Source of the DNA: an uncultured Acidobacteriota bacterium
GTDB lineage: Bacteria > Acidobacteriota > UBA6911
Assembly: GCA_963721405.1 (NCBI GenBank)
Contig: CAVRJA010000014.1
Coordinates: forward strand, 909,691-973,690
Length of the DNA: 64,000 bases
Direction: 5' to 3'
Part shown: positions 1-64,000 of the stretch, piece by piece
Layout: each line of letters opens with the position of its first letter
Position numbering within the stretch: position 1 is the first letter of the stretch
The notes under the pieces: generated by a model
Told to the model about the DNA's origin: nothing
Seen by the model: the letters and a program-made list of their open reading frames with translations, nothing else
Databases searched by the model: none
Program-made: the position numbers and the translations under genes

Positions 1-423
1 TCGTTCACATGAAATACCGCTTCTGCGGTCTCGACCACGCGCCAGACGACGACCGCCGCTATTTCAATAGGGTTGCCGTCATGATCGTTGACCTTGAGCT
101 TGCTGCTCTCAAAGTTGCGCACCCGGAGCGACACCCTCCGGCGCGAGGTCAGCGGGTTCACCCACCGGAGACCCTGCTCTTTCAGCGATCCTTTGTATCT
201 GCCGAACAGCTGTACTACCTTTGCTTCATTTGGATTCACCACCGCCAGGCCGGCAAAGCACACGATCGTAATGAACAGCACGACCAAGCGCACGACGATG
301 AAGAGCGCTTCCTCCGATTCGATCACGGAGATCAGCATCGCAATCTGCGCGATGGCGAACACAATGAGCACCAGCAACATCAACCAACCCGACAATCCCT
401 TTATTTCCTTTTCCCGCAGCATG
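1..423 (-). CDS. SPFH/band-7 (stomatin/HflK-like) membrane protein, N-terminal part; 3' end runs off window
   Basis: Minus-strand translation from ATG at 423 gives [91 protein letters not shown]. This is a TM helix followed by the canonical SPFH start (vv.p.e.gvv.fGk...l.pGlhfi.P). The frame is open to position 1. It is absent from the ORF track only because it is truncated. Confidence 0.55.
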
Positions 424-782
424 GTTGATCCTCCATAAATGATATCACAACAATATCACAATGATTTCACATGTCAAGCATTATTTGTTTCGGGGTCGGA
501 CCGAATCAAATCTAATGTTTTCATCATTTACCTGAAAACCTGGACCCTGAACAGGCCTCAGAATTGATTTTTGGCCCTTTTTTTGCGTTCAACGATGCTC
601 GAGTTGCTGGCTGGCGATGTCGGAGTCACCCCATCCTTCTTTTCAAAATAGACAGGGCAAAAATAAGGACTGAGGCCTCCCGAGAAGGCAATTTTTGGCC
701 TATCTGGTGCAGTGATTCGTCTTGCCTGGGTCCGACCCCCAGTCTATGATGGAGTCTTTACTAGTTTAGCGAAGGAGGAGGC

Positions 783-1271
783 GTGATGAGCAACCTCGAA
801 TTTTGCGTCGATCGTCGAAAGGCCGAGCGGCCGGTGTTTCTCCGTGTTCTCAAGGCGATCCCCGAAGGGCGAAGCGATTACCGGCCCGATCCCAAGGCTC
901 GGACGGCAATCGACCTGGCATGGTTGTTGGCGGTGGAGGAGGCAGCCCTGCTCTCGCTGATCAACACGGGAGAAGTGGAATGGAAAGACTCGTCGCCGCC
1001 TGCGGATCTCGACACGATCGTCGAGTCCTTCGAGCGCGACTCCGCCGCGGTTAACGCAAGCCTGGAACGTCTTGACAAAGCGGCGTGGGAAAAGAAGGTT
1101 CGGTTTTTGATGGGCGGCGGTGGCGTCTGGGAAGACACACTTTCCCAAATGGTCTGGGGCTTTCTGTTTGACGCCATTCACCACCGGGGGCAGTTGAGCA
1201 CATATTTGCGGCCGATGGGCGGCAAGGTGCCGTGTATCTATGGCCCGTCCGCCGACGATCCCGGCCAGTAG
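783..1271 (+). CDS. DinB/YfiT-like (DinB_2) family metal-dependent protein
   Basis: 162 aa with a HHRGQ motif and the DinB_2-like helix-bundle pattern. A strong SD (AAGGAGGAGG) lies 5-10 nt upstream of the GTG/ATG at 783/786. Confidence 0.65.
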   Translation: MMSNLEFCVDRRKAERPVFLRVLKAIPEGRSDYRPDPKARTAIDLAWLLAVEEAALLSLINTGEVEWKDSSPPADLDTIVESFERDSAAVNASLERLDKAAWEKKVRFLMGGGGVWEDTLSQMVWGFLFDAIHHRGQLSTYLRPMGGKVPCIYGPSADDPGQ

Positions 1272-1477
1272 GTCCGCACCTACCGCCGCCCCGCGCCCTC
1301 ACCGGACCGGCACCCGTCTCAGAGCCGCGACCGTAAGGGAGCGGATAACAACCGCCGACTCCCCGTCAGCACGGGCAACCGGCATTCGCTTTTATTTGAA
1401 GCCGAAGGCCCGTCAGTGCTGTTGCTCAGAGCGTGTCGCGGCACAGGCAGGATCACCCTATTCGTTTCGGAGAATCG

Positions 1478-2017
1478 ATGAAGCTGACTGCAAAAAAAAT
1501 TCCGGATGAGTTCATCCGGGCAATTCCAAGAGGATTCCGGTTGGTCAACAAGCAGGGACACGATTATCTGTTGGTCGAGTCTCTATTCTGTCCCAATGGG
1601 CATAACCTGATCGTCGATAGCGTTCGGATTCACGGCGAGTCGTCGATCAAGCTGCAGGCGGTCGTAAACCAGCAATCGGGCTTTCTGTTTGTCGATGCCT
1701 TCTGGGGCAGTCACTCGAAACTCTTCAGTTTTATTCCGCGGATTTCCGAAAAGGGGGCGGTCTACGTCGAAATTCATTGTCCTTACTGCAATGCGGAGAT
1801 GATGGAACCGTACTCCTGTGCGCAGAAAGGATGCGGATCCGAAAAGGGCGTGGTGCTCCTGCTTCCGGGCGGCAAGAACAAGATTCACGTTTGCGCCCGG
1901 CTGGGATGCCCCGGACACGTGCTTGACACCAAAGACATGCCGGCCAGGCTGGCGCGCTCCGTGAGCGTCATTAACTACTTCGGCGCCGGCCCTGAGGACC
2001 CGTTCGGGGGCATCTAG
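1478..2017 (+). CDS. hypothetical Cys-rich protein (CPNGH, CPYC, CARLGCPGH motifs)
   Basis: ORF 1433..2017; likely start at the internal ATG at 1478, preceded by GGAGAA. Several CxxC/CxxH pairs suggest metal binding. I recognised no family. Confidence 0.4.
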   Translation: MKLTAKKIPDEFIRAIPRGFRLVNKQGHDYLLVESLFCPNGHNLIVDSVRIHGESSIKLQAVVNQQSGFLFVDAFWGSHSKLFSFIPRISEKGAVYVEIHCPYCNAEMMEPYSCAQKGCGSEKGVVLLLPGGKNKIHVCARLGCPGHVLDTKDMPARLARSVSVINYFGAGPEDPFGGI

Positions 2018-2364
2018 GAGTGCTGCCGGCTGAGCGGTCGTGCACTAGACAGGCACACCTCACTTGCATACCCGATTGCCTGAGGAAATGCCGTTGCCGG
2101 CAAGCATGGCGATCGTTCTCGTCACGTAGCCTGCATTCGACGAATTCGGGTGATATCTCAGGTATCCGCGCAGGTACGCCACCGCTTCGTCAAAGTCGCT
2201 CTCCCGCATGGCAATCTGCGCGAGCAGGAGCTGTGGCGCCTGGATCATTGCCGGATCACAAGCTCCAGGGCGCGCCGGAAGCAAAGACCTCCAGGATCAT
2301 TCTTCCTATGCCGTAATTTTGGGCGTTTGCCGGCGACTAATATATATAGCGACGGGAGAATCAC

Positions 2365-2862
2365 GTGGCCGGGGACGGGACAAAAGAGGCGCTGTTCCAG
2401 GATGTGGTTGCGGCGAATCAACGCCGTATTCTGGCCATCGCCCGGAGTTATGCCCATGCCGACGAGTGCCAGGACCTCTGCCAGGAAATCCTGCTCCAGA
2501 TGTGGCGGGGGCTCGACGGTTTCCAGGGCAGGTCCGCGCAGTCCACCTGGGTCTACAGGGTCGCGCTGAACACGGCGATCACCTTTCGCAGGAAAAATGG
2601 CCGTCGTGTCGCGCCGGCGTTCCGGCCCGCGGCCGAATCGGTCCCGGAGCCGGTCGCCCCGTCCGACCCGGGAAATGAAGTCCTGATCCTGGAGGAGTTT
2701 CTCGGGTCGCTGTCGGAGATCGATCGGGCGGTATTCCTGCTGTACCTCGAGGATCTCACCTATTGCGAGATTTCCGAGGTCACCGGCCTGACCAAGAGCC
2801 ACGTGGGCGTGTCCATTAACCGCCTCAAAAAAACTTTTGCGCAGCGCTACTGCGGAGGTTGA
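2365..2862 (+). CDS. RNA polymerase sigma-70 factor, ECF subfamily
   Basis: 165 aa with sigma-70 region 2 (ILAIARSYAHADECQDLCQEILLQMWRGLDGF) and region 4 (LTYCEISEVTGLTKSHVGVSINRLKK), typical of ECF sigma factors. Confidence 0.85.
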   Translation: MAGDGTKEALFQDVVAANQRRILAIARSYAHADECQDLCQEILLQMWRGLDGFQGRSAQSTWVYRVALNTAITFRRKNGRRVAPAFRPAAESVPEPVAPSDPGNEVLILEEFLGSLSEIDRAVFLLYLEDLTYCEISEVTGLTKSHVGVSINRLKKTFAQRYCGG

Positions 2863-2864
2863 TC

Positions 2865-3458
2865 ATGGAACTCGAAGGATTCAAAGCGGCATGGCAGAAT
2901 CGTTCCGTGGAAGGGCACTCCCTCTCCTCGCCGGCAATGATCTCGAGGTCCCGCCGGTTTCTGCGTACGACCGCGATCCACGATCTGCAAAGGTCCGAAG
3001 AGCTTTCGCGGCTCATCTTCAGCCTGCTCTTCGCCCTGGTTGCGATCGGCGGGTCATTGATGGTCCTGCCCTCCCTCTCGGGCCGAATCGCCGCCTGGCT
3101 GCTGGCGCTGGCGCTGGTGGTGGATGGCGCCACAGGGTTGGCGCTCCTGGCCAAACGGTTCGGGGAACCGTCGACGACCTCGATGCTCGACTATATCAGG
3201 CGGGAACACCGCCTCGCGGAAAACCGGCTCCGGTTCGAGCGTTATACTCAGGGGCTCATGTATGTCCTTGCGGCATGCGCCCTGCTGGTGGCTGTCTTCG
3301 GCCCGAATGCGGTGACTCCCCGGGAGAACGCCCTCGACCTGTTGGGGAGATCCGGCGTCGTGACCGCGTTTTTGGCAGTCGTGTGGAGACGGACCAAATC
3401 GCGGTCGAGGGACGTCTGCCGCGAACTCGAGCGATATCTCAACGATCTCGACAAATGA
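2865..3458 (+). CDS. putative membrane anti-sigma factor (ECF sigma partner)
   Basis: Starts 3 nt after the sigma factor stop, with a GGAGG RBS inside the sigma 3' end. Cytoplasmic N-terminus followed by multiple TM helices. The classic sigma/anti-sigma operon layout supports the call. Confidence 0.55.
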   Translation: MELEGFKAAWQNRSVEGHSLSSPAMISRSRRFLRTTAIHDLQRSEELSRLIFSLLFALVAIGGSLMVLPSLSGRIAAWLLALALVVDGATGLALLAKRFGEPSTTSMLDYIRREHRLAENRLRFERYTQGLMYVLAACALLVAVFGPNAVTPRENALDLLGRSGVVTAFLAVVWRRTKSRSRDVCRELERYLNDLDK

Positions 3459-3871
3459 CCGCCCGGCACGGTCGAAGATCCTCTTCGGAAACTTAACCTC
3501 TCCGGAAACTGCCCCGACAGTGATTGCGTTTCACAGCCGCGGGCGTCAGCAAGCGGGTGGTTCGCCAGCCCGTCATGCGAATGGATCGAAGCGTTTATGA
3601 CCCGCTCCCTCACGGTCGCGGTTCTGTTTGCCATCCCGGTCCTGGCCCGATACCTTGCCGTCGCTCGCATCCAGATCAGAGTTTCCGCGATTGAACTTCT
3701 TACCCCCCCGGCCATGATGCAGCCGAACCATCTACGAAGTCTGGTAGTAGATGCCCGTCAAACCTATGCTGGGGGGTGTTTGCAGTCTTCTGCCGCAACC
3801 CCCGGCAGATCACAGTAGGTTTGGCAGGGTATCGCGCACAATGTGAACCTCTGAACGGAGCGGAAATACGC

Positions 3872-6619
3872 ATGCGTCTCATAGTCCGGCAGCTATATTT
3901 TCCTTTTTTGCTTCTGATCACGTTATCGGTTCAACCGCTATCCTCCAGCCTGGCGCAGGAACGCACGCAGGCGCCGCGGGGAACCATCACGGGGACGGTG
4001 AAAGACCTCAGTAACGCGCTCGTCTCACGCGCAAAGGTTTTTCTGCTCAATTCCAGCCAGGCGACGCTGCGGGCGACGGAGACCGATGGGGAAGGGAAGT
4101 TCCGCATCGAGGACGTGCCGACCGGCGCCTATGAAATTCTGGTGTCCCGCGAAGGATTCACTCCTGAACGACGGGCGGTGGCCGTCACGGCAGGCAACCC
4201 GGTCGACCTGGCGATTATTCTCTCGGTGCGGCAAATCACTGAGCTGATCACCGTCACGGCCGAAACCGGCGCCGCCAGGGACAAGGACCTGGTTACGCAG
4301 CAGGTCAATGTGATCCCGGATACCGTCCTGGCGCAACGCACCACGGCCGTTCTTGCCCAGGTCGCGGACGAGGAAGTCGGCATTTCGCTTCAGCGCACCA
4401 GCCCGACGATCGGCTCGGTAATGGTCCGCGGCCTGACCGAGGTCGGCGTCTACATCGATGGGGTGCGGTACACGAATTCCACACAGCGGGGCGGCATCAA
4501 CACCTTCTTCAATCTCAACGATGCGACCAGCCTGGATGCCGTGGAAGTTTTGCGCGGTCCCAACACCGCCCAGTATGGATCGGACTCGCTCGGCGGCACC
4601 GTGCAACTCCTTACCAGGCAGCCGGCGCTCGGTTTTGCACAGCCGGAGGTCCATGGGGAGGTCAACACCTTCTTCAACAGCGCCGATCTCTCGAGCGGGG
4701 GCAACACGCTCGTGACTTACGGCACCCGGCGGCTGGGCATCCTGGCCAATGTTACGGGCCGTCGCGTCAACACGCTGCGCCCCGGGGGCGGCATCGACGG
4801 CCACTCTGCAATCACGCGATTTCTGGGCCTCTCTTCCAACGTCATGGGATCGTCCAGGCTGCCCGACACGGCGTTCACGCAATACGGCGGAACGATCAAA
4901 CTGAATTTTATGCCCACGTCGGACCAGAACATCAGCTTTCATTACCAGCGTGGCCAGCAGGACGGCGGCAAGCGATACGACCAGTTGCTGGGAGGGGACG
5001 GCAACCTGGTGGCCGATCTGCGCAACCTGATGCTCGATTTCGTTTACGGACGCTACTACAAGCTGCGGGCGGGTTTCTTCGACAGCTTCACCGCGACCGC
5101 CTCCTACAACAGCCAGCGCGAGGAGCGCGTCAATCAAGGCGGCAACGGCAACCCGCTGGCCGCCATCACCCACGATAAGGAACGCACCAGCACCTATGGG
5201 GCCAGCTTCTATGTCGACAAGCAGTCGTTCGGGCGCAACAGCTTCCTGTTCGGGGGTGATTTTTATCGCGATCACGTGAATGCGCCCTCGTACTCATTCG
5301 ACCCGTCCACCGGCGCAGTCACGCTGGTGAGGCCCCGTGTGCCTAATGGGGCGCGCTACATCCTGGCGGGAGCCTATGCCCAGGACGCCTTCGACCTGAT
5401 TCCGAAGCGTCTGCGGTTGAGCGGGGCGTTGCGATACAACGTCGGCTCGTATCTGTCCAGGGCCGAAAACAGTCCGCTGGTGAACGGGCAGCCGCTCTTC
5501 CCCGACGATTCCCTGCGCGTCGCCGATTTTTCGGGCCGCATCGGAATGGTGTTGACGCTGACTGACGGGTTCAACCTGGCGGCAAACTACAGTCGCGGCT
5601 TCCGCGCCCCCAACATCACGAGCCTCGGCTCGACCGGCCTGGTCGGCGTGGGTTACCAGGTGGCCACCAGCGACGTCGCGGGACTCGGCGCGACGATCGG
5701 CACCAGCGCGGACGACAGCGCCGTTTCGACCGGCATCGCGGTGGAGCCGCTGCGGTCGGAAATCAGCAACAACTATGAGGTGGGCCTTCGCTTCCGCAAC
5801 CGGCGCTTCGAGACGGACTTGACCGGTTTCCTGATCGAGTACGGCAATACAATTGTGCGGCAGACTCTGATTCTGCCCTCCGGGGCAGTCGGCCTTCGCC
5901 TGGGCAGCCAGGTGATCGAGCGCCAGAGCGCCAGCGGAGCGGTCTTTGTGCCACTTTCCTCTTCCCCCGTGCTGGTACAGGCCAACTTCGGCGGGACGCG
6001 GTTGTACGGCGCCGAATATTCCCTGGAAATCCGCCTGAACGACTCGTGGTCGCTTGGCGGAAATTACAGCTATGTGCGCGCGGAAGACAAAGCGACCGGC
6101 CAGCCGCCAAACCTGGGAGGCGGGGGCCTGCCGCCGCAGAGCGGCCTGGTGCGTCTGCGCTTCCAGCCGGCGGGCAAGCGCTATTGGGTCGAAGCCTACT
6201 CGACGCTTGCGGGCAGGCAGGACCGCCTCTCCTCACTCGATCTTTCGGACCGGCGCACCGGCGCCGCCCGTTCACGAACGAACATCCAGAATTTCTTCCG
6301 CCGCGGCGCCTGCGTCTACGGTCTGACAACGCCGGGTGCGGATGGGAAGTGCGGTTCCAGCGGCGGCACGCTGATCGCCACCGGCGAAACGCTGGCCCAG
6401 GTGCAGAACCGCGTCCTTGGGAGCGCCTCTTCGGCCCCGTTGTTTACGGCGATCCCCGGGTACGGCCTGATCAGCCTGCGCGGCGGTCTTGCCTTCAAAG
6501 AAAGGCACGAAATCACGCTCGAATTCAAGAACATTGGGGACAAGAGCCATCGCGCTCCCGGTTGGGGCGTGGATGGACCCGGACGCAGCGTGACGGCGCA
6601 CTACCGCGTGCGGTTCTGA
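3872..6619 (+). CDS. TonB-dependent outer-membrane receptor with N-terminal carboxypeptidase-regulatory-like domain
   Basis: Signal peptide MRLIVRQLYFPFLLLITLSVQPLSSSLAQ. CarbopepD_reg-like segment (GTITGTVKD...GKFRIEDVPTGAYEILVSREGF). Plug motif (VLRGPNTAQYGSDSLGGTVQLLTRQP). Long beta-barrel ending in C-terminal F (HYRVRF). The start was moved from ORF start 3776 to the ATG at 3872. Confidence 0.85.
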   Translation: MRLIVRQLYFPFLLLITLSVQPLSSSLAQERTQAPRGTITGTVKDLSNALVSRAKVFLLNSSQATLRATETDGEGKFRIEDVPTGAYEILVSREGFTPERRAVAVTAGNPVDLAIILSVRQITELITVTAETGAARDKDLVTQQVNVIPDTVLAQRTTAVLAQVADEEVGISLQRTSPTIGSVMVRGLTEVGVYIDGVRYTNSTQRGGINTFFNLNDATSLDAVEVLRGPNTAQYGSDSLGGTVQLLTRQPALGFAQPEVHGEVNTFFNSADLSSGGNTLVTYGTRRLGILANVTGRRVNTLRPGGGIDGHSAITRFLGLSSNVMGSSRLPDTAFTQYGGTIKLNFMPTSDQNISFHYQRGQQDGGKRYDQLLGGDGNLVADLRNLMLDFVYGRYYKLRAGFFDSFTATASYNSQREERVNQGGNGNPLAAITHDKERTSTYGASFYVDKQSFGRNSFLFGGDFYRDHVNAPSYSFDPSTGAVTLVRPRVPNGARYILAGAYAQDAFDLIPKRLRLSGALRYNVGSYLSRAENSPLVNGQPLFPDDSLRVADFSGRIGMVLTLTDGFNLAANYSRGFRAPNITSLGSTGLVGVGYQVATSDVAGLGATIGTSADDSAVSTGIAVEPLRSEISNNYEVGLRFRNRRFETDLTGFLIEYGNTIVRQTLILPSGAVGLRLGSQVIERQSASGAVFVPLSSSPVLVQANFGGTRLYGAEYSLEIRLNDSWSLGGNYSYVRAEDKATGQPPNLGGGGLPPQSGLVRLRFQPAGKRYWVEAYSTLAGRQDRLSSLDLSDRRTGAARSRTNIQNFFRRGACVYGLTTPGADGKCGSSGGTLIATGETLAQVQNRVLGSASSAPLFTAIPGYGLISLRGGLAFKERHEITLEFKNIGDKSHRAPGWGVDGPGRSVTAHYRVRF

Positions 6620-6621
6620 GG

Positions 6622-7098
6622 TTACGGAACGGGGAGCTTTTCGGCCGCGTTAGGTGCGAGGTATATCAGCTCGCGTCCCTTGTGGTGTGAATCCACAAGA
6701 GTGCCGACGCACATGCCCGCCAGGCCGAACAGGACGCTGCCGAATGCGATGAAACCCGCCCTGTCGCGGTGGTTGATCTCCGGCGAGGCGGCGGCAGCCA
6801 GGAGGGCGGCGGCGACTCCCGCAGACAGGCCGATGACCGCCCCGTTGAACAGGCGGTCTTCATACTTCTCGGCGGTAATGCTCTCCACCTCGGATTTGCG
6901 GATGCGCCTCGGGTTCCCGCTCGTATCCACGACCAGCAGCATTTCCCGGTCGGAACTGATGTAGGTGCACTCCATCCGTTCGCCATTGGCCGCCTTCAGG
7001 ATTATAGGGGTCCCGGAAGACATCAGGTCGACTTTCTGCCATTTGCCGCGGATCACTTCGGCGGCTTCCGAGGAACAAGCCAGAAGCAGGATGGTCAT
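6622..7098 (-). CDS. hypothetical lipoprotein with C-terminal TM helix
   Basis: ORF 6622..7386. The N-terminal 96 codons translate a low-complexity GC repeat (PAPSTQHPAPNTQH), so the start was trimmed to the internal Met giving MTILLLACSSEAAEV, a lipobox-like sequence. The C-terminal region is hydrophobic. Confidence 0.45.
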   Translation of the reverse strand: MTILLLACSSEAAEVIRGKWQKVDLMSSGTPIILKAANGERMECTYISSDREMLLVVDTSGNPRRIRKSEVESITAEKYEDRLFNGAVIGLSAGVAAALLAAAASPEINHRDRAGFIAFGSVLFGLAGMCVGTLVDSHHKGRELIYLAPNAAEKLPVP

Positions 7099-7194
7099 TG
7101 CCGCCGACAGCGTTTTCCGCACAACCGTCCCCCCTGAGGCGCCGCGAAGACGCCGCCTGCATTCCAATGCTACCACATCTGCGCCCCGGTCCGC

Positions 7195-7290
7195 CCGCCC
7201 GCTCGGGTGTCGGGTGCCGGGGATCAGGTGCTGGGTGTTGGGTGCCGGGTGTTGGGTGCTTGGTGCCGGGTGTTGGGTGTTGGGGGCATA
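7195..7290. repeat. GC-rich tandem repeat array (GGTGCCGGGTGTTGGGTGCT-like units)
   Basis: gggtgtcgggtgccggggatcaggtgctgggtgttgggtgccgggtgttgggtgcttggtgccgggtgttgggtgttggggg. Inverted copies lie at 7600..7665 and 12711..12790. Confidence 0.7.
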
Positions 7291-7599
7291 AGAGTGTGTC
7301 GAATGGTTGATCCACGTCTGACGAGGCCCGAAGGGCCGGCAGTGCATAGGCCCGGCCGTCAGGCCGGGATAAGGATAACGAGGCAATTAGCGCCGAAGGT
7401 GCGGCACAAAATGTCCGGAAGTGCATTGAATGTGCCGGCCCTTCAGGCCTCGCTCTCCAGCGTGCCCGAACCCCGCGCTGACGCGCGGGGCGCTTCAATG
7501 CCGGCGCTTCGCGCATCCCCCCAGCTTGCATCTCAACCGTTGCCTACCCCTCATCAGCCCGACGCCTCGCGTCGACCATCTAATCCCCGTATCTCAAGC

Positions 7600-7665
7600 T
7601 GGTCCGACTCCCCAACCCCTGTCCCCCAACACCTGACACCCGGCACCCAACACCCGGCGCCTCCG
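7600..7665. repeat. GC-rich tandem repeat array, inverted copy of 7195..7290
   Basis: ccccaacccctgtcccccaacacctgacacccggcacccaacacccggcgcc is the reverse complement of the GGTGCC/GGGTGTT motif family. Together with 7195..7290 it brackets a roughly 310-bp hairpin-rich segment. Confidence 0.7.
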
Positions 7666-7707
7666 CGGCGATGATCCTTGGTAATATTGGTGGTACAGGA
7701 GCGGCGG

Positions 7708-10032
7708 ATGCAGCGGGGGTTTGTTCTCCAGAGCACATACAGGATCGAAGGCGGCAAGCCGGTCGTGCTGGTTTACGGCAAGCTGGAATCGGGCCAATCC
7801 TTCCTGATCCGGGACATGCGGCAACTGCCTTACTTCCATGTCCGGCGGGACGACGCGGAGCGCGTGCGGGCGCTGGGGGCGCACATCGTCGAAGGCGAAA
7901 ATTTGCGGAATACGCTCCGGGGCGAACCTGCCGTCCGGGTCGCGGCCCGAGAGCCCCGCGAAATTCCGCCGCTGAGGGAAAAGCTGGCGGCGAGCGGCAT
8001 CGAGTGTTTTGAAGCGGACGTCCCGTTTGCCACGCGCTATCTCATTGACCGCGGGATCCGCGGCGCACTCGAAATCGACGGGAATTCCGTAAGGGACGAG
8101 GGCGCGGGTGTGGGCGCCGTCTTCGAGAATCCCGAACTGCGCCCGGCCGACTGGTCGCCCCGTCTCTCAATCCTGTCCTTCGATATCGAGACCAACCCGC
8201 AGGCCGATCGCCTTCTCTCGATCGCCCTCGCCGGCTGCGGCGTTGCCGAAGTGATGCTCTTCACTCCGAAGGGCTACTCGACCGCTCCGGGAGCGGTTCC
8301 GTTTGCGAGCGAGAAAGCGCTTCTCGAGGCATTCGTGCGCCGCGTGAGCGAACTGGACCCCGACGTCATCACCGGCTGGAACGTCGTCGACTTCGACCTC
8401 GCCGTGCTCGCGAGAATCGGCGAACGCCTGGCAGTCCCGATCGCAATCGGGCGAGGTCCAGAGCCGTTGCGCCTGCGGTCTTCGAACTTTGCTCGTGCCC
8501 GGAACCAGGCGATCGTCACGGGAAGAATCGTGCTGGACGGAATCGAGTTGCTGCGCGGGGCCTTTATCCGCCTCGAGAGCTACTCGCTGGATGCGGCCGC
8601 GCGGGAGATCCTCGGCAAGGGAAAGACCGTCACCGGCCACGACCGCTCCGCTGAAATTGTCAGGATGTTCAAGGAGGACCGGGCGCGACTGGTCGAATAC
8701 AATCTCAACGATGCCCGCCTGGTGCTGGAAATCCTGGACGAGCTGAACCTGGTGCAACTGGCCGTTGAGCGCAGCCGCCTCACGGGCATGCCTCCGGACC
8801 GTGTCGCTGCCAGCATCGCGTCCTTTGATTTTCTCTATCTCTCGGCCCTGTCGAGCCGGGGCGTGGTGGCGCCGACGACCGACCCATCGGGTCCATGGGA
8901 CACGCCGACCAGCGGCGGGCACGTGCTCGACCCGCTCCCCGGCCTGTACCGCAACGTTCTCGTTTTCGACTTCAGAAGCCTGTACCCGAGCATCATCCGG
9001 ACCTTTCAGATCGATCCGCTGGGCTACCTGCCTTCGCCCCAACCCGGCGACGACCCGATCGTCGCCCCAAACGGCGCGGCTTTCCGCCGGAGCAAGGGCA
9101 TCCTGCCGGCGATCCTGGATGATCTGGTTCCCCGGCGCGCCAAAGCGGTGGCGGCGGGGGATAAGGTCGCCGGCCATGCCATCAAGATCCTGATGAACTC
9201 GTTCTACGGAGTGCTCGGAACACCGGCCTGCAGATTCGCTTCGCCCGCGCTGGCCAACGCCATCACCGGATTCGGGCGTGAACTGCTCCTGTGGTCCAGG
9301 AACCGGCTCGAAAGTTACGGCTACAAGGTGCTCTATGGCGACACGGACAGCCTGTTCGCCCTCTCCGGGCTGGAAGACCGCGGGGAAGCTCGCAGCCTGG
9401 GTCCGCGCCTTGCCTCCCGTCTCAACCGGGATCTGTCCGAGCACATCCGCAGCACGTGGCGGGTGGAGAGCCGTCTGGAACTCCGGTTCGAAAAAATGTT
9501 CCTCCGGTTCCTGCTTCCCGCCGTCCGCCACGGCACCGCCGGCGCCAGAAAGCGATATGCCGGCCTCGTGGAGGATAACGGCAGGGAGGAAGTGGTATTC
9601 ACCGGCATGGAAGCCGTTCGGCGCGACTGGACCGGCCTGGCCCGGCGGATCCAGCGCGAAATTTATCTGCGCCTGTTCACCGACCGCCCCGTGATCGAGT
9701 TCCTGCGCGAGATCGTGAAAGGCCTGCGCGCCGGACGATTCGATGATCAGCTGATTTACCGCAAGGCGGTCCGGAAAGACCTCGACGCCTATGTCGCCTC
9801 TACTCCGCCGCACGTCGCCGCGGCCCGCAAGTCGTCCGGCAGGCAAGGCTCCGTGGTTGCCTATGTCATAACCGTCAAAGGACCCGAACCGGCGGACGAG
9901 CGTCGTTCGGCGATCGATTACGAACACTACGTGCAAAAGCAGGTCAGGGCGGTGTCGGAGCCGGTGCTGGCCCTCCTCGATCTCGACTTCAACCGCGTAA
10001 TCGGCGACGACACCCAACTGAAGCTCTTCTAA
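7708..10032 (+). CDS. polB: DNA polymerase II (family B DNA polymerase)
   Basis: N-terminus MQRGFVLQSTYRIEGG resembles E. coli Pol II MAQAGFILTRHW. Exo I motif SFDIETN, Exo II YNLNDARL, motif A DFRSLYPSII, motif B KILMNSFYGVLG, motif C YGDTDS, C-terminal ...DTQLKLF. RBS GGAGCGGCGG before the ATG at 7708. Confidence 0.9.
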   Translation: MQRGFVLQSTYRIEGGKPVVLVYGKLESGQSFLIRDMRQLPYFHVRRDDAERVRALGAHIVEGENLRNTLRGEPAVRVAAREPREIPPLREKLAASGIECFEADVPFATRYLIDRGIRGALEIDGNSVRDEGAGVGAVFENPELRPADWSPRLSILSFDIETNPQADRLLSIALAGCGVAEVMLFTPKGYSTAPGAVPFASEKALLEAFVRRVSELDPDVITGWNVVDFDLAVLARIGERLAVPIAIGRGPEPLRLRSSNFARARNQAIVTGRIVLDGIELLRGAFIRLESYSLDAAAREILGKGKTVTGHDRSAEIVRMFKEDRARLVEYNLNDARLVLEILDELNLVQLAVERSRLTGMPPDRVAASIASFDFLYLSALSSRGVVAPTTDPSGPWDTPTSGGHVLDPLPGLYRNVLVFDFRSLYPSIIRTFQIDPLGYLPSPQPGDDPIVAPNGAAFRRSKGILPAILDDLVPRRAKAVAAGDKVAGHAIKILMNSFYGVLGTPACRFASPALANAITGFGRELLLWSRNRLESYGYKVLYGDTDSLFALSGLEDRGEARSLGPRLASRLNRDLSEHIRSTWRVESRLELRFEKMFLRFLLPAVRHGTAGARKRYAGLVEDNGREEVVFTGMEAVRRDWTGLARRIQREIYLRLFTDRPVIEFLREIVKGLRAGRFDDQLIYRKAVRKDLDAYVASTPPHVAAARKSSGRQGSVVAYVITVKGPEPADERRSAIDYEHYVQKQVRAVSEPVLALLDLDFNRVIGDDTQLKLF

Positions 10033-10061
10033 TTCGGGGGACAGGCTACTCAACTCCCGAA

Positions 10062-10886
10062 TTGCGTGGTTTTTGTCGCCCTTGTTCGTGTAATTTGTTC
10101 TTCCACAGCCAGAACTTCGACTGGCGCGCGCTGGACCACATCCACGAACTCGGCTTGCGGATCAACAACGGTCAGGTCGCTACTGCCTACGGGGATGTTT
10201 CCAATCTTGATTGGCGCCTCGCGTCACTCAAACCCGAAGAAATCAAAGCCTTCTCCCTTCCCCGCAAGACATACGGGACGTCCATCCGTGTCGCCGGGAC
10301 TGCGGGAGATGTGGCCGTTCTGTTCCCGACGTTCAGCCCTCTTAACTGGATCCCGGACTCCGCGTTGTGGGACGAACGGGCCATGGTCGCCCTGATGGAC
10401 GGGGCGCAGCGTGCCCTGACACTGCAGTTCCTCTCCTACTCCCCCCTCGGCCGGCAGGGCGACAGGTATGCTGCCATCGACGATGCGATCCGGCGCGCCG
10501 CGAAGCGCGGTGTGAAGGTCCGGATGATCGTGTCGGACTGGGAAAAGGGATCCCCCGCGGTATCCGCCCTGAAGGAACTGGCCGCCATCCCCAACGTCGA
10601 GGTGACATTCACCGCGATCCCCGAGTGGACCGGCGGTTACATTTCGTTCGCGCGCGTGGAGCACTGCAAATACATGGTCGCCGACGGCAAGAAGTTCTGG
10701 CTTGGGACGAGCAACTGTGAGAGGAGCTACTATTACGGTTCCCGCAACCTGGGCATCGTTTGTGCGAGCCGGCAACTGGCGGGCAAGCTGGCGGAGATCT
10801 TCCTGAAGAGCTGGAACAGCCCATACAAAGAGCTGATCACGCAGAACGGCGAATATGCCCCGCGGGAGCACGGAGAAAAGAAGTAG
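10062..10886 (+). CDS. phospholipase D-like (single HKD motif) domain protein, possibly truncated
   Basis: One canonical HxK(x4)D(x6)GSxN motif (HCKYMVADGKKFWLGTSN) and a PLD-fold upstream region (AAKRGVKVRMIVSDW). There is no second HKD motif. Start uncertain. The 3' end overlaps the convergent hydrolase gene by 50 nt. Confidence 0.5.
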   Translation: MRGFCRPCSCNLFFHSQNFDWRALDHIHELGLRINNGQVATAYGDVSNLDWRLASLKPEEIKAFSLPRKTYGTSIRVAGTAGDVAVLFPTFSPLNWIPDSALWDERAMVALMDGAQRALTLQFLSYSPLGRQGDRYAAIDDAIRRAAKRGVKVRMIVSDWEKGSPAVSALKELAAIPNVEVTFTAIPEWTGGYISFARVEHCKYMVADGKKFWLGTSNCERSYYYGSRNLGIVCASRQLAGKLAEIFLKSWNSPYKELITQNGEYAPREHGEKK

Positions 10887-12363
10887 CGAAGGGCCGGCGG
10901 ACGCCGGTCTTTCCGGGATCGACTTTGCGTTTGGGATCCGACAGGAATTCCCTGAGGATGCGGTTCGCCTCCGGGTGCGCGAACAGGGGAACGTGCGTCA
11001 TTCCGGCGAATACCACAAGTTGTGAACCAGGCAGGTGCGCCGCCGTCGTCCGTGACCAGCTGACGGGAGTATCGGGATCGAATTCACCGGCAGCGATGAG
11101 GGCGGGCGTGTTGCTGCGGACCGGCTCATTCTCGGCGGCTCGAGGCTTGCCCTGTGGCCAGACCTGCAGAGCCTCGAGCGGCACGGCCGCCTGGACAAAC
11201 CTGGCCAGTTCGGCCGGCAGTCCCGCCGGCTTCAGGATCCGCTCCAAACGCTCGAAGGGGAATTCTTCATTGCACCAGACCGCAAGCCGCACGCCCCAGG
11301 CGAATCCCTGGGACGAGGCGAGATAGGATTCGGCCAGCGGCGCCAGGACCGCCGAGTCGCCGCGGCTGGCCGTGTCGAGGAGCAGCGGCAGGCGCGGGAT
11401 GAAACCTGGATCCTCGAGGCCTGCATAGACGCAATTCATGATGCCGGCCCCGTCGAGCCGCACTGACAAGGGCTTCCCGTCGATCGGGTTTTTCAGCGCG
11501 AGCACCACCGGCTGCAGGTTGGCCGCTTCCAGGCAACGTCTCCACCGGTCTTCGAAGCCGTTCAGCTTCAGCCGAAGTTGCTCATTTTCCCGCGCCGCGG
11601 CAATCAGTCTTTGAAAGACGTCGACGATGATGGCAGGGGCGGACTCGTCCCAGTTTGACTCCAGGGTCAGGACCGAATCGAGAATAGCGGATCGCACCCC
11701 GTCCGGCCTGTCCCTCAGCACGCTCAGCATCAGCTTGGTGCTGTAGGAACTGCCATAGAGATTCCAGGATTTGATGCCCAGCAGTTTCCGGAGATCGGCG
11801 ATGTCTGCGGCACTTTCCCTGGTTGTATAGCCGGCCGGGTCGATCCCCTTGGACTCATACTCGTGCAAGGTCTCCAGCAAGGCCTGCTTGACCACGGCCG
11901 GGTCAGGGTCACCGTTTAGGCGGTGGCCCCATCCCGAGCGGAGCGCCTCCGCGATGCGCGGGGCCGTCAGGGAGGGATCGGCAAAAAGGGTGCCTCGCTG
12001 CTCCAGGAGAATAATGTCGCGGTCCTCGAGGAGGGGATTGCGGCTGCGGTTCCGCGCCCGGCCGAGGATGCTTCCCCCCGGGCCGCCTGCGGACACGAGG
12101 ACCGGGTCCGGGCTGGGCGCCTGGGACCGGCTTTTCATGATGATGAAGGGAAGCTTGATCTCGCGAATGCTCCTCGCCGGGAAACGGCGCTCAGGGACAA
12201 CCAGGTATCCGGTCCGCAGATCCGGACTCTTCTCCACAATCGACGAAGGGAGAGCAGTCCACTCGACCCGGACCACGTCCGCAGATTGGCCAAGCCCTGG
12301 ACCGACAGCAAGCAGGCTCAGAGTGGCTAACGTCAACGTGATTCGATTCGAGGTGCCAATCAT
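10837..12363 (-). CDS. secreted alpha/beta-hydrolase, peptidase S33 (TAP/proline iminopeptidase-like) family
   Basis: Signal peptide MIGTSNRITLTLATLSLLAVGPG. Nucleophile elbow YGSSYSTKL. Abhydrolase architecture with a C-terminal TAP-like region. Start trimmed from 12522, because the upstream 53 codons translate the MITE-like repeat. Confidence 0.7.
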   Translation of the reverse strand: MIGTSNRITLTLATLSLLAVGPGLGQSADVVRVEWTALPSSIVEKSPDLRTGYLVVPERRFPARSIREIKLPFIIMKSRSQAPSPDPVLVSAGGPGGSILGRARNRSRNPLLEDRDIILLEQRGTLFADPSLTAPRIAEALRSGWGHRLNGDPDPAVVKQALLETLHEYESKGIDPAGYTTRESAADIADLRKLLGIKSWNLYGSSYSTKLMLSVLRDRPDGVRSAILDSVLTLESNWDESAPAIIVDVFQRLIAAARENEQLRLKLNGFEDRWRRCLEAANLQPVVLALKNPIDGKPLSVRLDGAGIMNCVYAGLEDPGFIPRLPLLLDTASRGDSAVLAPLAESYLASSQGFAWGVRLAVWCNEEFPFERLERILKPAGLPAELARFVQAAVPLEALQVWPQGKPRAAENEPVRSNTPALIAAGEFDPDTPVSWSRTTAAHLPGSQLVVFAGMTHVPLFAHPEANRILREFLSDPKRKVDPGKTGVRRPFATSFLRAPAGHIRRSA

Positions 12364-12394
12364 ATACTGTCTCTCCCTCCCGACCTCTAGACCT

Positions 12395-12710
12395 TTAACT
12401 GGTTTCTGTCGCGAAACTTGAGTTCGACCACAGGGCCGAGCGCCCAGGAGGGGCGCCAGAGAGTAGCCGGGGGCAAGCGGCGCGCTTTTCAGCGACGCGC
12501 GGCCCCCGGTAGGAAGTTGCATTTAAACGAGCCCCGGCAGGGGCGAAAGGCTATGTGCGCCATAGGCTTCTGTCGCCGGGGCTCCTCGCTGTGCGATATC
12601 CTACCGGGGGCTGCGCGCTACGCGCTTGCCCCCGGCTATTCTCTGCGGCCCCTCCGGGGCCGAGATCTTGCGCGCCGATTGCGCTGCCAGGGAGTTTCGC
12701 GACAGAAACC
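12395..12710. mobile_element. MITE-like palindromic repeat element with 18-bp terminal inverted repeats
   Basis: TIRs are GGTTTCTGTCGCGAAACT (12395-) and AGTTTCGCGACAGAAACC (-12710). Internal hairpin units (AGAGAGTAGCCGGGGGCAAGC...GCCCCCGG and GAGCCCCGGCAGGGGCGA...). A related copy lies at 56640..56830. No transposase. Confidence 0.5.
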
Positions 12711-12790
12711 TGCCCCCAACCCCCAGAACCCAACACTCAGCACCCGGCACCTGATTCCCGGCACCCGGCGCTCAGCGCCTGCCCTCAGGC
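12711..12790. repeat. GC-rich tandem repeat array (same family as 7600..7665)
   Basis: cctgcccccaacccccagaacccaacactcagcacccggcacctgattcccggcacccggcgc, immediately abutting the MITE-like element. Confidence 0.6.
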
Positions 12791-13707
12791 GGGGGAAGAG
12801 GCTGCGCCACATCGAGCGTAACCTTCCAGACTCCGGCCGCGTCTCGTTTCCAGAACCTCGCGTAATAGTATTTGCCATCGCCGGGCAGGGCGCCTGCGCC
12901 GGCGGAGACGGCGAGCACTCCGTGCGTGTAACCGAGATCAGCGCCAGGAGCGACCACGGCTGCAGCCGGCTCCCAGGTCCACGCTCCTTTCCGCCGCTCC
13001 AGCCGGGCGATGATTGCGGGCTTGCCCAACGCCGGGGCCAGGTTCTGGCGCAGCAGCCGCGCATGGTCCGCGAGGTATGTCGCATAGGCGCGCTCCACCC
13101 CCTCTGATTTGGATTGGGCAGAGAATCCGCGGTCTGTCTCGAGCAGTTGCCTGCGTTCCGCTTCCGGATCTGAGGTTCCCGCACGTGGTGAAGATAGAGG
13201 CTTGAATTCAGCGGGCAGTTTCCAGGCAGGCGGCCGCGAATCCGGCGGAGGATTCGGTGCTCCGGCATCCAGGATCACCTGCCATTTTCCGCCCGGCTGT
13301 TTGCGCCAGACAGAGGCATAGTTCCCGTGCTGCACCGGGTTACCGGTTTTCCCGCTACGGAACTCATACGGCCCGGTCGTATAACCAAAGTCTCCCGTGC
13401 GCGAAATGTCCGCGACCGCCGGGTACCATGACAGAATGCCGCCGGATTCCGTGCTCTCCGAGTACAACTTCCTGCCGTCAACGGGTCCCGGGCGAAAGAC
13501 GATGCTTCCTTCGGCCAGGAACGCCAGAAAAGCCTTCCGGATCCCCTGCTCAGCAGCCGCCTTTGAAAAATCGAGCTCGGACTGAACCAGGCTCGAGAGT
13601 CCGGCCCTGAGATCCAATGCTTCGGCGGGCATGCCTGGTTTCAAACCTGCCGGCGCAACCAGAGCCCCCGCTGTTCCTGCTATGGCAAGCAACCATGGGT
13701 TCCGCAT
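12772..13707 (-). CDS. secreted protein with tandem NTF2/SnoaL-like (DUF4440-like) domains
   Basis: Signal peptide MRNPWLLAIAGTAGALVAPAG. Two halves with similar patterns (GSIVFRPGP...GKWQVILD and LAPALGK...GVWKVTLD). Start trimmed from 13842 to the internal Met at 13707. Confidence 0.5.
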   Translation of the reverse strand: MRNPWLLAIAGTAGALVAPAGLKPGMPAEALDLRAGLSSLVQSELDFSKAAAEQGIRKAFLAFLAEGSIVFRPGPVDGRKLYSESTESGGILSWYPAVADISRTGDFGYTTGPYEFRSGKTGNPVQHGNYASVWRKQPGGKWQVILDAGAPNPPPDSRPPAWKLPAEFKPLSSPRAGTSDPEAERRQLLETDRGFSAQSKSEGVERAYATYLADHARLLRQNLAPALGKPAIIARLERRKGAWTWEPAAAVVAPGADLGYTHGVLAVSAGAGALPGDGKYYYARFWKRDAAGVWKVTLDVAQPLPPPEGRR

Positions 13708-13911
13708 AAGCCCTTCCTGCGGGAGAAAACTGTCTGGGGGGTTGTGAAAACCGCTCCTCCTCCCGATCACGCAACCGCTGCCCGGGAGCGGCCCGACTCT
13801 CAAACCGTCTTGCCTCGAGGAACACAGTATAGCGCTTGGCAAGGCTCGGCCGGAGGGCTATAAATTGGCTGGGGATGAATGAGAGGAACCGCGTCCCGGG
13901 AGGAGGAATCG

Positions 13912-14217
13912 ATGAACATTGTCCACGTGCACGTTCACGTGAAGCCCGAACACCTGGAGGCGTTCAAATCGGCCACGATCGAGAACGCCCGCCACAGCGT
14001 CCAGGAGGAGGGAATCGCCCGCTTCGATGTGCTCCGGCAATCCGGCGACCCCTCCCGATTCATCCTCGTGGAGGTGTACCGAACTCCGGAAGCTCCGGCG
14101 CAGCACAAGCTCACTGCACACTACGCGAAGTGGCGCGACACGGTTGCTCCCATGATGGCGGAACCGCGGACCAGCGTGAGCTTTGACAACCTGTTCCCCC
14201 TAGACGATGGGTGGTGA
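13912..14217 (+). CDS. antibiotic-biosynthesis-monooxygenase (ABM) domain protein
   Basis: [43 protein letters not shown]...[22 protein letters not shown] is a typical ABM/YdhR-like dimeric ferredoxin fold. AGGAGGA RBS before the ATG at 13912. Confidence 0.75.
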
Positions 14218-14223
14218 TCCGCA

Positions 14224-15378
14224 ATGCGGTTCGAATTTGCCACGGCAACTCGTATCGTGTTCGGCGCCGGGACGGTCAAGGAAGCCGCGGCGGCAGCCCA
14301 GGAGATGGGGCGGCGGGCGTTTCTGGTGACCGGTTCATCCCCGGAACGTTGCCGGCATGTCGCGGAGGACCTTCAGGACCACGGCGTCTCAGTGACTGCT
14401 TATGCCGTCGGAAGGGAACCCGACACTTCGCTGGTGCGGGAAGGCCGCGAGCTCGCGCTCGCCGCGGGATGCGACCTGGTGATCGCGATCGGCGGGGGGA
14501 GCGTGATCGACGCCGGCAAGGCCATCGCCGCGCTGATGACCAACGAAGGCGCGCCGGCCGAGTACCTGGAAGTGGTCGGCAAGGGGCGCACGATTTCGCA
14601 GCCTCCGGCTCCGTTCATCGCCGTTCCTACGACTGCCGGCACCGGGTCCGAGGTCACGCGCAATGCGGTGCTGGCTTCCCCGGAACACCGGACGAAGGCC
14701 AGTATGCGCAGCCCCATGATGCTGCCGAGGCTGGCCATCGTGGATCCGGAACTCACTTTTGACGTGCCGCCCGCGATTACTGCCGGCACCGGCCTGGATG
14801 CTCTGACGCAGTTGATCGAGCCATACGTTTCGCTGCGCAGCAATCCGATCACCGATGCCTTGTGCCTCGAGGGCATGCGGCGCGTCAGCCGGTCCCTGCG
14901 CCGCGCTTATCTGGAGGGCAGGGACGCGTCCGCCCGGGCCGACATGGCGCTGGCGAGCCTCCTGGGCGGGATTGCCCTGGCCAATGCGGGTCTCGGCGTC
15001 GTTCACGGTTTCGCCGCGCCCATCGGGGGGATGTTCGGGGCGCCGCACGGGGCGACCTGTGCGATCCTGCTCGGCCCCGGAATGGAGGCGAACATCCGCG
15101 CCCTGAGGGAGCGCGCCCCGGGAAGCGAATGCCTGGCCAGATATCAGAGGGTGGCCGCCACGCTCGTAGGAAAACCGGATGCGGAGCCGGAAGACGGGCT
15201 GGCTTTCGTGCGCGGTCTGTGCACAGAGCTTTCCATCCCTCGCCTTCGCTCCTGCGGCATCGGGCAGACCGATGTCGAGCCGCTGGTGGAAAAAGCATCA
15301 GGCACGAGCAGTATGAAGGGAAATTCCATCGCCCTCACCCACCAGGAACTCACGGCCGCTCTCCTGCAGGCCCTGTGA
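14224..15378 (+). CDS. iron-containing (group III) alcohol dehydrogenase
   Basis: [13 protein letters not shown] motif and Fe-ADH metal-binding His-rich segments ([20 protein letters not shown]). Full-length, 384 aa. Confidence 0.9.
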
Positions 15379-15495
15379 CGGGATTATCTACTTTGACCGT
15401 TGTAGTTTCCGGGCACAGGCTGGGGATCTGGTGATTCCTGGCGCTGCTTCGGGCGAGGACTGCGATCGCTGATGAACCTGGAGGCTGTCTCGACG

Positions 15496-16035
15496 CTATG
15501 AAACCGTCATCAGGCCTTCCAGCACCAGCCACATCCCGGCAAGCAGAAGGCAGACGCGCGCGACCTGCCGGAATGGTTCCCGCCTGGTAAGTGGGCTCAT
15601 GAACGTGAAGGGGATGAAATAGATCGCGGTTCCTGCGAAGAAGGACCAGAAGTAGAAGACGGCGCTCTGCATCGATCCCGTGGCTGCAGCCCCGGCGATG
15701 GCTGCGGCGAAGGGGGGGCACAGGTTCAAACCGGTCAGCAATCCAAGGGTGCCCGGGAGCCAGAACGACATCCTGGACTTGCCCCGCAGGGCGCACCATT
15801 TAGGGGTGGAAAGGCCGCCTATCCATCCGGAAGCAATCATCAGGATGCCCATGACAATGCGCAGCGCTCCCCATGCCGATACGCTGATGCTTCCGATGAT
15901 CAGGGTGCCCACGAATCCCGTGGCCGTTCCAACCAGCGTGTACCCGGCGAGCCTTCCCAGCAGGAACAGCCCCACGGTCCGCGCCGTGCCGGTCCACACG
16001 GGCTGATTCTCACTCGCGACCAGGGGAACGAACAC
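15496..16035 (-). CDS. DsbD_2/CcdA-like polytopic membrane protein (Cys-containing TM motif)
   Basis: About five TM helices with GLLTGLNLCPPF resembling the cytochrome-c-biogenesis DsbD_2 transmembrane family. Overlaps the upstream gene by 26 nt in a different frame. Confidence 0.45.
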   Translation of the reverse strand: MFVPLVASENQPVWTGTARTVGLFLLGRLAGYTLVGTATGFVGTLIIGSISVSAWGALRIVMGILMIASGWIGGLSTPKWCALRGKSRMSFWLPGTLGLLTGLNLCPPFAAAIAGAAATGSMQSAVFYFWSFFAGTAIYFIPFTFMSPLTRREPFRQVARVCLLLAGMWLVLEGLMTVS

Positions 16036-16777
16036 CGGCGAGCAGTAGACTCACGAACAGGAGGACCTGGATCACCCGGATGAATGAATTCACCTCGATG
16101 AACTCGCTGCTGGTCTTGAACGGGCAGAGCCAGAAGCAGTAGGTCGGGCTCATCGTCGCGAAGGAGTGCAGGATGATGAACGCCAGCAGGCCGCAGGAGA
16201 AGTAGCGCACGAGCGGTTTGAGCGTCTTGATTTTCCATCGCCTGGCGCGCGGCAGCGAAGAAAACAGCTCGTCCTGCCCGCCGAAGAAGCAGCCCCAGGA
16301 GCAGAACGCCCGCCCGTAGATCAGGCCGATAACACCGACCATGAGCAGCATGAATCCTGCGTTCGCGAGCGCGGTCGGGAAGACGATCTCCTGCGTGAAG
16401 AGCATGGGCAGCAGGAGCATCGGGACCACCATGTGGCACATCGGGGCCTGGGAGCTCAGCGTTTCCGCGTCCAGCAGCCACATGTGCCCCCGGTCCCCCA
16501 TGGTCTGCCAGACGAACGATATGGCGAAGGCGATCGCATAAGTGACAAAGAACACCCTGCGCCAGGTATAAACGCGGCCGGTGTAAAAAATCAGGAACAG
16601 GATCGCGCCGGAGAAGGCCATGGCTGCGCCGCTGAGGATGGAGGATCGCAGATCCCGGAACGCGTTCTGCCCGAGTGCGAAAAAGGCGGCAAACAGCAGA
16701 TGCAATGCCGCCAGGGTCAGGGCAGCCTGCAGGCTCTTGCGGGAAGACGCCGAGATATCGGTGCCGGCCGGTTTCAT
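16010..16777 (-). CDS. NapH/NosR-like membrane protein with CxxxCP motifs
   Basis: Two membrane-embedded Cys motifs (FCSWGCFFGG and YCFWLCPFK) typical of the NapH/MauN/CcoG membrane module. Multiple TM helices. Confidence 0.45.
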   Translation of the reverse strand: MKPAGTDISASSRKSLQAALTLAALHLLFAAFFALGQNAFRDLRSSILSGAAMAFSGAILFLIFYTGRVYTWRRVFFVTYAIAFAISFVWQTMGDRGHMWLLDAETLSSQAPMCHMVVPMLLLPMLFTQEIVFPTALANAGFMLLMVGVIGLIYGRAFCSWGCFFGGQDELFSSLPRARRWKIKTLKPLVRYFSCGLLAFIILHSFATMSPTYCFWLCPFKTSSEFIEVNSFIRVIQVLLFVSLLLAGVRSPGRE

Positions 16778-17052
16778 GCGGTTCCTTGTTGCTGGACGAG
16801 CATTATAGACGATCGCACCGAAATTAAATCACCAAACTAGCCTCCCTGACGAAGCTACCCCATCCTCCATCCTGGCCCCAGACCTGGACGTGGACCTGGA
16901 CTTGAACCCGGCGACGCCCGACTCTTCTGTCGCCTGCGATTGACATGTTCTCATGCGGATCTTCATGGGGCCGGCTCTCTTCCTTAATTGTGGAGTTTCT
17001 CCCCGCTCCGTGTTAAGCTAGATTATAGCTAGCCATAACTGAGGAGCAGCCC

Positions 17053-17304
17053 ATGAAGGATGCAACCGTCGGACTCGCAGAAGCCAAAAATAAACTGTCG
17101 GAACTCATCGACCGGGTGGCGCAAGGCGAAGAAATTACCATCACGCGTCATGATCACGCCATTGCAAGACTCGTGCCTGCCCGACGCCCGAGCCAGGCAG
17201 AGGCAATGCGTGCCGTTGAGGCGCTGCGGACTCTCCGCGCCCGCAATCCGGTGACCCTTACAACCCAAGAAATTCTTGCCATGAAGAATGCGGGGCGCAG
17301 GTGA
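17053..17304 (+). CDS. type II antitoxin, Phd/YefM family
   Basis: 83 aa. MKDATVGLAEAKNKLSELIDRVAQGEEITITRHDHAIARLVP matches the Phd/YefM fold. GAGGAG RBS. Stop overlaps the toxin start (GTGA). Confidence 0.8.
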   Translation: MKDATVGLAEAKNKLSELIDRVAQGEEITITRHDHAIARLVPARRPSQAEAMRAVEALRTLRARNPVTLTTQEILAMKNAGRR

Positions 17305-17735
17305 CATTTGCATTGGATTGTTCCGTCGCCATGACATGGTTTTTCGATCATGATGCTTCGCCTGAAACCGACAAGCTGCTGGGCACGCTCGCTGGCGGCA
17401 ATGTGGCGGTGGTGCCGCAGCACTGGTTGCTGGAAGTCACCAATGTGCTGCTGGCCGCCGAAGCCTCCCGGAAAAAGAAGGCTGCCGAGTCCTCGGAATT
17501 TCTCGCCCTGCTCAGCAAACTGGCCATTGAATCGGATACGGAAACGGGACGCTATGCCAGCACGGCAACGATCGCGCTGGGGCGGAAGCACAAGTTAACC
17601 AGCTATGATGCGGCCTACCTCGAGCTCGCAATGCGCCGCGGGGTGGCGCTCGCGACGCTCGATAAGAACCTGCGCATGGCCGCGGTGAAGGAAGGTGTGC
17701 CTGTGCTTCCCAAGGGGCAATTCACAGCGACGTGA
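17301..17735 (+). CDS. vapC: type II toxin, PIN-domain ribonuclease (VapC family)
   Basis: 144 aa with the PIN acidic residues pattern (LDCSVAMTWFFDHD...TSYDAAYLELAMRRGVALATLDKNL). Translationally coupled to the upstream antitoxin. Confidence 0.8.
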   Translation: MTFALDCSVAMTWFFDHDASPETDKLLGTLAGGNVAVVPQHWLLEVTNVLLAAEASRKKKAAESSEFLALLSKLAIESDTETGRYASTATIALGRKHKLTSYDAAYLELAMRRGVALATLDKNLRMAAVKEGVPVLPKGQFTAT

Positions 17736-18022
17736 GTGGGAGCTTCGGGGTCGCAAATTTCACCTCAACTGCACCCGCTTGTCCCGGGGAGCCCATGACG
17801 GCGGCACCTGATGCGGCAACCTGGTCGGTCAGTTCTAGCGACGGGTTTTGTCGGATCTCCGTCGTGGAGGAATGCTGATCGCCTATGCGGATGAATCCGG
17901 CCCGTAAGGGCGGTTGAAAGACGCGCTTTACCAAGGCAGAGGCGGATGGAATACTTAGTTCAATGGGGGTGGATTCAAATTAGCTAACCGGGTGTTTCAA
18001 AACCAAGTTTAAGGAGGATTTC

Positions 18023-19399
18023 ATGCCTTCCCTGCCTGTGGAGCAACTGCGAACACGATTTAGAGGAGAACTCATCCAGCCTGGCGAAACTTCGTACGAC
18101 GATGCGCGCAAGGTGTACAACGCCATGATCAATAAGCGCCCGAGTCTGATCGCGCGCTGCGTGGATGTGGCCGACGTCATGGCGGCCGTGGACTTCGGCC
18201 GCGAGAATGGCCTGCTGACGGCGATACGCGGCGGCGGCCACAACGGCGGCGGGTTGGGAATCTGCGACGACGGCCTGGTGATCGACCTGTCGCGGATGAG
18301 AGGCGTCCGCGTCGATCCCGTGGCGCGCACCGTGCGGGTGGCGCCCGGATGCACCGGGGGCGACATGGATCACGCCACTCATGCCTTCGGGATGGCAACG
18401 CCCGGCGGAACGGTTTCCACCACGGGCGTAGCAGGGTTGACCCTGGGGGGCGGAATCGGCCACCTGACCCGGACTTACGGTCTGGCCATCGACAACCTTC
18501 TGGAAGTGGACATGGTGCTTGCGGACGGGAGCTTTGTGACTGCGAACGAGAAGCAGAATCCCGACCTCTACTGGGCAGTGCGCGGGGGCGGCGGCAATTT
18601 CGGCGTGGTCACTTCCTTCCAGTTCCGCCTCCACCCGGTGAAGATGGTGAACGCCGGGCCGACGTTCTGGCCCCTCGAGCAGACGCCGGAAGTCATGAGA
18701 GCTTACCGGGAGTTCATCCTCGAGGCGCCCGAAGACGTATCCGGGTTCATTGCGTTTTTGACCGTCCCTCCGGTACCGCTGTTTCCCGAAAACCTGCATG
18801 GTAAGAAGATGTGCGCCATCATCTGGTGCTCGACGGCGTCGCCTGAAAAGGTCGAAAAGGTCACCAGGCCGATGCGCTCGGTCGGCAAGCCCGCCCTGGA
18901 CCACGTAGGTCCCATGCCCTTCCCCGTGCTCCAGAGCCTGTTCGATCCGCTCATGCCGCCGGGGCTGCAGTGGTACTGGCGCGCCGACTTTGTCAAGGAG
19001 CTGAGCGACAAGGCCATCGCCGGGCATCTCGAGCACGCCTTGCGCCTGCCGACTGAGCTCTCCACCGCGCACATCTATCCCATCGACGGGGCCGCGCACC
19101 AGGTGGGAAAGAACGACACGGCGTTCAGTTACCGCGACGCCAACTGGGCGCTCGTGATCGTGGGCATCGACCCCGACCCGGCGAAAAAGGAACTGATCAC
19201 GAAGTGGTGCAAGGATTACTTTGACGCGCTGCATCCCTACTCGGCCGGGGGCGCATACGTGAACTTCATGATGGAGGAAGGGCAGGAACGGGTGAAGGCG
19301 GCATTCCGCGACAATTACGGCCGTCTGGCCGCAATCAAGAATAAGTACGATCCGGCCAACTTCTTCCGCGTCAACCAGAACATTCAGCCCGCGGGCTAG
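18023..19399 (+). CDS. FAD-linked oxidase, berberine-bridge-enzyme (BBE)-like
   Basis: FAD_binding_4 motifs (RGGGHNGGG, GGGIGHLTRTYGLAIDNLLEVDMVLADGS). C-terminal BBE-like end (KYDPANFFRVNQNIQPA). AAGGAGG RBS. Confidence 0.9.
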   Translation: MPSLPVEQLRTRFRGELIQPGETSYDDARKVYNAMINKRPSLIARCVDVADVMAAVDFGRENGLLTAIRGGGHNGGGLGICDDGLVIDLSRMRGVRVDPVARTVRVAPGCTGGDMDHATHAFGMATPGGTVSTTGVAGLTLGGGIGHLTRTYGLAIDNLLEVDMVLADGSFVTANEKQNPDLYWAVRGGGGNFGVVTSFQFRLHPVKMVNAGPTFWPLEQTPEVMRAYREFILEAPEDVSGFIAFLTVPPVPLFPENLHGKKMCAIIWCSTASPEKVEKVTRPMRSVGKPALDHVGPMPFPVLQSLFDPLMPPGLQWYWRADFVKELSDKAIAGHLEHALRLPTELSTAHIYPIDGAAHQVGKNDTAFSYRDANWALVIVGIDPDPAKKELITKWCKDYFDALHPYSAGGAYVNFMMEEGQERVKAAFRDNYGRLAAIKNKYDPANFFRVNQNIQPAG

Positions 19400-19413
19400 C
19401 ATCCGGACCCGGA

Positions 19414-19468
19414 GGAACCACGAAACACACGAAAATCACGAAGCCTGTTTCGTGTTTTTCGTGGTTCC
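19414..19468. terminator. bidirectional hairpin terminator between convergent genes
   Basis: GGAACCACGAAACACACGAAA-(loop)-TTTCGTGTTTTTCGTGGTTCC is a 21-bp near-perfect stem with a T-run. It lies between the BBE oxidase (+) stop and the Uma2 (-) stop. Confidence 0.6.
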
Positions 19469-19487
19469 CGGGATTTGGACGATTCCC

Positions 19488-20069
19488 TCAGGGGAGAAGG
19501 TCGGTGACGGCGATGGTGGTTTCGGGGGCGGCGAGCGGCGCCAGGTTTTGGCCCGGCCCATAGTGATCTGCCGTGCGGTAACTCCAACCGTAGAGCGCAT
19601 TGTCTGACGGGGCCGGGTCGCGGTTGACTTCGATGCGCCCGGCCGGCAGGTTCACGATCCAGTAATCCGCAATACCGGCGCGGGCGTACAGACTCCCTTT
19701 GCGGTCGCGGTCGTATTCGAGCGAGGTGTCGGCGACCTCGACTACAAGCACCGCCGAGGCAGGATGGGCTTCACGGTAGTCGCGCCATGATCCTTGAATA
19801 ACGGACAAGTCCGGCTCAGGTTCCGAGGCGGCATCCAGGGCAAGGGGGAGTTGGACCTGCACATCAAACCCTGTATGGAAAGCGGCTCTCAGGGCCTCTT
19901 CGACCGCCCGGATCGCCGCAGCGTGCTGTCGCTTCTGCGGAGTCATGCTGAAGATTTCCCCATCGATGAGCTCGGCGCGCCTGCCCGGGGAGAAGATGCC
20001 CGTCCCGATCATCTTTTCGAATTGTTCCCGCGACCAGCGCCCCATTTCGACTGCACCCACAGTTTTCAC
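19488..20069 (-). CDS. Uma2 family endonuclease (DUF820, restriction-endonuclease-like fold)
   Basis: 193 aa. EQFEKMIGTGIFSPGRRAELIDGEIFSMTPQ...VVEVADTSLEYDRDRKGSLYARAGIADYWIVNL matches the Uma2/PD-(D/E)xK-like family. Confidence 0.75.
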   Translation of the reverse strand: MKTVGAVEMGRWSREQFEKMIGTGIFSPGRRAELIDGEIFSMTPQKRQHAAAIRAVEEALRAAFHTGFDVQVQLPLALDAASEPEPDLSVIQGSWRDYREAHPASAVLVVEVADTSLEYDRDRKGSLYARAGIADYWIVNLPAGRIEVNRDPAPSDNALYGWSYRTADHYGPGQNLAPLAAPETTIAVTDLLP

Positions 20070-20422
20070 TCCGCTTTTCCTCCAAGTCTAAGGCAACTGC
20101 GGGTTGATGTAAATCCCATGCGCCAATATAGTTTCCGTAGAGCCCGATCCATTTCAGCGGATGAGCATTTCTGTCCGAGCCGCGACCGAGCTCCGCGTCC
20201 CATGTATTATTATCGGTGTGCGGCGTGAAGAACCGAAGAAGTGCGCCGTCGCTTCCTCGCTGGCCAGGCCGGCAATTTCGGGGACAGGCGGCTCAACACT
20301 CCCACCCTCCCAGCCGCTTCAATGTCCTTGCGGTCGCCGGATACGCGTGGTATCTAGTCTGGAATTGCAGTGCAATTTCGACAACGAAACAAATCCCCCC
20401 GGTAATCAGTGAGGACCGTAGG

Positions 20423-20746
20423 ATGAAGAGTATTGTTACGTTTTGCGCCGGGATTCTCATTTTTTCACAAGCACTTCTGCCGGGCGCCTGGGAATGCGAG
20501 TGCGGCAGATTCTTCGGAGGACTCAAAGCCTTCGACGACTACCTGGCTTCCGATGCCCCCCTCGAGTCAGAACCGGAACGGCTCTTTCAGGGACCGGTTG
20601 CCGACGCCCTGACCCACATCGGCCAGATCGCACTCCTGCGGCGCCTGGCCGAAACACCGATCCGCGGCGAAAACTACTACGCTGCCGGCATCGTGGCCGG
20701 CACAGTAGGCCCGGATCAGGCTGCCCCCCGGAAAGAGTTCGACTGA
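20423..20746 (+). CDS. hypothetical small secreted protein
   Basis: Internal start at the ATG at 20423 with a GAGGA RBS. Signal-peptide-like N-terminus MKSIVTFCAGILIFSQALLPGAWE. No family recognised. Confidence 0.4.
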   Translation: MKSIVTFCAGILIFSQALLPGAWECECGRFFGGLKAFDDYLASDAPLESEPERLFQGPVADALTHIGQIALLRRLAETPIRGENYYAAGIVAGTVGPDQAAPRKEFD

Positions 20747-20856
20747 CCCGGCCGCGGCCCGCTCCTCCGAAATCACCCGTAATGCAGCTTTCTTAGATGC
20801 CGGCAAAGCGATACCCTGAAAAGAGTCGCTTTGCATTCACTTACGGAGGAACGGGA

Positions 20857-21606
20857 ATGGCCACTACGGTAACTGAAATCGCAAAGAACGTGTATCGCGT
20901 TTCGACCTTCCTGCCTGAATTTGAAATCGCGGTAAACCAATTCCTGATCAACGACGACGAACCGTTCTTAATGCACACCGGCTTCAAGATGAATTTCACA
21001 TCGTCCCGGGACTCAATCGCCTCGGTGATGGACCCCGCTGCGCTGCGTTGGATCGGATTCAGCCACCTGGAATCCGACGAGTGCGGCGCCATGAACGACT
21101 GGCTTGAACTGGCTCCCTCGGCCCAGGCCATCTGCAGTTTTATCGGGGCCGTCGTTACGATTGGCGACTTCGTAATTCGGCCGGCGCGCCCGCTCAGCCA
21201 TGGAGAAATCGTGGAAACCGGCGAGCATCGGCTGCGGTTCCTGGCCACGCCTCACGTTCCCCACGGATGGGACGGAGGCCTGTTTTTTGAAGAGCGGGAG
21301 CAGATCCTGCTGTGTTCGGATCTCCTGTTCCACCCGGGCGATCCGGAACCGGTCACGAGCTCCGACATCGTTGGCCGCGCGCGAGCTTCGATTCTGGAAA
21401 ACCTCTCCGGGCCGCTTGCCAACGACTTACCTTACACGCCGCGCACGGACCAGACGATTCAGTCATTGGCTGATCTGAAACCGCGCATCCTTGCCCTGAT
21501 GCACGGCTCTGCCTTTTCCGGCGACGGCGAACGCACGCTGCACGACTACGCCGCCGTCCTGAAAGAGATCCACGGCTTTCAGAACCGCGAGATCCTCAAA
21601 GACTAA
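20857..21606 (+). CDS. MBL-fold metallo-hydrolase / ODP-like domain protein
   Basis: GGAGGAA RBS before the ATG at 20857. Metallo-beta-lactamase-fold pattern (FLMHTGF...HLESDECGAMNDW...ATPHVPHGWDGGLFFEE...ALMHGSAF). Confidence 0.65.
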   Translation: MATTVTEIAKNVYRVSTFLPEFEIAVNQFLINDDEPFLMHTGFKMNFTSSRDSIASVMDPAALRWIGFSHLESDECGAMNDWLELAPSAQAICSFIGAVVTIGDFVIRPARPLSHGEIVETGEHRLRFLATPHVPHGWDGGLFFEEREQILLCSDLLFHPGDPEPVTSSDIVGRARASILENLSGPLANDLPYTPRTDQTIQSLADLKPRILALMHGSAFSGDGERTLHDYAAVLKEIHGFQNREILKD

Positions 21607-21621
21607 AGATCATAAGTTCTT

Positions 21622-21810
21622 TTAGGCTCTGCTGGTTTCCGGCTCAGGATCACTCCCCGGGTCCAGCAGGCTCGGGCGCCAGAGGCCGTCCTTCGGCTGG
21701 ATGGCCACGATCATTTCCGCCATTTCCTTGCACAGTTTTTCATATCTCGGCCGGTCGGGGTATTTCGCGGGAATGAACTGCAGGAAACAACGATCACCAG
21801 AATCGAGCAT
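21622..21810 (-). CDS. hypothetical small ORF (low confidence)
   Basis: 62 codons (MLDSGDRCFLQFIPAKYPDRPRYEKLCKEMAEMIVAIQ...) downstream of the 30-bp inverted repeat. The longer ORF extension runs through the repeat. Confidence 0.2.
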   Translation of the reverse strand: MLDSGDRCFLQFIPAKYPDRPRYEKLCKEMAEMIVAIQPKDGLWRPSLLDPGSDPEPETSRA

Positions 21811-21863
21811 GCTCTTCTGAATCGCAGCATGTGGTGAGCCTTTCGAACAGATCACCGCAATGG

Positions 21864-21950
21864 GGCACGGATCTGCACGGATATGCACGGATCGGTCCAT
21901 GCGTGATGCCGGCATGACTGGATCCGTGCATATCCGTGCAGATCCGTGCC
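21864..21950. promoter_or_regulatory. perfect 30-bp inverted repeat built from three 10-bp direct repeats (TGCACGGATM), 27-nt spacer
   Basis: Arm 1 at 21864..21893 is GGCACGGATCTGCACGGATATGCACGGATC. Arm 2 at 21921..21950 is its exact reverse complement. There is no downstream U-tract, so this is a candidate operator or structured element rather than a simple terminator. Confidence 0.6.
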
Positions 21951-21970
21951 CTGCTACTCGTCCCACTCTC

Positions 21971-22681
21971 TCACGGAATCTGCACGCCGCAGTGCGCGCA
22001 GTGTCGGTGGCCGGTCCCGGCGGATCCCCCCCGCGGCCGTACAGCCGCGGTCTTGGGGCAGGTGACCTCGCTGCAGCTGTTGCAGATCTTGTACCGGCAG
22101 ATCGAACACACCGAGGAATTCAGCGGGATCTGGGTGTTGCAGTGCGCGCAGTGCCAATGGTCCACCCCGTCGCCCGCATCCTGCGGCCGATAGGCAGAGG
22201 ACCCGGAGATGCCCCTCAGAGGCGGTACCGGCAGAGAAAAATCCGCGTCCGGCTCCTCCATGGCGCGCACACCCTGCCGAGAGGCAGAAGGGCTGGAGAT
22301 GCCTTTCGGAGGCGGCAGCGGCAGAGAAAAATCCTCGTCCGGCTCCTCCATGGCGCGCACGCCCGCGGCCGTCATTTCCTGGCCGCCCCAGGAGTGGTCG
22401 TAGTCGCATACGTGCCGGCCGGTGTGCTTTATCCGGCGCCGGCACCTGGTGTCGCAGCGCGGGCAAGGGGTCAGGCACCAGTCGCTCCCGGGCTCGCCCG
22501 CCACACTGAACAATTCCTGGCAGCTTTCGCACGTGTGCCTGCCGCCGTGACCCTGGGCGGAATCACACACGCCCTGCACGCCGCCGGCGCACAGGTGTAT
22601 TGCCTCGCACTTCGGCACATTATTCGGTACGCTCTTTCCCCCGTAATGGGGCGCATCCCTTCCACTCTCGCCTACCGGCAT
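21971..22681 (-). CDS. Cys-rich multi-zinc-ribbon protein with internal 31-aa tandem repeat
   Basis: Many CxxC pairs (CESCQELF, CPRCDTRC, HCAHCNTQIP...CSICRYKICNSCSEVTCP, HCAHCGVQIP). Tandem repeat GVRAMEEPD(E/A)DFSLP(L/V)PP..GIS. Translationally overlapped with the upstream gene at 22672..22681. Confidence 0.6.
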   Translation of the reverse strand: MPVGESGRDAPHYGGKSVPNNVPKCEAIHLCAGGVQGVCDSAQGHGGRHTCESCQELFSVAGEPGSDWCLTPCPRCDTRCRRRIKHTGRHVCDYDHSWGGQEMTAAGVRAMEEPDEDFSLPLPPPKGISSPSASRQGVRAMEEPDADFSLPVPPLRGISGSSAYRPQDAGDGVDHWHCAHCNTQIPLNSSVCSICRYKICNSCSEVTCPKTAAVRPRGGSAGTGHRHCAHCGVQIP

Positions 22682-23121
22682 GGCACACCTCCTCTTTCAG
22701 ACGCCTCTCTGCAACTGGAACACAGCGGGCCTCCGCAAAACGCGCACACGTCGATACTCTCGTCAATTCTATTGTGACAACCTGGACACGTTTCAACGAT
22801 GTCGGGACAGTTTTCAGACGTGCACTCCGGACAGAGTTCGGCGGCGGAGTGCTCACAGCGCTTCGCCGCCGGTTCTACGACCTCGCCTGCGACATGTTGA
22901 TAACGGTGGCCCGTCTCCGGGTGGGATTCTTTCCGCCGGGCTCTCGCCGGTTCCGAAGCTGCAGATTCCTCCGGAGGTTTGGGACGGATGGCTTCACCGC
23001 TTGTGAATAAAGCGAGGCAACTGCTGCACAGGTGCCGGCCATAGTGACCATCAGGTTGAGTGCACTCGCCTTCACCGCCTTCCACGCATTTGTGTCTGCT
23101 CTTGCATCGGGGCAGGCTCAT
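22672..23121 (-). CDS. Cys-rich zinc-binding protein with N-terminal CxxxHxCxEGxEGEC...GHYGRHLCSSC motif
   Basis: 149 aa. The N-terminal motif is paralogous to the 45081..45719 product. Further CPEC/CPGC/CAFCGGPLCSSC pairs. Confidence 0.6.
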   Translation of the reverse strand: MSLPRCKSRHKCVEGGEGECTQPDGHYGRHLCSSCLALFTSGEAIRPKPPEESAASEPARARRKESHPETGHRYQHVAGEVVEPAAKRCEHSAAELCPECTSENCPDIVETCPGCHNRIDESIDVCAFCGGPLCSSCREASERGGVPCR

Positions 23122-23378
23122 ATTCCACTCCCCTTCCGTCGAATGACCTCCCTACGACACTCCGGCCTCAATCTGCACGAAGTGAAACCGTTCACGCGGC
23201 TGATCGATCATAACTTGGGCTTTCGGTGAATTATAGCCAACACCCTACCACTCCCGGCCCCGTCTATCAACATCGATCAAGCGCGATCACTGTGTCGTCC
23301 ATGACCTTCCCGTGCGGATAATCTTTAAATATCCAACATTGTATGAATTAAAATGGTCCCGAGGAAGGAGGTGCATCC

Positions 23379-23627
23379 GTGAGCGCCTTGGACGACGATC
23401 TGAAGAAGATGGGAAAGGAACTCGACGACCAGCTCTCCAAGCTGAATAATTCCCTTGCGGGCAATCTGCAGAAAACCATGGGCAGCAGCCAGGGGCGTAG
23501 GACCAAAGTTGCAGGGGAAGAGTCCTTCTGCAATGCTTCCTGTGAGTGCCTGTACACCTGCGACCGGTCGCCGGTGGGACACTTCGAGCCCCATCATTGC
23601 CCGCATTGCGGAAGGTCCTGGAACTGA
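23379..23627 (+). CDS. small coiled-coil plus Cys/His-rich zinc-binding protein
   Basis: 82 aa. GTG start with AAGGAGGTGCA RBS. C-terminus CNASCECLYTCDRSPVGHFEPHHCPHCG. Paralogous in sequence and RBS context to 46584..46829. Confidence 0.55.
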   Translation: MSALDDDLKKMGKELDDQLSKLNNSLAGNLQKTMGSSQGRRTKVAGEESFCNASCECLYTCDRSPVGHFEPHHCPHCGRSWN

Positions 23628-23702
23628 GCGCCGGGATCCCGGGATTTGGGGCTTGTCGGACCGGGGCCAACAGGTTGAGAATGGCCGGCGGAGGTCTTTC
23701 CC

Positions 23703-24707
23703 ATGACTATCTGCAAAAAGTGCAACGAAGAGGGAGGCGACGGCCTCTACTGCAATAGCTGCGGCGCTCGTTTTGACAAGGAACGGGCGTGCCCGAAATG
23801 CGGTGCGGCTTTGGGCGCCGCGGCCAGATACTGCCCTGCGTGCGGCTGTCCCCTGGACACGAAGGGGACAGCCGCTCCCCGGGAAACCGCCGGCGGTGGT
23901 TACCGCGGGGGCGACATCGGAATTCTCCGGGGAAACATAGACGGCTCTACTCACACCTCCAACGCGTCGTTTGGTGGGGCCAGCACCGGCAACATCATCA
24001 TCGGCATACCGCCGACTCAGCCTTCGGGCCCTCCGCAGACGATCTGTCCCGTTTGCGGCGAATATCCGGAATTGCGCGCCAGCTTCCGCTGCCTTCGCTG
24101 CAACCGGGATTACATATGCCTCCGCCACCGGGACACCGCGTCGAACTGGTGCCGGGATTGCGCCGCGCCGGAACGAAAGCGCCGTGAGACGGAGAGCAAG
24201 AGATCAGATGAGTCGAGCCGCAACGTGGAAGTGGAGCGGGGCGGCATGGGGGAGAACCTGGATAGGGTCGAGGCCGGGAGCGACAGAGGATCGAGAGAGG
24301 GAACAGGGCGTACGGCTGGACCGCAACAGCAGGACGCCTGGGCGCACGGACAGCAGGAACAGGCGCCCCCAATGCGCCCGGCGGCGCGGCTTCTCAGCGA
24401 GGGAGTGATCTGGACCAATGCGCAGGGGCCGGATTTGATGTCCGTCGTGTGCGAGGTCCTTCAGTCCTTCGGGGCAACGGACGTGAGGCCGGATCCTCAA
24501 TCGCAGACGGTCACCGGAAAAACCGGCCTCACCTGGAAAAGCATCGGGCAGATCATATCGGCCACGATTCGACCGCTTCCGGACGGATCGTCGGTCACCG
24601 TCGTCAGCAAGCCGAAGCCTCCACAACTGATGGATGGGGGAAGGGGCGCCAGTGATGCGCGCCAGATCGCCGGCATGCTTCTGCAGCGACTCGGCGCCGG
24701 ACGATAA
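23703..24707 (+). CDS. double-zinc-ribbon domain protein
   Basis: N-terminus MTICKKCNEEGGDGLYCNSCGARFDKERACPKCGAALGAAARYCPACGCPL (DZR-like). Second ribbon CPVCGEYPELRASFRCLRCNRDYICLRHRDTASNWCRDC. No homology recognised in the C-terminal region. Confidence 0.6.
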   Translation: MTICKKCNEEGGDGLYCNSCGARFDKERACPKCGAALGAAARYCPACGCPLDTKGTAAPRETAGGGYRGGDIGILRGNIDGSTHTSNASFGGASTGNIIIGIPPTQPSGPPQTICPVCGEYPELRASFRCLRCNRDYICLRHRDTASNWCRDCAAPERKRRETESKRSDESSRNVEVERGGMGENLDRVEAGSDRGSREGTGRTAGPQQQDAWAHGQQEQAPPMRPAARLLSEGVIWTNAQGPDLMSVVCEVLQSFGATDVRPDPQSQTVTGKTGLTWKSIGQIISATIRPLPDGSSVTVVSKPKPPQLMDGGRGASDARQIAGMLLQRLGAGR

Positions 24708-24835
24708 CGCCACCTTAAGGGCCAAAACTGGGCGAAACCGAGGACAAAACCGGACGCCCTATTTTGCGACCTGAATATGATCCTGCGGTCTATCGCTAAA
24801 TGCAAAACAGGAGCGTCCCCAGTCTTACGCCTGAC

Positions 24836-27400
24836 CTAACGGACGCATCGGAATCCCACCTGTGATGAGCACAAGGTAGGCACGGATCCGCCTCGCCACG
24901 CGGAGCGCAACATTCTCGGGTCGTCATTCCACGCTCCGCCGCGAACCGTCCTTGTGCCGCCGGCCTGCAGATTTTCCCTCCCGTCGTCGCCCCGGTATGG
25001 GTAGGCCGCAAACAGGCCGGACGTCCATTCCGCGACGTTGCCCGACATGTCGTACAATCCCCACGCATTCCGTCGCATAGCATTCCCTGTCGGGAGGGTG
25101 CCGGTGGGGCTGTTGACTCCAAAATTCGGGTTGAACAACGGGCCCCACCAGTAAGCGCTTGTCGTTCCGGCGCGACAGGCATACTCCCATTCGGCCTCCA
25201 GCGGCAGCCGCTTCCCGACCCACCGTGCGTAGGCCAGTGCTGCGTGCCAGCTTACATCCCGGACCGGGTGGAACTCCGTTTCCGCAGGATACAGGTTCCC
25301 CATCCAGGTTTTCAGGTAGTTGCCGTCCACGTAGGGGCCAATCCTCGCGCTCCCCTTCTGCCATTGGGGGTTGGCAAGGACGAACGCCTGGAAGGCGCTG
25401 TTTGTGACTTCCATCGTGTCTATCCAAAAGCCTCTTGTGAAGCTCAGGCTGTGTACGGGCTCTTCGTATTGTGTGTGCCCATACTCCATGGCGGGGCTGC
25501 CCATAAGAAACGTCCCTGGCGGGATCCAGGCCATGGTGCTGCCGTCAGGCGATTTCCAGGTTGTGCCCAGAGCCGGGTTCGCGGGTGGATCGTCGGGATT
25601 CATGAATTTCTCAAACCCATCGGCGATATGGTTGGCCGCGTCCTTCCGGCTGCCGAGATCTTCCCAACCGGGGATTTTGTCCGTGGGCTTTTCGGCCACG
25701 GCTTTGCTTCGGCTCTCCGGGACAGGCTCTTGCCTTCGGACGGCAGAACTGGCAGCGGTGCCTGTAGCGCTCCCCGCACTCGCTTTCGGAGACTCCGGCG
25801 GTGCGGCGGCGGACCCGGCGCCGCTCTGCGAATCGCTGCCGGAGCTGCCGGGGGTAGATTGGGGAACGGTGCTCGAACTCGAGTCGTTCGCATACTCGTT
25901 GAAAATCCAATAGGCGGAAGGAACTGCGAGAACGACCGCGGAGCCCAGAATGAGCAATGCGGTCTTCCATGAACCGCGCGGCTTGGGAAGAGCTTCCCGG
26001 AAAATCTCGGCTTTCGGAGGCTCTTGCCTTTTCTTCATCGCCTCCCGACACCTGGCAAGCGCCTGCGAAAGCATGGTCTGGTTCGGGTCGGCCTGCAGGG
26101 ACTGCACCAGGTAGTTCTCGGCTTCCTGATATTTTCCCTGTGTCAGCAGGGAATCGGCGTGGATCAAGACCGTCTCGGCCCATTGCTTCTTCACTGCCTC
26201 GGCCTGCTGTCGCTCTGATTCCCTGCGCGCCGTTTCCTTCCTTTCCGCCTCCTCTTCCGCGCGGCGCCTGGAGGCCTCCTTCTTTTCAACATCGGTCTGC
26301 CGCTGTCGCGCCAGGGCAAGCGCGTCATTCAAGGCGGCGTCGCCTGGTTTCAGGGACAGCGCTTCTTCCCAGTTGGCGATAGCGTCGGCGTACCTGCCTT
26401 CGTCGAACGCCTTCGTCCCGCGCAACTTCAACAAGGCCAGAGTCGGCGCCAGTTCCGGCTGCCGGCTGTCGTCTTCCTTGCGCTGCAGCTCGTCGAGGAG
26501 TTCCTGGAGGCTGTGAAAGCGGTTTTCGGGTTTCTTCTCGATGCATTTCATGACGATGCGTCTGATCCCGTCGGATGCATCCAGGATCTCGCGAGGCGTC
26601 TTGTGGCGGATCTGTGCGGTGATCTCGCCGGTGATAAAAGGCGGGTCTCCGGAAAGCATCTCATAGAGAACGACACCCAGCGAGTACAGGTCACTCGCTT
26701 CTCCGCTCTCGCCGTCGAGCTGCTCCGGCGACATGTAGAGCAGGGTTCCCGAGTCCTGCTGCGAGGTGAGCCGCGACATCGAATCGCGGCACAGCCGCGC
26801 GATGCCGAAGTCTGCGATCTTGATGGACCCGTCTTTCCCGATCAGGATGTTTCCCGGCTTGAGGTCCCGGTGGACGATCCTCTTCTGGTGCGCGTGCTGT
26901 AGTCCCTTGCAGATCTCGATCGCGATCGCGCGGGTTTCTTCCTCGGGGAGTTTGCCCTTCCTGGCCAGGAGGTGGGCCAGCGATTCGCCTTCCACATACT
27001 CCATGACGAGAAACTTGACGGTCGGCGCGTCCTCGAAATTGTGCACCCGCACCACATTGGCATGCGAAAGCATCATGGAGTGCTTCGCTTCGGCAATCAG
27101 CCGGCGAACGGACCCCGGATCACGACTCAGGAGATCCCGCAGGACCTTGATGGCGACCGGCATCTCCAGTTTCTCGTCGTGGGCAAGATACACCCGTCCC
27201 ATGCCGCCCACTCCCAGTTCCCGGAGGATCCGGTAGCGATTCAGCAGCATCGTGCCCGGAGGCAGGGTCATCTCGGTGGGAGCGGACCTCAGCGGATCCT
27301 GCGGTTCAGAGGTCACCGGGGTTGGGGTGAGGTCGCGGCCACAGCAGGAACAGAAGCGGCCGTCGTCCGGATTACTCGCACGGCAGTAGTTGCAGAACAT
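24836..27400 (-). CDS. Ser/Thr protein kinase with N-terminal zinc ribbon, TPR-like linker, TM helix and C-terminal FGE-sulfatase (SUMF1-like) domain
   Basis: MFCNYCRASNPDDGRFCSCCG. Kinase subdomains (GVGGMGRVYLA, AIKVL, HRDLKPGNIL, DFGIA, SPEQ). TM (ALLILGSAVVLAVPSAYWIF). FGE-sulfatase motifs (WHAALAYARWVGKRLPLEAEWEYACRAG, NAWGLYDMSGNVAEWT, RVVRGGAW). Confidence 0.9.
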   Translation of the reverse strand: MFCNYCRASNPDDGRFCSCCGRDLTPTPVTSEPQDPLRSAPTEMTLPPGTMLLNRYRILRELGVGGMGRVYLAHDEKLEMPVAIKVLRDLLSRDPGSVRRLIAEAKHSMMLSHANVVRVHNFEDAPTVKFLVMEYVEGESLAHLLARKGKLPEEETRAIAIEICKGLQHAHQKRIVHRDLKPGNILIGKDGSIKIADFGIARLCRDSMSRLTSQQDSGTLLYMSPEQLDGESGEASDLYSLGVVLYEMLSGDPPFITGEITAQIRHKTPREILDASDGIRRIVMKCIEKKPENRFHSLQELLDELQRKEDDSRQPELAPTLALLKLRGTKAFDEGRYADAIANWEEALSLKPGDAALNDALALARQRQTDVEKKEASRRRAEEEAERKETARRESERQQAEAVKKQWAETVLIHADSLLTQGKYQEAENYLVQSLQADPNQTMLSQALARCREAMKKRQEPPKAEIFREALPKPRGSWKTALLILGSAVVLAVPSAYWIFNEYANDSSSSTVPQSTPGSSGSDSQSGAGSAAAPPESPKASAGSATGTAASSAVRRQEPVPESRSKAVAEKPTDKIPGWEDLGSRKDAANHIADGFEKFMNPDDPPANPALGTTWKSPDGSTMAWIPPGTFLMGSPAMEYGHTQYEEPVHSLSFTRGFWIDTMEVTNSAFQAFVLANPQWQKGSARIGPYVDGNYLKTWMGNLYPAETEFHPVRDVSWHAALAYARWVGKRLPLEAEWEYACRAGTTSAYWWGPLFNPNFGVNSPTGTLPTGNAMRRNAWGLYDMSGNVAEWTSGLFAAYPYRGDDGRENLQAGGTRTVRGGAWNDDPRMLRSAWRGGSVPTLCSSQVGFRCVR

Positions 27401-27486
27401 GGTTGTGTCCGCAATCGGATGTGGTTGCCCCTAACCTACAGCACCTGCTGACGCGCAGGCAACTGTTTTCGTTCGGACCGTGGACC

Positions 27487-29274
27487 CTAATTCTTCTGTG
27501 CCGAGACCGTGCCCCAGCCCAGGGGGTTTTGAACCTGGCCGGTCATGTGGCGACCGTCGGGTGATACTTCGAGAGTGAGATTTGCCGGGATTGGCGGAGG
27601 AAGGGAATATCCATCCGCCTGATAACTGCCCCGGGAGCAGGTTGCGGTCAGGGTGCGTCCATTCAGGCTGCCCTCACAATCGTACTGCTCGACGATTCGA
27701 CTATGAAGCAGGCCGTCGAGCGCGATCCCCGAATAAGCAGCTAGGCAACTCAACTGCAAACGACTGTTCGCGCCGGTGATCTGCATCAGCCCCCTCACGT
27801 TGGTCGGGGCGACCGTATAAGACCACGCGCCTCCGAGATCCATTGCCGGCGGTGGAGGAGTGATCACCGGGGGAGGAATGCCCGGCGGGGGAGAGTACTT
27901 GGCCCCGGTACCGGCCGATTGAGACAGGATGTACGCGAATATCACCACGATCAGGAGGGCTGCGCCTGAAAGCACGATGATTTTCTTCACCGGCCTCGGA
28001 CGGGGGCCGGGTTCATTCATGAGTGGCGCCGCGCCCGGCGCCTGTTCCCGGCTCATCCTCCCGCGAGCCTCAGCGAGGCACGCCGTCAACCGGGGATGGT
28101 CCGGATGCTGCTGCAGGGCCTGTAGCAGCAAGTTCCGGGCATCCTGAATTCTCTCCTCCCGGAACATGAGCCTTGCCCGTGAGACAATATCATTGACCCA
28201 CGACTCTCCCGCATCTTCAGCCTGCCTGTGTCCCGCTTTCATGAGCGCGCGTTCGGCCTCTTCTGCACCCGGCACCGGGATCGCGGCCATCGCCGCTGTG
28301 GCGGTAGTGCCGGCGAGTTCCTTGCAGAGCTCGCGCGCGCTGGCAAAGCGGTCCTCCGGCTTCTTTTCCAGGCATTTCATGACGATGCGGCGCATCAGGG
28401 GAGACAGCCCCTCGATCTCTTTCGGGGCCTTGTAACGGATCTGAGCCGTGATCTCGCCCGTAGTGAATGGGGGGTCCCCGGAGAGCATCTCGTAGAGCAT
28501 GATGCCGAACGAGTATATGTCGCTTGCTTCCCGGCTCTCGCCATCCAGCTGTTCGGGTGACATATACAGGAGAGTTCCCGAGTCCTGTTGCGAGGTCAGG
28601 CGCGACACCGAGTCGCGGCAGACGCGCGCGATCCCGAAATCCGCGAGTCTGACCGAGCCGTCATTGCCCAGCAGGACGTTCCCCGGCTTCAGATCACGGT
28701 GAATGACTTTCTTCGAATGAGCGTGTTCCAGGCCTTTGCAGATCTCTATGGAGAGGCACCGCGATTCTTCCTCGGGGATTCTCCCTTCGCGGGCGATTCT
28801 GTGGGCGAGGGTTTCGCCTTCCACATATTCCATGACGAGGAACTTCGCCGTTTCCCCGTCCTCGAAATTGTGCAGGCGGATGATGTTCGGGTGCGCGAGT
28901 GTGATGGAGGCCTTGGCTTCGGAAATCAGCCTCCTGACGGAGCCCGGGTCCTGCCTCAGGATGTCGCGCAGCACCTTGACGGCGACCGGCATTCCGAGCT
29001 TCTGGTCCTCGGCCAGGTACACTCGTCCCATGCCTCCGGCGCCCAACTCCCGGACAATCTTGTATCGGCCCGACAGCATGGAACCTGTTTGCAATCCCAA
29101 CTCAGTTGCCGACGAGGCGAGCGCATCCACGGGTCCCGGTCCGTCCCGGCCGGCTCGCATACCGCCGCCGGTTCGTGGGGTCGTGGGCCGCAGTTCGGCC
29201 CTGCAGGAGCAGCAGAAGCGATCTTCTCCGCCGCATTCCGCTCCGCATTGAGGGCAATATCGTGTATCGGTCAT
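27487..29274 (-). CDS. Ser/Thr protein kinase with N-terminal zinc ribbon and C-terminal extracytoplasmic domain
   Basis: MTDTRYCPQCGAECGGEDRFCCSCRAEL. Kinase motifs (GAGGMGRVYLA, HRDLKPGNVLL, DFGIARV). TM (KKIIVLSGAALLIVVIFAYIL). Tandem paralog of the upstream kinase. Confidence 0.9.
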   Translation of the reverse strand: MTDTRYCPQCGAECGGEDRFCCSCRAELRPTTPRTGGGMRAGRDGPGPVDALASSATELGLQTGSMLSGRYKIVRELGAGGMGRVYLAEDQKLGMPVAVKVLRDILRQDPGSVRRLISEAKASITLAHPNIIRLHNFEDGETAKFLVMEYVEGETLAHRIAREGRIPEEESRCLSIEICKGLEHAHSKKVIHRDLKPGNVLLGNDGSVRLADFGIARVCRDSVSRLTSQQDSGTLLYMSPEQLDGESREASDIYSFGIMLYEMLSGDPPFTTGEITAQIRYKAPKEIEGLSPLMRRIVMKCLEKKPEDRFASARELCKELAGTTATAAMAAIPVPGAEEAERALMKAGHRQAEDAGESWVNDIVSRARLMFREERIQDARNLLLQALQQHPDHPRLTACLAEARGRMSREQAPGAAPLMNEPGPRPRPVKKIIVLSGAALLIVVIFAYILSQSAGTGAKYSPPPGIPPPVITPPPPAMDLGGAWSYTVAPTNVRGLMQITGANSRLQLSCLAAYSGIALDGLLHSRIVEQYDCEGSLNGRTLTATCSRGSYQADGYSLPPPIPANLTLEVSPDGRHMTGQVQNPLGWGTVSAQKN

Positions 29275-29346
29275 GACCGGGCGCCTGCAATCGGTGAAAC
29301 TGGAAAATCCGCGATTCTTCGGTCCTCTGCCGCCGCAGCCGGTTTG

Positions 29347-30711
29347 CTATGTTGTGTTGGCCCTCATCACCATCGGCGGGACGGGCTTGAAGCCTTCGTT
29401 CCGGGCGGACAACACATCGATGGCGCACATGAGCCGATCCGGATCGCTCAGGCAGTACTTCGCCTCATCAATACAATCTTTGAATTTTTTCAGAGGTGTC
29501 AGCGTGAAGGTGGTGGAATTCAGCGGCAGCCATGCGCCGCTGGAAACCAGTTTCTCCACGGCCTCGGGATTCGTGACGGCGGCCACAGGACAATTCTGTT
29601 CCACAAGCCAGGCGCCGAAGAACGCGTGCCCGCGGAGCAGAAAAACAAGCGGATTCAATCCCATGCGTTCCACGCAGGCCGCGCACAGCAGCGCCAGGTC
29701 CAGGCAGGTGCCCCGGCGGTGCTTGAGGATCTGTTCCGGGAAAAAGACTTTCTGGGAAAGCGTATTGCTTCCGTCTGGCAGAATTTCCGGCATCTCGAAA
29801 CTCGGCGGCGGATTGATGTAGGTGAGCTGCAGATCCATCTGCAGGGTGAGGAAGAGGGCTTCGAGCATCTGTGTCACCTTCTTGGGATCCCCGGACTGAT
29901 AGCCGTCGAGCGCCGTCTCCCGGTACTCTTTCTTCAGCCGGTCGCGGACGAGCGACACGATCTGCTCCACGGACTCTGAATTGGGTTGAACGAAGCAGGC
30001 CATGATTTCCTGGGCCTCGGGGTGGTAGTACCACTCGTTGTACGCCAGGACCTCCAGGGGATAGGTCTCCGAAATCTGGAGATTCCCCTCGGTGAAGACA
30101 TCGATCCTGAGATTGGCTTTCTCGGCCTCGCGCACTTCCTGCAGACGGGACTTTGTCAGAGGGACGACGATCTTCGTCTGGACGTGGCTCTGTCCGGGCG
30201 GGATGGACGGCAGCGTTTTCTGCCAGGGCTCGCCGTAATCGGTGGCCACCCAGGCTTTGATCAGCACGTCGTTCGCGGCCTCGCTGGAGAGGTTGCGGAT
30301 GGTCAGAGACGGGATGAGCGGCATGCCGCAGTGCGCGAGTGCATAATTGAGGCGGGGCAGCGGCTGAACCTGGAGTTCGAGGTTGTGGGTCGTGACTCGC
30401 CTAAAAGCCGGCGTTGCCTTGAATGTGGTGTCGAGTTTCGGCATTTCGCGGCTCAGGTCGGACAGGGTCGGCAAGCCGGCTCTGAATTGTCTGAGCGCGG
30501 CGCGGCTCTGCTGGAAGGAGCTGTCACGGCCGCTTCGCAGCTTATCGAGCGCGCTGCCGCCTGCGCCGGGAAGTGCGCTCTCCGGAGCTCCCGAAGGCAT
30601 CCCGGAAGTCTGGGGTGGAGCCTGTTTGGGGCGCGGTTCGCCGCAGGAAACACAGAACTTGCCGGCCGGGTCATTCTCGGCGTGGCACTTTGGACAATTC
30701 CAGTTTGGCAT
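29347..30711 (-). CDS. zinc-ribbon protein with C-terminal transglutaminase-like cysteine-protease domain
   Basis: Start at the internal Met giving MPNWNCPKCHAENDPAGKFCVSCGEP. C-terminal TGase-core pattern (RRGTCLDLALLCAACVERMGLNPLVFLLRGHAFFGAWL). Confidence 0.75.
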   Translation of the reverse strand: MPNWNCPKCHAENDPAGKFCVSCGEPRPKQAPPQTSGMPSGAPESALPGAGGSALDKLRSGRDSSFQQSRAALRQFRAGLPTLSDLSREMPKLDTTFKATPAFRRVTTHNLELQVQPLPRLNYALAHCGMPLIPSLTIRNLSSEAANDVLIKAWVATDYGEPWQKTLPSIPPGQSHVQTKIVVPLTKSRLQEVREAEKANLRIDVFTEGNLQISETYPLEVLAYNEWYYHPEAQEIMACFVQPNSESVEQIVSLVRDRLKKEYRETALDGYQSGDPKKVTQMLEALFLTLQMDLQLTYINPPPSFEMPEILPDGSNTLSQKVFFPEQILKHRRGTCLDLALLCAACVERMGLNPLVFLLRGHAFFGAWLVEQNCPVAAVTNPEAVEKLVSSGAWLPLNSTTFTLTPLKKFKDCIDEAKYCLSDPDRLMCAIDVLSARNEGFKPVPPMVMRANTT

Positions 30712-30782
30712 TACGGATCCCCCGTTAGTCTGACATGTGCTCCACCCGGCGACACGGGTGAATGACAAAAAGAACGAACCAC

Positions 30783-30885
30783 GAAGACTCAAAGACCTCA
30801 AAGACGGCCGGTGTGGAGAGCCTTAGAGCAAGGCTGCCCCTGCGGAGGAAGCGACAGCCCCCGCCTTTGAGGTCTTCGAGTCTTT
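30783..30885. promoter_or_regulatory. long imperfect inverted repeat in intergenic or leader region
   Basis: GAAGACTCAAAGACCTCAAAG (30783..30803) pairs with CTTTGAGGTCTTCGAGTCTTTGAGG (30865..30885), with about a 60-nt loop. The flanking GAACCACGAA motif is shared with the 19414 hairpin. Confidence 0.5.
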
Positions 30886-30940
30886 GAGGCTTGGAGGTTC
30901 TCCAATAGTCAACGACTCATGTTGTCGTGCAACACCCTGG

Positions 30941-33061
30941 CTACTCATAAAACTTGTGGCCGCAGTTGTCACAGAACTTGTTTCCCTCCATGGTTTTCAG
31001 ATGGCACTTGGGACAGACGACCACCGAGCCGGCGCCGGTTTGGGACATGCCGGCGGTCTGAATCACGCCTGAGCCCGGGGTGATCACCATGGTTCCGGGC
31101 TGGGCGGAACGAGCGGCAGCCGTGGCCGTGTCGCGCTGGGTGTCCATGCCGCGGTTGTACATCTCCTGCATCATGTGCGCATACTCGCGGCTCATATCCT
31201 TGAGATCGGCGAAGCCCTGGTCCTTTATGGCCAGCATGCGGTCGTAGGCTTTCTGAACCTCCGCCGCGGTGGCGCCCCGGAATTTCTCCTGGAAGGCCTT
31301 AGCGACTTCCGGGCTCTTATCGGCGGCCATGGCAAGAATCTGCTCCTCGGACAGGCCTCGCAGATTTTCGGCGCGCTTCAGGTCGGCCAGCATGGCGGCA
31401 CGGTCCGCGGGGGCCGCCGCGATCAACGCTTCCGCCGACAGGTTCGAGAGCGCCTGGATCCTGGCGAGTTCCTGGGCGTGCCGTTGCGACTCCTCTCTCA
31501 TGGCGATTTCCGACCTGGCCGCCTGCTCGCGCACGGTGCGGTCCGTATCCCAGTCCGCTTCCTCCCTCTTGGTCTGCTTCATCTGCTTCAGGATTTCGAT
31601 GGCTTTCTGGGCTTCGATCGCATCGAGCTCGATCTGAGATAAATGTTCCTTCCTTTCGAGTTCGATCTCCGTTTCCTTTTTCGTCTTTCCGAGCCTGATC
31701 GCCGTTTCCGCTTCGAGCTGCTTCGCGGCCACATCCTGCTGGATCTTCGCCCACTCCGATGCCTGGCGCATCTCCACCTCTTTGCGCTGCGCGGCCAGTT
31801 CATGCTCCAGCTGCGCCATCTCCTCGGCGCGGACGGATCCGGCGACCGTCTGGTTGAGGGAAATCTTGCCCGCCAGCGCGGCACGCGCGAGGTCCGTGTC
31901 CTGCTCGACCTTCAAACGCTGAATCAAATGCGCCCTTGCCAGATCGTGATCCTCCTTCTTTTCGCCGAAATCCTGGGTCAGGACGCGCATTTCCTCGGCG
32001 CGCAGGAGCTTGTCCTTGTCGATGGACTGCAGGAACTTTTCCAGCTCCACCTCGTTGGTCACCTGGTTCATTTCATTGGATGAGACTGCCTTCCGCATGC
32101 GCTCGAACACCCGGGCACGATCCTCGTACACCTCCAGCTGCATGAGCGCCTTGGCCGTCTCCTGGTCCAGCAGCCTGCGATCCAGTCCTGTCTGGGAACC
32201 CTCGCCGGCGAGCTTGGTTTCCAGGTCCTGGGCGTTCAGCCAGTACTCTTCCCTCTTGTCGTTGAGCGCGTCCAGCCGCGGGTGCCGGAAATCGAAAATC
32301 CGGATCTGAATGAACGACAGTCCCTTCCTGTCGAAAGTGGTTGCGAGATGCTGCGCCACTCCCTGCTCCATCTGCTGCTTGACCGCCAGGCTTGTCGACA
32401 GCTCCTGGACCGACCTGCTGCCCACGAACTCCATCAGGCAGTTGCGCAACTCCCCTTCGAGGAAACCATTCAGCTCGTTCAGCGAGTAGTTCTGCCGCCC
32501 CTTCATCATGTTCTCGAAAAACAGGGTGGGATTGTCCATCTGGACGACCAGCCTGCACTCCGCCTCCAGCCTGATGGGATCACGAGTCGTCAGGCCTGCG
32601 AGCGAGAACTGCAGTTCCACGTCGCCCGTATCCACGAGCACGGCCGTCGTGGTCTTGTAATTGAAGATATTCTGGATTCGCTGCAGCACCCCCCCCATGT
32701 CGTATCTGCCGGGGTCGAGGATCCCGGAACAGGCGCCGTTTACGAAAAAGATCGCCCGGGTGCCGGCTTCCACGACGAGGCCCCTCTTGAAGAGCCCCTC
32801 CACATCGTCGACCTCGACCCTTGTGGCGAAGTCTTCAACCCGGCGGGCCCACCGGTTCCCCGTCAGTCTGGGGGCTGCGCTTTCAGAAAGGGGCTTGCCG
32901 CAGTTGCCGCAATACGTCCTGTCTGCAGGGACCGTGGCGCCGCAGCTGCTGCATTTGAGCTCTGATCCGGGCAGGCGCTCGCCACAGTTGCCGCAGTAGC
33001 GCGAGCCCTGCTTGTTTCTGGCATTGCATTTGGGACACTCAACCTGAAATAGGGGAACCAT
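30941..33061 (-). CDS. double-zinc-ribbon + SPFH(band-7)-like + long coiled-coil protein with C-terminal zinc ribbon
   Basis: N-terminus MVPLFQVECPKCNARNKQGSRYCGNCG...CSSCGATVPADRTYCGNCG. SPFH-like segment (AIFFVNGACSGILDPGRYDMGG...TAVLVDTGDVELQF...RLEAECRLVVQMDNP). About 350 aa of heptad-rich coiled coil. C-terminal CPKCHLKTMEGNKFCDNCG. GGAGG RBS. Confidence 0.75.
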   Translation of the reverse strand: MVPLFQVECPKCNARNKQGSRYCGNCGERLPGSELKCSSCGATVPADRTYCGNCGKPLSESAAPRLTGNRWARRVEDFATRVEVDDVEGLFKRGLVVEAGTRAIFFVNGACSGILDPGRYDMGGVLQRIQNIFNYKTTTAVLVDTGDVELQFSLAGLTTRDPIRLEAECRLVVQMDNPTLFFENMMKGRQNYSLNELNGFLEGELRNCLMEFVGSRSVQELSTSLAVKQQMEQGVAQHLATTFDRKGLSFIQIRIFDFRHPRLDALNDKREEYWLNAQDLETKLAGEGSQTGLDRRLLDQETAKALMQLEVYEDRARVFERMRKAVSSNEMNQVTNEVELEKFLQSIDKDKLLRAEEMRVLTQDFGEKKEDHDLARAHLIQRLKVEQDTDLARAALAGKISLNQTVAGSVRAEEMAQLEHELAAQRKEVEMRQASEWAKIQQDVAAKQLEAETAIRLGKTKKETEIELERKEHLSQIELDAIEAQKAIEILKQMKQTKREEADWDTDRTVREQAARSEIAMREESQRHAQELARIQALSNLSAEALIAAAPADRAAMLADLKRAENLRGLSEEQILAMAADKSPEVAKAFQEKFRGATAAEVQKAYDRMLAIKDQGFADLKDMSREYAHMMQEMYNRGMDTQRDTATAAARSAQPGTMVITPGSGVIQTAGMSQTGAGSVVVCPKCHLKTMEGNKFCDNCGHKFYE

Positions 33062-33187
33062 GGCATGCCTCCAAATCGGTCGCCGATAGGGATTTCGCCT
33101 GGATTGCGATGATAACGGCGAAGATTGCTAAGAGAATCTGAACCTCCTCATCAGTGAGGCTTCGTGCCGCACGTTGCGGCGGTTGCA

Positions 33188-34777
33188 TCACGTAGGCACC
33201 TGTTCGCTTCCGGCCGGCCGGGCTATCCGCAACGAGATCCGGCTGGCCGTGCCGCCGGCATATTGGATGGGAATCTCGTGCGGACCCACCTGCAGGCGGA
33301 ACGAATCCTGCAAGGCGATATCCTGCTCGAAACGGCGGTTGTCCGGCGAGCCGCGCATCTCGAAATGGACCGTGGCGGGCGATTCGTGCTGCCACAGGAA
33401 ACCGTGGCGCCGCGTGGTGATCCTGGTCAGGCGGATCTGCCACAGGCTGTCGCCGTCGAAGATCTTCCAGCCCTCCCCGACGCGCAGCGTGTGCGGTCCG
33501 CGGATCCGCGTCAACGGGTCAAACAGAGAGCAGGGAACGTCACCCTCCTTTGAGATCGCCGACAGGAGCTCGTCAGGCCGGACCGATTTGCCGCCATAGG
33601 ATTGCAGGTACGCGCGTATCTGTTCGCGTTCGTGCGCCGAAAATGGGGAATCTGCGGCTTCCACGGCGTTGCGGCGAAAAATCTCGTTCATGCGCTGGGT
33701 GATGTCGACGGGGCCCTGTGTTCCCCCGTTTGCAGGATCCAACGCCTCCAGCAACAGTTCGTGTTTGCGCTTCCACACCCGGAGTTTCTCCTCCAGGACA
33801 TTCAGCTCTGCCTGTACGAGTTCCTGCCGCAGCGCTTTTCCCTTGAGCGTGCGTTCCTGCTCGATGGCGCGCACGGCAGCTTCGTGTTCGGCCTGGTCGC
33901 GTATCTCTTCCAGTTTTCCCGCCAGGACCGCCTGCCGGAGGGCGCCGCGCACCTTGTTGCGCTCCACTTCCCGTCTCGCGGCTTCATTCTCCAGGGCAAG
34001 GTCCCCGTACTCCCGGAAGAGCTGGTCAAGCACGGGGCTGAACAGTCTCAGGCTGGTTACCTGCAACACATCGCATACGGATCCTCTCAAAGCGTCCTGA
34101 AGCCATTGCAGCGCCTGCCCGCTCCATTTGGCCTGTTCGTCCGGATGCTGGTAGGCCTCCTCCGCATTCATGGACGAAACCCACTGCCGGGCGGGAAGGG
34201 ATACTCTTGAGGCGACATTTTCCGCGATCTGTTCCGGCGAGAAGGAGATTTCATTCAGGGTGGAGGCCGTGAGACGCGAGGAATCGATCTTGAAAACCGG
34301 GCGGATTTCCAGCTGCATCGGCTGATGGTCGCGGGCGAAAAGATCTCTCAATTGGAGCACCACAGGAAACTCGGCGTTGCGCCAGACGATGGCGCGCGCG
34401 TTCTCCCCCAGGCCCATGGAGGCGATCATTTTTGCCACATCCCGGCGTCCGTATTGCCCGGGTTCCAGTTCGCGCTGGATAACTCCGGCATCCAGCACCA
34501 CGGCGCGCCATCCCCAGTCGACGGTAAATCCAGGCTGAGACTTGTCCAGTTTGAATGTGCGGATCACATCGCCTTCGGGCAACGAGGGGCGAAACGGTTC
34601 TCCCGGCGCCTCGACCATCCCCGCGGTCCGTTTGATGAGGTGGACGAGTTTTCTCCAAAAGCCGAGTATCAGGCTCATCGCAATCGTAGTTGCGATTGCG
34701 AGCGGGAGATTCTGCTTGAGCTTGAGCCAGAGATCCTGGAGCTGATCCAGCCACCACGAGTCCATAGTGAACTCCAT
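33188..34777 (-). CDS. membrane-anchored SPFH-like / coiled-coil protein
   Basis: N-terminal TM (LPLAIATTIAMSLILGFW). SPFH-like region (GFTVDWGWRAVVLDAGVIQRELEPGQYG...EFPVVLQLRDLF...LEIRPVF). Long Ala/Glu/Arg-rich coiled coil. Globular C-terminal domain. Confidence 0.6.
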   Translation of the reverse strand: MEFTMDSWWLDQLQDLWLKLKQNLPLAIATTIAMSLILGFWRKLVHLIKRTAGMVEAPGEPFRPSLPEGDVIRTFKLDKSQPGFTVDWGWRAVVLDAGVIQRELEPGQYGRRDVAKMIASMGLGENARAIVWRNAEFPVVLQLRDLFARDHQPMQLEIRPVFKIDSSRLTASTLNEISFSPEQIAENVASRVSLPARQWVSSMNAEEAYQHPDEQAKWSGQALQWLQDALRGSVCDVLQVTSLRLFSPVLDQLFREYGDLALENEAARREVERNKVRGALRQAVLAGKLEEIRDQAEHEAAVRAIEQERTLKGKALRQELVQAELNVLEEKLRVWKRKHELLLEALDPANGGTQGPVDITQRMNEIFRRNAVEAADSPFSAHEREQIRAYLQSYGGKSVRPDELLSAISKEGDVPCSLFDPLTRIRGPHTLRVGEGWKIFDGDSLWQIRLTRITTRRHGFLWQHESPATVHFEMRGSPDNRRFEQDIALQDSFRLQVGPHEIPIQYAGGTASRISLRIARPAGSEQVPT

Positions 34778-34808
34778 GAAAAGGTGATCCGTGCCCGCTA
34801 TCGGAGCG

Positions 34809-36026
34809 TCAGTTGCTGTCTGCGAACTCCCGGAACCGCAGCACCAGCTTTTTCAGCTTTTCGGTGTCGATCCGGACGCGCCGGAAAGCCTCGTCGAAAT
34901 CCTTTTTCTGCAACGGACGGATTCTGAGCCTGTAGCTTTCGATCGCCTCCCGGCCCGCATCGACGCAGTGCGGAATCTGCCCGTTCAGCTCCTCGACCAT
35001 CACGTTTACAGCCTGGTTCGCCAGCCGCTCCAGATCCCGTCCGCTGAACCACTCCGTGTTGCGCACTACTTCCTGAAGCGGGTAGTCCAGCGCATGCCCC
35101 TCCTTCAGCAACTGGATCTCCAGAATCGCCTTGCGTGCTTCGGCGTCCGGCAGCGGGATATAGACGCGCTTCTGAAAGCGGCTGAGAATCGCGTCATCCA
35201 GATCCCAGGGCGCGTTGGTGGCGGCGATCGTGAGCACGAACCGGTCCTCGCCCTTGTCCGCCAGCCCGTCGAGTTCCGAGAGAATGGTGGAGAGCATCCT
35301 CCGCTCCGCCCCGCTCTCCGAGCCCTCTCCGCGCGCCAGGCACAGCGACTCGACTTCATCCACAAAAATGACCGCGAATCCCTCGTCGGCTTCGCTGCGC
35401 GCGGCGTTGAAGAGTGCCGTGACCAGCTTGGACGACTCGCCGAAGTATTTGGAGAGCAGGTTGCTGGCCTTTACGTTGAAGAAGGTCGCACCCAGGCCGT
35501 TGCTCGTAGCCGCCGCGAGCAGGGTCTTGCCCGTTCCCGGGGGGCCGTAGAAGAGCATTCTGCGCCAGCCCGAGAGCTTCACGTTTTCGGGCTTCTGCGC
35601 AAGCGCCAGGCCGTAAGTGAACTTGATCTCCCGCTTGGTGGCCTCGAGGCCCCCGATCTTATCCCACGTCACCTTGCTGCGATGAATCAGCGACGCGATT
35701 TCGTTCGTGTACTGCTGCTCGTCATCCTCTGGAGCGCGCTCCCGCACCTTGTCGCCCGGCCCCTGTGATGGCGGCGCAGACGGGAGCACTCTTCGCTTGC
35801 CGGCTTTCAACGCTTCTGCAATCTCGAGATACTGGCGGGACTTCTGCCTTCGACGCATCTGATCCTCACGCGTCAGCGCGTAGTCGGCATAGCTTCTCAT
35901 CAGCTTGGCCGCCTTCGTATAGGTTGCGGAGGCTTCGGCGCCCTTGTTCTGCGATTCCAGCGCCCGGGCCTCGGCCAGAGTTTTATCGAGAGACACCTTG
36001 AGGGGACCGCTCAGGTCGACATCCAT
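34809..36026 (-). CDS. MIT-domain AAA+ ATPase, Vps4/katanin-like (meiotic clade)
   Basis: N-terminal three-helix MIT-like region (LDKTLAEARALESQNKGAEASATYTKAAKLMRSYADYALT...RQYLEIAEALKA). Walker A GPPGTGKT. Walker B FVDEVES. Vps4-like ATNAPWDLDDAILSRFQKRVYIPLPD. Confidence 0.85.
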   Translation of the reverse strand: MDVDLSGPLKVSLDKTLAEARALESQNKGAEASATYTKAAKLMRSYADYALTREDQMRRRQKSRQYLEIAEALKAGKRRVLPSAPPSQGPGDKVRERAPEDDEQQYTNEIASLIHRSKVTWDKIGGLEATKREIKFTYGLALAQKPENVKLSGWRRMLFYGPPGTGKTLLAAATSNGLGATFFNVKASNLLSKYFGESSKLVTALFNAARSEADEGFAVIFVDEVESLCLARGEGSESGAERRMLSTILSELDGLADKGEDRFVLTIAATNAPWDLDDAILSRFQKRVYIPLPDAEARKAILEIQLLKEGHALDYPLQEVVRNTEWFSGRDLERLANQAVNVMVEELNGQIPHCVDAGREAIESYRLRIRPLQKKDFDEAFRRVRIDTEKLKKLVLRFREFADSN

Positions 36027-36050
36027 GACTTGATTCTCCAGACTGTGGGA

Positions 36051-36680
36051 TTAGTCGTCATCGCTGATCTTTTCGGCTTTGATGGCTTTGTCGATCTCCT
36101 CGTGGAATCGGGACAGGTCCTCATCGTCGGTTCCGGTCTCCTCCGCCTTCGCCATGTCTCCGATGGCTTTGTCGAAGTCGGCAAAGCCTACGTCCTCTTT
36201 TACTTTTCCCTGAGTGACTCCCAGTTCCTCCTCACCCAGAATCTCCTCCAGCATGTCGTTGAAGGTGTCGTCGTCGACCTCGGCGGAGTCGATGGCCTTC
36301 TGGATGGAGCTGTCTTTGAAGCGCACGATCAGGTTTTGAAGGCTCTTGCGATCCTTCTTTTTCTCCAGCATCTCCATTTTTCGCAGGAAGGAAGTGAGTG
36401 CCGTCTTGGCCAGGGAGAGGCGCCGCAGGTCGCTGTTGACGTATCCGTTGTCGATTTCCACCTGCCTCATCTCCCGGAAAATATCCCGCAACACCTCCTG
36501 TTTGCCCCCCTTCTTGGCGACGACCGCCTCCTTTACCTTCTGCTGCTTGCGCTGCTCCATGACATCGAGGTCGCGCCGCTTCTTTTTCTGATCGCGCTCG
36601 ATCTCCTTGAGCTGAACACGGATATCCGCCGCATTGGGCGACTTGCTGAACAATTTGTCTAGCAGATTCATGACTCTCAC
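36051..36680 (-). CDS. Snf7/ESCRT-III-like coiled-coil protein with acidic C-terminal (MIM-like) tail
   Basis: 209 aa. Basic N-terminal helices (KEIERDQKKKRRDLDVMEQRKQQKVKEAVVAKKGGK). Central region similar to Snf7 alpha4-5 (IQKAIDSAEVDDDTFNDMLEEILGEEELG). Acidic end DDEDLSRFHEEIDKAIKAEKISDDD. 24 nt downstream of the MIT-AAA ATPase gene. Confidence 0.7.
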   Translation of the reverse strand: MRVMNLLDKLFSKSPNAADIRVQLKEIERDQKKKRRDLDVMEQRKQQKVKEAVVAKKGGKQEVLRDIFREMRQVEIDNGYVNSDLRRLSLAKTALTSFLRKMEMLEKKKDRKSLQNLIVRFKDSSIQKAIDSAEVDDDTFNDMLEEILGEEELGVTQGKVKEDVGFADFDKAIGDMAKAEETGTDDEDLSRFHEEIDKAIKAEKISDDD

Positions 36681-36707
36681 TCCTTTGTCAACGGAGATGG
36701 ATCCGGT

Positions 36708-37322
36708 TTAATTCTCCAGGCTCTTCCGGTTTTTCAACGGCTCCTCCCCGGCCTTTATGCCGGGCTCTTCTTTCCTGCCCACGATGCGCTTCTTGATCTC
36801 TTCCAGTCTGCGGCGTTCGGCGGACTCGTCCACGGCGGTGCTCATGTTCGATCCACTCTCTGCCGCCAGGCTTACCCTCTTGTACTCTTCGACGTGGCCT
36901 TCCACCTCATCTACCATGCGGTCGATCTGGTCTTCCCCGACGCCGCGGGATCGCATGGCCTCCATTTCCTGGATCTTGGCGATGAGGTTCAGGTGCAGGT
37001 TTACGTTTTCGTTGTAGATCAACACCTGTTTCCCGAGGTTGGCGCGCTGCTTTTCCAGCCGCTCGATCCGCCGCAGGATGATGGTCTCTTCCGTCGGCGT
37101 GAGTTCGCCCCGCCGGATCGAGTTTTCTTCCGCGGTGACGGCCTTTTCGAGGCCGATCAGTTGCTCCTCGTTTTCGCGCAGCTCGATCTCGTTCTGCGCG
37201 CGAAGCGTTTCCAATCCCTTGATGAGATCTCTCGGGCTCGCCGCATCCTGGTAGAGCCGGCGCGTTTCGTCCGGCAGATCCGTTCGCTGGAACAGGCTTC
37301 TCAGTTTTTCCATCACAGACAT
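36708..37322 (-). CDS. Snf7/ESCRT-III-like coiled-coil protein (paralog 2)
   Basis: 204 aa, all-helical, heptad-rich. MSVMEKLRSLFQ N-terminus resembles CHMP N-termini. Region ...IDRMVDEVEGHVEEYKRV... resembles the ESCRT-III alpha5 pattern. Acidic or basic mixed C-terminus. Confidence 0.55.
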   Translation of the reverse strand: MSVMEKLRSLFQRTDLPDETRRLYQDAASPRDLIKGLETLRAQNEIELRENEEQLIGLEKAVTAEENSIRRGELTPTEETIILRRIERLEKQRANLGKQVLIYNENVNLHLNLIAKIQEMEAMRSRGVGEDQIDRMVDEVEGHVEEYKRVSLAAESGSNMSTAVDESAERRRLEEIKKRIVGRKEEPGIKAGEEPLKNRKSLEN

Positions 37323-37330
37323 GATTCCTC

Positions 37331-40048
37331 CTACCGGATAGATCTTTGGATGTAAGTCTTCCCTTTGTGATCGAGAATCTGAAAGCGTCCGCCGGCGACT
37401 TGAACGGCGGCCGCTGCCGACTGGCGATCCAGATTGTGCTCGGCCAGGAAGGAAGCCATCGTCACCGATTCCCCCGGCAATGCCAGCCTGGGGTGATCCG
37501 ACAGCGCCTTTTCGGCGCGGACCCTCTTCTCCCCGCAGGTCTCCGGATCGAACAGGTCACGGAGGGGGCTTTCGTGGCCAAACACGATCCAGGATGTACC
37601 TTCGCCTTTTTCGACCAGGTAGAACAGCGCGTTGCCGCGCGCCTCGGCGTGCCTCTTCCAGTCTTCCGGCCACCCCGTGGGGGAGAAGATCCCGACGCAA
37701 TAGAAGTCCTGGTCCGTGAAAGCCAGGCCGCCGGGGCCCATGATTTCCTGCAGGATGCTATCCGCACCCTGGAGGCCTGCCCCGCCTGGTGCGAGAGCCT
37801 CGAGGTCCCGCCTGACGGCAGCCAGGATGAAGCGGTTCTTCTTTAACAGTCCGGCAGCCAGGGCAAACTGGGTCACGCCGCCGAATGATCTGCGGAAGGA
37901 CTGGCCCTGCGATTTCGGGTCTATTTCGAATTCTTCCCCGCTCCATGGGTGTATCACGCGTCCCGCGTCTCGCACCTTGAGATCAAACCGATTGATGAAG
38001 GTGTCGCCCCAGCAGGGAACCGGCGCCATCGGAGGGGGCTGGGACCGGAGATCGTGCGTCGTCATGCGGGGGAATCCCTCCGCCGTGAGGCCCGGCCTCG
38101 TGGAAGCAGCCGCCTGCGACGGAAGAAAGACCGGGTCCCTCGCTGCCGCGGCGCCCGAAGCCCTGGGCGCCGGCGCCGGGGACATTTCGGGCGTGGAGGC
38201 GTTCTCTTTGTGTCTCTCGCATGAGCGGTGGCCGAGTTGCCAGCAGATCCGGCATATCGGGGCGCCGCATTCGCGGCATTCCCAGACCGGCGAAAACACG
38301 CCGACTTTTGTCAGGTAGCGCTTTCCGCATCGATAACAGACATCGGGCTCGAAGCCCACGGGCGCCGCGGGCGCGGCCCGGGCCGGAACAACTTCCGGCT
38401 CGTCCACCGCAGGCACGGATCTCACCTCCGCGGGCGCCGGAGCGGCGGCTCGCGACGAGTGGATGTGCGCCGGGGCGCGGCGCTGCGCTTCCCGGCCGGC
38501 TTCCGTCATGTTCACCAGTCCATGTCCCACCTGCATGTCACTGGCATACTCCTGGCCGTCGGGGCCTTTCAGGGGACGGCATGCGAAATAAAAAAGGTCG
38601 ACCAGGTCGGCGGGAGTCGGTTCCCAGCCGAGTGAGCGCAGGATTGATTTGAGCAGCACCAGGCAGCCAGCGATCGCCGGCGTTGCCATGCTGGTGCCCG
38701 AGAGGCGCACGTGGCTCTTGTCCACCACTTCGGATGCGTCATAGCCGGCTGTGGAGGATCTGGCGGCGACCACATCCACGCCGGGTCCCACACAGTTGGG
38801 CTTGCCGAATAACGGTGATTCGGGATTTGCGCTCCCCTGAGCGGAAAACGCTGCCAGGAGTCTATTCTTGTCTATGGCGCCCACCGTCACGGCGGTAGGG
38901 CAGTCCGCGGGGACGCAGATCGACTCCGGGTAGGACGGCATCGGGTTGCCGGCGGCCACGCACACCACGGTCCCCTTGCGGAAGGCTTCGGCGCAGGCCT
39001 TTGACCAGATCGATTGTCCGTTCGGCGTCGTATCCATCTCTCCCAGCGAGAGGCTCAGGATGTCGGCCTTCTTCTCTACAACGGCCCACGCCATGCCCCG
39101 GAGAATCGATTCGAGATTGCCGGCCCTACCGGGGGATAAAACCTTGCCGGCGATCAGGCGGCAGCGCGGCGCGATTCCCGAATACCTGCCCCCGAGGGTC
39201 GTGTCGTCGCCGGCTGCGATGGAGGCAACGTGGGTCCCATGCCCGTCGACGTCTTCCTCCCCGCTGAGGGTGAAATCTTGATAGTCCTCGTGGGATATCC
39301 TGGAGAGTGCCGGGTGGCTGCGGTCGACGCCGGTGTCGAGCACGGCGAGTGTGACGTCCTGGCCGAATTGCGCCATGATGTCGGGAGTGACTCCGAGGAT
39401 CTCCCGGCTTTCCACCATCATGGTGGTGACCGCCATTGGAGCGGGCGCCGTTACGGGGGTCAGCGGATCGGCGACGATCCCCGCCTCGGGCAGGCCGGCA
39501 ATCTCGCGCACGAAACTCATCTCCGGCGGGCAGGTGAGCTTTACGATGCCGAACTGCTCCAGGAGCTCTGCCGGCAGAAGGGCGAACCCCTGGGAGACCA
39601 GGCGGCTCTTGAGCTTCTCCATCGCGCCCGGATCCTGCGACATGCACAGGACCGCGGGCCACTTTTCAGCGGGCACCAGGTCGGAATAGCAGCGCATCGA
39701 TCCGCCGGGATCGTTGCGGACATTTTCCGGGGCGGCGATGTCACGGAGGTCGGAATCCAGGTGCTCCTGCAACCTCGAGGCCAGGGCCATTTCACCGACG
39801 CCCTGTCCGCGAAGCCCGGAGACCACGGTCGAATAACGTTCGTAAGCGTCGCCCCGGATTACCCTGCGGTTGATGACACGGTCGACGCGCAGCCGTTCCT
39901 TCTCGTCGTATTCACGCTCCTCGATGCGTTCGTCGATCACCTCGAAACGCAGGGCGGCCTCGGCTTGCTGAGCAATGACCTGGCGCCGCCTCGCTTCCAG
40001 CGACTGCACCAGGAACGAATGAATCTTCGCATCGACTGCATTGTTCAC
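37331..40048 (-). CDS. subtilisin-like serine protease (peptidase S8) with embedded zinc ribbon and large C-terminal domain
   Basis: Catalytic triad blocks VAVLDTGVD (Asp), DGHGTHVASIAAG (His), SGTSMATPAIAG (Ser). Insert CYRCGKRYLTKVGVFSPVWECRECGAPICRICWQLGHRSCERH. Stop overlaps the upstream gene (40045..40048). Confidence 0.85.
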   Translation of the reverse strand: MNNAVDAKIHSFLVQSLEARRRQVIAQQAEAALRFEVIDERIEEREYDEKERLRVDRVINRRVIRGDAYERYSTVVSGLRGQGVGEMALASRLQEHLDSDLRDIAAPENVRNDPGGSMRCYSDLVPAEKWPAVLCMSQDPGAMEKLKSRLVSQGFALLPAELLEQFGIVKLTCPPEMSFVREIAGLPEAGIVADPLTPVTAPAPMAVTTMMVESREILGVTPDIMAQFGQDVTLAVLDTGVDRSHPALSRISHEDYQDFTLSGEEDVDGHGTHVASIAAGDDTTLGGRYSGIAPRCRLIAGKVLSPGRAGNLESILRGMAWAVVEKKADILSLSLGEMDTTPNGQSIWSKACAEAFRKGTVVCVAAGNPMPSYPESICVPADCPTAVTVGAIDKNRLLAAFSAQGSANPESPLFGKPNCVGPGVDVVAARSSTAGYDASEVVDKSHVRLSGTSMATPAIAGCLVLLKSILRSLGWEPTPADLVDLFYFACRPLKGPDGQEYASDMQVGHGLVNMTEAGREAQRRAPAHIHSSRAAAPAPAEVRSVPAVDEPEVVPARAAPAAPVGFEPDVCYRCGKRYLTKVGVFSPVWECRECGAPICRICWQLGHRSCERHKENASTPEMSPAPAPRASGAAAARDPVFLPSQAAASTRPGLTAEGFPRMTTHDLRSQPPPMAPVPCWGDTFINRFDLKVRDAGRVIHPWSGEEFEIDPKSQGQSFRRSFGGVTQFALAAGLLKKNRFILAAVRRDLEALAPGGAGLQGADSILQEIMGPGGLAFTDQDFYCVGIFSPTGWPEDWKRHAEARGNALFYLVEKGEGTSWIVFGHESPLRDLFDPETCGEKRVRAEKALSDHPRLALPGESVTMASFLAEHNLDRQSAAAAVQVAGGRFQILDHKGKTYIQRSIR

Positions 40049-40755
40049 GGCATTTTGCTCCCGTGCCTCAGAGGCACAACCTTCCCTTCCTCCTGATAAC
40101 TCTCCACCAGATCCAGAGCGACGATCCGGCGCAGCATTTCAAAGGAAACCAGGGCGACCACGCCGGACACCATGGGCAGCATGCGGACGCTCTCATAGGA
40201 CTGCCCGCACTTCGTGCACTTCAAAGCCCGGTCCTGCTGCGGCGAAGGCAAGGCCGACCCGCAGGAACGGCACGGAATCCCGGAAGCTTGCGGCCGGCCC
40301 TCGACCGTTGCCAGGGGGAATCCGTCACGGGCCGCGATTTCCGCCAGCCTGGCGAAAAACGCCTCGCGATTGGAAATCGAAAGGTAGAAGAGCAGGGCAG
40401 GGTGGCGAAGGAGCGTTGCAAGATCCTTCCGAAGCGTTTCCATGGGCAGCTCACCGCGGATGGCGCCGTGGGGAACGGCTGCCCGGCTCAATCCCCGGAC
40501 CATCGTCGTCACAGGGTCCGCAGGCCTGGCGCTGCCCGCTTCGGCCGATGGCGCCCGGAAGGACTCCGCGGCCTCGGAGTAGGATATCATCCGCTTCCCG
40601 CCGGGCGCATGGATGGCGGGCAGGGCCATGAGCCTCCTGAATTCGGCGCTGAAGCGGGCGGCCGAGCCCAGGTGGACGCGCGGATTGCCGAATTCGCGCA
40701 GGAACCCTCCCATGCGTGTGGCCACGGCGTCGAGGTGTCGGTCCAGTGTTTCCAT
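40045..40755 (-). CDS. hypothetical protein with C-terminal zinc ribbon (CRSCG...CTKCG)
   Basis: 236 aa. Translationally coupled between the second MIT-AAA ATPase and the S8 protease. No family recognised. Confidence 0.5.
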   Translation of the reverse strand: METLDRHLDAVATRMGGFLREFGNPRVHLGSAARFSAEFRRLMALPAIHAPGGKRMISYSEAAESFRAPSAEAGSARPADPVTTMVRGLSRAAVPHGAIRGELPMETLRKDLATLLRHPALLFYLSISNREAFFARLAEIAARDGFPLATVEGRPQASGIPCRSCGSALPSPQQDRALKCTKCGQSYESVRMLPMVSGVVALVSFEMLRRIVALDLVESYQEEGKVVPLRHGSKMP

Positions 40756-40761
40756 CAGGCC

Positions 40762-41907
40762 TCAGCTCCCTTCGGCGAATTTCCGGTAGCGCTCCAGCAT
40801 GGACTCGCTGACCGACGGCGGCACCTCCCGAATGGCAGTTTCCAGATCCTCGAGCGTCAGAATCGTCTCGGCGCCGGATCCGATCTGCCGGCGGAACGGA
40901 AGATCGGTCGCCTTGGTGCAGACGCCCGCGATGTCGGCGCCGCTGTACCCGGCCAGTTTCTCCGCCAGGACACGGTAATCGACGGACGGTTCCATGGGGA
41001 TGCCGTCGAGATTGAACTGAAGTATCTGCTCCCGGGCGGCGGCATCCGGAAGGCCGACATAGAACTTCTCTCCGAAGCGCCCGGTGCGCATCGCAGCCTC
41101 ATCCATGTCCCACGGCCGGTTAGTGGCGCCCATGAGCAGAATGCAGTTCGTCTTGGGATCGAGGCCGTCCACCTGCGAGAGGAACTCGGGGACGACGCGG
41201 TTCATCACCGTCGACTGCCCGCCCCGCTTGCCGACCAGGGCTTCCGTTTCGTCAAGGAATATCACTGATATGGGGTAACGGCGGGCGACCTCAAACAGGC
41301 GCGCGAGGTTCTGTTCGGCCACACCTACCCACTGCGACATGATGTTGGAGCTCTTCACGTTCAGGAACTGGGCATCCAACTCGGTGGCGATGGCTTTGGC
41401 GATCATCGTCTTCCCCGTGCCCGGCGGGCCGTAGAGCAGAATCCCTCCCCCGGCTTTCTTCTTGAAGCGGGTTGCGGCTTCGGGATGACGGAACGGGTAG
41501 ATGACCCTGAGGTTGATGGCTTCCTTGACCTCGTTCAGCCCGGCGATCTGGTCGAAGCGAACATCGGGTTTTTCGGAAACGATCCATTTGTTTTCCGGGG
41601 TGAGGTCGGCATCCGGGTCTTTGCCTGAGCCGGCCCGTTCGGGAGAGGCCGCCGGCGCCGTCCCGGGAGGGGATTTCCTGCCTTTGAGCGACATGGCGAG
41701 ATCGCACAGATGGCGGGCCTTCTGCTGCCGGATCTTTTTCAGCTCATTTTCCGATTCCAGGGCGGCCTTGAGCAGGTATCTGGCGGCCATCAACAAGTGA
41801 TACCGGGCCTGCGGGTGATCTCCGATCTTAAGGTAATCAAGGCCCTGATCCCTGTTCTTTCCGTATTGATCCAACAGGAACTGCATAGAGATTCCTCGTG
41901 CCGTCAA
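40762..41907 (-). CDS. MIT-domain AAA+ ATPase, Vps4-like (paralog 2)
   Basis: MIT-like N-terminus (LDYLKIGDHPQARYHLLMAARYLLKAALESENELKKIRQQKARHLCDLAMSLK). Walker A GPPGTGKT. Walker B FLDETEA. ATNRPWDMDEAAMRTGRFGEKFYVGLPD. Confidence 0.85.
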   Translation of the reverse strand: MTARGISMQFLLDQYGKNRDQGLDYLKIGDHPQARYHLLMAARYLLKAALESENELKKIRQQKARHLCDLAMSLKGRKSPPGTAPAASPERAGSGKDPDADLTPENKWIVSEKPDVRFDQIAGLNEVKEAINLRVIYPFRHPEAATRFKKKAGGGILLYGPPGTGKTMIAKAIATELDAQFLNVKSSNIMSQWVGVAEQNLARLFEVARRYPISVIFLDETEALVGKRGGQSTVMNRVVPEFLSQVDGLDPKTNCILLMGATNRPWDMDEAAMRTGRFGEKFYVGLPDAAAREQILQFNLDGIPMEPSVDYRVLAEKLAGYSGADIAGVCTKATDLPFRRQIGSGAETILTLEDLETAIREVPPSVSESMLERYRKFAEGS

Positions 41908-41933
41908 CCGGAAACGTCGGCGCCGTTGCCACT

Positions 41934-42536
41934 TTACTTGCCGCTCTTTTCAATCTCCTTCTGGATCGCCGAAAGATCCTTGTCGATCTCTTCGTCGATG
42001 CCTGATCGTTCCTCGTGAGCGACCTCTTCCTCAAGCATCTTGTCGATGTCGGCGTCGCTCACCAGCTGGCCCTCGGAACTGCCTTCGTAGTCGAACATCG
42101 ATTCGGATGTCATCTCCAGGAATGTGTCTACCCGCTCTTCGAGGTTCTCCGCCTGAGACATCGCCTTCTCGAAGTTGACCTGCGTCTTGGCCATGTCCGT
42201 CGCGCCAAAGACCTCGGAAATTGACTTCGAGAGCGAGTTCATCGCGTTGGCGAACTCAAAGTGGCCCTCCGCCTGTTCTTTGATCTGCACGGCGGACTCG
42301 AGGGCAAGCATCTGCCGCTCGAGCCGGACCTTGATCGTCGCCGTCTTCTTGATTGCCTTCTTGAGGAACTCGTATTGATTGTTCCAGCCGAGCTTTTTGG
42401 CCCGTTTTGCCTTCTCGATGTAGTCGGATTCGTGCTTGGTATTGGCAGCGATCTGGCGTTTGATCTGAGTGACGGCCTTCCGGATCTGAATGTTCCGTTC
42501 GATGCGCCGTTCCTCCTTGGACTTGAAGAGACTCAT
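41934..42536 (-). CDS. Snf7/ESCRT-III-like coiled-coil protein (paralog 3, CHMP1/Did2-like layout)
   Basis: MSLFKSKEERRIERNIQIRKAV... has a basic N-terminus. MAKTQVNFEKAMSQAENLEERVDTF resembles CHMP1 alpha4-5. Acidic C-terminus with DIDKMLEEE...IDEEIDKDLSAIQKEIEK (MIM1-like). Confidence 0.7.
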   Translation of the reverse strand: MSLFKSKEERRIERNIQIRKAVTQIKRQIAANTKHESDYIEKAKRAKKLGWNNQYEFLKKAIKKTATIKVRLERQMLALESAVQIKEQAEGHFEFANAMNSLSKSISEVFGATDMAKTQVNFEKAMSQAENLEERVDTFLEMTSESMFDYEGSSEGQLVSDADIDKMLEEEVAHEERSGIDEEIDKDLSAIQKEIEKSGK

Positions 42537-42556
42537 GGGACCTTCCTTTCCCCCTC

Positions 42557-43435
42557 CTAATGACTCATCCTTTCCACGATACTTGCAATGCGATAGTTGT
42601 AGTAACCGCTTCCCGCCAGGGCGAGGATCAGGATGCCGGCGGTCCAGATCGTCGGGATCCAGAAGCCGGTCAACAGAAGAGCCAACAGCATGTCCACGAT
42701 AGTGTAGCCGAGAAGGGTTGCCAGGTTCAGGATGTTCGACTCCTCGGAGATCAGCCGGCGGATCAGCGGGATCGTCAGCAGAGGCAGCAGCAGCGCAAAA
42801 ACGATCCAGACGAAAATCCTGCGTCCTTTGGAGCTGTCCGCGATGCGTGCGCGCCAGTAGGAACTCAGGATCAGGCTGCCGCCCATTTCTTCCGCAAACG
42901 TCTGGGCGAAGATCGCCTGGCCGGTCGCGCGCTCCGCGACGCGCAGTTCCAGCTTGAGCGTGCCTGTTCTCTCCTTCACATCGTATTCAGGAATCTCGCC
43001 AAACAGGACCAGGTCGACGCCGATCCGGCGTGCGGCAGCGACTGCGTCTTCAAGCCGGGTGACGGAGATGCCCTGGCCGCCGAACTCGCGCAACAGCTTT
43101 CCCAGAAACGGCTCCTCCAGGACCCGGAACTCGCCGGAAGCGGCGATCTTTTCCCGCAGCAGCTTGGTGACATTGCCCTGCCGGTCACCGGCGAGCTCGA
43201 GGACTGCGAGGCTGGGGACCCCTTCCTTTTTCGGCAAGTCTCCTGCGACCTTTGCACACAGCCTCTCGGCGAGATTCCGTTGCATGAATCCCCGGCCATC
43301 TTCTGCCGGGGCAATCAGGTGATATCCCTGGTAGAACATGGAAAGGCCCAACCCGAAGTAGAGAATGGGCTTGACCAATGACCTGCCCAGGAATGAATAC
43401 AACGGGTCCATGATTCGCAGCTGCACCATGGTCAC
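42557..43435 (-). CDS. polytopic membrane protein, first gene of the minus-strand array
   Basis: N-terminal TM pair, a soluble middle domain and three or four C-terminal TM helices. An AT-richer 250-bp region upstream (43436..43690) probably carries a promoter. Confidence 0.55.
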   Translation of the reverse strand: MTMVQLRIMDPLYSFLGRSLVKPILYFGLGLSMFYQGYHLIAPAEDGRGFMQRNLAERLCAKVAGDLPKKEGVPSLAVLELAGDRQGNVTKLLREKIAASGEFRVLEEPFLGKLLREFGGQGISVTRLEDAVAAARRIGVDLVLFGEIPEYDVKERTGTLKLELRVAERATGQAIFAQTFAEEMGGSLILSSYWRARIADSSKGRRIFVWIVFALLLPLLTIPLIRRLISEESNILNLATLLGYTIVDMLLALLLTGFWIPTIWTAGILILALAGSGYYNYRIASIVERMSH

Positions 43436-43899
43436 GCTCGCACGAAGGATGGATGCACCGGGACTGCGGGGATCGTGCCTTTCCGTATGCGCACGAATAC
43501 AAACAATGCGGATGTGTTTGTTTTTGCAATCGGTCGGGTGCAGCTCAATCCTGACAGGAGGCGCATTGTTGCACCAACGGATTTGAGTGAGATGCCGGGA
43601 ATCAATCTTGCTGCCTAATCTTTATAGGTTCAACGCAGGCAAACCGTCAAGCAGAAAGCGGTTTACGACGCACCCGCCGCAAGGGCTCTGCGGTGATATT
43701 TAATATCTGCGCCTTGACCGTATGCGCCCGCCATTGTCCGGAATGTCTTTCTCCCACGACGGCACCCGCGATACGGTGTAATATGGGGCCCGGCGGTGGA
43801 AGTTCCGCCCGCACGCTCGGACAGCGGTCAAGTGATCGAGGTGAATCGGGGGAAGTAGATCGACCGGTAATAGATTTGGCCGGGATGAAAGGGGCCATA

Positions 43900-45060
43900 A
43901 TGATAAAACTGGTCAATGTACACTGTCACCTGCTCAACTATCAGTTTGTTTCGCCCACCTGCTTTAAGACAAGGTCGCACGTCCTGGAATGGATGCTCCG
44001 GAATGGCGGCTCGAGGCCGATTGTTCGACTCGTAGCGGTGTTCACTCCTCGGACGAACCTTCGCTGGCTTTATGAGCTCTATGATCTGATGAGAATGGAC
44101 ATCCGCGAAGTTGCCAGGCGGCTCCGGCAGGAGATGGCTTCGGCCGACATCCAGCTGGCCGTCCCTCTCATCATGGACGTAGGCGGTGCGGCCTTCACCG
44201 AATCCCCGCAGTTTCCTTTCAATTTTCAGACCAGGATTGTCTCGGAGATCTCTCTGGAGCATCTCGGGGCAATCATCCCGTTCGTAATGGTGGACCCGAG
44301 GCGCAATCGGGCGTCGGATTCGTTGATTCGCTGCCTCGAGGAGCAGGGTTTCCTCGGAGTAAAAATGTATCCGGCCCTCGGTTATCATCCCGATCCCGAT
44401 TCGGTCTACAATGATCCACAGACAAACGAAGAACTGTCCAAGATCTACGCCTACTGCGAAAACCACCGGGTACCGATGACGACGCACTGTTCACCCGGAG
44501 GAGCGTACAGCGCCGACATCATGAAAGACAAGGCGGTGCGCGCCGAGTTCACCAGACCGGGCAGTTGGGCCGGGGTTCTGAAGAAACACCCGAATCTCTA
44601 TCTCGATCTGGCTCACTTCGGGCAGGATCTCGAGCGCATCGATGATCCGAAGTCATGGTCGAACGGGATACGCGAGCTGATACGCACTTACCCCGGCGTG
44701 TACACCGACCTTGCGTACAACAAACACGCGCTGGAGGCCCGGACCAGCCCGGCGTACTTCGAAGCTCTGGCCAGGATCATCGACAACGACCGGATTCTGG
44801 GGGACAGGGTGCTTTTCGGCACCGACTGGTCTATGACGCGCCACACCTGGAAGGAGACCGAATATGTGAAGCCGTTCCTGCGATTGGGGGAAGAGAGGCT
44901 TCGCCGGATTGCGTTTGAGAACCCGCTCGATTTCATGTTTCCGGCAAGAAGATATCCGGAGCGGATGGCGCGATTTCTGAAAAGCGGCGGCAAGAGCGTC
45001 TCTGACCTGCCCAAATGGCTGATCGCGAATCTGAACTTTGCAGGGATTGCCGCGAAATAG
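43900..45060 (+). CDS. amidohydrolase-family (TIM-barrel metal-dependent hydrolase) protein
   Basis: MIKLVNVHCHL is the H-x-H metal site at the N-terminus. Later FGTDW and HF..D motifs. Start chosen at 43900 (AAAGGGG RBS); 43885 is an alternative. Confidence 0.75.
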   Translation: MIKLVNVHCHLLNYQFVSPTCFKTRSHVLEWMLRNGGSRPIVRLVAVFTPRTNLRWLYELYDLMRMDIREVARRLRQEMASADIQLAVPLIMDVGGAAFTESPQFPFNFQTRIVSEISLEHLGAIIPFVMVDPRRNRASDSLIRCLEEQGFLGVKMYPALGYHPDPDSVYNDPQTNEELSKIYAYCENHRVPMTTHCSPGGAYSADIMKDKAVRAEFTRPGSWAGVLKKHPNLYLDLAHFGQDLERIDDPKSWSNGIRELIRTYPGVYTDLAYNKHALEARTSPAYFEALARIIDNDRILGDRVLFGTDWSMTRHTWKETEYVKPFLRLGEERLRRIAFENPLDFMFPARRYPERMARFLKSGGKSVSDLPKWLIANLNFAGIAAK

Positions 45061-45080
45061 TTACTCACCGGAGTCTGCTT

Positions 45081-45719
45081 CTATTCCCAGGATCCGCGAT
45101 TCACTGTCCAGCGGCTGTGTGCAATTCGGTCCTCAAAGACCATCGTGTTGTCATCCACGACGGTATAGAAGTAGGTCCAGCTGGTAATCCAGGTCATTTT
45201 CTGCCCGTTGTACACCTTGGGCTCATGGTCCTGAACGACGAAGTGGATGTAGCCGTCGCCGGTCTGATACGTTCCCACGTCATAAGTCATCAGATACCCG
45301 AGGAAAGCCTGCTGCGAGAACTTTTTTGCGTCGTCGAGAATCAGCTCGGTCCTCATGATGCCGTATTGCGTCTGGACCTGCGAATTCCAGATGCCGGAGA
45401 GCGGGAACTGGCCGGGCTGGGCCTGTTCCGCCCCAAGGGCAGGCTGGGACTGTTTCATCCGGGCAAAGGCCTGAGATGCCGGCTGCCTGGGAGGGATGTT
45501 TGAATCGGCAGCCGTATCCGCGGGCCCCGCGCCTCTGCCGACTGCCTGTGAAACGGGCGCCGCGGGCTGAGAACGCGCGGAAGGGCCTGCCTCCTGTGAG
45601 CCGAAAAAGGAAAGGCATTTCTTGCAGAGATGCTTTCCGAAGTGGCCCAGAATCTGGCTGCACTCGCCCTCGTCCCCCTCGGGGCACCTGTGTTTCACCG
45701 GGCAAAAACTGAGAACCAT
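45081..45719 (-). CDS. Cys-rich protein with N-terminal CxxxHxCxEGxEGEC...GHFGKHLCKKC motif (paralog of 22672..23121)
   Basis: Start trimmed to the Met giving MVLSFCPVKHRCPEGDEGECSQILGHFGKHLCKKCLSFF. C-terminal globular beta-rich domain. Confidence 0.5.
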   Translation of the reverse strand: MVLSFCPVKHRCPEGDEGECSQILGHFGKHLCKKCLSFFGSQEAGPSARSQPAAPVSQAVGRGAGPADTAADSNIPPRQPASQAFARMKQSQPALGAEQAQPGQFPLSGIWNSQVQTQYGIMRTELILDDAKKFSQQAFLGYLMTYDVGTYQTGDGYIHFVVQDHEPKVYNGQKMTWITSWTYFYTVVDDNTMVFEDRIAHSRWTVNRGSWE

Positions 45720-45994
45720 CGCCCCCTCCTTCGCTTTGAAGAGGCAGCGGCTGCGATCGCCGGAGCCACGCGCGCGACCGCCGCATCCCGCAACAGCAGA
45801 TGCCACGGCAGTCGGCGCCTCACGTCTTCCGGTGTTTGGATCACCCTACCACGAGCAACAGCAATTATCATCATGCTTTTTCTGTGATCCAGCGCCGTCT
45901 TATTTTCCAGGATGGCCGCCTGCTGTTCCCGGATAGTCTTTGCCTGTTCCGCGAGCTGAAGCGTCAGTTCCTCGATCTCCTCCATCAGTTTCAC
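45695..45994 (-). CDS. hypothetical small coiled-coil protein (low confidence)
   Basis: MKLMEEIEELTLQLAEQAKTIREQQAAILENKTALDHRK... Overlaps neighbours by 4 nt (ATGA) upstream and 25 nt downstream. Confidence 0.25.
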   Translation of the reverse strand: MKLMEEIEELTLQLAEQAKTIREQQAAILENKTALDHRKSMMIIAVARGRVIQTPEDVRRRLPWHLLLRDAAVARVAPAIAAAASSKRRRGRWFSVFAR

Positions 45995-46395
45995 GTTGTC
46001 CGGAACGTTTGCCGCCGGCTTGTCGCCGCAGGACGGGTAATTGTCCGGGCCGGAAACCCGTGCCCTCCCGGAAGCCTGCGTGGATCTCCGGTCGCAGGAT
46101 GACAGACATACAAAGCGACCGACCGCTCCAGGATCGATCCTCCGGCCTGTGCGGCGGTCGACAATCTGGCGAGTTCACCGCGAGGCAACACCGACCCGGC
46201 ATAAAGCACCTCATGCCTTGCCCAAGGATCCATCGCGCCCATCTGGGCCTCGTGTTTGCCGACCCACTCGACGTCGTGTTTGCGGCGGGCGACGAGCGCC
46301 TGGTTTCTCGCACCGATCACTGATCCATAATCGGAGGGCAGATCAATCTGATTGAAGCCGGGATGGGAAAACACGTGGGACACAAGAAAATTCAA
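45991..46395 (-). CDS. hypothetical protein (low confidence)
   Basis: 134-aa ORF coupled by an ATGA overlap to the next ORF. No family recognised. Confidence 0.25.
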   Translation of the reverse strand: MNFLVSHVFSHPGFNQIDLPSDYGSVIGARNQALVARRKHDVEWVGKHEAQMGAMDPWARHEVLYAGSVLPRGELARLSTAAQAGGSILERSVALYVCHPATGDPRRLPGGHGFPARTITRPAATSRRQTFRTT

Positions 46396-46583
46396 TGTGA
46401 CTGCCGGCCCGGACGTTTTTCTATCTCGATGGCGCCGTGTGAGCTACAATCGTGCGTGGTCGCGCACGATTCCGGACGAATTTGTCTAAAGATCGCCATT
46501 GAAGCGGATGGGCATGCAGTGGCGAGACCCAGACTTCGGTAGAGAAAGCGATGCTGTCTCCGATATCAGAAGGAGGTGCAGAG

Positions 46584-46829
46584 GTGGACACTCCCAAAAA
46601 GAAGCCGGGCGGGATTGAAGCGGAAGTCGAAGGAAGAATGTCAAAGCTGGAGGAGTCCGTCATGGGCAAACTCCAGAAGGCTTCCACCCGGGGATCGAGG
46701 AACCGAATCAAAGATGAGGGGACGGAAAAATGCTCCGTCCCCTGTCCGTCTTGTCTGACCTTCTGCTGTAAGGACCAGGGCCACTATTACGACCATCTTT
46801 GCCGGTTTTGCGGACTAGCGTGGCATTAG
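46584..46829 (+). CDS. small coiled-coil plus Cys/His-rich zinc-binding protein (paralog of 23379..23627)
   Basis: GTG start preceded by GAAGGAGGTGCAGAG, the same RBS context and spacing as 23379. C-terminus CSVPCPSCLTFCCKDQGHYYDHLCRFCG. Confidence 0.5.
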   Translation: MDTPKKKPGGIEAEVEGRMSKLEESVMGKLQKASTRGSRNRIKDEGTEKCSVPCPSCLTFCCKDQGHYYDHLCRFCGLAWH

Positions 46830-46858
46830 CGTCCGTAACGGCGTCGGCAGCGAAACCC

Positions 46859-47563
46859 TCACTGCCACTCCAACCCCGTGGCAGCGCCCAGGATCGAGAT
46901 CAGCCGGTCCGCGCCCGGCACTTGATGCGTGAAGTCGATTCTGGTATTTCGGGAATAGACGGAATAAATTGTGCCCAGTTGTCCGATCGTCCCCACGGAG
47001 CGCGCTCCCGGCAAGAAGACGTGATGCTCGCGGGCGATCAGGGCCACAACATCTTCCCACTTCATACTCACCGTACGAAAGTATGACCGGGCCGTGATGC
47101 CCTGGGGATCCACCCTCACGTACATGCTCCACTGCCGCAGCGGGCACCAGAAGCAGAGGGCCGCCGCGAGATAGAAGGGCAGGCCGATCGAGCCCCGTCC
47201 GGCCGAAAAAGCACGGGCGACGAGGGTGCCGGACACGAGCAACGAGAGTCCCAGTATGGCGCACAGGCTGATAATCAGGATGCGGCCCTTGGAGTGATTT
47301 GTGATCGGGAAGGTTTCCGCGGGTATCTTGCAGGGGGGAACCGGCCGGGATGAGCCAGCCAACCGGGCCTCGCGGCGACGCCTCGCCGCCACGGGATGAG
47401 TGCCGACATAGCCGGCAGCCAGGAAATATCCCAAAACCAGGCAGATCAGAAACGCGAAAAAGTTAAGCGCGCTGAATTGCCCTTTCGGCGGAGCCAGGAG
47501 CAGGAGCAGAAATGCGCTGACCAGCAGCACTGCGCCCGCGATTCGCGACAGGTAGTCTCTCAT
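46859..47563 (-). CDS. membrane protein with bacterial PH-like C-terminal domain
   Basis: Start trimmed to MRDYLSRIAGAVLLVSAFLLLLL. Three or four TM helices. C-terminal ...ITARSYFRTVSMKWEDVVALIAREHHVF resembles bPH_2 / YdbT-like PH domains. Confidence 0.55.
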   Translation of the reverse strand: MRDYLSRIAGAVLLVSAFLLLLLAPPKGQFSALNFFAFLICLVLGYFLAAGYVGTHPVAARRRREARLAGSSRPVPPCKIPAETFPITNHSKGRILIISLCAILGLSLLVSGTLVARAFSAGRGSIGLPFYLAAALCFWCPLRQWSMYVRVDPQGITARSYFRTVSMKWEDVVALIAREHHVFLPGARSVGTIGQLGTIYSVYSRNTRIDFTHQVPGADRLISILGAATGLEWQ

Positions 47564-47648
47564 GGCTGATCTTGCCGCCCCCACGAAGGAACGGTCACGA
47601 TGCGTCCGGCGACCGATGATTGATCCGGCTGGTTCCCCGCTGAAAGGT

Positions 47649-49004
47649 TCAGAGCAATATCCAACGAAACGGCCACGGTCCGAAAGAAATCTCGGTCTCC
47701 GCACCCAGGCACAATATTTTGCCGGCCGGCAGCACGGCAGCCCCTGCCTTGATCTCACCTTCCGCCCCCAGGCTTTCCAGGTAATAGCGGCCATTCCAAT
47801 AGGACAGGCGGGCGCGAGGAGCCGCCGGCCTTCCCAACTGCAGTCCCGGGGCTGCTCCCGATTCCCATCCCAAATCCATCTTGCGCAGGAGCCAGAGGTA
47901 TTCCTCTTCCGGGCCATTTGCCGGCCGGGAGAAGCCCACCACGTCCCACCGCGAGGAATCGAAGGGGCTGCTGCCGGGATCGAAACGCTGGATTTCCTCG
48001 CGGGTGCGCCTCCATTGCGCATCTTCGGTGCGCGGCGCGCAGGAGAGCTTCAGCTGAAATTCACAGGTTCCTATTTTGATTTCGGCCGCGCCGGCGAGCG
48101 GAACCTCTTCCGATTCCCGGACGAGCTTCCCATTCACGGCCATAAGGGCGTGCCCCTTCTCCGCCATGGTCAGCGCGCATTCCCCTTCGCGGTACCGGAC
48201 GACGAACTGTTCGCCGCTGATGGTCCTGCTCCTCGGATCGTTGAAAAAATCGGGAAGAAAACGAAGGACGGCGTCGTTGATCCTGGGTTCGCGGCCAAAG
48301 CGCACTTCAGGCATCGAGTAGACAAAAATGCGTCGAGGGGACGATGCGTCGAGGGATTCCAGCAGCGCGCGCATGGTGCGAGCCGGCATTTGACCGGCCG
48401 GCGGGGTCAGGATCTGCCTCAACGCCGTGCGCCGGCGCGCAGTTTCCGGCTCATCCAGATCGAGATCGACCCTCATCCAGAAGGGTTCCTTCCGCTCCAT
48501 CCGTTCGTGCAGACGCTCGGGATTTATTTCCCGGCTCTTCCCGGCGCCTCCCAGCAACTCACTCAGGTCATTCCCCATGAACTTCTCAATGTCGTGAATG
48601 TCGAGCGTGAAGCTGGTGTGGGAAGACGTGCCTTCGTTCCTGGATGAAATGGTGACGCTCGTCTGCCCGTGAAATACCAGCGGCAGCCGGTTCTCATCCT
48701 CGGTCCTGACTTCGATCTCCAGCAGCGCCTCGCCGCCTCGCGCAGGCTCAAACCGGAAAGAAGGCTTTTTCTCCGACCGCGGCGCAAGGCTGCTCAGCGA
48801 AACGGTCTTGGTTCTGGCTATTTCGCAGGGACAATCGACGACGAGCTCCAGCGATCTCAGGAGCCGGCCGCCTTGATTTCGGATCCGGAACTCGATCACC
48901 CCCATTTCGTCCGCTTTGTACCTGTGGTTGGTGTTGATTTCAAGCTCTACCGGGGGCCTGATCTCAATGCCGGGCTGCAACTCGTCCATAATCGTGCGCT
49001 CCAT
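47649..49004 (-). CDS. FHA-domain-containing protein
   Basis: FHA-like segment (VRFGREPRINDAVLRF...SRTISGEQFVVRYREGECALTMAEKGHALMAVNGKLV) and a second FHA-like C-terminal module. Start at the internal Met (MERTIMDEL); the listed ORF start at 49439 is unlikely. Confidence 0.6.
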   Translation of the reverse strand: MERTIMDELQPGIEIRPPVELEINTNHRYKADEMGVIEFRIRNQGGRLLRSLELVVDCPCEIARTKTVSLSSLAPRSEKKPSFRFEPARGGEALLEIEVRTEDENRLPLVFHGQTSVTISSRNEGTSSHTSFTLDIHDIEKFMGNDLSELLGGAGKSREINPERLHERMERKEPFWMRVDLDLDEPETARRRTALRQILTPPAGQMPARTMRALLESLDASSPRRIFVYSMPEVRFGREPRINDAVLRFLPDFFNDPRSRTISGEQFVVRYREGECALTMAEKGHALMAVNGKLVRESEEVPLAGAAEIKIGTCEFQLKLSCAPRTEDAQWRRTREEIQRFDPGSSPFDSSRWDVVGFSRPANGPEEEYLWLLRKMDLGWESGAAPGLQLGRPAAPRARLSYWNGRYYLESLGAEGEIKAGAAVLPAGKILCLGAETEISFGPWPFRWILL

Positions 49005-49199
49005 CAGCAAGACCGACTCGCCTTGACGGAGGATTATCCAGATTGAATGCGTTATTGCCTGAAGCACGGGGATTATACACCGGAATCGGCGGCGGGGGAT
49101 TCGACGTGCTTGAAATCCGCTGTCCATGCCGGATGGCAAGCGGTATAGTTGGAACACTGCGTGACTTGAATCATCAACCGGTTCTGTAAGGCGATCAGC

Positions 49200-49991
49200 G
49201 TGCGACGCGGCCGGAGGTTTTGGATCGGTTTGGCTGGGGTGCTGCTGCTTGTCGTGGCTGGCAACTTTGTGCCGGCCGCATGGCAGTGGGGACGCCCTTA
49301 CCTCCTTGGCGATCCGCTGGCGGGATTTCCCCGGGTGTTTCTCTGGGCCTGGGAGCGGCCTGAAAACCTGGAGTTTCTCGACCCCCGCGAGGCAGGCGTG
49401 GCCGTCCTGGCCAAAACGCTGGTGGTGGAGGGCTCGCATGTTTCCGCGCGCCCGCGGTTGCAGCCGATACGGCTGCCTGAGGGAATCGCTGCCATAACCG
49501 TCGTCCGCATCGAAACAGTAGCCGCATCCCTCACGGATGAAGTCCGCAGGGAAGTGGTTCGCCAGATCCTCGAGTCGGCCGGTGCCAACCCTTCCATCGG
49601 CCTCCAGATCGATTTTGACGCCACGGTTTCGGAACGCACTTTCTATCGTGAGTTGCTGACGGAGCTGCCTCAGCGGATGCCGCCGGGAATCCGGTTATCG
49701 ATGACCGCGCTGGCGTCCTGGTGCATCCATGATGACTGGATCTCCAATTTGCCCGTCACGGAGGCGATTCCGATGCTTTTCCGCATGGGTGCAGGTTCTG
49801 GAGAAACAAAAACCTATTTAGAGGACGGCAACGATTTTCGGGTGGCCAAATCCCGCTTCAGCCTGGGGGTAGCCGTGGACGAGCTTCCGAAGATCGCACC
49901 CGGAGGACGAAGGATCTATGCCTTCAATCCCCGGCCCTGGACCAGAGAGTCGGTGGACGTGGTTTTGCGTTATGCAAGGGAGGCGCGATGA
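49200..49991 (+). CDS. hypothetical membrane-anchored protein
   Basis: N-terminal signal anchor (FWIGLAGVLLLVVAGNFV). No family recognised. Stop overlaps the next gene's start. Confidence 0.5.
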   Translation: MRRGRRFWIGLAGVLLLVVAGNFVPAAWQWGRPYLLGDPLAGFPRVFLWAWERPENLEFLDPREAGVAVLAKTLVVEGSHVSARPRLQPIRLPEGIAAITVVRIETVAASLTDEVRREVVRQILESAGANPSIGLQIDFDATVSERTFYRELLTELPQRMPPGIRLSMTALASWCIHDDWISNLPVTEAIPMLFRMGAGSGETKTYLEDGNDFRVAKSRFSLGVAVDELPKIAPGGRRIYAFNPRPWTRESVDVVLRYAREAR

Positions 49992-52267
49992 AGTCAAAAC
50001 AGGCGGTGCTCGCCGGCGTCATTTTGGCGGCCGTGGTTTTTCAAACCACAGATCTGCCCGGCTGCGGACCGTTTTTCCCGGAGGCGGTGTTCACCGACAG
50101 GGTGCGCCCGGATTCGCCCCTGAAAGACTTCGCCCGGGGCCGTCTCGGGGTGTTGCAGCCGACCTACTGGCGCAGATATCTGGTCGTCGCGTACCGCTGC
50201 CTGTCGGGGCAGCCGCTCTCGCTCGTGGAGCAGAATGCGTTCGCGCCTGCGCCTGCGGCGGCCGCGGAACCAGGCGCTGCCGGATCGGAGCTTTCGTGGG
50301 CCAGCCCTGCAGTGAAGGAATGGCTCGATGCCAGGGGCAAAGTTGCCGGTCCCGGCGCGCCTCCCAGGATCGAGGTTTATCGGCGACCGAAGAACTCGAG
50401 CTGGCAGTCGTTCGTGAATTGCTCAGACGATGCGTTCCGGAATGCGCGCGGGACGCTCGAGACGCGCATCGCGGCCTTCGGTGCGGCACATCCGGGCATC
50501 AAGGCCTGGGTGGCTGCACAGGATGCGGTCTTCGCGAACTGTCATGAGGGTGCGGCGGTCCCGGCTGAGCCAAAAGAACCTCTGCCGCAAGTGCTGAAGT
50601 ACGACCTGGAGTATCAGATCGCCGCGGCTTATTTCTATGCGATGAACTATGACGAGGCGGCGCGCCGTTTCAGGGAGATTGCGGCCGAACCCGAATCGCC
50701 GCACAGCCGGATGGCTTCCTACCTGGAGGCCCGCTGTCTCATTCGCCAGGCGACGGTCCCCGCGCAGGAAGGGAAGGTCGATCTGCAGCTGCTGGCCCAG
50801 GCAGAGCAGCAACTGAAAACGATCCTTCAGGACAACCGGCTTCGCGACCTCCATCCCAGGGCAAGCCGATTGACGGATTTCATCGCCTTGCGGCTTCACC
50901 CACTTGAACAGGTCCGCATGCTTGCGAACAAGCTGAAAGATCCGGCTGCCGCAAGCGGGTTCGGGCAGAACCTGACCGACTACGAGTACCTGATGGACCG
51001 TGCGTACAGCGCCCCCCTGTCGGCCGGCATCCACCAGACGGACGACATGACCGACTGGATCCTGACAATGCAACGCCAGGGTAAGGACGACCTGGACCAT
51101 GCGCTCGGCAAGTGGGAGGCGACCGGCGGCAGCGCCTGGCTGCTCTGCGCGATCGGCAAGATCAGTGCGGGACACCCGGAATCCTCGAAGGTTCTAGCCG
51201 CCGCCGCGAAGCTCACGCAGGATTCGCCCGCCTTCCCAACGGTTCAATACCATCGCATCCGGTTGCTGCTGGAAGCGGGAAAAAACGATGAGGCCCGCAA
51301 GACCCTCGACGGCATCCTGCCCGGGCTGCGGGCATTGCCGGCGCGCTCTTCCCTTAATCTGTTTTTGGCCCAGCGCATGCGCCTGGCGAGGAATCTCGAA
51401 GAGTTTCTCCAATCGGCGCCGCGAACTGTGAGCCGCATCGAGAACCTGTGGCCGGGGGAGGGAAAACCCGACCCATACCTGCTGGCATGGTTCGATCGCG
51501 ATTCCGCCAGGGTATTCAACGAAGCCATGTCCCTGCCCGTCCTGCGCCGGGCAATCGCCACCAAGGCACTGCCTGCTCACCTGCGGAAACAGCTGATCCT
51601 TGCCGCATGGGTGCGGGCTGTTTTGCTCTCGGAGGATGACACCGCCGGCGCGCTCGCCGCCGACCTGGTGCTCAGCTATCCGGAGCTGAAGCCGGAACTC
51701 CAGGCGTGGAGCTCCGCAACCGGTCCTGAGTCCCGGCAGTTCGCTGCGGCGATGCTCATGATGCACTTTCCGGGCGTCAGTCCGTTCGTCCAGAGTGGCA
51801 TTCCCAGGCGCGCGCGGCTTGCCGGAATCGACGACTTCCAGGAAAACTGGTGGTGCGGATTCGGCATCGGCGGCGACCTGGACCAACCTACACGGGGCCG
51901 CAGAAGCTACTTGTTTGAGTATGACTCCGGTGGCCCCCGGCGCGCCGCGGCAAAGAGGAGGCCTGAACCGGCGGAATTCCCCCAATTCCTGGATTCAGCG
52001 GAGAAAGCGGCGCTGCTCGCCGAGTGGGGAAAACTGGCGGAGGTCGAAACTGCCCCCAGCTATTTCGGCAGGATCGTGATCTCCTGGGCTGCCCGGAACC
52101 CCGGGGACGCCCGAGTGCCCGAGGCGCTGCACCTGGTGGTCAAGGCCACGCGCTACGGCTGCAATGATGACGGCAGCGGGAGGTATTCGCGCCAGGCATT
52201 CGAGCTGCTGCACCAGAAGTACCCCGACAGCAAATGGGCCAAAATGACGCCGTATTGGTACAAGTGA
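49988..52267 (+). CDS. large hypothetical secreted protein (helical-repeat-rich)
   Basis: 759 aa with signal peptide MKSKQAVLAGVILAAVVFQTTDLPGC. Consistent coding statistics. No family recognised. Confidence 0.55.
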   Translation: MKSKQAVLAGVILAAVVFQTTDLPGCGPFFPEAVFTDRVRPDSPLKDFARGRLGVLQPTYWRRYLVVAYRCLSGQPLSLVEQNAFAPAPAAAAEPGAAGSELSWASPAVKEWLDARGKVAGPGAPPRIEVYRRPKNSSWQSFVNCSDDAFRNARGTLETRIAAFGAAHPGIKAWVAAQDAVFANCHEGAAVPAEPKEPLPQVLKYDLEYQIAAAYFYAMNYDEAARRFREIAAEPESPHSRMASYLEARCLIRQATVPAQEGKVDLQLLAQAEQQLKTILQDNRLRDLHPRASRLTDFIALRLHPLEQVRMLANKLKDPAAASGFGQNLTDYEYLMDRAYSAPLSAGIHQTDDMTDWILTMQRQGKDDLDHALGKWEATGGSAWLLCAIGKISAGHPESSKVLAAAAKLTQDSPAFPTVQYHRIRLLLEAGKNDEARKTLDGILPGLRALPARSSLNLFLAQRMRLARNLEEFLQSAPRTVSRIENLWPGEGKPDPYLLAWFDRDSARVFNEAMSLPVLRRAIATKALPAHLRKQLILAAWVRAVLLSEDDTAGALAADLVLSYPELKPELQAWSSATGPESRQFAAAMLMMHFPGVSPFVQSGIPRRARLAGIDDFQENWWCGFGIGGDLDQPTRGRRSYLFEYDSGGPRRAAAKRRPEPAEFPQFLDSAEKAALLAEWGKLAEVETAPSYFGRIVISWAARNPGDARVPEALHLVVKATRYGCNDDGSGRYSRQAFELLHQKYPDSKWAKMTPYWYK

Positions 52268-52276
52268 TGAGGGGAA

Positions 52277-53152
52277 TTACAGCTGGCGCCAGGAGCTGGG
52301 GCGAATCCGCGCCGAGAGCAGCACGAATGAAAGCTGCGCGAACGCCAGCAGGAATGCCGTCGTGCCCGCAATCATGCCGTAATAGGTGCCGTACTCGTAG
52401 TTCTGTTCCCGGCCCACCTTGAATCCGGGGATGCCGTAGTACCGGCCTTGAGTGGGCTCAGGCCTGACCGAATGGAGCAAGAGCGCAATCACTCCAACGA
52501 GGAGCGACAATGCCGCCAGGGCGGCGAGACGTCGTGCCCACCGGTGGAAGGTGTCGGAATGAGTCGCCGACTTCCCGAATGCCCCGTACCAGGCGGCAAC
52601 GGCGACGGCCACCGCCAGCCACCAGAGCCAATATGGCGCGCCCTGCTCCATCCGCGAGTCCTGCTGGAGGGCAAGCCTCTTCCAGAGCCCGAGAACCTCG
52701 AAAAGAACCGACAGCACACCGGCCGTGAGCAGGGCGGCGACGCAGACAATCACCCATCTTGACGCCTGCAGACGCCAGCGTTCGATAAATACTCCTCCGG
52801 GCGGAACCGAGGTTTGTGCACGGTACAGCAGGACTGCGCCGAGGAGGACTGCGGCGAGCCACGCGACTTTCAGCGACAGGCCGGCGACATCCAGCATCGA
52901 ACCACCGAAGTAACCCGGATGGATCTCGGCGGCGAACAGGAAAAACAACCACGGGCTTTCATAGAGGGGACTCGTCGGCTGCAGGCCCAGCATTCCCAGC
53001 AGAGAGATGTTTGTTTTCAGGGCAACCAGGAAGCTGATTCCGTAAATCACCAGGAGGCCGGCCAGGATGAGCCAGAGCACGACCAGCGGTCTCCGATGGG
53101 CTCTCATGGCGGAATTTTCTTTCTCACTGTGGAGCATCTCGTCGCCGGACAT
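52277..53152 (-). CDS. hypothetical polytopic membrane protein
   Basis: Start trimmed to the Met after the ankyrin gene stop (MSGDEMLHSEKENSAMRAHRRPLVVLWLILAGLLV). About eight predicted TM helices. Confidence 0.5.
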   Translation of the reverse strand: MSGDEMLHSEKENSAMRAHRRPLVVLWLILAGLLVIYGISFLVALKTNISLLGMLGLQPTSPLYESPWLFFLFAAEIHPGYFGGSMLDVAGLSLKVAWLAAVLLGAVLLYRAQTSVPPGGVFIERWRLQASRWVIVCVAALLTAGVLSVLFEVLGLWKRLALQQDSRMEQGAPYWLWWLAVAVAVAAWYGAFGKSATHSDTFHRWARRLAALAALSLLVGVIALLLHSVRPEPTQGRYYGIPGFKVGREQNYEYGTYYGMIAGTTAFLLAFAQLSFVLLSARIRPSSWRQL

Positions 53153-53187
53153 AGATCCCCGCTGTTCTTGAGCTGGGGCGGTTCGCC

Positions 53188-54042
53188 CTATATGTCTCCC
53201 TGCTGCCTGATGTCTTTGCCGCTCCGGCACCCTCTGCTCTTGAGAAACATCACCATTTCGCCGGCTTTGGCCCGGGTGGCCACGTCGAGCGGCGTAGAAG
53301 ACTCGGGAAAGATGCCCCAGGACTTGCCCGTCCTGGCATCTTTGTCCGCACCTTTCGCGATCAGGAGCCCGGCCGCTTCCGAACCCCCTTCGAAAGCGGC
53401 CCAGTGCAGCGGGGTCCAGCCGGATTCGTCGACGGCGTTGACATTGGCTCCCTTGGAGATCAGAAACTCGACGAACGGCAGTTTGCCCCAGTTCGCGGCA
53501 ATGTGCAGCGGCGTCTTGGCGGAACCGGCGCCCGCATTGAGATCGGCTCCTTTGGCCACCAGCAGCTTGACCCTGTCGAACGAGTCCCAGTAGCATGCCC
53601 AACCCAACGGCGTGATGCCGTCTTTTGCCTTGGCGTTCACATTCGCTCCTCTGGAGATCAGCAGTTCCACCACCTCCAGCGAGGCATTGAATATGGGGGT
53701 CATCAGAAAATCGTCGTTCTTCAGGCGATGGTCCGCGCCCTTCGCCAGAAGCAGTTCCGCGATCCGCCGGGTTTGTGCCAGATGCAGCGGCGTTTCACCG
53801 GCCTCGTTACGCGCATTGACGTTCGCTCCCTTGGCGATCAGGTCGGCGACCCTGGTGGCGCCGCCCGCGGACACCGCTTCCATGAGTTGTTCGTCGATTT
53901 TGCGCAGCGGAGCCGGCTTCGCCTGCGGCGCCAGGGGGTTTCCTCCGGAGGTTGCTCCGAGAGTTGCGGCCGCCAAAATCAGAGGAGCACACATCACCAG
54001 GGCAGCCATCCGGTTGGAGTGCCCACCAGAGGATCGATGCAT
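53188..54042 (-). CDS. secreted ankyrin-repeat protein
   Basis: Signal peptide (MAALVMCAPLILAAATLGA) and about six ankyrin repeats (GETPLHLA...LLAKGAD, G.TPLGWAC, KTPLHIAANWG...LISKGANVNAVDESGWTPLHWAA). Confidence 0.8.
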   Translation of the reverse strand: MHRSSGGHSNRMAALVMCAPLILAAATLGATSGGNPLAPQAKPAPLRKIDEQLMEAVSAGGATRVADLIAKGANVNARNEAGETPLHLAQTRRIAELLLAKGADHRLKNDDFLMTPIFNASLEVVELLISRGANVNAKAKDGITPLGWACYWDSFDRVKLLVAKGADLNAGAGSAKTPLHIAANWGKLPFVEFLISKGANVNAVDESGWTPLHWAAFEGGSEAAGLLIAKGADKDARTGKSWGIFPESSTPLDVATRAKAGEMVMFLKSRGCRSGKDIRQQGDI

Positions 54043-54443
54043 GATCACCTTCCTTTGAGTGCTTTTCAACCTCGAAGCTAGCGCCACTCCAACCCAATCG
54101 CAAGTCTTTATTTTCTTCGGGGCCGGACCGAGGCAAGTCCAACGACTGCCGCAATAGAGGGAAAAACGGCCTCAGAAACCGGCCTCAGATTCTGTTTTTG
54201 CCCACGTTTTCTGCCAATAAGCGTACACCGGGTACCGGGTGGGGTTATCATATATAGCAACAAAGCTACGGGGAAATTATCAAGACACGGATTGAAATGG
54301 GCAAACAATTCCGAAGCGGGAGGAAAAGTACGATGTTTGGAACCAGGAGGCTACTTCACCCCCTAGAGTCATCACCGAATTCCGGCGCGGCGCAAGCTGC
54401 CGTCAAGCGCTCGACGCGCCGTCCTCGTGTATCGTCATGGAAT

Positions 54444-56405
54444 ATGCGGATGCGGAACTTCGTTATGTCCCTTTCGATTCTCGCCCTGGCATTGGTCGCA
54501 TTGGCGCCTCCGCACGCCCCGGCGCAGGGACGCGGCGGCCGAAGCCCGGAGCTCGCCGCGCAGAGGAACGCAACCGAGCAGGCCCTGGAATCGATTGCCG
54601 TCATCGAGCGCAAGCTCATGGTGCCGATGCGTGACGGCAAGCTTATGGCGACGGACGTCTACCGCCCGAAGGACGCCTCCAGGAAATACCCCGCGATCTT
54701 CGTCCGCACGCCCTATAACTTCAACTACTGGGATGTGCGCAACGGCGCGCCGGGCGATATGAGCACCCAGCTGGATGCGGTGAAGCGCGGGTATGCCTAT
54801 GTCCTGATGAACGAACGCGGTCACTTTTTCTCCGAAGGCAACTACGATATTCTCGGCCCGCCGCGCAGCGACGGCGGCGACGCCATCTCATGGATAGCCC
54901 GGCAGCCGTGGTCCAACGGCAAAGTCGGCACCATCGGGTGCTCCTCGACCGCCGAATGGCAACTGGGAGTCGCCGCCCTCGGCAACCCGGCGTACGCGGC
55001 AATGATCCCGCAGGGATTCGGCGCAGGCGTGGGAAGGGTGGCCCCGTACTACGAGCAGGGAAACTGGTATCGCGGCGGCGCGGTCCAGATGCTTTTCATT
55101 GCATGGCTTTATGGAGAGCAGAACCAGGTGCGGCCGATGTTCCCTCCGGACACGTCGCAGGAGGATCTCATCCGCGTGTCGAAGTCGTTTGACCTGGCAC
55201 AGCAGTTGCCGCCGGTCGACTGGTCGCAGGCGCTGCGGCACCTGCCCGTGATGGACATCATCAAGGCTGTCGACGGCCCTCAAGGAATTTTTGCCGACCC
55301 GATGCCCGTCGACACCGGCGGTGCGATGATCCGGCGGACGCCGAACGATCCGGCGTGGTACCGGGGAGGCCTGTGGCACGACAACATGCCGGTCAACGTT
55401 CCGGGATTCTGGTTCATGTCGTGGTACGACGTCTCCGTGGGCCCGAACCTGGCCGCCTACAACCATGTGCGCAGGACGGCAAAGCCGGAGATCGCAAACC
55501 AACAGTACGCCGTGATTGCGCCGACACTGCACTGCGGATACAAGCGCGCCTCCGAGAACACGATCGTCGGCGAGCGCAGCATGGGCGATGCCCGGCTCGA
55601 CTATGACGCGCTGACTTACGGTTGGTTCGACCACTTCCTCAAAGGAGAGGACAATCACGTGCTGGAGACCATGCCCAGAGTCCGCTATTACACGATGGGG
55701 ATCAACAAGTGGCAGACGTCGGACACATGGCCGCCACAGGGAGCGCAACCGATGACCTTTTTCCTGTCAAGCGGCGGCAAGGCGAACACTCTCGACGGCG
55801 ACGGCACCCTGGCTCCAACGCCGCCTGCGTCGGACAATCCGGACAGCTTCACCTACGATCCCATGAACCCTGTCCCATCGTTCGGCGGCAACGTCTGCTG
55901 CACGGGCAATGCGGTCTCCGGCGGAGCGTTTGACCAGCGCCAGATGGAAACGCGCCCTGACATCCTGGTTTACACAACAGCACCTCTTAAGGAGGGGATC
56001 GAAGTGAGCGGCCCGATCGAGGTGACGCTCTACACGTCGTCGGATGCCAGGGACACCGATTTCACGGTAAAGCTGATCGATGTAGATCCCGGCGGCCCGG
56101 CCTACAACCTGGACGAGACGATCCAGCGGCTCCGCTACCGCGACGGTTACGACAAGCCCCCGGTGTGGATGGAAGCGGGCAAGGTCTACAAGGTGGCGCT
56201 GCAGCCGTTGACGACGAGCAACTACTTCGAAGCCGGGCACCGGATCCGCATCGAAGTGTCCAGCAGCAACTTCCCGCGTTTCGACCGGAACATGAACACC
56301 GGCGGCAACAACTACGACGAGGCCAATGGGGTCGTCGCGCACAATGCAGTCCACCACTCGAAGCAATATCCGTCGCAGGTCACGATCACGGTGGTCAAGC
56401 GGTGA
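54444..56405 (+). CDS. CocE/NonD family hydrolase (X-Pro dipeptidyl-peptidase S15-like) with C-terminal PepX_C domain
   Basis: Signal peptide [23 protein letters not shown]. Alpha/beta-hydrolase core ([23 protein letters not shown]). Beta-sandwich C-terminus ([26 protein letters not shown]). Confidence 0.8.
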
Positions 56406-56639
56406 GGCTCGAACAAGCTCTGTCGCAAGAGCAGGTCCCGTCCGAGTACGTCCCGGCCGCCGGACGGGACCCCTCACAATCCCGACCGGATCCAAAAAGC
56501 GATGCCCGGCTTCCTGCCGCGCATTCGGCGATGCCCGGAGCATCACGCCCGGCTGGAAGGCAGCACATTTTCGGCATTGCCGGACAAAGGGGGAGTGACG
56601 GCGGTTGTCGGAAGTCCGCGGTCCCGTCCGGCGAGAATG

Positions 56640-56830
56640 TCTCAAAACCAGGCGTCCTGGAGGGACGCAGAGAGAGTAGCCGGGGGCGAGCCGCTCAGCG
56701 GCGCCGCCCCCGGACAGGCCAGGCAAGTGGTGAGAGCCCCGGCAGGGGCGACAGAAGTCATTTGTTTGCAGATGTTTTCTGTCGCCCCTGCCGGGGCTCG
56801 ATTCCTCCTTCGTCCTTTATCCCGGGCGGC
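56640..56830. repeat. palindromic repeat related to the MITE-like element at 12395..12710
   Basis: Shares AGAGAGTAGCCGGGGGCGAGC...GCCCCCGG and a near-perfect hairpin GAGCCCCGGCAGGGGCGACAGAAGTCATTTG / TTTCTGTCGCCCCTGCCGGGGCTC. Confidence 0.55.
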
Positions 56831-57100
56831 GCTTCGCTTTCCCGGGGCTACTGTCTCCGGCCCTTCCAGGGCTGGAATTGAGGGCATATCGCCGGGAGCA
56901 CGAGTTTTGAGACGGGCTCGGCGGCCGGGATGAGGCTGATGTGGCAATGCGCGCCTCCTCGCGGCTTGCCTATCAACCGTTGGACACCCTCGTAGTCGCG
57001 CTGCATCGGGAAAGGCGCGAAGCCTCAAGCCCACTCGAGCGTCGCATCGTGCCGGAAACCGCCGCGAGGACCTGCTGATTCTGTTACGATAACCGACGTT

Positions 57101-58339
57101 ATGTCTCCGGCCCCCTCAGTCACCGGCACACGCACCCTGGCCCCCGACGCAATCATCCTGTTTGTCACCCGTATCGTGAGATTGTTCGCCTACGGGTTTC
57201 TTTCCGTTATCCTGGCTCTCTACCTTGCCGAGCTGGGATTGAGCGAAGCCGCCATCGGCGGACTTTTCACCTTCACGCTCCTCGGGGATGCGGGCATTTC
57301 GCTTTGGATCACCACCTCCGCCGACCGGATCGGCCGCAGACGCATGCTTCTGCTCGGCGCGTTTCTGATGATTTTCGCCGGCATCCTGTTTGCGCTCACG
57401 GCGGAATTTGTCGTGCTGGTTGTCGCGGCGATTATCGGAGTCATCAGCCCGAGCGGCAATGAGATCGGACCTTTTCTCTCCATCGAACAGGCCGCCCTGT
57501 CGGAGATCCTCCCGGACCGTCATCGCACCCGTGTCTTTGCCTGGTACAACCTGGTCGGTTCGTTTGCGACCGCGACCGGGGCTTTGGCGAGCGGCGGGCT
57601 GGTGCAAGTGCTCCAGGCTGTCGGCTACACTCCTCTGGAGAGTTACCGTGTTGTGGTCGTCGGATATTCGCTTGTGGGTTTTGTGCTGGTGCTGCTGTTC
57701 AGCCGCCTGTCGGCGCACATCGAGGCTGTACAGAAGGCGATTCTGCCGCGCAGATTAGGCCTGCACCGGTCACGGACGGTAGTGGTCAAGCTGTCGGCGT
57801 TGTTCGCGCTGGACGCTTTTGCCGGCGGTTTCATCGTGCAGTCCCTGCTCGCCTATTGGTTCCGGATGCGCTGGGGCGTCGAACCGGCCGTGCTTGGCGG
57901 CGTCTTTTTCGGCGCCAACGTCCTGGCCGGGATTTCGGCGCTCACTGCGGCGCGCATCGCGGATCGCATCGGACTGATTAAGACGATGGTCTTGACGCAC
58001 ATCCCATCCAACATACTGCTGATGTTCGTGCCGCTGATGCCCAATCTGCCGCTGGCAGTGGCCGTCCTCCTGGCGCGATTCTCGATTTCGCAGATGGATG
58101 TGCCCACGCGGCAATCGTACACGATGGCCGTTGTCGCCCCCGACGAGCGCTCCGCCGCCTCGGGCGTCACAACGATCGCCCGATCGATCGGCGCGGCCTG
58201 GTCCCCCTGGCTCACGGGCGCATTGCTGCAGACTGCCTTCATTTCGACTCCATTCTTTCTGGCAGGCGGACTCAAGATCGCTTACGATCTGCTGATCTAT
58301 CGCAGTTTCCACGCCCTGAAGCCGCCGGAAGAGACGTAG
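57101..58339 (+). CDS. MFS transporter
   Basis: 412 aa with 12 predicted TM helices. MFS signature-like loop GxxxDRxGRR (SADRIGRRRM, ARIADRIG). Confidence 0.85.
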   Translation: MSPAPSVTGTRTLAPDAIILFVTRIVRLFAYGFLSVILALYLAELGLSEAAIGGLFTFTLLGDAGISLWITTSADRIGRRRMLLLGAFLMIFAGILFALTAEFVVLVVAAIIGVISPSGNEIGPFLSIEQAALSEILPDRHRTRVFAWYNLVGSFATATGALASGGLVQVLQAVGYTPLESYRVVVVGYSLVGFVLVLLFSRLSAHIEAVQKAILPRRLGLHRSRTVVVKLSALFALDAFAGGFIVQSLLAYWFRMRWGVEPAVLGGVFFGANVLAGISALTAARIADRIGLIKTMVLTHIPSNILLMFVPLMPNLPLAVAVLLARFSISQMDVPTRQSYTMAVVAPDERSAASGVTTIARSIGAAWSPWLTGALLQTAFISTPFFLAGGLKIAYDLLIYRSFHALKPPEET

Positions 58340-58570
58340 CCGTCAGCCGCACCACTCACGGCGGATTTCCCTCGGTATATTGCTCCGAGAGTGAACCCCT
58401 CATATCTTCTAGCCCGTAATTGACGATTCGTTTACAATGGAGACAGTCGACTCACAAATTCTCACTACTTACGCCGGCAGCCGATGGTATCTGGGCGACC
58501 CCTTCCCGGCAGGCGAGTTTGGCGCAGCCTGGAAGCGGGGGCTTTGCACACAGACTGGCAGGTGGACGGC

Positions 58571-61408
58571 ATGGACGCCGAACGCTGGCAACAGATCATG
58601 CGCATCCTCGAGCCGCTGCTGAACCAGCCGCCCGCCGATCTGAACGCTTACCTCGATCAGGCCTGTGCGGGAAACCGGGAATTGAGGCGCGAGGTCGAAT
58701 CCATGATTGCAATGGATCGCGAGGGCGGCTTTTTCGAGGCGCACAGCAATGAACTGGGAGCACTGGCGGCGGATTTTTTTAACTACAACGCGCCCCTGCT
58801 TTCCCCGGGAACCCGCGTCGCGGGCTATGTAATAGAAAGTTTTCGGGGCCGCGGCGGCATGGGTGCCGTCTATCGGGCGCAAGATGCAAAACTGCGGAGG
58901 GCGGTGGCGATCAAGGTCCTGGCCACGCGTGTCCTCCAGGACACGGATGCGCGCCGGCGCTTCCTGATCGAAGCCCGAGCACTCGCGCAGATCAGCCATC
59001 CCAATATCGTAACCGTCTACGATGTCGACCGCTCGGACGATGTTGACTTCATCGCCATGGAGTGGATTGAAGGGAGCAGGCTGGACCAACTGATCGGAGA
59101 AGAAGGCCTCCCTCTGGACGATGCGTTGAGATGCGCCGTTCAGGTTGCAGACGCGCTCGCTCTGGCGCATGCAAAGGGCATTGTCCACCGCGACCTGAAA
59201 CCCTCGAACATCATGATCACCTCCACCGGCTCGGTAAAAGTTCTCGACTTCGGCCTGGCGAAGCTCTCGAGAGAGAGGCCCGCCGAAGATTCAACCGTCA
59301 GCGACAACACCGTCACAGCCACGGGGAGGATCATCGGCACTGCGGACTACATGTCGCCGGAACAGGCATTGGGAAAAGTCGTTGACTGGCGCTCGGACAT
59401 ATTCAGCTTCGGCTCCGTAGTGTACGAGATGATTTCCGGCCGGCATCCGTTCATTGGAGACTCGGCCATCGCTACGGTCGCGGCTATCATCAAGGATGAG
59501 CCACAGCCTCTCGACGCCAGAGTCCCCGCCGGTCTTCAGTCGGTTGTGCGACGCTGTCTGAGAAAAGAACCAGGAGAACGATTCCAGGCGATGGCCGACG
59601 TCAAGGCCGCGCTCGACCAGATCAGTCAGGAACGGTGGATCGCGCGGTTGCCGAATCGAGGCGGATCTCTGTCCGGGAGAGCCAGGAATGCCGGGTTGGC
59701 GGTGCTCCTCCTTACTGTCGCGGCGCTGGCGGCATTCTCCCTATGGCGATTATGGACAGATGCGGCTGCCGGCCAACGGCTGCCTGAGTTTGTAGTCAGT
59801 CAGATAACCAGCAGCTCAAGCTGGGAGGGCGAACCTGAAATATCACCGGACGGCAACCGGGTCGCATTCTCGTCCAATGCATCCGGCAACTCCGATATGT
59901 ATGTGACGGATATTGACGGGAGGGGACAACAGCAGATCACGACCGATCCGGCCGAAGACGGCCAGGCTGTGTGGTATCCGGACGGCAGCGCCATTGCTTT
60001 TTTCTCTGACCGGAATGGCAGGCCGGGAATCTGGAAGACCGGCCCCCTCGGCGGAGGGGCGACGCCACTGATTGAAAATGCCATTTACCCGGCGATATCG
60101 CCGGATCACACCAGGATTGCGTTTGATCGGATAACACCGAGCGGATTCGGCATCGCCGTGGCGCCGTTGAACAATCCTGAGAAAATCAATATGCTTACCA
60201 ATCGCCCCGGCGAGCCTGTTTCTGCCGGCAATCCTGCCTGGTCGCGGGACAGCCGCCGGATCTGCTATGTAGACCGGCAGGAGTTGTGGATCGTAGACGC
60301 CTCGGGCGGCAGCCTGAGGCAGCTGACGTTCGACGGACAATATAAGGACGATCCGTGCTGGTCTCCAGACGGCAGCCGTATCTATTACTCTTCTTATCTG
60401 GGCGGCGCACGGGCAATCTGGCGGATCAGTTCCGATGGAGGGGCTTCCGAGCGGGTGACTGCCGGCACTGCGCAAGAGAGCCACCCGAGCATCTCCAGGG
60501 ATGGCACGCGGCTTGTGTATGCCACCGACAGCACGGAGCGAGGGATTGCAGTTGTCGACAGGCGTTCAGGTGCGAGGACCTTCGTACCGGGGCGCCAATG
60601 GTTCATGCCCTCGATTTCCAGAGATGGTTCCCTGGTGGTGTTTATCTCGATCCGTTCAGGCTTTGACGTCACGCTTTGGATGCAGAAGCTGGAAAACGGC
60701 CGGCCGGCGGACGTGCCCAATCTGCTGGCGCGACTCGAAGGGAATCTGTCCCAACCCGCCATTTCGCCCGATGGGAAATGGATCACTTGCCTCCGGATAC
60801 TCAACAACAAACGGGAAATTCTCAGCATTCCCTCGTCCGGCGGGAATCCGATCCAGCTTACCGAGGAGCCACCCATGAGTGTGACCCCGGCCTGGTCGCC
60901 GGATGGATCCATGATCGCCTTCGCCACGAAGAGCGGCGCGGGCTCGGAAATACGCACTGCCCGTGTGGTAAACGGCAGCCGTGACGGCGCCTTCCGCAAG
61001 GTCGCAGCTTCGGATGCAATTGCTTATGCTCCTTCCTGGTCGCCCGATGGGGGAATGCTGGCCTACATGGAGTCGCGGGGAAGTCAGTCGGAGGCATGGA
61101 TCGTTCCGAGTAACGGCAGCGCCCCGCCGCGACCAATCGTAAAAGGTGTAACTGCCAAGCGGGTCGTATGGGACCCGGACACGGGCGACCTTCTCGTCAG
61201 CGCCGCCTGGGCGAACGATAAAGTCACGATCCGCAGAGTGTCCGTCGCGACAGGCGTTTCCACCCCTTTTCTTCCCGAGATCGAGTTTGGCGGAGTCCAG
61301 GCCAACGGGCTGTTCGATGTTTCCGCGGACGGTAAATGGCTGGTGTTTACGAAGGAGGATGTATCAGGCCATATCTGGATGTTGAAAGCCACAAAAGGCG
61401 TCTTTTAA
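58571..61408 (+). CDS. Ser/Thr protein kinase with TM helix and C-terminal TolB-like (PD40) beta-propeller
   Basis: Kinase motifs (GRGGMGAVYRA, AIKVL, HRDLKPSNIMI, DFGLAKL, SPEQ). TM (LAVLLLTVAALAAFSLW). Repeated SPDG..IAF/YSS PD40 blades. Start at the internal ATG (MDAERWQQIM) with AGGTGGA RBS. Confidence 0.85.
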   Translation: MDAERWQQIMRILEPLLNQPPADLNAYLDQACAGNRELRREVESMIAMDREGGFFEAHSNELGALAADFFNYNAPLLSPGTRVAGYVIESFRGRGGMGAVYRAQDAKLRRAVAIKVLATRVLQDTDARRRFLIEARALAQISHPNIVTVYDVDRSDDVDFIAMEWIEGSRLDQLIGEEGLPLDDALRCAVQVADALALAHAKGIVHRDLKPSNIMITSTGSVKVLDFGLAKLSRERPAEDSTVSDNTVTATGRIIGTADYMSPEQALGKVVDWRSDIFSFGSVVYEMISGRHPFIGDSAIATVAAIIKDEPQPLDARVPAGLQSVVRRCLRKEPGERFQAMADVKAALDQISQERWIARLPNRGGSLSGRARNAGLAVLLLTVAALAAFSLWRLWTDAAAGQRLPEFVVSQITSSSSWEGEPEISPDGNRVAFSSNASGNSDMYVTDIDGRGQQQITTDPAEDGQAVWYPDGSAIAFFSDRNGRPGIWKTGPLGGGATPLIENAIYPAISPDHTRIAFDRITPSGFGIAVAPLNNPEKINMLTNRPGEPVSAGNPAWSRDSRRICYVDRQELWIVDASGGSLRQLTFDGQYKDDPCWSPDGSRIYYSSYLGGARAIWRISSDGGASERVTAGTAQESHPSISRDGTRLVYATDSTERGIAVVDRRSGARTFVPGRQWFMPSISRDGSLVVFISIRSGFDVTLWMQKLENGRPADVPNLLARLEGNLSQPAISPDGKWITCLRILNNKREILSIPSSGGNPIQLTEEPPMSVTPAWSPDGSMIAFATKSGAGSEIRTARVVNGSRDGAFRKVAASDAIAYAPSWSPDGGMLAYMESRGSQSEAWIVPSNGSAPPRPIVKGVTAKRVVWDPDTGDLLVSAAWANDKVTIRRVSVATGVSTPFLPEIEFGGVQANGLFDVSADGKWLVFTKEDVSGHIWMLKATKGVF

Positions 61409-61422
61409 ACAGGAGGGTTCCA

Positions 61423-61698
61423 ATGAAGAAAATCAGGGTAGACGATCTGGTGTACCTGCGCGATCAGATCGACAGGGGAGGCCTGGCAGCACTCAGGGTA
61501 CTGGGGCAACCTTGGCCGTGGTCGATTGCGAGGGTTTGTATGGCGGCTCCTGATGATCAATCTGAGCCGAGCACAGCGGACCTGGAGAAATTTCGCACTA
61601 ATCTGGAGAATGCCATCGAACATCTGAGAGCTCATCCCATGGAAGAGCCGAGCCTGCCTGAAGGGTCAGAATCGCTCAGATGGGTGATTGCCCGCTGA
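61423..61698 (+). CDS. small hypothetical protein upstream of radical SAM/SPASM enzyme (candidate precursor or partner)
   Basis: AGGAGGG RBS before the ATG giving MKKIRVDDLVYLRDQIDRGG...WVIAR (91 aa). 15 nt before the rSAM gene. Confidence 0.4.
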   Translation: MKKIRVDDLVYLRDQIDRGGLAALRVLGQPWPWSIARVCMAAPDDQSEPSTADLEKFRTNLENAIEHLRAHPMEEPSLPEGSESLRWVIAR

Positions 61699-61713
61699 TG
61701 GCGACCCAGAGAT

Positions 61714-62952
61714 TTGAAGATGCCTGAAGGATCCTCCGGCGCCCCTCATCGGAGAGTGGCGAACGCCGAGGAAGTCCACAACCTGATCTTCATCCTGACT
61801 GCACAATGCAATCTGCGTTGCGCTTACTGCTATCAGACTGCAAAGAAGACCGTAAGCCTGCCGTGGGACGTCTTGAGGGACTCGATTGACCTCGTTTTCG
61901 GGTCCGGTTCACACAACATCACACTCCTGTTTACCGGCGGAGAACCCCTTCTCGAGTGGGCGCTGCTCCAGAAGGCGTTCGAGTATGTAAGCGCGAATAC
62001 GTCGTACGCTACGCGCGCAAGATTTGAAATCAGCACAAACGGGCTCCTGCTCACGCATGAGATCGCACAGTTTCTCGACGAACATCGGTTCGGAGTCCAA
62101 CTGAGCTTTGACGGGATTGCGAACGCACAGGAGTACCGGTGCGCCGGTTCCTTCACGGCGTTGAACAGTCTCCTGGACAGATTGCGCGCAAAGCAGCCGG
62201 GTCTGTTCAGCCGGAGATTGCGGATCGTTACGACTCAGATCCCGGACACGGTTTGCTTCCTGGCGGAGTCCATCCGCTACCTGCTCGGGAAAGGCGTGAC
62301 GGAAATCGGCATTTCTCCCAGTCTCACGCCATCTCCCGGGTGGACTAAAGAAGGGATTCAGATCCTCGACGTCCAGTTCCGGCGGGTCTACGACGACAGC
62401 ATGCGCCATCTTGAGAAGACGGGGGAGGTGCCGCTGACGTTATTCCGAAAATGGCAGGATGACAGCGACGTCATGAGTGGACACGGAAGTTGCAGCGCGG
62501 TGAGCGGCAAGACGGTGGTCGTTGATGCGACCGGGCAGGTATACGGGTGCGCCATGTTCGCGGAATCTTACCAGGACTTGCCGCCAGGACTTCTCCAGCA
62601 TCAGCTGGCTCCCCTCAGAATGGGGTACCTGCAGGACGGGACTCTCCAGGCACAGCGCGCTGCATATAGGGCTGCGATCGCAAAATCGGAATTGTTCGGC
62701 GGCATGGAGAGGAGATATTCCTCTTACGGCAAGTGCGTTGACTGCCCCTATGTGAACTCCTGCCGGGTGTGTCCGGTTTCGATCGGTTACGATCCAGGCG
62801 ATGCCGATCCCTATCGTGTCTCGGATTTCATTTGTGCATTCAGCAGGATCGCACTCAAGTATCGTGCGATGTTTCCCGGCATGCCGAAACCACTGGACGA
62901 ACTGAACGCGCTTCTGAAGAGGATCATCACGGAGAAACCGGGTGCGGGCTGA
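61714..62952 (+). CDS. radical SAM protein with C-terminal SPASM domain (peptide/protein-modifying maturase type)
   Basis: CNLRCAYCYQ is the CxxxCxxC radical SAM cluster motif. Auxiliary-cluster Cys run (GHGSCSAV...GCAMF...CVDCPYVNSCRVCP) typical of SPASM/twitch domains. Confidence 0.85.
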   Translation: MKMPEGSSGAPHRRVANAEEVHNLIFILTAQCNLRCAYCYQTAKKTVSLPWDVLRDSIDLVFGSGSHNITLLFTGGEPLLEWALLQKAFEYVSANTSYATRARFEISTNGLLLTHEIAQFLDEHRFGVQLSFDGIANAQEYRCAGSFTALNSLLDRLRAKQPGLFSRRLRIVTTQIPDTVCFLAESIRYLLGKGVTEIGISPSLTPSPGWTKEGIQILDVQFRRVYDDSMRHLEKTGEVPLTLFRKWQDDSDVMSGHGSCSAVSGKTVVVDATGQVYGCAMFAESYQDLPPGLLQHQLAPLRMGYLQDGTLQAQRAAYRAAIAKSELFGGMERRYSSYGKCVDCPYVNSCRVCPVSIGYDPGDADPYRVSDFICAFSRIALKYRAMFPGMPKPLDELNALLKRIITEKPGAG

Positions 62953-62993
62953 AGCGAAGCCGCCCGCTTCAAGGCCCCGGCGGTGAGGTTCGA

Positions 62994-63200
62994 TCAGGCG
63001 TCTGCGTCCCACAGTCGCTTGCGGAAGTAGTCTTTCCAGCCGTCCGGCAGAGCGCCGAGCTCGCTGGTGCGGCGGAGCAGGTCCTGGTTTTCGGCATTCG
63101 ACGTGTAGAGATTGACGATGTCTGCGATCGTCAATCCGTTGTCGGGGGGACTTGCGTACTCGATCGCATCGCCGGATGCGACTTCTCCCTCGCGAAGCAC
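62994..63200 (-). CDS. hypothetical small protein (low confidence)
   Basis: 68-aa ORF 13 nt downstream of the beta-barrel gene. No family recognised. Confidence 0.2.
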   Translation of the reverse strand: MLREGEVASGDAIEYASPPDNGLTIADIVNLYTSNAENQDLLRRTSELGALPDGWKDYFRKRLWDADA

Positions 63201-63212
63201 TGCCAGGGGTAT

Positions 63213-64000
63213 TCAGAAGTATTTCTTGAAGCCGGCGAAGAGGGTGGCCGGAATCGAACCGTATTCGCTGCGCGGGATTTGTCCGGGGGCGTGGCGGCTG
63301 CCGATACCGAGCTGCGCCCCGAGGAGAATATCGGAGTTGTTTCCCGTCGACCAGGTGAATGTGGGCAGCCAGAGGGCGGAAGGGTCGTTTCCGTTGACGA
63401 GCAGCGTGTTGGCAAATACCCAGAGCGGATGGAATTGCCAGGTCGTGGCCACGCCGGCATAGACCCTCCCGAGGCCGTTGATCTCCCCGCGCAGAATCCT
63501 GTCGGCCGCGACCAGGGAATAGTATTCGGAAGGATCCGCCGCTCCATATCCGTTCCAGGCCAGTTCCAGCGTCAGGGTAACCGTAGGGGCCAACTGCCGG
63601 TCGGCGCCGAGCGTGCCCCGCCAGAAGTCCGCCCGGTCGCGGGCCTGATCTTCCGGGTCTCCCGCATGGGTCCATGTCAGCTCCCCGCGCAGTCCGGTGC
63701 CGGCCAGCGACGATGTAAAAAATCCCCCGGCCACGGTGTCGCGGTGGAACTTGCCCCCCATGAATCCGAGATCGACACGCCCCGCATGAATTCGCGCAAG
63801 CGCGCCGGCGGCCCAATCCTTCGAGGGTGCAGAACCGAGGGATGCCCCGACGACGTCGATCTCCGAATAGGATCCCATGGGAATCGTGAATCGGACGGCG
63901 TCCACGCCGGGCTTGTAGTCACGGTCGATGCGCTCGGGAGAGAACGGAGCGAAGAGATCCATCCCCGGCCAGAAATAGGAGACCCCCCAGGATATGGGTT
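63213..64000 (-). CDS. outer-membrane beta-barrel protein, C-terminal part (5' end beyond window)
   Basis: Alternating amphipathic beta-strands, Gly/aromatic-rich, C-terminal ...FAGFKKYF with terminal Phe. The reading frame stays open past 64000. Confidence 0.45.
   Translation of the reverse strand, partial: PISWGVSYFWPGMDLFAPFSPERIDRDYKPGVDAVRFTIPMGSYSEIDVVGASLGSAPSKDWAAGALARIHAGRVDLGFMGGKFHRDTVAGGFFTSSLAGTGLRGELTWTHAGDPEDQARDRADFWRGTLGADRQLAPTVTLTLELAWNGYGAADPSEYYSLVAADRILRGEINGLGRVYAGVATTWQFHPLWVFANTLLVNGNDPSALWLPTFTWSTGNNSDILLGAQLGIGSRHAPGQIPRSEYGSIPATLFAGFKKYF

Follow-up and report, generated by a model that had tools for sequence, protein, structure and literature searches.

The segment at 12401-12710 of the window, the whole 64,000-nucleotide stretch of Acidobacteriota DNA that was analysed, is almost certainly a member of a dispersed repeat family. 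It is a hairpin-rich, intergenic element of 310 bp and is built as an inverted doublet of half units. On balance, we favour the reading that it is one copy of a widespread REP/BIME (REPIN-like) repeat family whose members are non-coding, palindromic and intergenic and contain several hairpins. The initial annotation had offered a MITE or a REP/BIME-like family; of these, the REP/BIME-like family is favoured, and a classical MITE is unlikely. The element had been placed at 12395-12710 (about 316 bp). Its right end was accurate, but the left arm begins at 12401, giving 310 bp. The inverted repeat formed by GGTTTCTGTCGCGAAACT and AGTTTCGCGACAGAAACC does exist, with 18 of 18 positions complementary, and all of the hairpin units named earlier were found in this copy (copy 1). 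Its parts are listed below.

12401..12418, + strand: left outer arm GGTTTCTGTCGCGAAACT, a small hairpin in itself (GTTTC-tgtcgc-GAAAC) and a perfect 18-nt inverted repeat with 12693-12710
12435..12511, + strand: left module (model R1 49.6 bits, E 1.8e-12)
12440-12456, + strand: hairpin 2 of the left module, GCGCCCAGGAGGGGCGC
12457-12466, + strand: linker of the left module, CAGAGAGTAG
12467-12509, + strand: hairpin 1 of the left module, CCGGGGGC...GCCCCCGG, with an 8-bp stem
12529..12584, + strand: central pair of hairpin 3 units on either side of a short CTATG...CATAG stem
within 12529..12584, + strand: left hairpin 3 unit, GAGCCCCGGCAGGGGC+GAAAGG
within 12529..12584, + strand: right hairpin 3 unit, degenerate, TTCTGTCGCC(6-nt deletion)GGGGCTC
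12602..12667, - strand: right module, in the order hairpin 2, AGAGAATAG, hairpin 1 on that strand (R1 59.9 bits, E 1.3e-15)
12693..12710, + strand: right outer arm AGTTTCGCGACAGAAACC

The predicted folding energy of the segment was -224.9 kcal/mol on the + strand (z = -14.2 against shuffles), and the z value on the - strand was -13.1. A related copy upstream of the MFS gene had also been claimed, and the presence of AGAGAGTAGCCGGGGGC and GAGCCCCGGCAGGGGCGA in both copies supports it. Each of these patterns has three matches in the window against about 0.25 expected. This copy 2 had been assigned to 56640..56830. Its existence was confirmed but its extent was not, as alignment with four copies of one MAG (L028, L037, L051 and L057) carried it from about 56620 to about 56931. 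In the same alignment, the left arm of the four begins at GTAG-GCCCCGGCCG. A third site lies near 7.3 kb.

56620..56648, + strand: left outer arm of copy 2, GGTCCCGTCCGGCGAGAATGTCTCAAAAC, an arm type unlike that of copy 1, aligned with the four MAG copies
56647..56715, + strand: left module of copy 2, GCGTCCTGGAGGGACGC, AGAGAGAGTAG, then CCGGGGGCGAGCCGCTCAGCGGCGCCGCCCCCGG (R1 44.1 bits)
56734..56799, + strand: central hairpin 3 pair of copy 2, GAGCCCCGGCAGGGGCGACAGAAG ... TTTTCTGTCGCCCCTGCCGGGGCTC
56819..56879, - strand: right module of copy 2, diverged, GAGACAGTAG-CCCCGGG... (R1 34.0 bits, E 9.5e-08)
56904..56931, + strand: right outer arm of copy 2, GTTTTGAGACGGGCTCGGCGGCCGGGAT
7318..7515, unstranded: third, diverged mosaic of the same module type, with an Acido-Lenti-1 match above threshold and weaker modules (R1 12.5 and 11.1 bits)
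7203-7284 and 7595-7660: inverted heptamer arrays bracketing this mosaic

Copy 1 and copy 2 are each an inverted doublet of a half unit of about 150 nt. The order within the half unit is outer arm, hairpin 2, linker A-R-A-N-A-(G/A)TAG, hairpin 1, spacer, hairpin 3 and GACAGAA, after which it terminates. The TAG is near-invariant (97 of 98 tabulated modules), is preceded by G or A and stands directly 5' of the G+C-rich 8-bp stem. The linker ends in GTAG in most modules and otherwise in ATAG, right before the stem CCGGGGGC/GCCCCCGG. A REP is defined by GT[AG]G plus a hairpin (PMC6006769, PMC3733652), the tetranucleotide being unpaired and 0-2 nt 5' of the foot of a short G+C-rich stem, and the module carries both. 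In about 85% of modules, hairpins 2 and 3 have loops that read G-N-A on the tagged strand. The layout of hairpin 3 followed by GACAGAA was seen in the 79 doublets found over all loci, with GAA/GNA loops and stems that vary.

The hairpins are conserved as structures. In the covariation analysis, 93.1% of cells were paired, compared with 36-58% when the partners were slid, two-sided changes appeared in 12 of 15 pairs, and the observed values were reached by none of 500 shuffles. The MAFFT module alignment A3 misplaced short loops and was left out of the counts. The seed alignment A5, which includes loop-trimmed sequences and one edited sequence, was used to seed model R1 only and never for covariation. 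It is the local hairpins and not a long hairpin that are conserved, because the left and right hairpin 2 are unlike in 55 of 71 doublets. G.T wobbles (27) did not outnumber A.C mismatches (23) in the module, and therefore the pairing carries no strand signal.

The module made of hairpin 2, linker and hairpin 1 is Rfam Acido-Lenti-1 (RF01687) on the complementary strand. This motif was first described from Acidobacteria, Lentisphaerae and Rhodopirellula and is classed in Rfam as a probable RNA (PMC2864571). Its seed members come from Acidobacteria and also from Lentisphaera, Rhodopirellula and Geobacter, and in the original seed the motif already recurs dozens of times per genome, in tandem as well as alternating arrays. 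None of the four modules in the two window copies reached the curated gathering threshold of 37 bits. The scores were 12.9 bits for the left module of copy 1 at 12441-12470(-), 24.0 bits for its right module at 12604-12661(+) and 20.8 bits for the left module of copy 2 at 56653-56713(-). They stay below 37 bits because hairpin 1 has loop insertions of 14-27 nt. The right module of copy 1 nevertheless reads as an Acido-Lenti-1-like motif on the + strand: the cmscan alignment of 12604-12661 contains the hairpin, the GGCUA-containing linker and the second short hairpin. Both stems and the GGCUAUUCUCUG linker are aligned, and the sole departure is a 14-nt loop insertion. The third site scored 38.5 bits at 7324-7369(-), above the threshold, and the four sister elements of copy 2 scored 48-54 bits. 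In the doublets L022 and L028, both halves exceed the threshold on opposite strands. The element is of an ordinary kind, whose building block was already catalogued and whose repeat nature was not recorded before.

The exact 17-mer AGAGAGTAGCCGGGGGC was found at more than 170 loci, 57 of them in species-representative genomes and at least 120 in metagenome stretches, with up to nine in one genome (a MAG). Model R1 detected 98, 166 and 34 modules across three sets of fetched loci. These searches returned hundreds of related copies beyond the window, so the palindrome is not unique. The host groups are Acidobacteriota, Planctomycetota, Verrucomicrobiota, Armatimonadota and Thermoanaerobaculia. 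The supposed restriction to this lineage is contradicted by the architecture and the identical 17-mer in at least five phylum-level groups, and by a core module that is a known Rfam family. The genome loci contained 30 convergent doublets spanning 151-341 nt, mostly 220-230 nt, and 38 modules that were unpaired or back-to-back. One locus carries three doublets inside 11 kb. Copies occur as doublets, singlets and mosaics, nearly always in intergenic DNA and sporadically distributed. The flanking genes were in tandem at 44 elements, convergent at 29 and divergent at 18. As in GTAG-type REPs, there are many dispersed extragenic copies per genome, and inverted doublets are the chief organisation beside decaying singlets. 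The multi-copy, intergenic, palindromic and mosaic organisation that had been expected of a dispersed family was therefore borne out. The viral contigs searched gave no match to the element, and a literature string search with the core sequence gave irrelevant matches only.

Both window copies lie between co-directional genes. The hydrolase ORF is 561 aa long when read from an ATG inside copy 1, and a start at the ATG at 12363 gives 508 aa. The database protein has this shorter length, and hence the 53-codon N-terminal extension is false, as had been suspected. Three orthologous hydrolase loci are devoid of the element, their upstream spacers being only 99-168 nt and their synteny with the window being lost. 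The genes near elements are unrelated to each other. When ORFs within 2.5 kb of modules were clustered, the recurrent ones were spurious ORFs through the repeat, response regulators and ABC transporters. The exact-protein look-up of the MFS protein downstream of copy 2 returned no record, and look-ups of flanking genes returned only repeat-truncated contigs. No promoter-like or terminator-like signals were found beyond chance at the two window copies; sites of the intrinsic terminator type (a G+C-rich hairpin followed by a T run) numbered zero in copy 1 and one in copy 2, against 0.5 by chance. The only demonstrated effect of the window copies is misled ORF calling. Whether they also alter mRNA stability for the co-directional genes on either side is a matter of speculation. 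More generally, the elements break metagenome assemblies and cause false ORFs and N-terminal extensions. The GC-rich tandem array described at 12711..12790 is present but weak (TRF scores of 32-41 over 12715-12769). It forms a repeat of its own that shares homology with the arrays on either side of the 7.3-kb site. An association of elements with tandem arrays was rejected (17 observed against 15 expected).

Could the element instead be a classical MITE, derived by deletion from a DDE-type insertion sequence? In that case a transposase acting in trans would bind the terminal inverted repeats of 16-18 bp, and its staggered cuts would produce target-site duplications. Such an origin is unlikely, although it has several observations on its side. 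Terminal inverted repeats are present and perfect in copy 1 (18/18). The 16-mer GTTTCTGTCGCGAAAC occurs at about 45 loci, frequently in inverted pairs separated by 200-390 nt, and in unrelated contigs at least 12 elements, 204-387 bp long, have this arm type at their ends. The flanks of the arm-delimited elements are AT-rich (65-75% AT against 41% overall), and about half of the copies have TA at both junctions. Left and right flanks matched more within than between elements (permutation p = 0.002 for the mean and p = 0.025 for at least 5/6, n = 12). Target-site duplications had been proposed as a check; short AT-rich direct repeats do surround related copies, but copy 1 of the window is without one (2/6). 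A MITE should be best conserved at its ends, and the reverse was found. The outer arms differ completely between sub-families, whereas the inner modules are constant, even across phyla. The copy 1-type arm is also separable, standing as a bare palindrome in L057 and joined to other hairpins in L015 and L102/L104. The role of defining transposon termini that had been given to the 18-bp arms is consequently not supported. The duplications vary in length and offset among the 12 elements, a small sample. An autonomous element or transposase with matching terminal inverted repeats, for which a search had also been proposed, was not found in 1.07 Mb of element-bearing DNA, and the termini are neither shared with an autonomous IS nor better conserved than the interior. 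Three candidates for an autonomous form were rejected. In L034 the doublet is split by a 1.7-kb cassette with PD-(D/E)xK-like and SeqA_N-like ORFs and no transposase; the arms 1.2 kb apart in L064 include a chance match inside a TonB-receptor-like gene; and the 1.5-kb insertion in L100 lies outside the element. Among the fetched homologous loci, no indel with a module and no filled-versus-empty orthologous site was seen. Since the flanking direct repeats are commoner than chance, a transposition-like insertion step is possible; repeats of this short AT-rich type are not expected from HUH/Y1 chemistry.

The module might alternatively be a functional sRNA or a cis-acting RNA, for example one that protects upstream mRNA from 3' exonucleases or forms a processing site, so that the doublet would represent two RNAs. 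The strong covariation in both hairpins, the Rfam class (PMC2864571) and the hairpin 2 loops, many of which read C(UUCG)G or C(UCCG)G on the Rfam strand, agree with this idea. The window copies would be co-transcribed with their co-directional neighbours, and REPs elsewhere in bacteria act at the RNA level (PMC3733652). However, the module is on both strands of every doublet, and therefore any transcript would have one sense and one antisense copy. What the loops have in common is G-N-A on the tagged strand, and only a part of them are UNCG on the other strand. The chance-level promoter and terminator signals, the near-neutral orientation classes, the unrelated neighbours with element-free hydrolase orthologues, and the presence of dozens of copies in a genome, whether dispersed, tandem or mosaic, likewise make a structured RNA improbable. 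A unique local palindrome acting as an operator or attenuator of the hydrolase gene, with a chance likeness at the second site, has in its favour that copy 1 precedes the hydrolase start codon by 38 nt. The hundreds of related copies elsewhere refute it, as does the lack of such an element at the three hydrolase orthologues, and its probability is practically nil.

Returning to the REP/BIME-like reading, the elements are probably mobile or formerly mobile DNA. The units would spread, now or once, as non-autonomous DNA. The (G/A)TAG-tagged strand, when single-stranded, would fold into G-N-A-looped hairpins, and a trans-acting protein would then recognise the folded strand. The most likely candidate is a Y1 HUH (RAYT-type) tyrosine transposase, which may read the GTAG guide 5' of the hairpin. 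The window copies would then be passive insertions. Mobilisation specifically by a RAYT/Y1 enzyme is a real possibility that falls somewhat short of probable. The window and all loci were searched by phmmer with an approximate E. coli RayT query and the verified L020 RAYT. In three independent lineages (L020/L063, L072/L128 and L030), a RAYT gene (NCBIfam NF047646 above cut-off) has a doublet 1.7-2.6 kb away. Each of these three loci is bracketed by other, different repeats and not by the module, which bracketed no transposase gene, RAYT or otherwise, in the 1.07 Mb of element-bearing DNA. A search for RAYT homologues brought up none on the 1.96-Mb source contig, and screening the fetched DNA for the class 3 Y1 signature (regex NHVH and YV.xEQ) gave no class-3-like gene.

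The cross-phylum identity of the core suggests a conserved recognising protein. In its strongest form, which we regard as unlikely, the half unit (hairpin 2, A-R-A-N-A-RTAG, hairpin 1, hairpin 3 and GACAGAA) would be the substrate of one conserved trans-acting protein common to Acidobacteriota, the PVC phyla and Armatimonadota. The recogniser could be a class 3 Y1 HUH protein or a host factor that binds single-strand DNA or RNA. In that case Acido-Lenti-1 would be the marker of an ancient REP superfamily that spans phyla and in which the sequence and not the fold alone is kept constant and the outer palindromes would be preferred landing sites. The family opens no new kind of biology. Its value is that the Acido-Lenti-1 "candidate sRNA" is reassigned to REP/BIME-like genomic repeats with the full anatomy of a unit of about 150 nt and a doublet of about 310 nt, and that GTAG-tagged palindromic repeats are extended to Acidobacteriota, where they had no earlier report.

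Bacterial MITEs such as Correia, RUP and Nezha are 100-400 bp long, with terminal inverted repeats, high copy number, strong secondary structure and AT-rich or TA insertion sites. The present elements resemble them in size, terminal inverted repeats, copy number, structure and insertion sites. Unlike them, their termini are not the conserved part, no autonomous IS matches, and target-site duplication is inconsistent. With Acido-Lenti-1 they share the two hairpins, the conserved GGCUA...U.UG linker and the presence in Acidobacteria (Weinberg et al. 2010, PMC2864571). The Rfam entry, however, is an isolated 46-nt sRNA, whereas in our elements the motif makes up half the core of an inverted doublet of about 310 bp, and the window doublets have three further hairpin types. 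The conserved features, namely (G/A)TAG 5' of hairpin 1 and the G-N-A loops, are more natural on the strand opposite to that of Rfam. The hairpins associated with class 3 Y1 HUH proteins likewise have hosts mainly in Planctomycetes and Acidobacteria and a high copy number, as in Solibacter usitatus with its roughly 600 copies (Quentin et al. 2018, PMC6006769). Compared by description only, they differ in having a CnGA foot and no GT[AG]G (PMC6006769), against (G/A)TAG here.

The elements also resemble the GTAG REPs, REPINs and BIMEs, which RAYT (TnpA-REP) mobilises (Bertels & Rainey 2011, PMC3116915; Di Nocera et al. 2013, PMC3733652; Quentin et al. 2018, PMC6006769). Both consist of G+C-rich hairpins outside genes that carry an unpaired GT[AG]G at the 5' foot and occur in many copies per genome, mostly as inverted dimers and also as singletons and clusters. 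Heterodimers are common, spacers carry small stem-loops, false ORF extensions arise, and the host genomes contain RAYT genes. Dimers enclosed in longer palindromes, and structured spacers, also have a published precedent among REPs (PMC3733652). GTAG REPs were not reported from Acidobacteria in that study, which found only TIR-flanked 'TIRYT' genes there. For our elements, unlike GTAG REPs, no REPtron (a RAYT gene bracketed by these repeats) was found in the 1.07 Mb searched, and short flanking direct repeats are possible. Their unit measures about 150 nt and contains four hairpin types, against 20-40 nt for REPs, and hairpins 2 and 3 and the outer arm are conserved extras outside the canonical REP definition. 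Finally, the 17-mer of linker plus stem is identical across phyla, whereas REPs are usually species-specific.

The palindromic element of the window is real, and it is a REP/BIME-like palindromic repeat of a known kind. Its first copy (copy 1) is a nested palindrome of 310 nt bounded by GGTTTCTGTCGCGAAACT (12401–12418) and AGTTTCGCGACAGAAACC (12693–12710), which are complementary at 18/18 positions. The 18-bp inverted repeat of the initial annotation is therefore present and perfect, although its left coordinate, truly 12401, had been placed 6 nt too low. The computed fold of copy 1 reached –224.9 kcal/mol (z = –14.2) on the plus strand and z = –13.1 on the minus strand. Copy 1 sits between two minus-strand genes, 61 nt downstream of a DUF4440 gene (12772–13842, minus strand) and 38 nt upstream of an alpha/beta hydrolase gene. 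The true start of the hydrolase is the ATG at 12363, and the recorded protein is the 508-aa form (100% identity and coverage). The 561-aa ORF running into copy 1 is an artefact, as the initial annotation had stated. No promoter-like or terminator-like signals beyond chance were found in the two window copies. The module, which is the hairpin 2–linker–hairpin 1 core of each half, was absent upstream of three hydrolase orthologues (70–73% identity; spacers 99–168 nt; synteny not conserved). Therefore, the element is not a conserved leader of the hydrolase gene. In another assembly (Logan contigs of sample ERR12037368), the contig with the window's DUF4440/Fe-ADH genes and the contig with the hydrolase gene both stop about 100 nt or less from copy 1; short-read assembly seems to break off at the repeat.

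The second related copy claimed earlier was confirmed, since both core strings common to the two copies have three matches each in the window against about 0.25 expected by chance. Copy 2 aligns to copy 1 in the same orientation and extends from about 56620 to about 56931, according to an alignment with the fetched loci L028, L037, L051 and L057 (four copies of one acidobacterial MAG). Its outer arms, GAGA-N-GTCTCAAAA inside GCCCCGGCCG...CCGGACGGGG, are unlike those of copy 1, yet they still pair. Modules were searched for with R1, a covariance model whose seed was partly loop-trimmed and used for searching only. It found exactly four strong modules in the window, corresponding to the two doublets, and two weak ones near 7.3 kb. 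Each element half follows one plan in all copies, and the second half is its reverse complement:

Part 1: outer arm
Part 2: hairpin 2, a 5–7-bp stem with a triloop
Part 3: linker A-R-A-N-A-(G/A)TAG
Part 4: hairpin 1, an 8-bp stem CCGGGGGC/GCCCCCGG with a loop of 3 to 27 nt
Part 5: spacer of 15–30 nt
Part 6: hairpin 3, then GACAGAA

Covariation was counted on a model-derived alignment of 98 modules, in which paired cells amounted to 93.1% versus 36–58% after the 3′ partners were slid by 1–3 columns; this alignment was fitted to the model and so favours pairing. None of 500 shuffles attained the observed pairing values. Two-sided changes occurred in 12 of 15 pairs (7/7 in hairpin 2 and 5/8 in hairpin 1), and stem variety is plain in the raw sequences (GCCCC/GGGGC, GACGCC/GGCGTC, GTGCCC/GGGCAC, GATCCCC/GGGGATC, CCGTAGGC/GCCTACGG). 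On the tagged strand, which bears (G/A)TAG 5′ of hairpin 1, the hairpin 2 loop is a G-N-A triloop in about 85% of modules. Hairpin 3 has variable stems and loops that are mostly GAA or T-GAA-G. TAG, preceded by G or A, was present in 97 of the 98 tabulated modules. G·T and A·C mismatches were balanced (27 and 23), so pairing alone gives no identification of the strand. Of 71 non-redundant doublets, 55 have a left and a right hairpin 2 of different sequence (median identity 0.56). The striking end-to-end hairpin of copy 1 is not the conserved feature.

The element core is already catalogued as Acido-Lenti-1 (RF01687). In a permissive Rfam scan the window copies gave sub-threshold matches of 24.0, 12.9 and 20.8 bits against the 37-bit threshold, with the two halves matched on opposite strands. 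The alignment to the window copy covers both stems and the GGCUA linker with a 14-nt loop insertion. The modules of the sister elements of copy 2 (L051, L037, L057 and L028) scored 48–54 bits, above the curated threshold, which was also passed by a Planctomycetales copy (L020) and, on opposite strands, by the two halves of each of the doublets L022 and L028. The original description of Acido-Lenti-1 names only Acidobacteria and Lentisphaerae as hosts, mentions that group II introns lie nearby in some cases, and rates the motif a probable non-cis-regulatory RNA (PMC2864571). Its seed alignment holds 89 members, including dozens of copies per Lentisphaera genome and members from Koribacter, Rhodopirellula and Geobacter. 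Some seed copies form tandem runs with a period of 74–192 nt, others run on alternating strands, and one pair converges at a distance of about 200 nt. The window also contains a third site:

7324–7369, minus strand: Acido-Lenti-1 match, 38.5 bits in Rfam, above the curated threshold
7318–7515: diverged mosaic around this match, with further weak modules at 7383–7440 (plus strand) and about 7436–7515 (minus strand)

This mosaic is flanked by inverted C-rich/G-rich heptamer arrays at 7203–7284 and 7595–7660 (unit TCGGGTG, 11.7 copies on the left), and a weaker homologous C-rich array adjoins copy 1 (12715–12769). The arrays are a separate repeat accompanying mosaics in this genome, without general association elsewhere; tandem arrays near modules were not enriched (17 observed versus 15 expected). 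Another inverted pair of tandem repeats consists of the 10-mer arrays GCACGGATCT (21865–21893) and its reverse complement GATCCGTGCA (21921–21949), 2.9 copies each and 28 nt apart.

The 17-mer AGAGAGTAGCCGGGGGC was found at 57 loci of a species-representative genome collection, about 40 of them with the full architecture by eye. Most are in Acidobacteriota/Terriglobia MAGs (CAWHWE01 9, DASXTB01 6, CAYGWQ01 6), and others are in Planctomycetota, a Verrucomicrobiales MAG, an Armatimonadota MAG and Thermoanaerobaculia. The family had been called lineage-specific, which is wrong, as the identical core occurs in Acidobacteriota and several other phyla. A metagenome scan with the 17-mer gave at least 120 stretches, chiefly of peat, wetland and soil origin, and the viral contigs searched gave no match. 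R1 found 98, 166 and 34 modules in three sets of fetched loci. Copies within a genome are 85–90% identical over 300–480 nt. The genome loci contain 30 convergent doublets (module-to-module span 151–341 nt, mostly 220–230) and 38 modules that are unpaired or back-to-back; the total across all loci is 79 doublets. Half units ending after GACAGAA are frequent among the unpaired modules. The elements in the fetched loci are intergenic, and the orientation of flanking genes is near neutral (44 tandem, 29 convergent, 18 divergent). Placements inside ORFs were rejected, because these ORFs are spurious products of the G+C-rich repeat.

Copy 1 has the outer arm GTTTCTGTCGCGAAAC, a 16-mer that is conserved widely and forms a small hairpin of its own. 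At least 12 elements of 204–387 bp are bounded by this arm, which is also attached to other hairpin content. A bare outer palindrome, TCTGTCGCGAAAC-GCC-GTTTCACGACAGA, without inner modules, was seen in a single case (L057 1438–1472); it could be an unoccupied target, the footprint of an excision or a small palindromic repeat in its own right. A fourth arm type occurs in L079 and L100. Since arms are reused with other content, stand bare and exist in further types, the system is a BIME-like mosaic with exchangeable arms. A MITE-like cut-and-paste insertion step stays as a rival because of the flanks of arm-delimited elements, which are 65–75% AT versus 41% overall. The left and right flank of one element match each other more closely than do flanks taken from different elements (n = 12; p = 0.002 and p = 0.025), for example TAGTTA/TAGTCA, AACTT/AACTT and AATCCA/AATCTA. 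Speaking against this rival, the interior is constant and the arms are variable, whereas a MITE would show the reverse. Window copy 1 has no flanking direct repeat. Little evidence bears directly on mobility; homologous fetched loci, every one of which was chosen for carrying the element, showed no indel that contains a module. The MITE proposal of the initial annotation is not established, and its REP/BIME alternative is supported by the tag with its hairpin, extragenic copies, inverted dimers and mosaic organisation.

Several rearrangements were observed near elements. In L051, a 78-bp direct repeat (1537–1614 and 1899–1976, 96% identical) flanks an element, and its downstream copy holds a solo hairpin GTAG-GCCCCGGCCG|CCGGACGGGG, the outermost copy-2-type stem closed on itself. 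The doublet at L034 1472–3339 lacks the left hairpin 3 and is split by an insertion of about 1.7 kb with three small ORFs, one PD-(D/E)xK nuclease-like (YhcG_C/NucS_C) and one with a SeqA_N-like N-terminus; it looks like a small cassette inserted in the element centre. Among the homologous contigs L079, L100 and L113, one (L100) has a 1.5-kb insertion at 7400–8911, about 75 nt outside the outer arm of a doublet, and a separate 2.0-kb indel lies elsewhere in the same pair of contigs.

G-N-A triloops closed by C–G are unusually stable DNA mini-hairpins. The tagged strand of the element may be a single-stranded DNA substrate, with which these triloops would fit. RAYT (TnpA-REP) proteins, Y1 HUH enzymes that work on single-stranded DNA, have GTAG-tagged REPs, REPINs and BIMEs as their substrates (PMC3733652, PMC6006769, PMC3116915). 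Three independent lineages have a bona fide RAYT gene (NCBIfam NF047646 above cut-off) at a distance of 1.7–2.6 kb from a doublet, namely L020/L063, L030 and L072/L128, the last of which belongs to the genome of the element-rich MAG CAWHWE01. Each gene is bracketed by its own repeat, different from the module. Two are as follows:

L072 251–5160 (same region in L128, L172 and L050): classic REPtron, RAYT gene at 4371–5102, NF047646 109.8 bits
L020 1–900 (same gene in L063): Planctomycetales RAYT bracketed by inverted repeats of about 38 nt, GGGTGGCCCG...GGGGGACGCGAATTC

The intergenic regions around the L072 RAYT contain five copies of a (GTAG/CTGG)CGCAGACCCC...GGGGTCTGCGATTTCCCG hairpin, one of them 150 nt from an Acido-Lenti-1 doublet. 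This hairpin, also written CGCAGACCCC...GGGGTCTGCG-ATTTCCCG, is GTAG/CTGG-tagged and unlike the Acido-Lenti-1 module. The L020 repeats carry reiterated GGATGGGTGGCCCG units, lie 1.8 kb from a doublet and form a 'TIRtron'-like arrangement. In the fetched element-bearing DNA, neither a class 3 Y1 gene nor a gene bracketed by outer arms was found, and the ORFs near modules included no other recurrent neighbour gene.

Three points are new: the anatomy of the complete doublet, the interpretation of Acido-Lenti-1 as a repeat with a GTAG tag, and the occurrence of the element, with an identical 17-mer core, in Acidobacteriota as well as several other phyla. Overall interest is modest; the main value lies in annotation, namely false ORFs and assembly breaks, and a conserved protein may recognise the module. 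The published definition of GTAG-tagged REPs, REPINs and BIMEs is a G+C-rich hairpin with an unpaired GT[AG]G tag at its 5′ foot (PMC3733652, PMC6006769, PMC3116915). The present element matches this definition and their typical organisation, with a tag of this type at the 5′ hairpin foot, numerous extragenic copies, inverted dimers with structured spacers, heterodimers and singlet remnants, and embedding within longer palindromes.

Follow-up and report, generated by a model that had tools for sequence, protein, structure and literature searches.

A Cys/His-rich module carried by genes around a kinase–AAA ATPase island of an uncultured Acidobacteriota bacterium, a possible docking domain

Introduction

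Effector-associated domains (EADs) are domains of NTP-dependent conflict systems, and most of them are alpha-helical (Kaur, Burroughs, Iyer, Aravind 2020, eLife; PMC7159879). The module described here resembles EADs in being small, non-enzymatic and terminal, and in being fused to diverse effector and signalling parts. It was found in the window, the whole stretch of 64,000 nucleotides of acidobacterial DNA that was analysed. Copies occur in adjacent genes (A1, A3 and B1 on the left, A2 and B2 on the right) around an island, which is a minus-strand gene array at 24.8–43.4 kb with modules of two types, A and B, on either side. All six copies in the window fall within a 25-kb span around this island, and more were found elsewhere. 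As with EADs, the genes stand beside AAA/kinase/vWA-type systems.

The module differs from EADs in being rich in Cys and His, with beta-hairpins, and in that the copies in the window are not one another's closest relatives. In a six-frame scan, every copy in the window fell in A1, A2, A3, B1 or B2, and none in the kinase, AAA, SPFH or S8 proteins or any other core protein of the island, so the EAD hallmark of a core component with its own copy is lacking here. Pfam holds models of EAD families. The module had no Pfam-A match, so membership in a described EAD family was not seen.

Results and Discussion

Genes carrying the module

The A1 gene (22672..23121, minus strand) encodes 149 aa, comprising a type-A module at residues 1–43 (22993-23121), a linker at residues 44–85 and a Cys-rich, zinc-ribbon-like C-terminus at residues 86–149. 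A look-up of the exact A1 sequence returned no record, and the gene is supported by an independent gene call in locus L001. The orthologues of A1 are 88% and 61% identical to it and unchanged in length. The linker evolves neutrally and the motif is under purifying selection: the dN/dS of A1 against L001 was 1.06 for the linker, 0.06 for the motif and 0.09 for the C-terminus.

The A3 gene (21971..22681, minus strand, 236 aa) was missed by the original prediction. Its ATG overlaps the A1 stop by 10 nt, and its SD sequence GGAGGTG is at 22686-22692. The A3 protein starts with a type-A module (22496..22624, minus strand; ligand span 22520-22609), which was found by the motif regex and aligned with A1 at BLASTP E 5e-9. 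It is followed by a B-like module (22394..22477, minus strand) with the pattern WC-x3-CPxC-x3-CRR-x3-H-x-G-x-HVC-x3-H-x-W, by a linker with two 30-aa repeats encoded by two tandem 90-bp repeats (22186..22364, minus strand, 87% identical), and by C-terminal zinc ribbons.

A1 and B1 diverge from an intergenic region at 23122..23378, and the SD and start of B1, GGAGGTGCATCCGTG, are at 23367-23381. The B1 gene (23379..23627, plus strand) encodes 82 aa, with an N-terminal amphipathic helix at residues ~1–34 and then a C-terminal type-B module (ligand span 23529-23609). A 334-aa double-zinc-ribbon protein (23703..24707, plus strand; Pfam DZR) is encoded 75 nt 3' of B1.

On the right, the A2 gene (45081..45719, minus strand) encodes 212 aa and has 14 homologues. 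Its type-A module at residues 1–43 (45591-45719) is followed by a Pro-rich disordered linker and a barrel at residues ~105–210 (45090-45407). The AF2 model of this C-terminal domain is an eight-stranded beta-barrel with a pLDDT of about 90 or higher. Foldseek matched it to ToxS and bacterial lipocalins with a probability of 1.0 and E of 3e-4 to 1e-2. The ToxS periplasmic domain and the Bacteroides lipocalin-like lipoproteins likewise have eight strands, and the target-normalised TM-score was 0.47–0.63. The barrel differs from them in its sequence (8–16% identity, no Pfam match) and in its position behind a cytoplasmic-looking Cys/His module instead of a signal peptide. The model thus fits a lipocalin-like (calycin) fold, at the level of fold only.

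The B2 gene (46584..46829, plus strand) encodes 81 aa, a helix followed by a type-B module (ligand span 46731-46811), and is preceded by GGAGGTGCAGAG (46572-46583). Its start was fixed at GTG 46584 because the GGAGGTGCA-N3-GTG context marks both B starts, and an independent gene call agrees. The common start context claimed in the original prediction was borne out: it occurs exactly twice in the window, at the two B starts, against 0.01 expected.

An amidohydrolase gene lies between A2 and the island, and the 864 bp between A2 and B2 contain no called gene. Two overlapping minus-strand ORFs in this gap were considered as a toxin–antitoxin pair. They had no Pfam match, an intermediate GC3 and no counterpart in the independent gene calls. 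Promoter and terminator scans of both gene modules in the window gave results no better than shuffles.

Definition and conservation of the module

The five genes A1, A2, A3, B1 and B2 together have six copies of a Cys/His module with eight ligands. A ligand-spacing regex found the 6 copies in the six-frame translation of the window and 0 in 400 shuffles. The module is 30–43 aa long, and its eight Cys/His positions are invariant. The type-A consensus, almost always at the extreme N-terminus, is M-x-L-x2-C-x3-H-x-C-x2-G-x2-G-x-C-x5-H-x3-H-x-C-x2-C-x3-F. The type-B consensus, which is C-terminal, is C-x3-C-x(1-2)-C-x3-C-x(4-5)-G-H-x3-H-x-C-x2-C-G-x2-W. Types A and B are, judging by profile comparison, two homologous forms of one module (hhalign probability 95.8%, E 7e-9). 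Type B ends a short protein behind a single helix in B1, B2 and the B1 orthologue P0003, and a B-like copy directly follows the A copy in A3-type proteins.

The paralogy of A1 and A2 and that of B1 and B2, both proposed earlier, hold. The A1/A2 similarity (BLASTP E 7e-15) is confined to the first ~45 residues, and that of B1/B2 (E 2e-10) covers the full length. It exceeds generic CxxC spacing, and non-Cys columns (G15, G18, Q22, G25, G28, L31, F39) are conserved too.

The AF2 model of the A–B tandem had a mean pLDDT of 83.5, a pTM of only 0.52 and four short strands forming beta-hairpins. The eight ligands would suit a beta-hairpin, zinc-ribbon-like scaffold with two Zn sites, and the module probably binds zinc.

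The module had no match in Pfam, NCBIfam, PADLOC, PDB sequences or PDB folds. No paper containing the motif strings was found, and a literature search on related systems likewise gave nothing specific. The suggestion that the motif is undescribed was thus supported for the libraries and literature searched. The module is a genuine domain, under purifying selection and rare.

Comparison with known Cys/His domains

The module resembles zinc ribbons (Zn_Ribbon_1, DZR; eS31/S27a, TFS/RpoM) in its short beta-hairpins and in its terminal C-x2-C knuckle after H-x3-H-x, like the H-F-D-R-H-Y-C-G-K-C of eS31. The proteins with the module, and the island, are also rich in classical ribbons. The module differs in having eight conserved ligands rather than four, and its first knuckle is C-x7-C in type A or C-x3-C in type B; the second, C-x2-C, is present. 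Pfam ribbon models matched only the C-terminal ribbons, and not the module, of A1, A2, A3, B1, B2 and ten further members, and the module did not superpose on solved zinc ribbons.

We considered whether the modules are zinc ribbons that bind nucleic acid or RNA polymerase, in which case the B proteins would be DksA/TraR- or TFS-type factors, or small regulators that control transcription or translation of the neighbouring genes. The best resemblance of the module, to the eS31 zinc ribbon (E 0.07), would agree with this, as would the location of the genes in divergent promoter regions and the architecture of the B proteins, which we take to be superficially like that of TraR. However, the matches are at noise level: the module profile aligned with the eS31 (S27a) ribbon in the PDB at E 0.067, 16 bits and 29 columns, which is not significant. 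No match to Pfam zf-dskA_traR or a DNA-binding family was found, and B1 and B2 had no Pfam or NCBIfam match at E up to 0.1. The B proteins have one short helix and eight ligands, in contrast to the coiled-coil hairpin and C4 finger of DksA/TraR. The conserved columns form no evident basic patch, and fusion partners such as a protease domain, the lipocalin-like barrel of A2 and Gly/Tyr repeats would be unusual for a DNA-binding domain. A role in nucleic acid or polymerase binding is therefore improbable.

Eight Cys/His ligands within ~30–40 residues also occur in RING, IBR, B-box and MYND domains. To our knowledge, the ligand spacing of the module differs from all of them. An IBR domain was among the noise-level Foldseek hits of the module, and no HMM or fold match to RING, IBR, B-box or MYND was found.

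The eight invariant positions could also belong to a switch that senses metal or redox state (Zn, Cu or thiol oxidation) and controls the attached domains. We regard this as the most remote of the alternatives, since the neighbourhoods contain no metal homeostasis or redox genes, and fixed spacing with predicted hairpins is more typical of structural zinc sites.

Family members and domain architectures

The family was matched by 38 clusters among 1.84 billion proteins. Genomes were searched with fixed-spacing degenerate DNA patterns, and neighbourhoods were read from 8-kb loci; all 8 genome hits (8/8) were Acidobacteriota. A word-indexed search with a 44-aa motif profile gave one useful protein, P0003, and a genome scan with the A2-family profile gave no match. 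The scan of viral contigs returned low-complexity matches only, so there was no sign of a phage-borne family.

The first Cys is at residue 4–7 in 29 of the 43 motif-bearing proteins, which places the module at the N-terminus. The C-termini of the family are mutually unrelated and include zinc-ribbon arrays, the lipocalin-like barrel, a Lon-type protease domain (Lon_C, E 1.7e-5), Gly/Tyr repeats and coiled coils. A–B tandems were found in A3, P0018, P0040, P0041, P0043 and P0044, and P0018 is an A1-like and an A3-like protein fused in one chain. One locus (L043) has two divergent A-type genes. A precursor of a ribosomally synthesised and post-translationally modified peptide (RiPP) was also considered and rejected, because of the length and multi-domain make-up of the proteins and the absence of modifying enzymes from the vicinity.

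In the protein P0017, a lipoprotein signal and a Q/N-rich tether take the place of the module ahead of an A2-type barrel. Such lipocalin-like barrels are usually periplasmic, and in some distant members (L030, L036, P0050) a signal or transmembrane segment precedes the module. This would make the module extracytoplasmic in those proteins, a poorer fit to a zinc adaptor. One could thus suppose that the module replaces the signal peptide and directs its carriers to export, to the membrane or to a compartment. We consider this very doubtful. No hydrophobic segment is present in A1, A2, A3, B1 or B2, the strict Cys/His spacing suggests cytoplasmic zinc binding, and secretion-system genes were not found nearby.

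Origin of the left and right gene groups

The original prediction read the two gene groups as a segmental duplication flanking an inserted island, or as boundary-specific regulators of it. The layout is indeed alike: on both sides the A genes are read from the minus strand and the B gene from the plus strand. B1 and B2 share the SD-N3-GTG start, and the modules flank the 24.8–43.4 kb array. The pairs are thus on opposite strands at both ends as described, but A2 and B2 are 864 bp apart and are not immediate neighbours. Likewise, one module group lies on each side of the island, but on the right the amidohydrolase gene intervenes.

The comparison of left and right showed protein similarity, but no DNA similarity except a 12-nt SD match. 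The island edges showed neither att-like or flanking direct repeats nor tRNA. The window copies were 67–74% identical to homologues in other genomes (A3: 51%) and only 30–53% identical to their own paralogues in the window. With their nearest relatives in other genomes and not among their window paralogues, the copies represent old subfamilies. A1 and A2 have the 43-aa module alone in common, and their C-termini show no relationship. A recent segmental duplication was rejected because there is no shared DNA and closer relatives exist in other genomes.

A role as edge-specific regulators also found little agreement. The homologues are mostly solitary genes in unrelated contexts, relatives elsewhere lie within or beside system genes and not at edges, the island edge in L004 has B1 without A1, and there was no indication of DNA binding. 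The duplication or edge explanation is largely refuted and now highly improbable.

Links to the island and a possible docking role

The island encodes an ESCRT-III-like/Vps4-like AAA, SPFH, Ser/Thr-kinase and FHA system, here taken as a putative shared machine. Its left end is a Ser/Thr kinase-TPR-FGE-sulfatase protein identified with Pfam (24836..27400, minus strand). In L004 the order of B1 orthologue, DZR gene and kinase is kept, and A1 is absent. In L048-L050, an A2-type gene is closely followed by the gene for an STK-TPR-FGE kinase, 53% identical along its full length. These kinase orthologues lack the module; a regex scan of L047-L050 found the A2-type motif only.

The island core protein u209 (36051..36680, minus strand) is helical and tentatively ESCRT-III-like. 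In L051/L052 its orthologue (60% identity) is encoded 30 nt after the end of an A2-type gene of the same orientation, and it lacks the module, with A-type tblastn matches inside the A2-type gene only. The paralogues u204 and u200 are weakly related to u209, and u200 matched Snf7 only at E 0.27. The assignment of u209, u204 and u200 to ESCRT-III is thus weak.

On the right flank, u596 (47649..48998, minus strand) had weak CARDB-like (E 0.03) and FHA-like (TagH FHA model, E 0.002) matches. Its true start is likely 48998, and it is co-directional with a bPH membrane-protein gene. Type-A genes in L016 and L044 are directly followed by u596 orthologues of 62% and 52% identity, respectively, and another locus has the gene order TPR, vWA, A2-type. 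The island also contains an IetA-like AAA ATPase (34809-36026; PADLOC IetA E 2.4e-32) and an S8 subtilase (37331-40048), whose genes are separated by two small genes; compare the IetAS-type defence pair.

These neighbourhoods bear on the linkage to the island, which the original prediction had left to be checked in other genomes. Because relatives adjoin island parts there (kinase, u209, u596), the objection that homologues are never linked to the island fails. At most of 8 other acidobacterial loci the neighbours are unrelated, no B-type gene lies within ~4 kb of the type-A genes at any of them, and most homologues elsewhere are solitary genes.

As the best explanation, we propose that the module is a zinc-stabilised, non-catalytic docking (adaptor) unit that couples varied accessory proteins to the island machine, and give this about even odds (roughly 0.5). 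The module would join interchangeable C-terminal parts, via a floppy linker, to the shared machine. In the most specific version, the free A modules (A1, A2) would bind the free B modules (B1, B2), and the B helix would link the A:B pair to the machine, presumably through one of its components. This pairing is proposed because A and B are fused in tandem in some proteins and are separate neighbours here.

Several observations favour the docking role. The motif is under purifying selection and the linker is neutral, A and B are homologous and occur in tandem, the tandem model has a confident pLDDT, the C-termini vary, some neighbouring genes in other genomes are island parts, the six window copies cluster around the island, and the logic parallels that of EADs (PMC7159879). 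Pointing the other way are the lack of a copy on the island core proteins, the absence of a B-type gene near type-A genes elsewhere, the mostly unrelated neighbours there, the weak ESCRT-III assignment, the AF2 tandem pTM of 0.52 and the modules that follow signal or TM segments.

The kinase and FHA genes that repeatedly adjoin family members also allow another explanation, in which the N-terminal module is a client tag and its carriers are kinase substrates read by the FHA protein, or clients of the AAA ATPase and S8 protease. The island has both an IetA-like AAA and an S8 subtilase, and the module is strictly N-terminal with a disordered linker behind it. However, no conserved Thr or Ser is prominent beside the module, the linkers are neutral in evolution, and the C-terminal B type and the A–B tandems would be left unexplained. 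We consider a client tag unlikely, though the least so among the alternatives.

A bolder version of docking is a cargo-selection code, made up of the A and B modules and serving a bacterial ESCRT-III/Vps4-like membrane machine. The B proteins would act as bridges, the helix engaging the AAA ATPase or the filament and the B module capturing any protein with an N-terminal A module, and signalling by kinase and FHA proteins would act as the gate. We regard such a code as quite improbable. The N-terminal helix of the B proteins is faintly like the acidic C-terminal tails of the ESCRT-III-like proteins of the island.

Conclusions

Little is understood of bacterial islands with Vps4-like AAA, ESCRT-III-like and SPFH proteins and eukaryote-like kinases, and the module offers an experimental handle on them. 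Because it marks a small and varied group of accessory proteins that recur beside different system parts from genome to genome, tagging or pull-down of the module could reveal partners and clients of the system. If the cargo code were true, it would be a bacterial counterpart to adaptor-mediated ESCRT cargo sorting. Should the module be merely a lineage-specific zinc ribbon, a new family definition and corrected gene models (A3; the starts of B2 and u596) would still result. The Acidobacteriota are a phylum with little experimental biology. The module adds to it a new domain family without a relative in Pfam, NCBIfam or PDB, and confined to this phylum as far as the genome scan shows.

Module-bearing genes in the window

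Five genes carry the Cys/His module. A1 (22672–23121, minus strand, 149 aa), A3 (21971–22681, minus, 236 aa) and B1 (23379–23627, plus, 82 aa) lie to the left of the ESCRT-like/kinase island (~24.8–43.4 kb, minus strand), and A2 (45081–45719, minus, 212 aa) and B2 (46584–46829, plus, 81 aa) to its right. The paralogy proposed in the original prediction held for both pairs: A1 and A2 aligned over the first ~45 residues (E = 7e-15), and B1 and B2 over their full length (E = 2e-10). A3 is a third A-type gene that was overlooked there. It starts 10 nt before the A1 stop with its own GGAGGTG in front, its module matches that of A1 (E = 5e-9), and the A1-A3 pair was also predicted by an independent gene caller in the related metagenome contig L001. 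A six-frame ligand-spacing scan of the window found six module copies, two in A3 and one in each other gene, and the scan of 400 shuffles found none.

The common start context claimed for the B genes was also confirmed. GGAGGTGCA-N3-GTG, in which we take GGAGGTGCA to be an extended Shine-Dalgarno (SD) sequence, occurs in the window only at the two B starts (0.01 expected), and the B1 orthologue of locus L004 has GGAGGTGCG-ACC-GTG. The B2 start was placed at 46584 because of this context, and the 81-aa gene call agrees with it. The A1 orthologues (88% and 61% identity) are identical in length to A1. Compared with L001, A1 has a dN/dS of 0.06 for the module and 0.09 for the Cys-rich C-terminus, and of 1.06 for the linker. 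Judged by sequence, the five genes are real and their domain plan is clear.

Two forms of one module

The ligand spacing of type A is C-x3-H-x-C-x7-C-x5-H-x3-H-x-C-x2-C, and that of type B is C-x3-C-x(1-2)-C-x3-C-x(4-5)-G-H-x3-H-x-C-x2-C-G-x2-W. Each ligand of A has its counterpart in B when the two are aligned, with four residues deleted in B, and comparison of the A profile (26 sequences) with the B profile (13) gave a probability of 95.8% (E = 7e-9). On sequence grounds, they are two forms of one module. Glycines, Gln, Leu and Phe are conserved besides Cys and His, so the likeness, including that of A1 and A2, is not generic CxxC spacing.

In A3, an A copy is followed after ~12 residues by a B-like copy, and the same tandem occurs in the homologues P0018, P0040, P0041, P0043 and P0044. 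AF2 modelled the A-B tandem with short hairpins (mean pLDDT 83.5). In P0018 an A1-like and an A3-like protein are fused, and by Rosetta-stone logic this hints at a joint role of A1 and A3. In B1, B2 and the homologue P0003, type B closes a short protein with a single helix ahead of it.

Novelty, distribution and architectures

Pfam, NCBIfam and PADLOC searches gave no match on the module, and the motif strings were absent from the literature searched. The C-terminal ribbons of module-bearing proteins do match Pfam zinc-ribbon models. Among PDB sequences, the module profile found nothing better than the zinc ribbon of eS31, a ribosomal protein, at E = 0.07. These results bear out the view that the motif is an undescribed domain, and we place it as a new family in the wide class of small interaction domains of the zinc type.

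When the module profile was run with HMMER, exhaustively, against 1.84 billion cluster representatives, only 38 clusters came up (E <= 1e-3), including two or three repeat or low-complexity matches (P0042, P0051 and possibly P0040). A degenerate DNA pattern with A spacing, run on one genome per species, had 8 true matches, all of them in MAGs of Acidobacteriota/Terriglobia; a single MAG can hold as many as three paralogues. Of 43 motif-bearing proteins, 29 have their first Cys at residue 4–7. The part behind the module differs widely between proteins and takes the form of HWHCAHC...CP zinc-ribbon arrays, DGPGxGGGY repeats, a Lon_C protease domain (E = 1.7e-5), a lipocalin-like barrel, coiled coils or hydrophobic tails.

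The 14 A2 homologues share a plan in which the module is followed by a variable linker rich in Pro and then by a C-terminal domain of ~105 residues that is strongly conserved. In A2 this domain was modelled by AF2 as an eight-stranded barrel (pLDDT about 90 or higher), and Foldseek with the predicted structure showed fold likeness to ToxS and bacterial lipocalin-like proteins (best E = 3e-4). In the homologue P0017 the module is replaced by a lipoprotein signal and a Q/N-rich tether.

A metagenome scan yielded nine further B-like open reading frames, two with a signal or transmembrane segment ahead. L030 (4790–5032) and L036 encode small proteins with the B-like module behind a lipoprotein-like signal/transmembrane segment (…LTAC…), which hints that some distant members may act outside the cytoplasm. 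L031, L034, L035, L037 and L038, short metagenome contigs of 1–6 kb, carry small ORFs that begin with a B-like module and adjoin very arginine-rich small proteins. These contigs may represent small mobile elements, phage-like or of another kind.

Island content

The island encodes two Ser/Thr kinases and two SPFH proteins with zinc ribbons. Stretches of the kinase genes (26487–26884 and 28316–28713) share 72–76% nucleotide identity, and the genes are therefore tandem paralogues. An inverted repeat with 36-nt arms and CTCAAAGAC-like units lies at 30779–30889, between the DZR484 and SPFH706 genes. An IetA-like AAA ATPase (34809–36026, minus; PADLOC IetA models, E = 2.4e-32) and an S8 subtilase (37331–40048, minus) are two small genes apart and form an IetAS-like pair. 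A second AAA ATPase matches Vps4_C; the best PDB matches of the island ATPase AAA381 were p97/Cdc48, with Vps4 at 6e-55. The proteins u209 (in the island core), u204 and u200 are helical, have acidic tails and are weakly related to one another; all three are tentatively assigned to ESCRT-III (u200 against Snf7, E = 0.27). The C-terminal tails of ESCRT-III proteins are the site of MIT-interacting motifs. The acidic N-terminal helix LDDDLKKMGKEL of B1 (residues 4–16; window 23379–23480) had BLAST matches, short and non-significant, only in the acidic tails at the very C-terminus of u209 (36051–36680) and u200 (41934–42536).

Gene neighbourhoods and the duplication hypothesis

The original prediction read the two modules as a segmental duplication flanking an inserted island. 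This was rejected: the DNA comparison of the modules that it called for showed the 12-nt SD match as the only similarity, the island flanks were found to have neither direct repeats nor tRNA, and the window A copies are closer to homologues in other genomes (51–74% identity) than to their window paralogues (only 30–53%). An amidohydrolase gene lies between A2 and the island. The 864-bp gap between A2 and B2 (45720–46583) has no called genes; it holds two ORFs on the minus strand (134 and 99 aa) that overlap at 45991–45994, have an intermediate GC3 of 0.64 and match nothing in Pfam. L004 retains the order B1, DZR334 (a double-zinc-ribbon protein 3′ of B1) and kinase at 71–79% nucleotide identity, but has the end of an unrelated gene upstream of B1 in place of A1.

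The GC3 of A1 is 0.58, against 0.71–0.81 in its neighbours. Synonymous divergence from L001 is 0.20 for A1, 0.14 for A3 and 0.025 for the adjacent ODP-lactamase gene (20797–21606), and the 126 bp at 21640–21765 of the window correspond in L001 to ~965 bp that include a DNA_alkylation gene. These values suggest that the A1-A3 surroundings are a variable spot prone to recombination. Just downstream of A3 is a near-perfect inverted repeat of GCACGGAT-like units (21863–21951; 40-nt arms, 90% complementary, 9-nt loop), both strands of which encode similar peptides. About 2 kb to the left of A3 and A1 there is a gene for a Uma2-family putative restriction endonuclease (19488–20069, minus). An Acido-Lenti-1 RNA (7324–7369, minus; 38.5 bits) exceeds the Rfam gathering threshold, in support of the window being acidobacterial.

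A-type genes in other genomes are mostly solitary; on several independent contigs they adjoin single island components. In L048-L050, an A2-type gene (55% identity) precedes a same-strand gene whose kinase-TPR-FGE product matches that of window gene 24836–27400 end to end at 53% identity. In L051 and L052, an A2-type gene (45%) is followed after 30 nt by a u209 orthologue (60%). On a 35-kb contig, an A2-type gene is the last of a TPR-vWA operon. Zinc-ribbon-type A genes lie directly 5′ of orthologues of the right-flank protein u596 in L016 (8–754, 62%) and L044 (1190–2215, 52%). In the window, u596 is a long ORF (47649–49439, minus) with weak CARDB-like and FHA-like matches; its true start is probably at about 48998 (MERTIMDELQ), because the orthologues align from residue 147 only. 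The module family is linked to the island. The original observation was confirmed and extended. Of its interpretation, the undescribed and island-linked module held, and the boundary duplication did not.

Proposed role of the module

The architecture consists of a small constrained terminal module, a linker that evolves neutrally and exchangeable C-terminal parts, and genes for the copies adjoin various components of one system. Such a pattern underlies the concept of effector-associated domains, which likewise are small terminal modules with varied attached parts and copies beside system genes (PMC7159879). Since both architecture and gene placement match this pattern, a zinc-stabilised docking role is the most likely reading, at a probability of about one half, ahead of a regulator, a client tag, a targeting signal or a metal sensor. 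Docking might take the form of free A modules pairing with free B modules. The only grounds for this idea are the A-B fusions and the window's two A/B gene pairs, and two findings speak against it: none of the island core proteins in the window contains the module, and the A genes at eight other loci have no B gene close by. The module family is of interest because it offers a way into a poorly understood bacterial system of membrane remodelling and kinases.

Follow-up and report, generated by a model that had tools for sequence, protein, structure and literature searches.

Vps4-plus-ESCRT-III systems have been treated as archaeal and eukaryotic only (Makarova et al. 2024, PMC10936438), and a 2025 review describes a Vps4-like ATPase as apparently absent from bacterial PspA systems (PMC7619361). 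The pairing of Snf7-type ESCRT-III with Vps4-like ATPases, called absent from bacteria by reviews, is present in the gene cluster described here, of which we found no account in the literature searched. Its closest analogues are the archaeal ESCRT loci linked to SPFH proteins and kinases and the PspA–YdjGHI operon of Bacillus. Amongst the archaeal loci, those of the 'Meth_adaptin' type encode an SPFH-coiled-coil-zinc-ribbon protein and the 'main' and 'FHA' groups encode Ser/Thr kinases; like this cluster, archaeal ESCRT loci bring together Snf7-type subunits, a Vps4-like ATPase, SPFH with a coiled coil and zinc ribbon, membrane-associated kinases, FHA domains and winged-helix proteins (PMC10936438). 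The present cluster differs from them in being bacterial, in having two distinct ATPase paralogues and in its S8 and transglutaminase (TGase)-like add-ons. Where the archaea have adaptin-like or CdvA-like adaptors it has an alpha/beta-plus-winged-helix domain, and two of its three small subunits are not recognisable as ESCRT-III by sequence.

The PspA-YdjG-YdjH-YdjI operon of Bacillus subtilis resembles the cluster in that it, too, pairs the genes of an ESCRT-III-superfamily member and an SPFH protein; its other products are YdjG, with a zinc ribbon, and the membrane protein YdjH. In the cluster, however, the family of g2 (genes are numbered as in Table 1) matches Snf7, with PspA_IM30 not among the Pfam families matched, and there are Vps4-like ATPases, a winged-helix adaptor and kinases. 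PspA of B. subtilis needs the SPFH protein YdjI for membrane recruitment (as cited in the passage on this operon in PMC10936438). The passages of Ravi et al. 2024 (PMC11237479) on such contexts report occasional bacterial Vps4-like ATPases and Snf7/PspA homologues beside AAA+ ATPases, read as ATP-dependent membrane remodelling. The contexts given there differ, in that a TPR-6TM protein takes the place of snf7 or there are links to ABC transporters and OmpA/PBPb proteins, and those passages describe no cluster in which two ATPases and several small subunits occur together with SPFH, kinases and a winged-helix adaptor. With the eukaryotic ESCRT-II/ESCRT-III/Vps4 system the cluster appears to share a winged-helix protein gene 5' of the small-subunit genes, acidic subunit tails with an amphipathic helix and, in g8, an MIT-AAA layout. 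It is without ubiquitin, ESCRT-0 and ESCRT-I, and its adaptor has one winged helix whereas ESCRT-II has them in tandem.

The locus and its gene products

The cluster lies in a soil Acidobacteriota genome, in a stretch of 64,000 nucleotides that we refer to as the window and to whose first letter all positions refer. The 13 co-directional minus-strand genes described in a sequence-only reading of this DNA were all recovered as open reading frames, together spanning ~19 kb (Table 1). From g1 to g9 the spacing is −4 to 31 nt; beyond g9 it is 126, 139, 72 and 86 nt in gene order to g13. The three long distal junctions of 86–139 nt listed previously do exist; at 29274/29347 there is one more, of 72 nt, that had been left off the list. 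The upstream region (43436–43692) is AT-richer as described, with a GC content of 0.545 compared with 0.614 both in the island and in the whole window. Cys4 zinc-ribbon motifs, which had been claimed for at least six products, occur in 6 of the 13 (shuffled sequences averaged 0.175 and never exceeded 1), and g10, g11, g12 and g13 are each headed by the same type of zinc ribbon.

Table 1. Genes of the cluster and two neighbouring genes, with positions in the window
Feature	Position	Strand	Basis
g1 membrane protein	42557..43435	-	ORF; sub-cutoff CsgG
g2 Snf7-family (ESCRT-III) protein	41934..42536	-	family-level Snf7 match
g3 AAA+ ATPase	40762..41907	-	AAA, AAA_lid_3, Vps4_C
g4 small zinc-ribbon protein	40045..40755	-	CxxC...CxxC motif
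g5 N-terminal part, S8 subtilase + Cys-rich zinc module	38012..40048	-	Peptidase_S8
g5C, C-terminal domain of g5 (aa ~680-905), alpha/beta + winged helix	37331..38011	-	
g6, 204 aa, fold unproven	36708..37322	-	position between adaptor and g7
g7 helical protein, predicted ESCRT-III-like fold	36051..36680	-	
g8 Vps4-like AAA+ ATPase, MIT-like N-terminus	34809..36026	-	AAA; N-terminal profile matches
g9 N-terminal hydrophobic helix, SPFH, coiled coil, C-terminal domain	33188..34777	-	Band_7
g10 double zinc ribbon, SPFH, long coiled coil, C-terminal zinc ribbon	30941..33061	-	DZR, Band_7
g11 zinc ribbon + ~330-aa domain, TGase/papain-like Cys...His motif	29347..30801	-	ProA N-terminus match
g12 zinc ribbon, Ser/Thr kinase, TPR, hydrophobic segment, extracytoplasmic domain	27487..29274	-	Pkinase
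g13 zinc ribbon, Ser/Thr kinase, TPR, hydrophobic segment, FGE-sulfatase-like domain	24836..27400	-	Pkinase, FGE-sulfatase
DZR protein, convergent, possible associated component outside the 13 genes	23703..24707	+	DZR E=2.9e-5
FHA-like protein, possible associated component outside the 13 genes	47649..49004	-	orthologue positions

The S8 protease, the SPFH proteins and the two zinc-ribbon kinases of the earlier description were all found. In g5 the Peptidase_S8 match (E=1.7e-41, aa 229-475) contains the D/H/S motifs and is followed by the Cys-rich zinc module at aa 571-602. As judged by profile matches g9 and g10 are both SPFH/Band 7 proteins, g9 with a Band_7 score of 23.9 bits that is barely over the 23.6-bit cutoff and g10 with one of 47.2 bits (E=3.5e-12) in addition to its DZR match (E=2e-13). 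Pkinase is matched together with TPR in both g12 (E=7e-54, with HRDLKPGN and DFG motifs) and g13 (E=3e-54), the latter also matching FGE-sulfatase (E=6.5e-50). In g1 four hydrophobic helices can be seen by eye, one on the N-terminal and three on the C-terminal side of a weak CsgG-like domain slightly under the cutoff (E=3.6e-4, 20.3 bits).

For g11, assigned as TGase-like, the Cys motif (RGTCLDLA...RGHAFFGAW) coincides with a match to DUF553, a TGase-like family, but the match is sub-threshold (E=0.029); PDB sequences gave no match to g11. A match to the NCBIfam model 'anti-phage ProA' (NF058533) has E=6.2e-75 and 252.7 bits with a cutoff of 1500 bits. As it is confined to positions 1-317 of the 1903 in the model, g11 is not a ProA orthologue, the two having one domain only in common.

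ATPases and small subunits

Both g3 (E=9.6e-36) and g8 (E=3.7e-35) match AAA and carry Walker-type GPPGTGKT and hhhhDE motifs, and at the level of sequence the single classical AAA cassette of Vps4 and CdvC was found. The likely true start of g3 is the ATG at 41886, its orthologues beginning at residue 8. It has a single AAA cassette, a helical domain at the N-terminus and a helix resembling Vps4_C, with matches to AAA_lid_3 and to Vps4_C (22.1 bits, cutoff 21.3); Vps4_C does not exceed the cutoff in g8 and is weak in the orthologues from loci L019 and L101. Pfam MIT was detected in neither protein, and g3 gave no MIT signal. With the N-terminal profile of g8, eight of the ten PDB matches were the MIT domains of VPS4A/B, aligned over the whole domain with a marginal best E of 0.014. 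On these domain matches g8 is an ATPase in which AAA is combined with an MIT-like domain, and g3 one in which it is combined with a match to Vps4_C. The two had previously been called Vps4-like, which agrees with AAA in both, Vps4_C in g3 and the MIT-like N-terminus of g8, but not with the CdvC cutoff. CdvC is the top NCBIfam model for both (214 bits for g3, 178 bits for g8); as CdvC equivalogs they were rejected, lying far below the 650-bit cutoff with the CDC48 and PAN models scoring close behind.

Of the three small proteins proposed to be Snf7-like, g2 is borne out by its family profile, g7 has a predicted ESCRT-III-like fold and g6 is without ESCRT-III support. Pfam gave nothing above threshold for the window copies of g2, g6 and g7, and the PspA_IM30 profile was matched neither by these nor by g2-family members. 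Pfam Snf7 (PF03357) is matched by 14 of 25 members of the g2 family (best E=1.8e-8), and the family profile finds yeast Snf7 (5fd9/5fd7, E=4.4e-4) and also CHMP2A; the window g2 on its own aligns with model positions 4-134 of 171 at E=0.27. Similarity to Snf7 is thereby found for g2 only, at the level of the family and not of the window copy alone. The protein begins with the motif MSLFKSKEE, and the MGLFKSKEE-type N-terminus of its family resembles the N-termini of CHMP proteins.

For g7, whose likely true start is 36671, the ESCRT-III likeness is one of predicted fold alone; no similarity to ESCRT-III was detected at the sequence level, the fold matches sit among many generic helical bundles and a Foldseek search returned nothing significant. 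Pfam, PDB and profile-profile comparison gave no ESCRT-III match for g6, which is unproven as an ESCRT-III subunit. It is found together with g7-like genes in 15 of 18 long loci (see below) and lies 5' of them wherever the gene order is resolved. The g2, g6 and g7 families show no significant similarity to one another. In all three an acidic linker followed by a C-terminal amphipathic helix is visible, the tail of g2 ending in this helix, and we infer that these helices may be MIT-binding MIM tails.

Conservation of the cluster

By comparing ~40 related loci (numbered with the prefix L), 18 of them long, the cluster could be divided into three layers: a conserved core, recurrent partners (kinases and g1) and lineage-specific add-ons (the TGase-like protein, and the S8 domain with g4). 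Among the 18 long loci, with families assigned by iterative search of a small pooled ORF set in which coiled-coil proteins may drift, and with kinases counted in fetched flanks of up to 10 kb, AAA ATPases were present in 17, the adaptor and g6 in 15 each, SPFH proteins in 13, g1 in 10, kinases in 7, g11 in 4 and S8 in 1.

It is g5C that forms the conserved core adaptor, the N-terminal S8 part of g5 being accessory to the fusion. The S8 part is missing from L013, L014, L016, L017 and L031, and where it is absent g5C occurs as a standalone protein. In different loci the adaptor domain is fused to S8, to a kinase (L016, Bryobacterales) or to MerR, and the winged-helix domain is always encoded just 5' of g6/g7. 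Also accessory is g4, which is restricted to L012, L015, L022, L028 and L033 and occurs only where g5 carries S8; the S8 domain and g4 are sporadic, in some Acidobacteriota only.

The g5C-g6-g7-g8 block is kept in Terriglobia-like, Vicinamibacterales and Bryobacterales MAGs, and g2-g3 is also kept in these loci except in the Bryobacterales. Most of those with enough flank retain g9/g10-g11 (g9 orthologues are in L013, L014, L017, L028 and L031), and from Terriglobia-like to Vicinamibacterales the order g9-g10-g11 is kept with 46-66% identity for g10 and g11; orthologues of g11 are confined to Acidobacteriota loci. The core is found too in a second, divergent clade with one member labelled Planctomycetota, where g2 is ~50-57% identical and the order is SPFH, adaptor, g6-like, two g7-like genes, g8-like, Snf7 and g3-like. 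SPFH homologues of g10 occur in the divergent cluster types, and 9 of 12 divergent partner proteins of ~609 aa match Band_7 (best E=4.7e-8). The core set is accompanied by an SPFH protein in both of these clades, which are very divergent.

Several lineages have kinases, in varying number and position: in L020 they lie within the cluster and in L005, L018 and L077 next to it. In L018 a g13-type architecture adjoins the Snf7/AAA pair. Orthologues of g1 adjoin the module in L014, L016, L017, L005, L018 and L020. Flanking genes are constant in some pairs of loci (an amidohydrolase in L014/L017, GlyRS-GidA in L019/L101), GC is uniform across the locus, no mobile-element genes were seen near the core and no relatives of the cluster were found in the viral contigs searched. 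The gene-order check called for earlier has a divided outcome: the ESCRT-like module and SPFH are syntenic far beyond the source genome, but the 13 genes do not stay together as a fixed set, since S8 and g4 are patchy, g11 is Acidobacteriota-only and the kinases are variable. For the integrated system proposed by the sequence-only reading, the core/SPFH synteny and the kinase-adaptor fusion of L016 speak in favour, and the variation of S8, g4, g11 and the kinases against.

Possible functions

ATP-driven membrane remodelling or repair under kinase control would seem the best reading of the island, and we incline, by a little more than an even chance, to the view that it encodes ESCRT-like machinery with which a bacterium remodels or repairs its membranes, supplemented by regulators and enzymes that differ between lineages. 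In such a machine SPFH oligomers of g9 and g10 would label or encircle an area of the cytoplasmic membrane, where the winged-helix adaptor g5C would nucleate a mixed g6/g7/g2 polymer, as ESCRT-II or CdvA nucleates ESCRT-III. Both ATPases would bind the subunits by their acidic, amphipathic C-terminal tails, and the ATP-powered unfolding or extraction of subunits would turn the polymer over and constrict, seal or bud the membrane. The receptor-type kinases g12 and g13 may monitor extracytoplasmic conditions and control assembly through phosphorylation, which would probably be read by the FHA-like neighbour. The common N-terminal zinc ribbons may bring proteins to one site, and in this lineage the S8 domain on the adaptor and the TGase-like enzyme may process or cross-link subunits or cargo. 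Going further, the cluster could be a genuine bacterial ESCRT, with a winged-helix nucleator, Snf7-type polymer, Vps4-like ATPases and SPFH scaffold, vertically inherited in Acidobacteriota and the clade with the Planctomycetota-labelled member and performing reverse-topology scission or repair under Ser/Thr-kinase control; this we regard as doubtful.

It seems unlikely that the cluster serves in stress or as an anti-phage (conflict) system. In such a system kinases or SPFH proteins would detect infection or damage to the membrane, a response such as dormancy, abortive infection or proteolytic signalling would be carried out by the protease, the TGase-like enzyme and the AAA+ ATPases, and the Snf7-like proteins would be PspA-like damage sensors or stabilisers and not act in scission. 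The core domain of g11 does match the 'anti-phage ProA' N-terminus (E=6e-75), and the AAA ATPase g3 and S8 peptidase g5, with g4 between, recall IetAS (PADLOC IetA 1e-32, IetS 1e-8), but the curated cutoffs are widely missed (ProA 253 against 1500 bits, IetA 114 against 510, IetS 19.7 against 900). IetAS (IteA/IteS) itself was rejected, NCBIfam IteA scoring 114 and 105 bits against 510 and IteS 19.7 against 900. The kinases match PADLOC PD-T4-6 models, though such kinase and AAA matches are generic for those folds. Enzymatic add-ons that differ by lineage (S8, Peptidase_C1 in L018, TGase-like) are typical of conflict systems; here, however, they are missing from most loci, and the stable chromosomal context in two clades, the uniform GC and the lack of any mobile genes or viral relatives seen also argue against such a role.

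Nor do we think it at all probable that two or three independent units (the ESCRT-like/SPFH core, the abundant Acidobacteriota kinases and an unrelated TGase-like gene) lie side by side in this lineage and share an orientation by chance. The distal gaps of 72-139 nt would leave room for separate promoters, another kinase is encoded elsewhere in the window (58484-61408), and S8, g11 and kinases occur in 1, 4 and 7 of the 18 long loci, respectively, the kinases varying in position and number; but chance would leave unaccounted for the fusion of kinase and adaptor in L016, the kinases inside or beside the cluster in four further loci, the conserved g9-g10-g11 order at 46-66% identity for g10/g11, and the zinc ribbon of one type on g10, g11, g12 and g13. 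Highly improbable is a cell division or budding system analogous to archaeal Cdv. As in Cdv there are several ESCRT-III-like paralogues and Vps4-like ATPases, and a related cluster is found in a lineage of MAGs that includes a member labelled Planctomycetota, but this link is a single label, Acidobacteriota have FtsZ and no cell-division genes adjoin the cluster in the window annotation.

The two neighbouring genes listed in Table 1 may encode associated components. Of the FHA proteins reported earlier near the cluster, Pfam finds no FHA in the window protein, and the FHA match of its Vicinamibacterales orthologue is 'faint'. In Vicinamibacterales L015 the orthologue of this gene follows g11 directly, and in L014, L022 and L028 it lies 5' of g1; the DZR protein has orthologues 5' of g2 (L013) and between g8 and g9 (L017).

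A conserved core within the island

The island (minus strand, 24836-43435, genes g1 to g13 counted from its upstream end) was proposed in a sequence-only reading to be one integrated system of ESCRT-like proteins, SPFH scaffolds and kinases. Conserved synteny supports this for a core but not for a unit of all thirteen genes, as the S8 domain of g5 and the zinc-ribbon gene g4 are a sporadic insertion and the transglutaminase-like g11 is limited to Acidobacteriota. The core consists of an SPFH protein, a winged-helix adaptor, the small proteins g6 and g7, the ATPases g8 and g3, and g2; kinases and the membrane protein g1 are frequent partners. We read it as a bacterial ESCRT-like/SPFH system with a previously unrecognised winged-helix adaptor.

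All thirteen ORFs of that reading were recovered in place. Gaps between genes are -4 to 31 nt across g1-g9 and then 126, 139, 72 and 86 nt, and the GC content of the upstream region (43436-43692) is 0.545 vs 0.614 for both the island and the whole window. Pfam detects AAA in g3 and g8, Peptidase_S8 in g5, DZR in g10, Band_7 in g10 and, at the borderline, g9, Pkinase and TPR in both g12 and g13, and FGE-sulfatase in g13. Recurrent Cys4 zinc ribbons, claimed for at least six products, are borne out, with the motif in 6 of 13 against a mean of 0.175 in shuffled sequences. Around the island lie ordinary metabolic genes without mobile-element signatures. A promoter and terminator scan gave counts at or below chance and so no indication of operon structure.

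Matches in named genomes all came from Acidobacteriota MAGs (Terriglobia, Vicinamibacterales and Bryobacterales). Three loci in which g7 is 74-84% identical (L013, L014 and L017) share the order (g1)-g2-g3-[standalone protein of ~240 aa]-g6-g7-g8-g9-g10-g11-(kinase), with a DZR protein where g1 would be in L013; S8 and g4 are absent from all three. The standalone protein corresponds to residues ~680-905 of g5. This makes the 'S8 protease' a fusion protein, conserved in an adaptor domain that is uncharacterised, has no Pfam family and is found elsewhere alone or joined to a Ser/Thr kinase or a MerR/HTH_17-like N-terminus. Vicinamibacterales loci, 60% identical, carry a kinase, g3, g4, g5 with its S8 domain, g6, g7, g8 and, further on, g10, g11 and an FHA-like gene. 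In the Bryobacterales locus (L016) g1 is followed by a single kinase-adaptor fusion protein and then g6-g7-g8; this fusion ties phosphorylation to the core.

Distant relatives of g7 and g2 led to more divergent loci. One (L005) holds adaptor-like, g6-like and g7-like genes, a 211-aa protein, g2-like and g3-like genes, an SPFH-like protein of 619 aa, a g1-like gene and a kinase. Another (L020) has the MerR-adaptor fusion, g6-like, g7-like and g8-like genes, Snf7, three kinases, a g3-like gene, Band_7, a g1-like gene and a kinase-FHA protein. The third (L018) combines a g8-like gene and Snf7 with a kinase bearing FGE-sulfatase, a zinc-ribbon protein, a papain-like protease, a g1-like gene and a second kinase. 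The papain-like Peptidase_C1 in this locus, which has no S8 gene, suggests that the system recruits proteases of one fold or another interchangeably.

A metagenome scan for the g2 family returned 80 loci and a second, dominant architecture: SPFH (~609 aa), adaptor-like (~279 aa), g6-like, two g7-like genes, g8-like, Snf7, a ~145-aa protein and g3-like. It was found by iterative searches (jackhmmer) of a small pooled database of locus ORFs, where assignments could drift for coiled-coil proteins; for SPFH and Snf7, Pfam served as an independent check. The SPFH region of g10 aligns with the N-terminal 230 residues of the ~609-aa proteins, and Band_7 was matched in 9 of 12 (best E=4.7e-8). An SPFH gene is present in all second-type loci whose upstream sequence reaches 8 kb or more. 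Among the 18 loci spanning 15 kb or more, with genes assigned by the same iterative searches, AAA is present in 17, the adaptor and g6 in 15 each, SPFH in 13, g1 in 10, a kinase in 7, g11 in 4 and S8 in 1. Two second-type loci (L019 and L101) share downstream GlyRS-GidA, which points to a stable chromosomal position. The 90%-identity cluster of the L101 Snf7 includes one protein labelled Planctomycetota. Small conserved proteins of ~145 aa and ~210-220 aa also occur in L019 and L101.

Positions of features in the window and in related loci (L-numbers)
Feature	Position	Strand	Remarks
Adaptor domain	37331-38011	-	C-terminal ~225 residues of g5; alpha/beta + winged helix
Kinase-adaptor fusion	L016:7599-9359		Ser/Thr kinase joined to g5 C-terminal domain
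MerR-adaptor fusion	L020:5604-7115		MerR/HTH_17-like N-terminus
Papain-like Peptidase_C1 gene	L018:14882-16153		Snf7/AAA pair is followed by a kinase; this gene lies three genes further downstream
Second cluster type	L019:3520-12844; L101:666-7659		Beside the same TPR, GlyRS, GidA and glycosyltransferase genes
Double-zinc-ribbon protein	23703-24707	+	Convergent, just outside the island
Protein called FHA	47649-49004	-	G-R...S-R...N-G motifs visible by eye
Ser/Thr kinase with PD40/WD40-like beta-propeller repeats	58484-61408	+	Elsewhere in the window
Octamer GCAATCGG	27411-27418, 29287-29294, 43526-43533	+	Three island intergenic regions; variant near 33075

ATPases and small proteins

The two ATPases are ~30% identical to each other. 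Both have separate orthologues in the divergent clusters, and their duplication is therefore old. The best NCBIfam model for both g3 and g8 is CdvC (214 and 178 bits vs a cutoff of 650), with CDC48 and PAN scoring close behind. Vps4_C is matched in g3 at 22.1 bits vs a cutoff of 21.3. While Pfam detected MIT in neither protein, VPS4A/B MIT domains made up 8 of 10 PDB matches to the N-terminal profile of g8, aligned over the whole domain though with a best E of only 0.014; the corresponding g3 profile gave no PDB match and no MIT signal. The motif after the AAA sensor is LDDAILSRFQKRVYIPLP in g8 and R-x-G-R-F in g3, which we take to be Vps4/katanin-like and Cdc48-like, respectively, as leads only.

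None of g2, g6 and g7 individually exceeded a Pfam threshold. Distant members of the g2 family do carry Pfam Snf7, which was matched by 14 of 25 aligned members (best E=1.8e-8); PspA_IM30 did not appear among the matches to these 25. Against the PDB the g2-family profile found yeast Snf7 at E=4.4e-4, and its top four matches were all ESCRT-III proteins. Taken together, these family and profile matches identify g2, as judged from sequence, as a Snf7-type protein. The g7 family is small, with 62 representatives in 1.84 billion proteins. Its AF2 model (pLDDT 75.6) comprises a short helix at the N-terminus, a long hairpin and three further short helices, with terminal helices on a flexible tail; Foldseek gave no significant match for it, with ESCRT-III superfamily entries frequent in the top 50. 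Neither g6 nor g7 profiles matched ESCRT-III in the PDB, leaving g7 without a sequence link to ESCRT-III, and g6 showed no detectable relatedness to any known protein in Pfam, the PDB or profile-profile comparisons. Profile-profile comparisons found no significant similarity among the g2, g6 and g7 families, the best being g7 vs g2 (P=0.0016 over ~50 collinear residues).

Proposed mechanism and alternatives

Homology and synteny alone are established here, and from them we infer every step of the most economical mechanism, an ESCRT-like cycle. SPFH assemblies would define a site on the membrane, where the small subunits would form a mixed polymer nucleated by the adaptor; the two ATPases would turn this polymer over via their N-terminal domains, and receptor kinases would set the timing of the cycle.

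Some features suggest instead a defence or stress system. While the core of g11 (29347-30801, minus strand) matches the N-terminal positions 1-317 of the 1903-position NCBIfam model 'anti-phage ProA' (E=6e-75), it misses the curated cutoff by a wide margin and is not assigned to ProA, of which a literature search found no description. Likewise, the AAA ATPase g3 and the S8 peptidase g5 lie two genes apart with g4 between them, as in IetAS, but the curated IteA and IteS cutoffs, also missed by wide margins, rule out membership, and the PADLOC matches to AAA and kinases are generic. The enzymatic add-ons do differ between lineages, whereas the core is chromosomally stable and g2 has no relatives in viral contigs. 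The distal genes may also be partly independent units, given how common kinases are in this phylum; the beta-propeller kinase elsewhere in the window shows the same for this genome, which weakens arguments from adjacency.

The ESCRT-like/SPFH reading bears on a stated gap. Makarova et al (2024; PMC10936438) treat Vps4 with ESCRT-III as archaeal and eukaryotic systems missing from bacteria, and a 2025 review (PMC7619361) describes a Vps4-like ATPase as apparently absent there; a conserved bacterial cluster would therefore matter. The archaeal loci of the former contain SPFH-coiled-coil-zinc-ribbon proteins, kinases and FHA domains, whereas the present cluster is bacterial; a Bacillus PspA-YdjI link is also noted there. 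Vps4-like ATPases transferred to bacteria are noted in passages of Ravi et al (2024; PMC11237479), as are some Snf7/PspA + AAA+ operons, whose contexts, as given in those passages, differ from ours. Our literature search found no description of this cluster; its coverage was incomplete and an earlier description elsewhere is possible. The pairing in question is that of a Snf7-family protein with MIT/Vps4_C-type ATPases, the winged-helix adaptor and SPFH scaffolds in a conserved bacterial cluster. If correct, it would offer a model in bacteria of how ATP drives ESCRT-III dynamics, and new data on whether such machines spread by transfer or from a common ancestor.

Neighbouring genes and local sequence features

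The double-zinc-ribbon protein beside the island may belong to the system: in L013 an orthologue is encoded upstream of g2, and in L017 one is found between g8 and g9. In L017 the orthologous ORF has a further match, to the FGE-sulfatase domain of g13. The protein called FHA in the sequence-only reading did not match Pfam FHA, although G-R...S-R...N-G motifs can be made out by eye; its orthologue directly follows g11 in Vicinamibacterales and lies upstream of g1 in several MAGs.

On the coding strand, the octamer GCAATCGG precedes the g12 and g13 start codons by 11-20 nt. It was rejected as a special motif: it is not enriched window-wide, with 8 occurrences observed vs 5.1 expected, and related Acidobacteriota loci lack it in their intergenic regions. 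The longest-ORF starts of g3 (TTG 41907) and g7 (GTG 36680) are probably too far upstream, as orthologues begin at ATG 41886 and ATG 36671, respectively.
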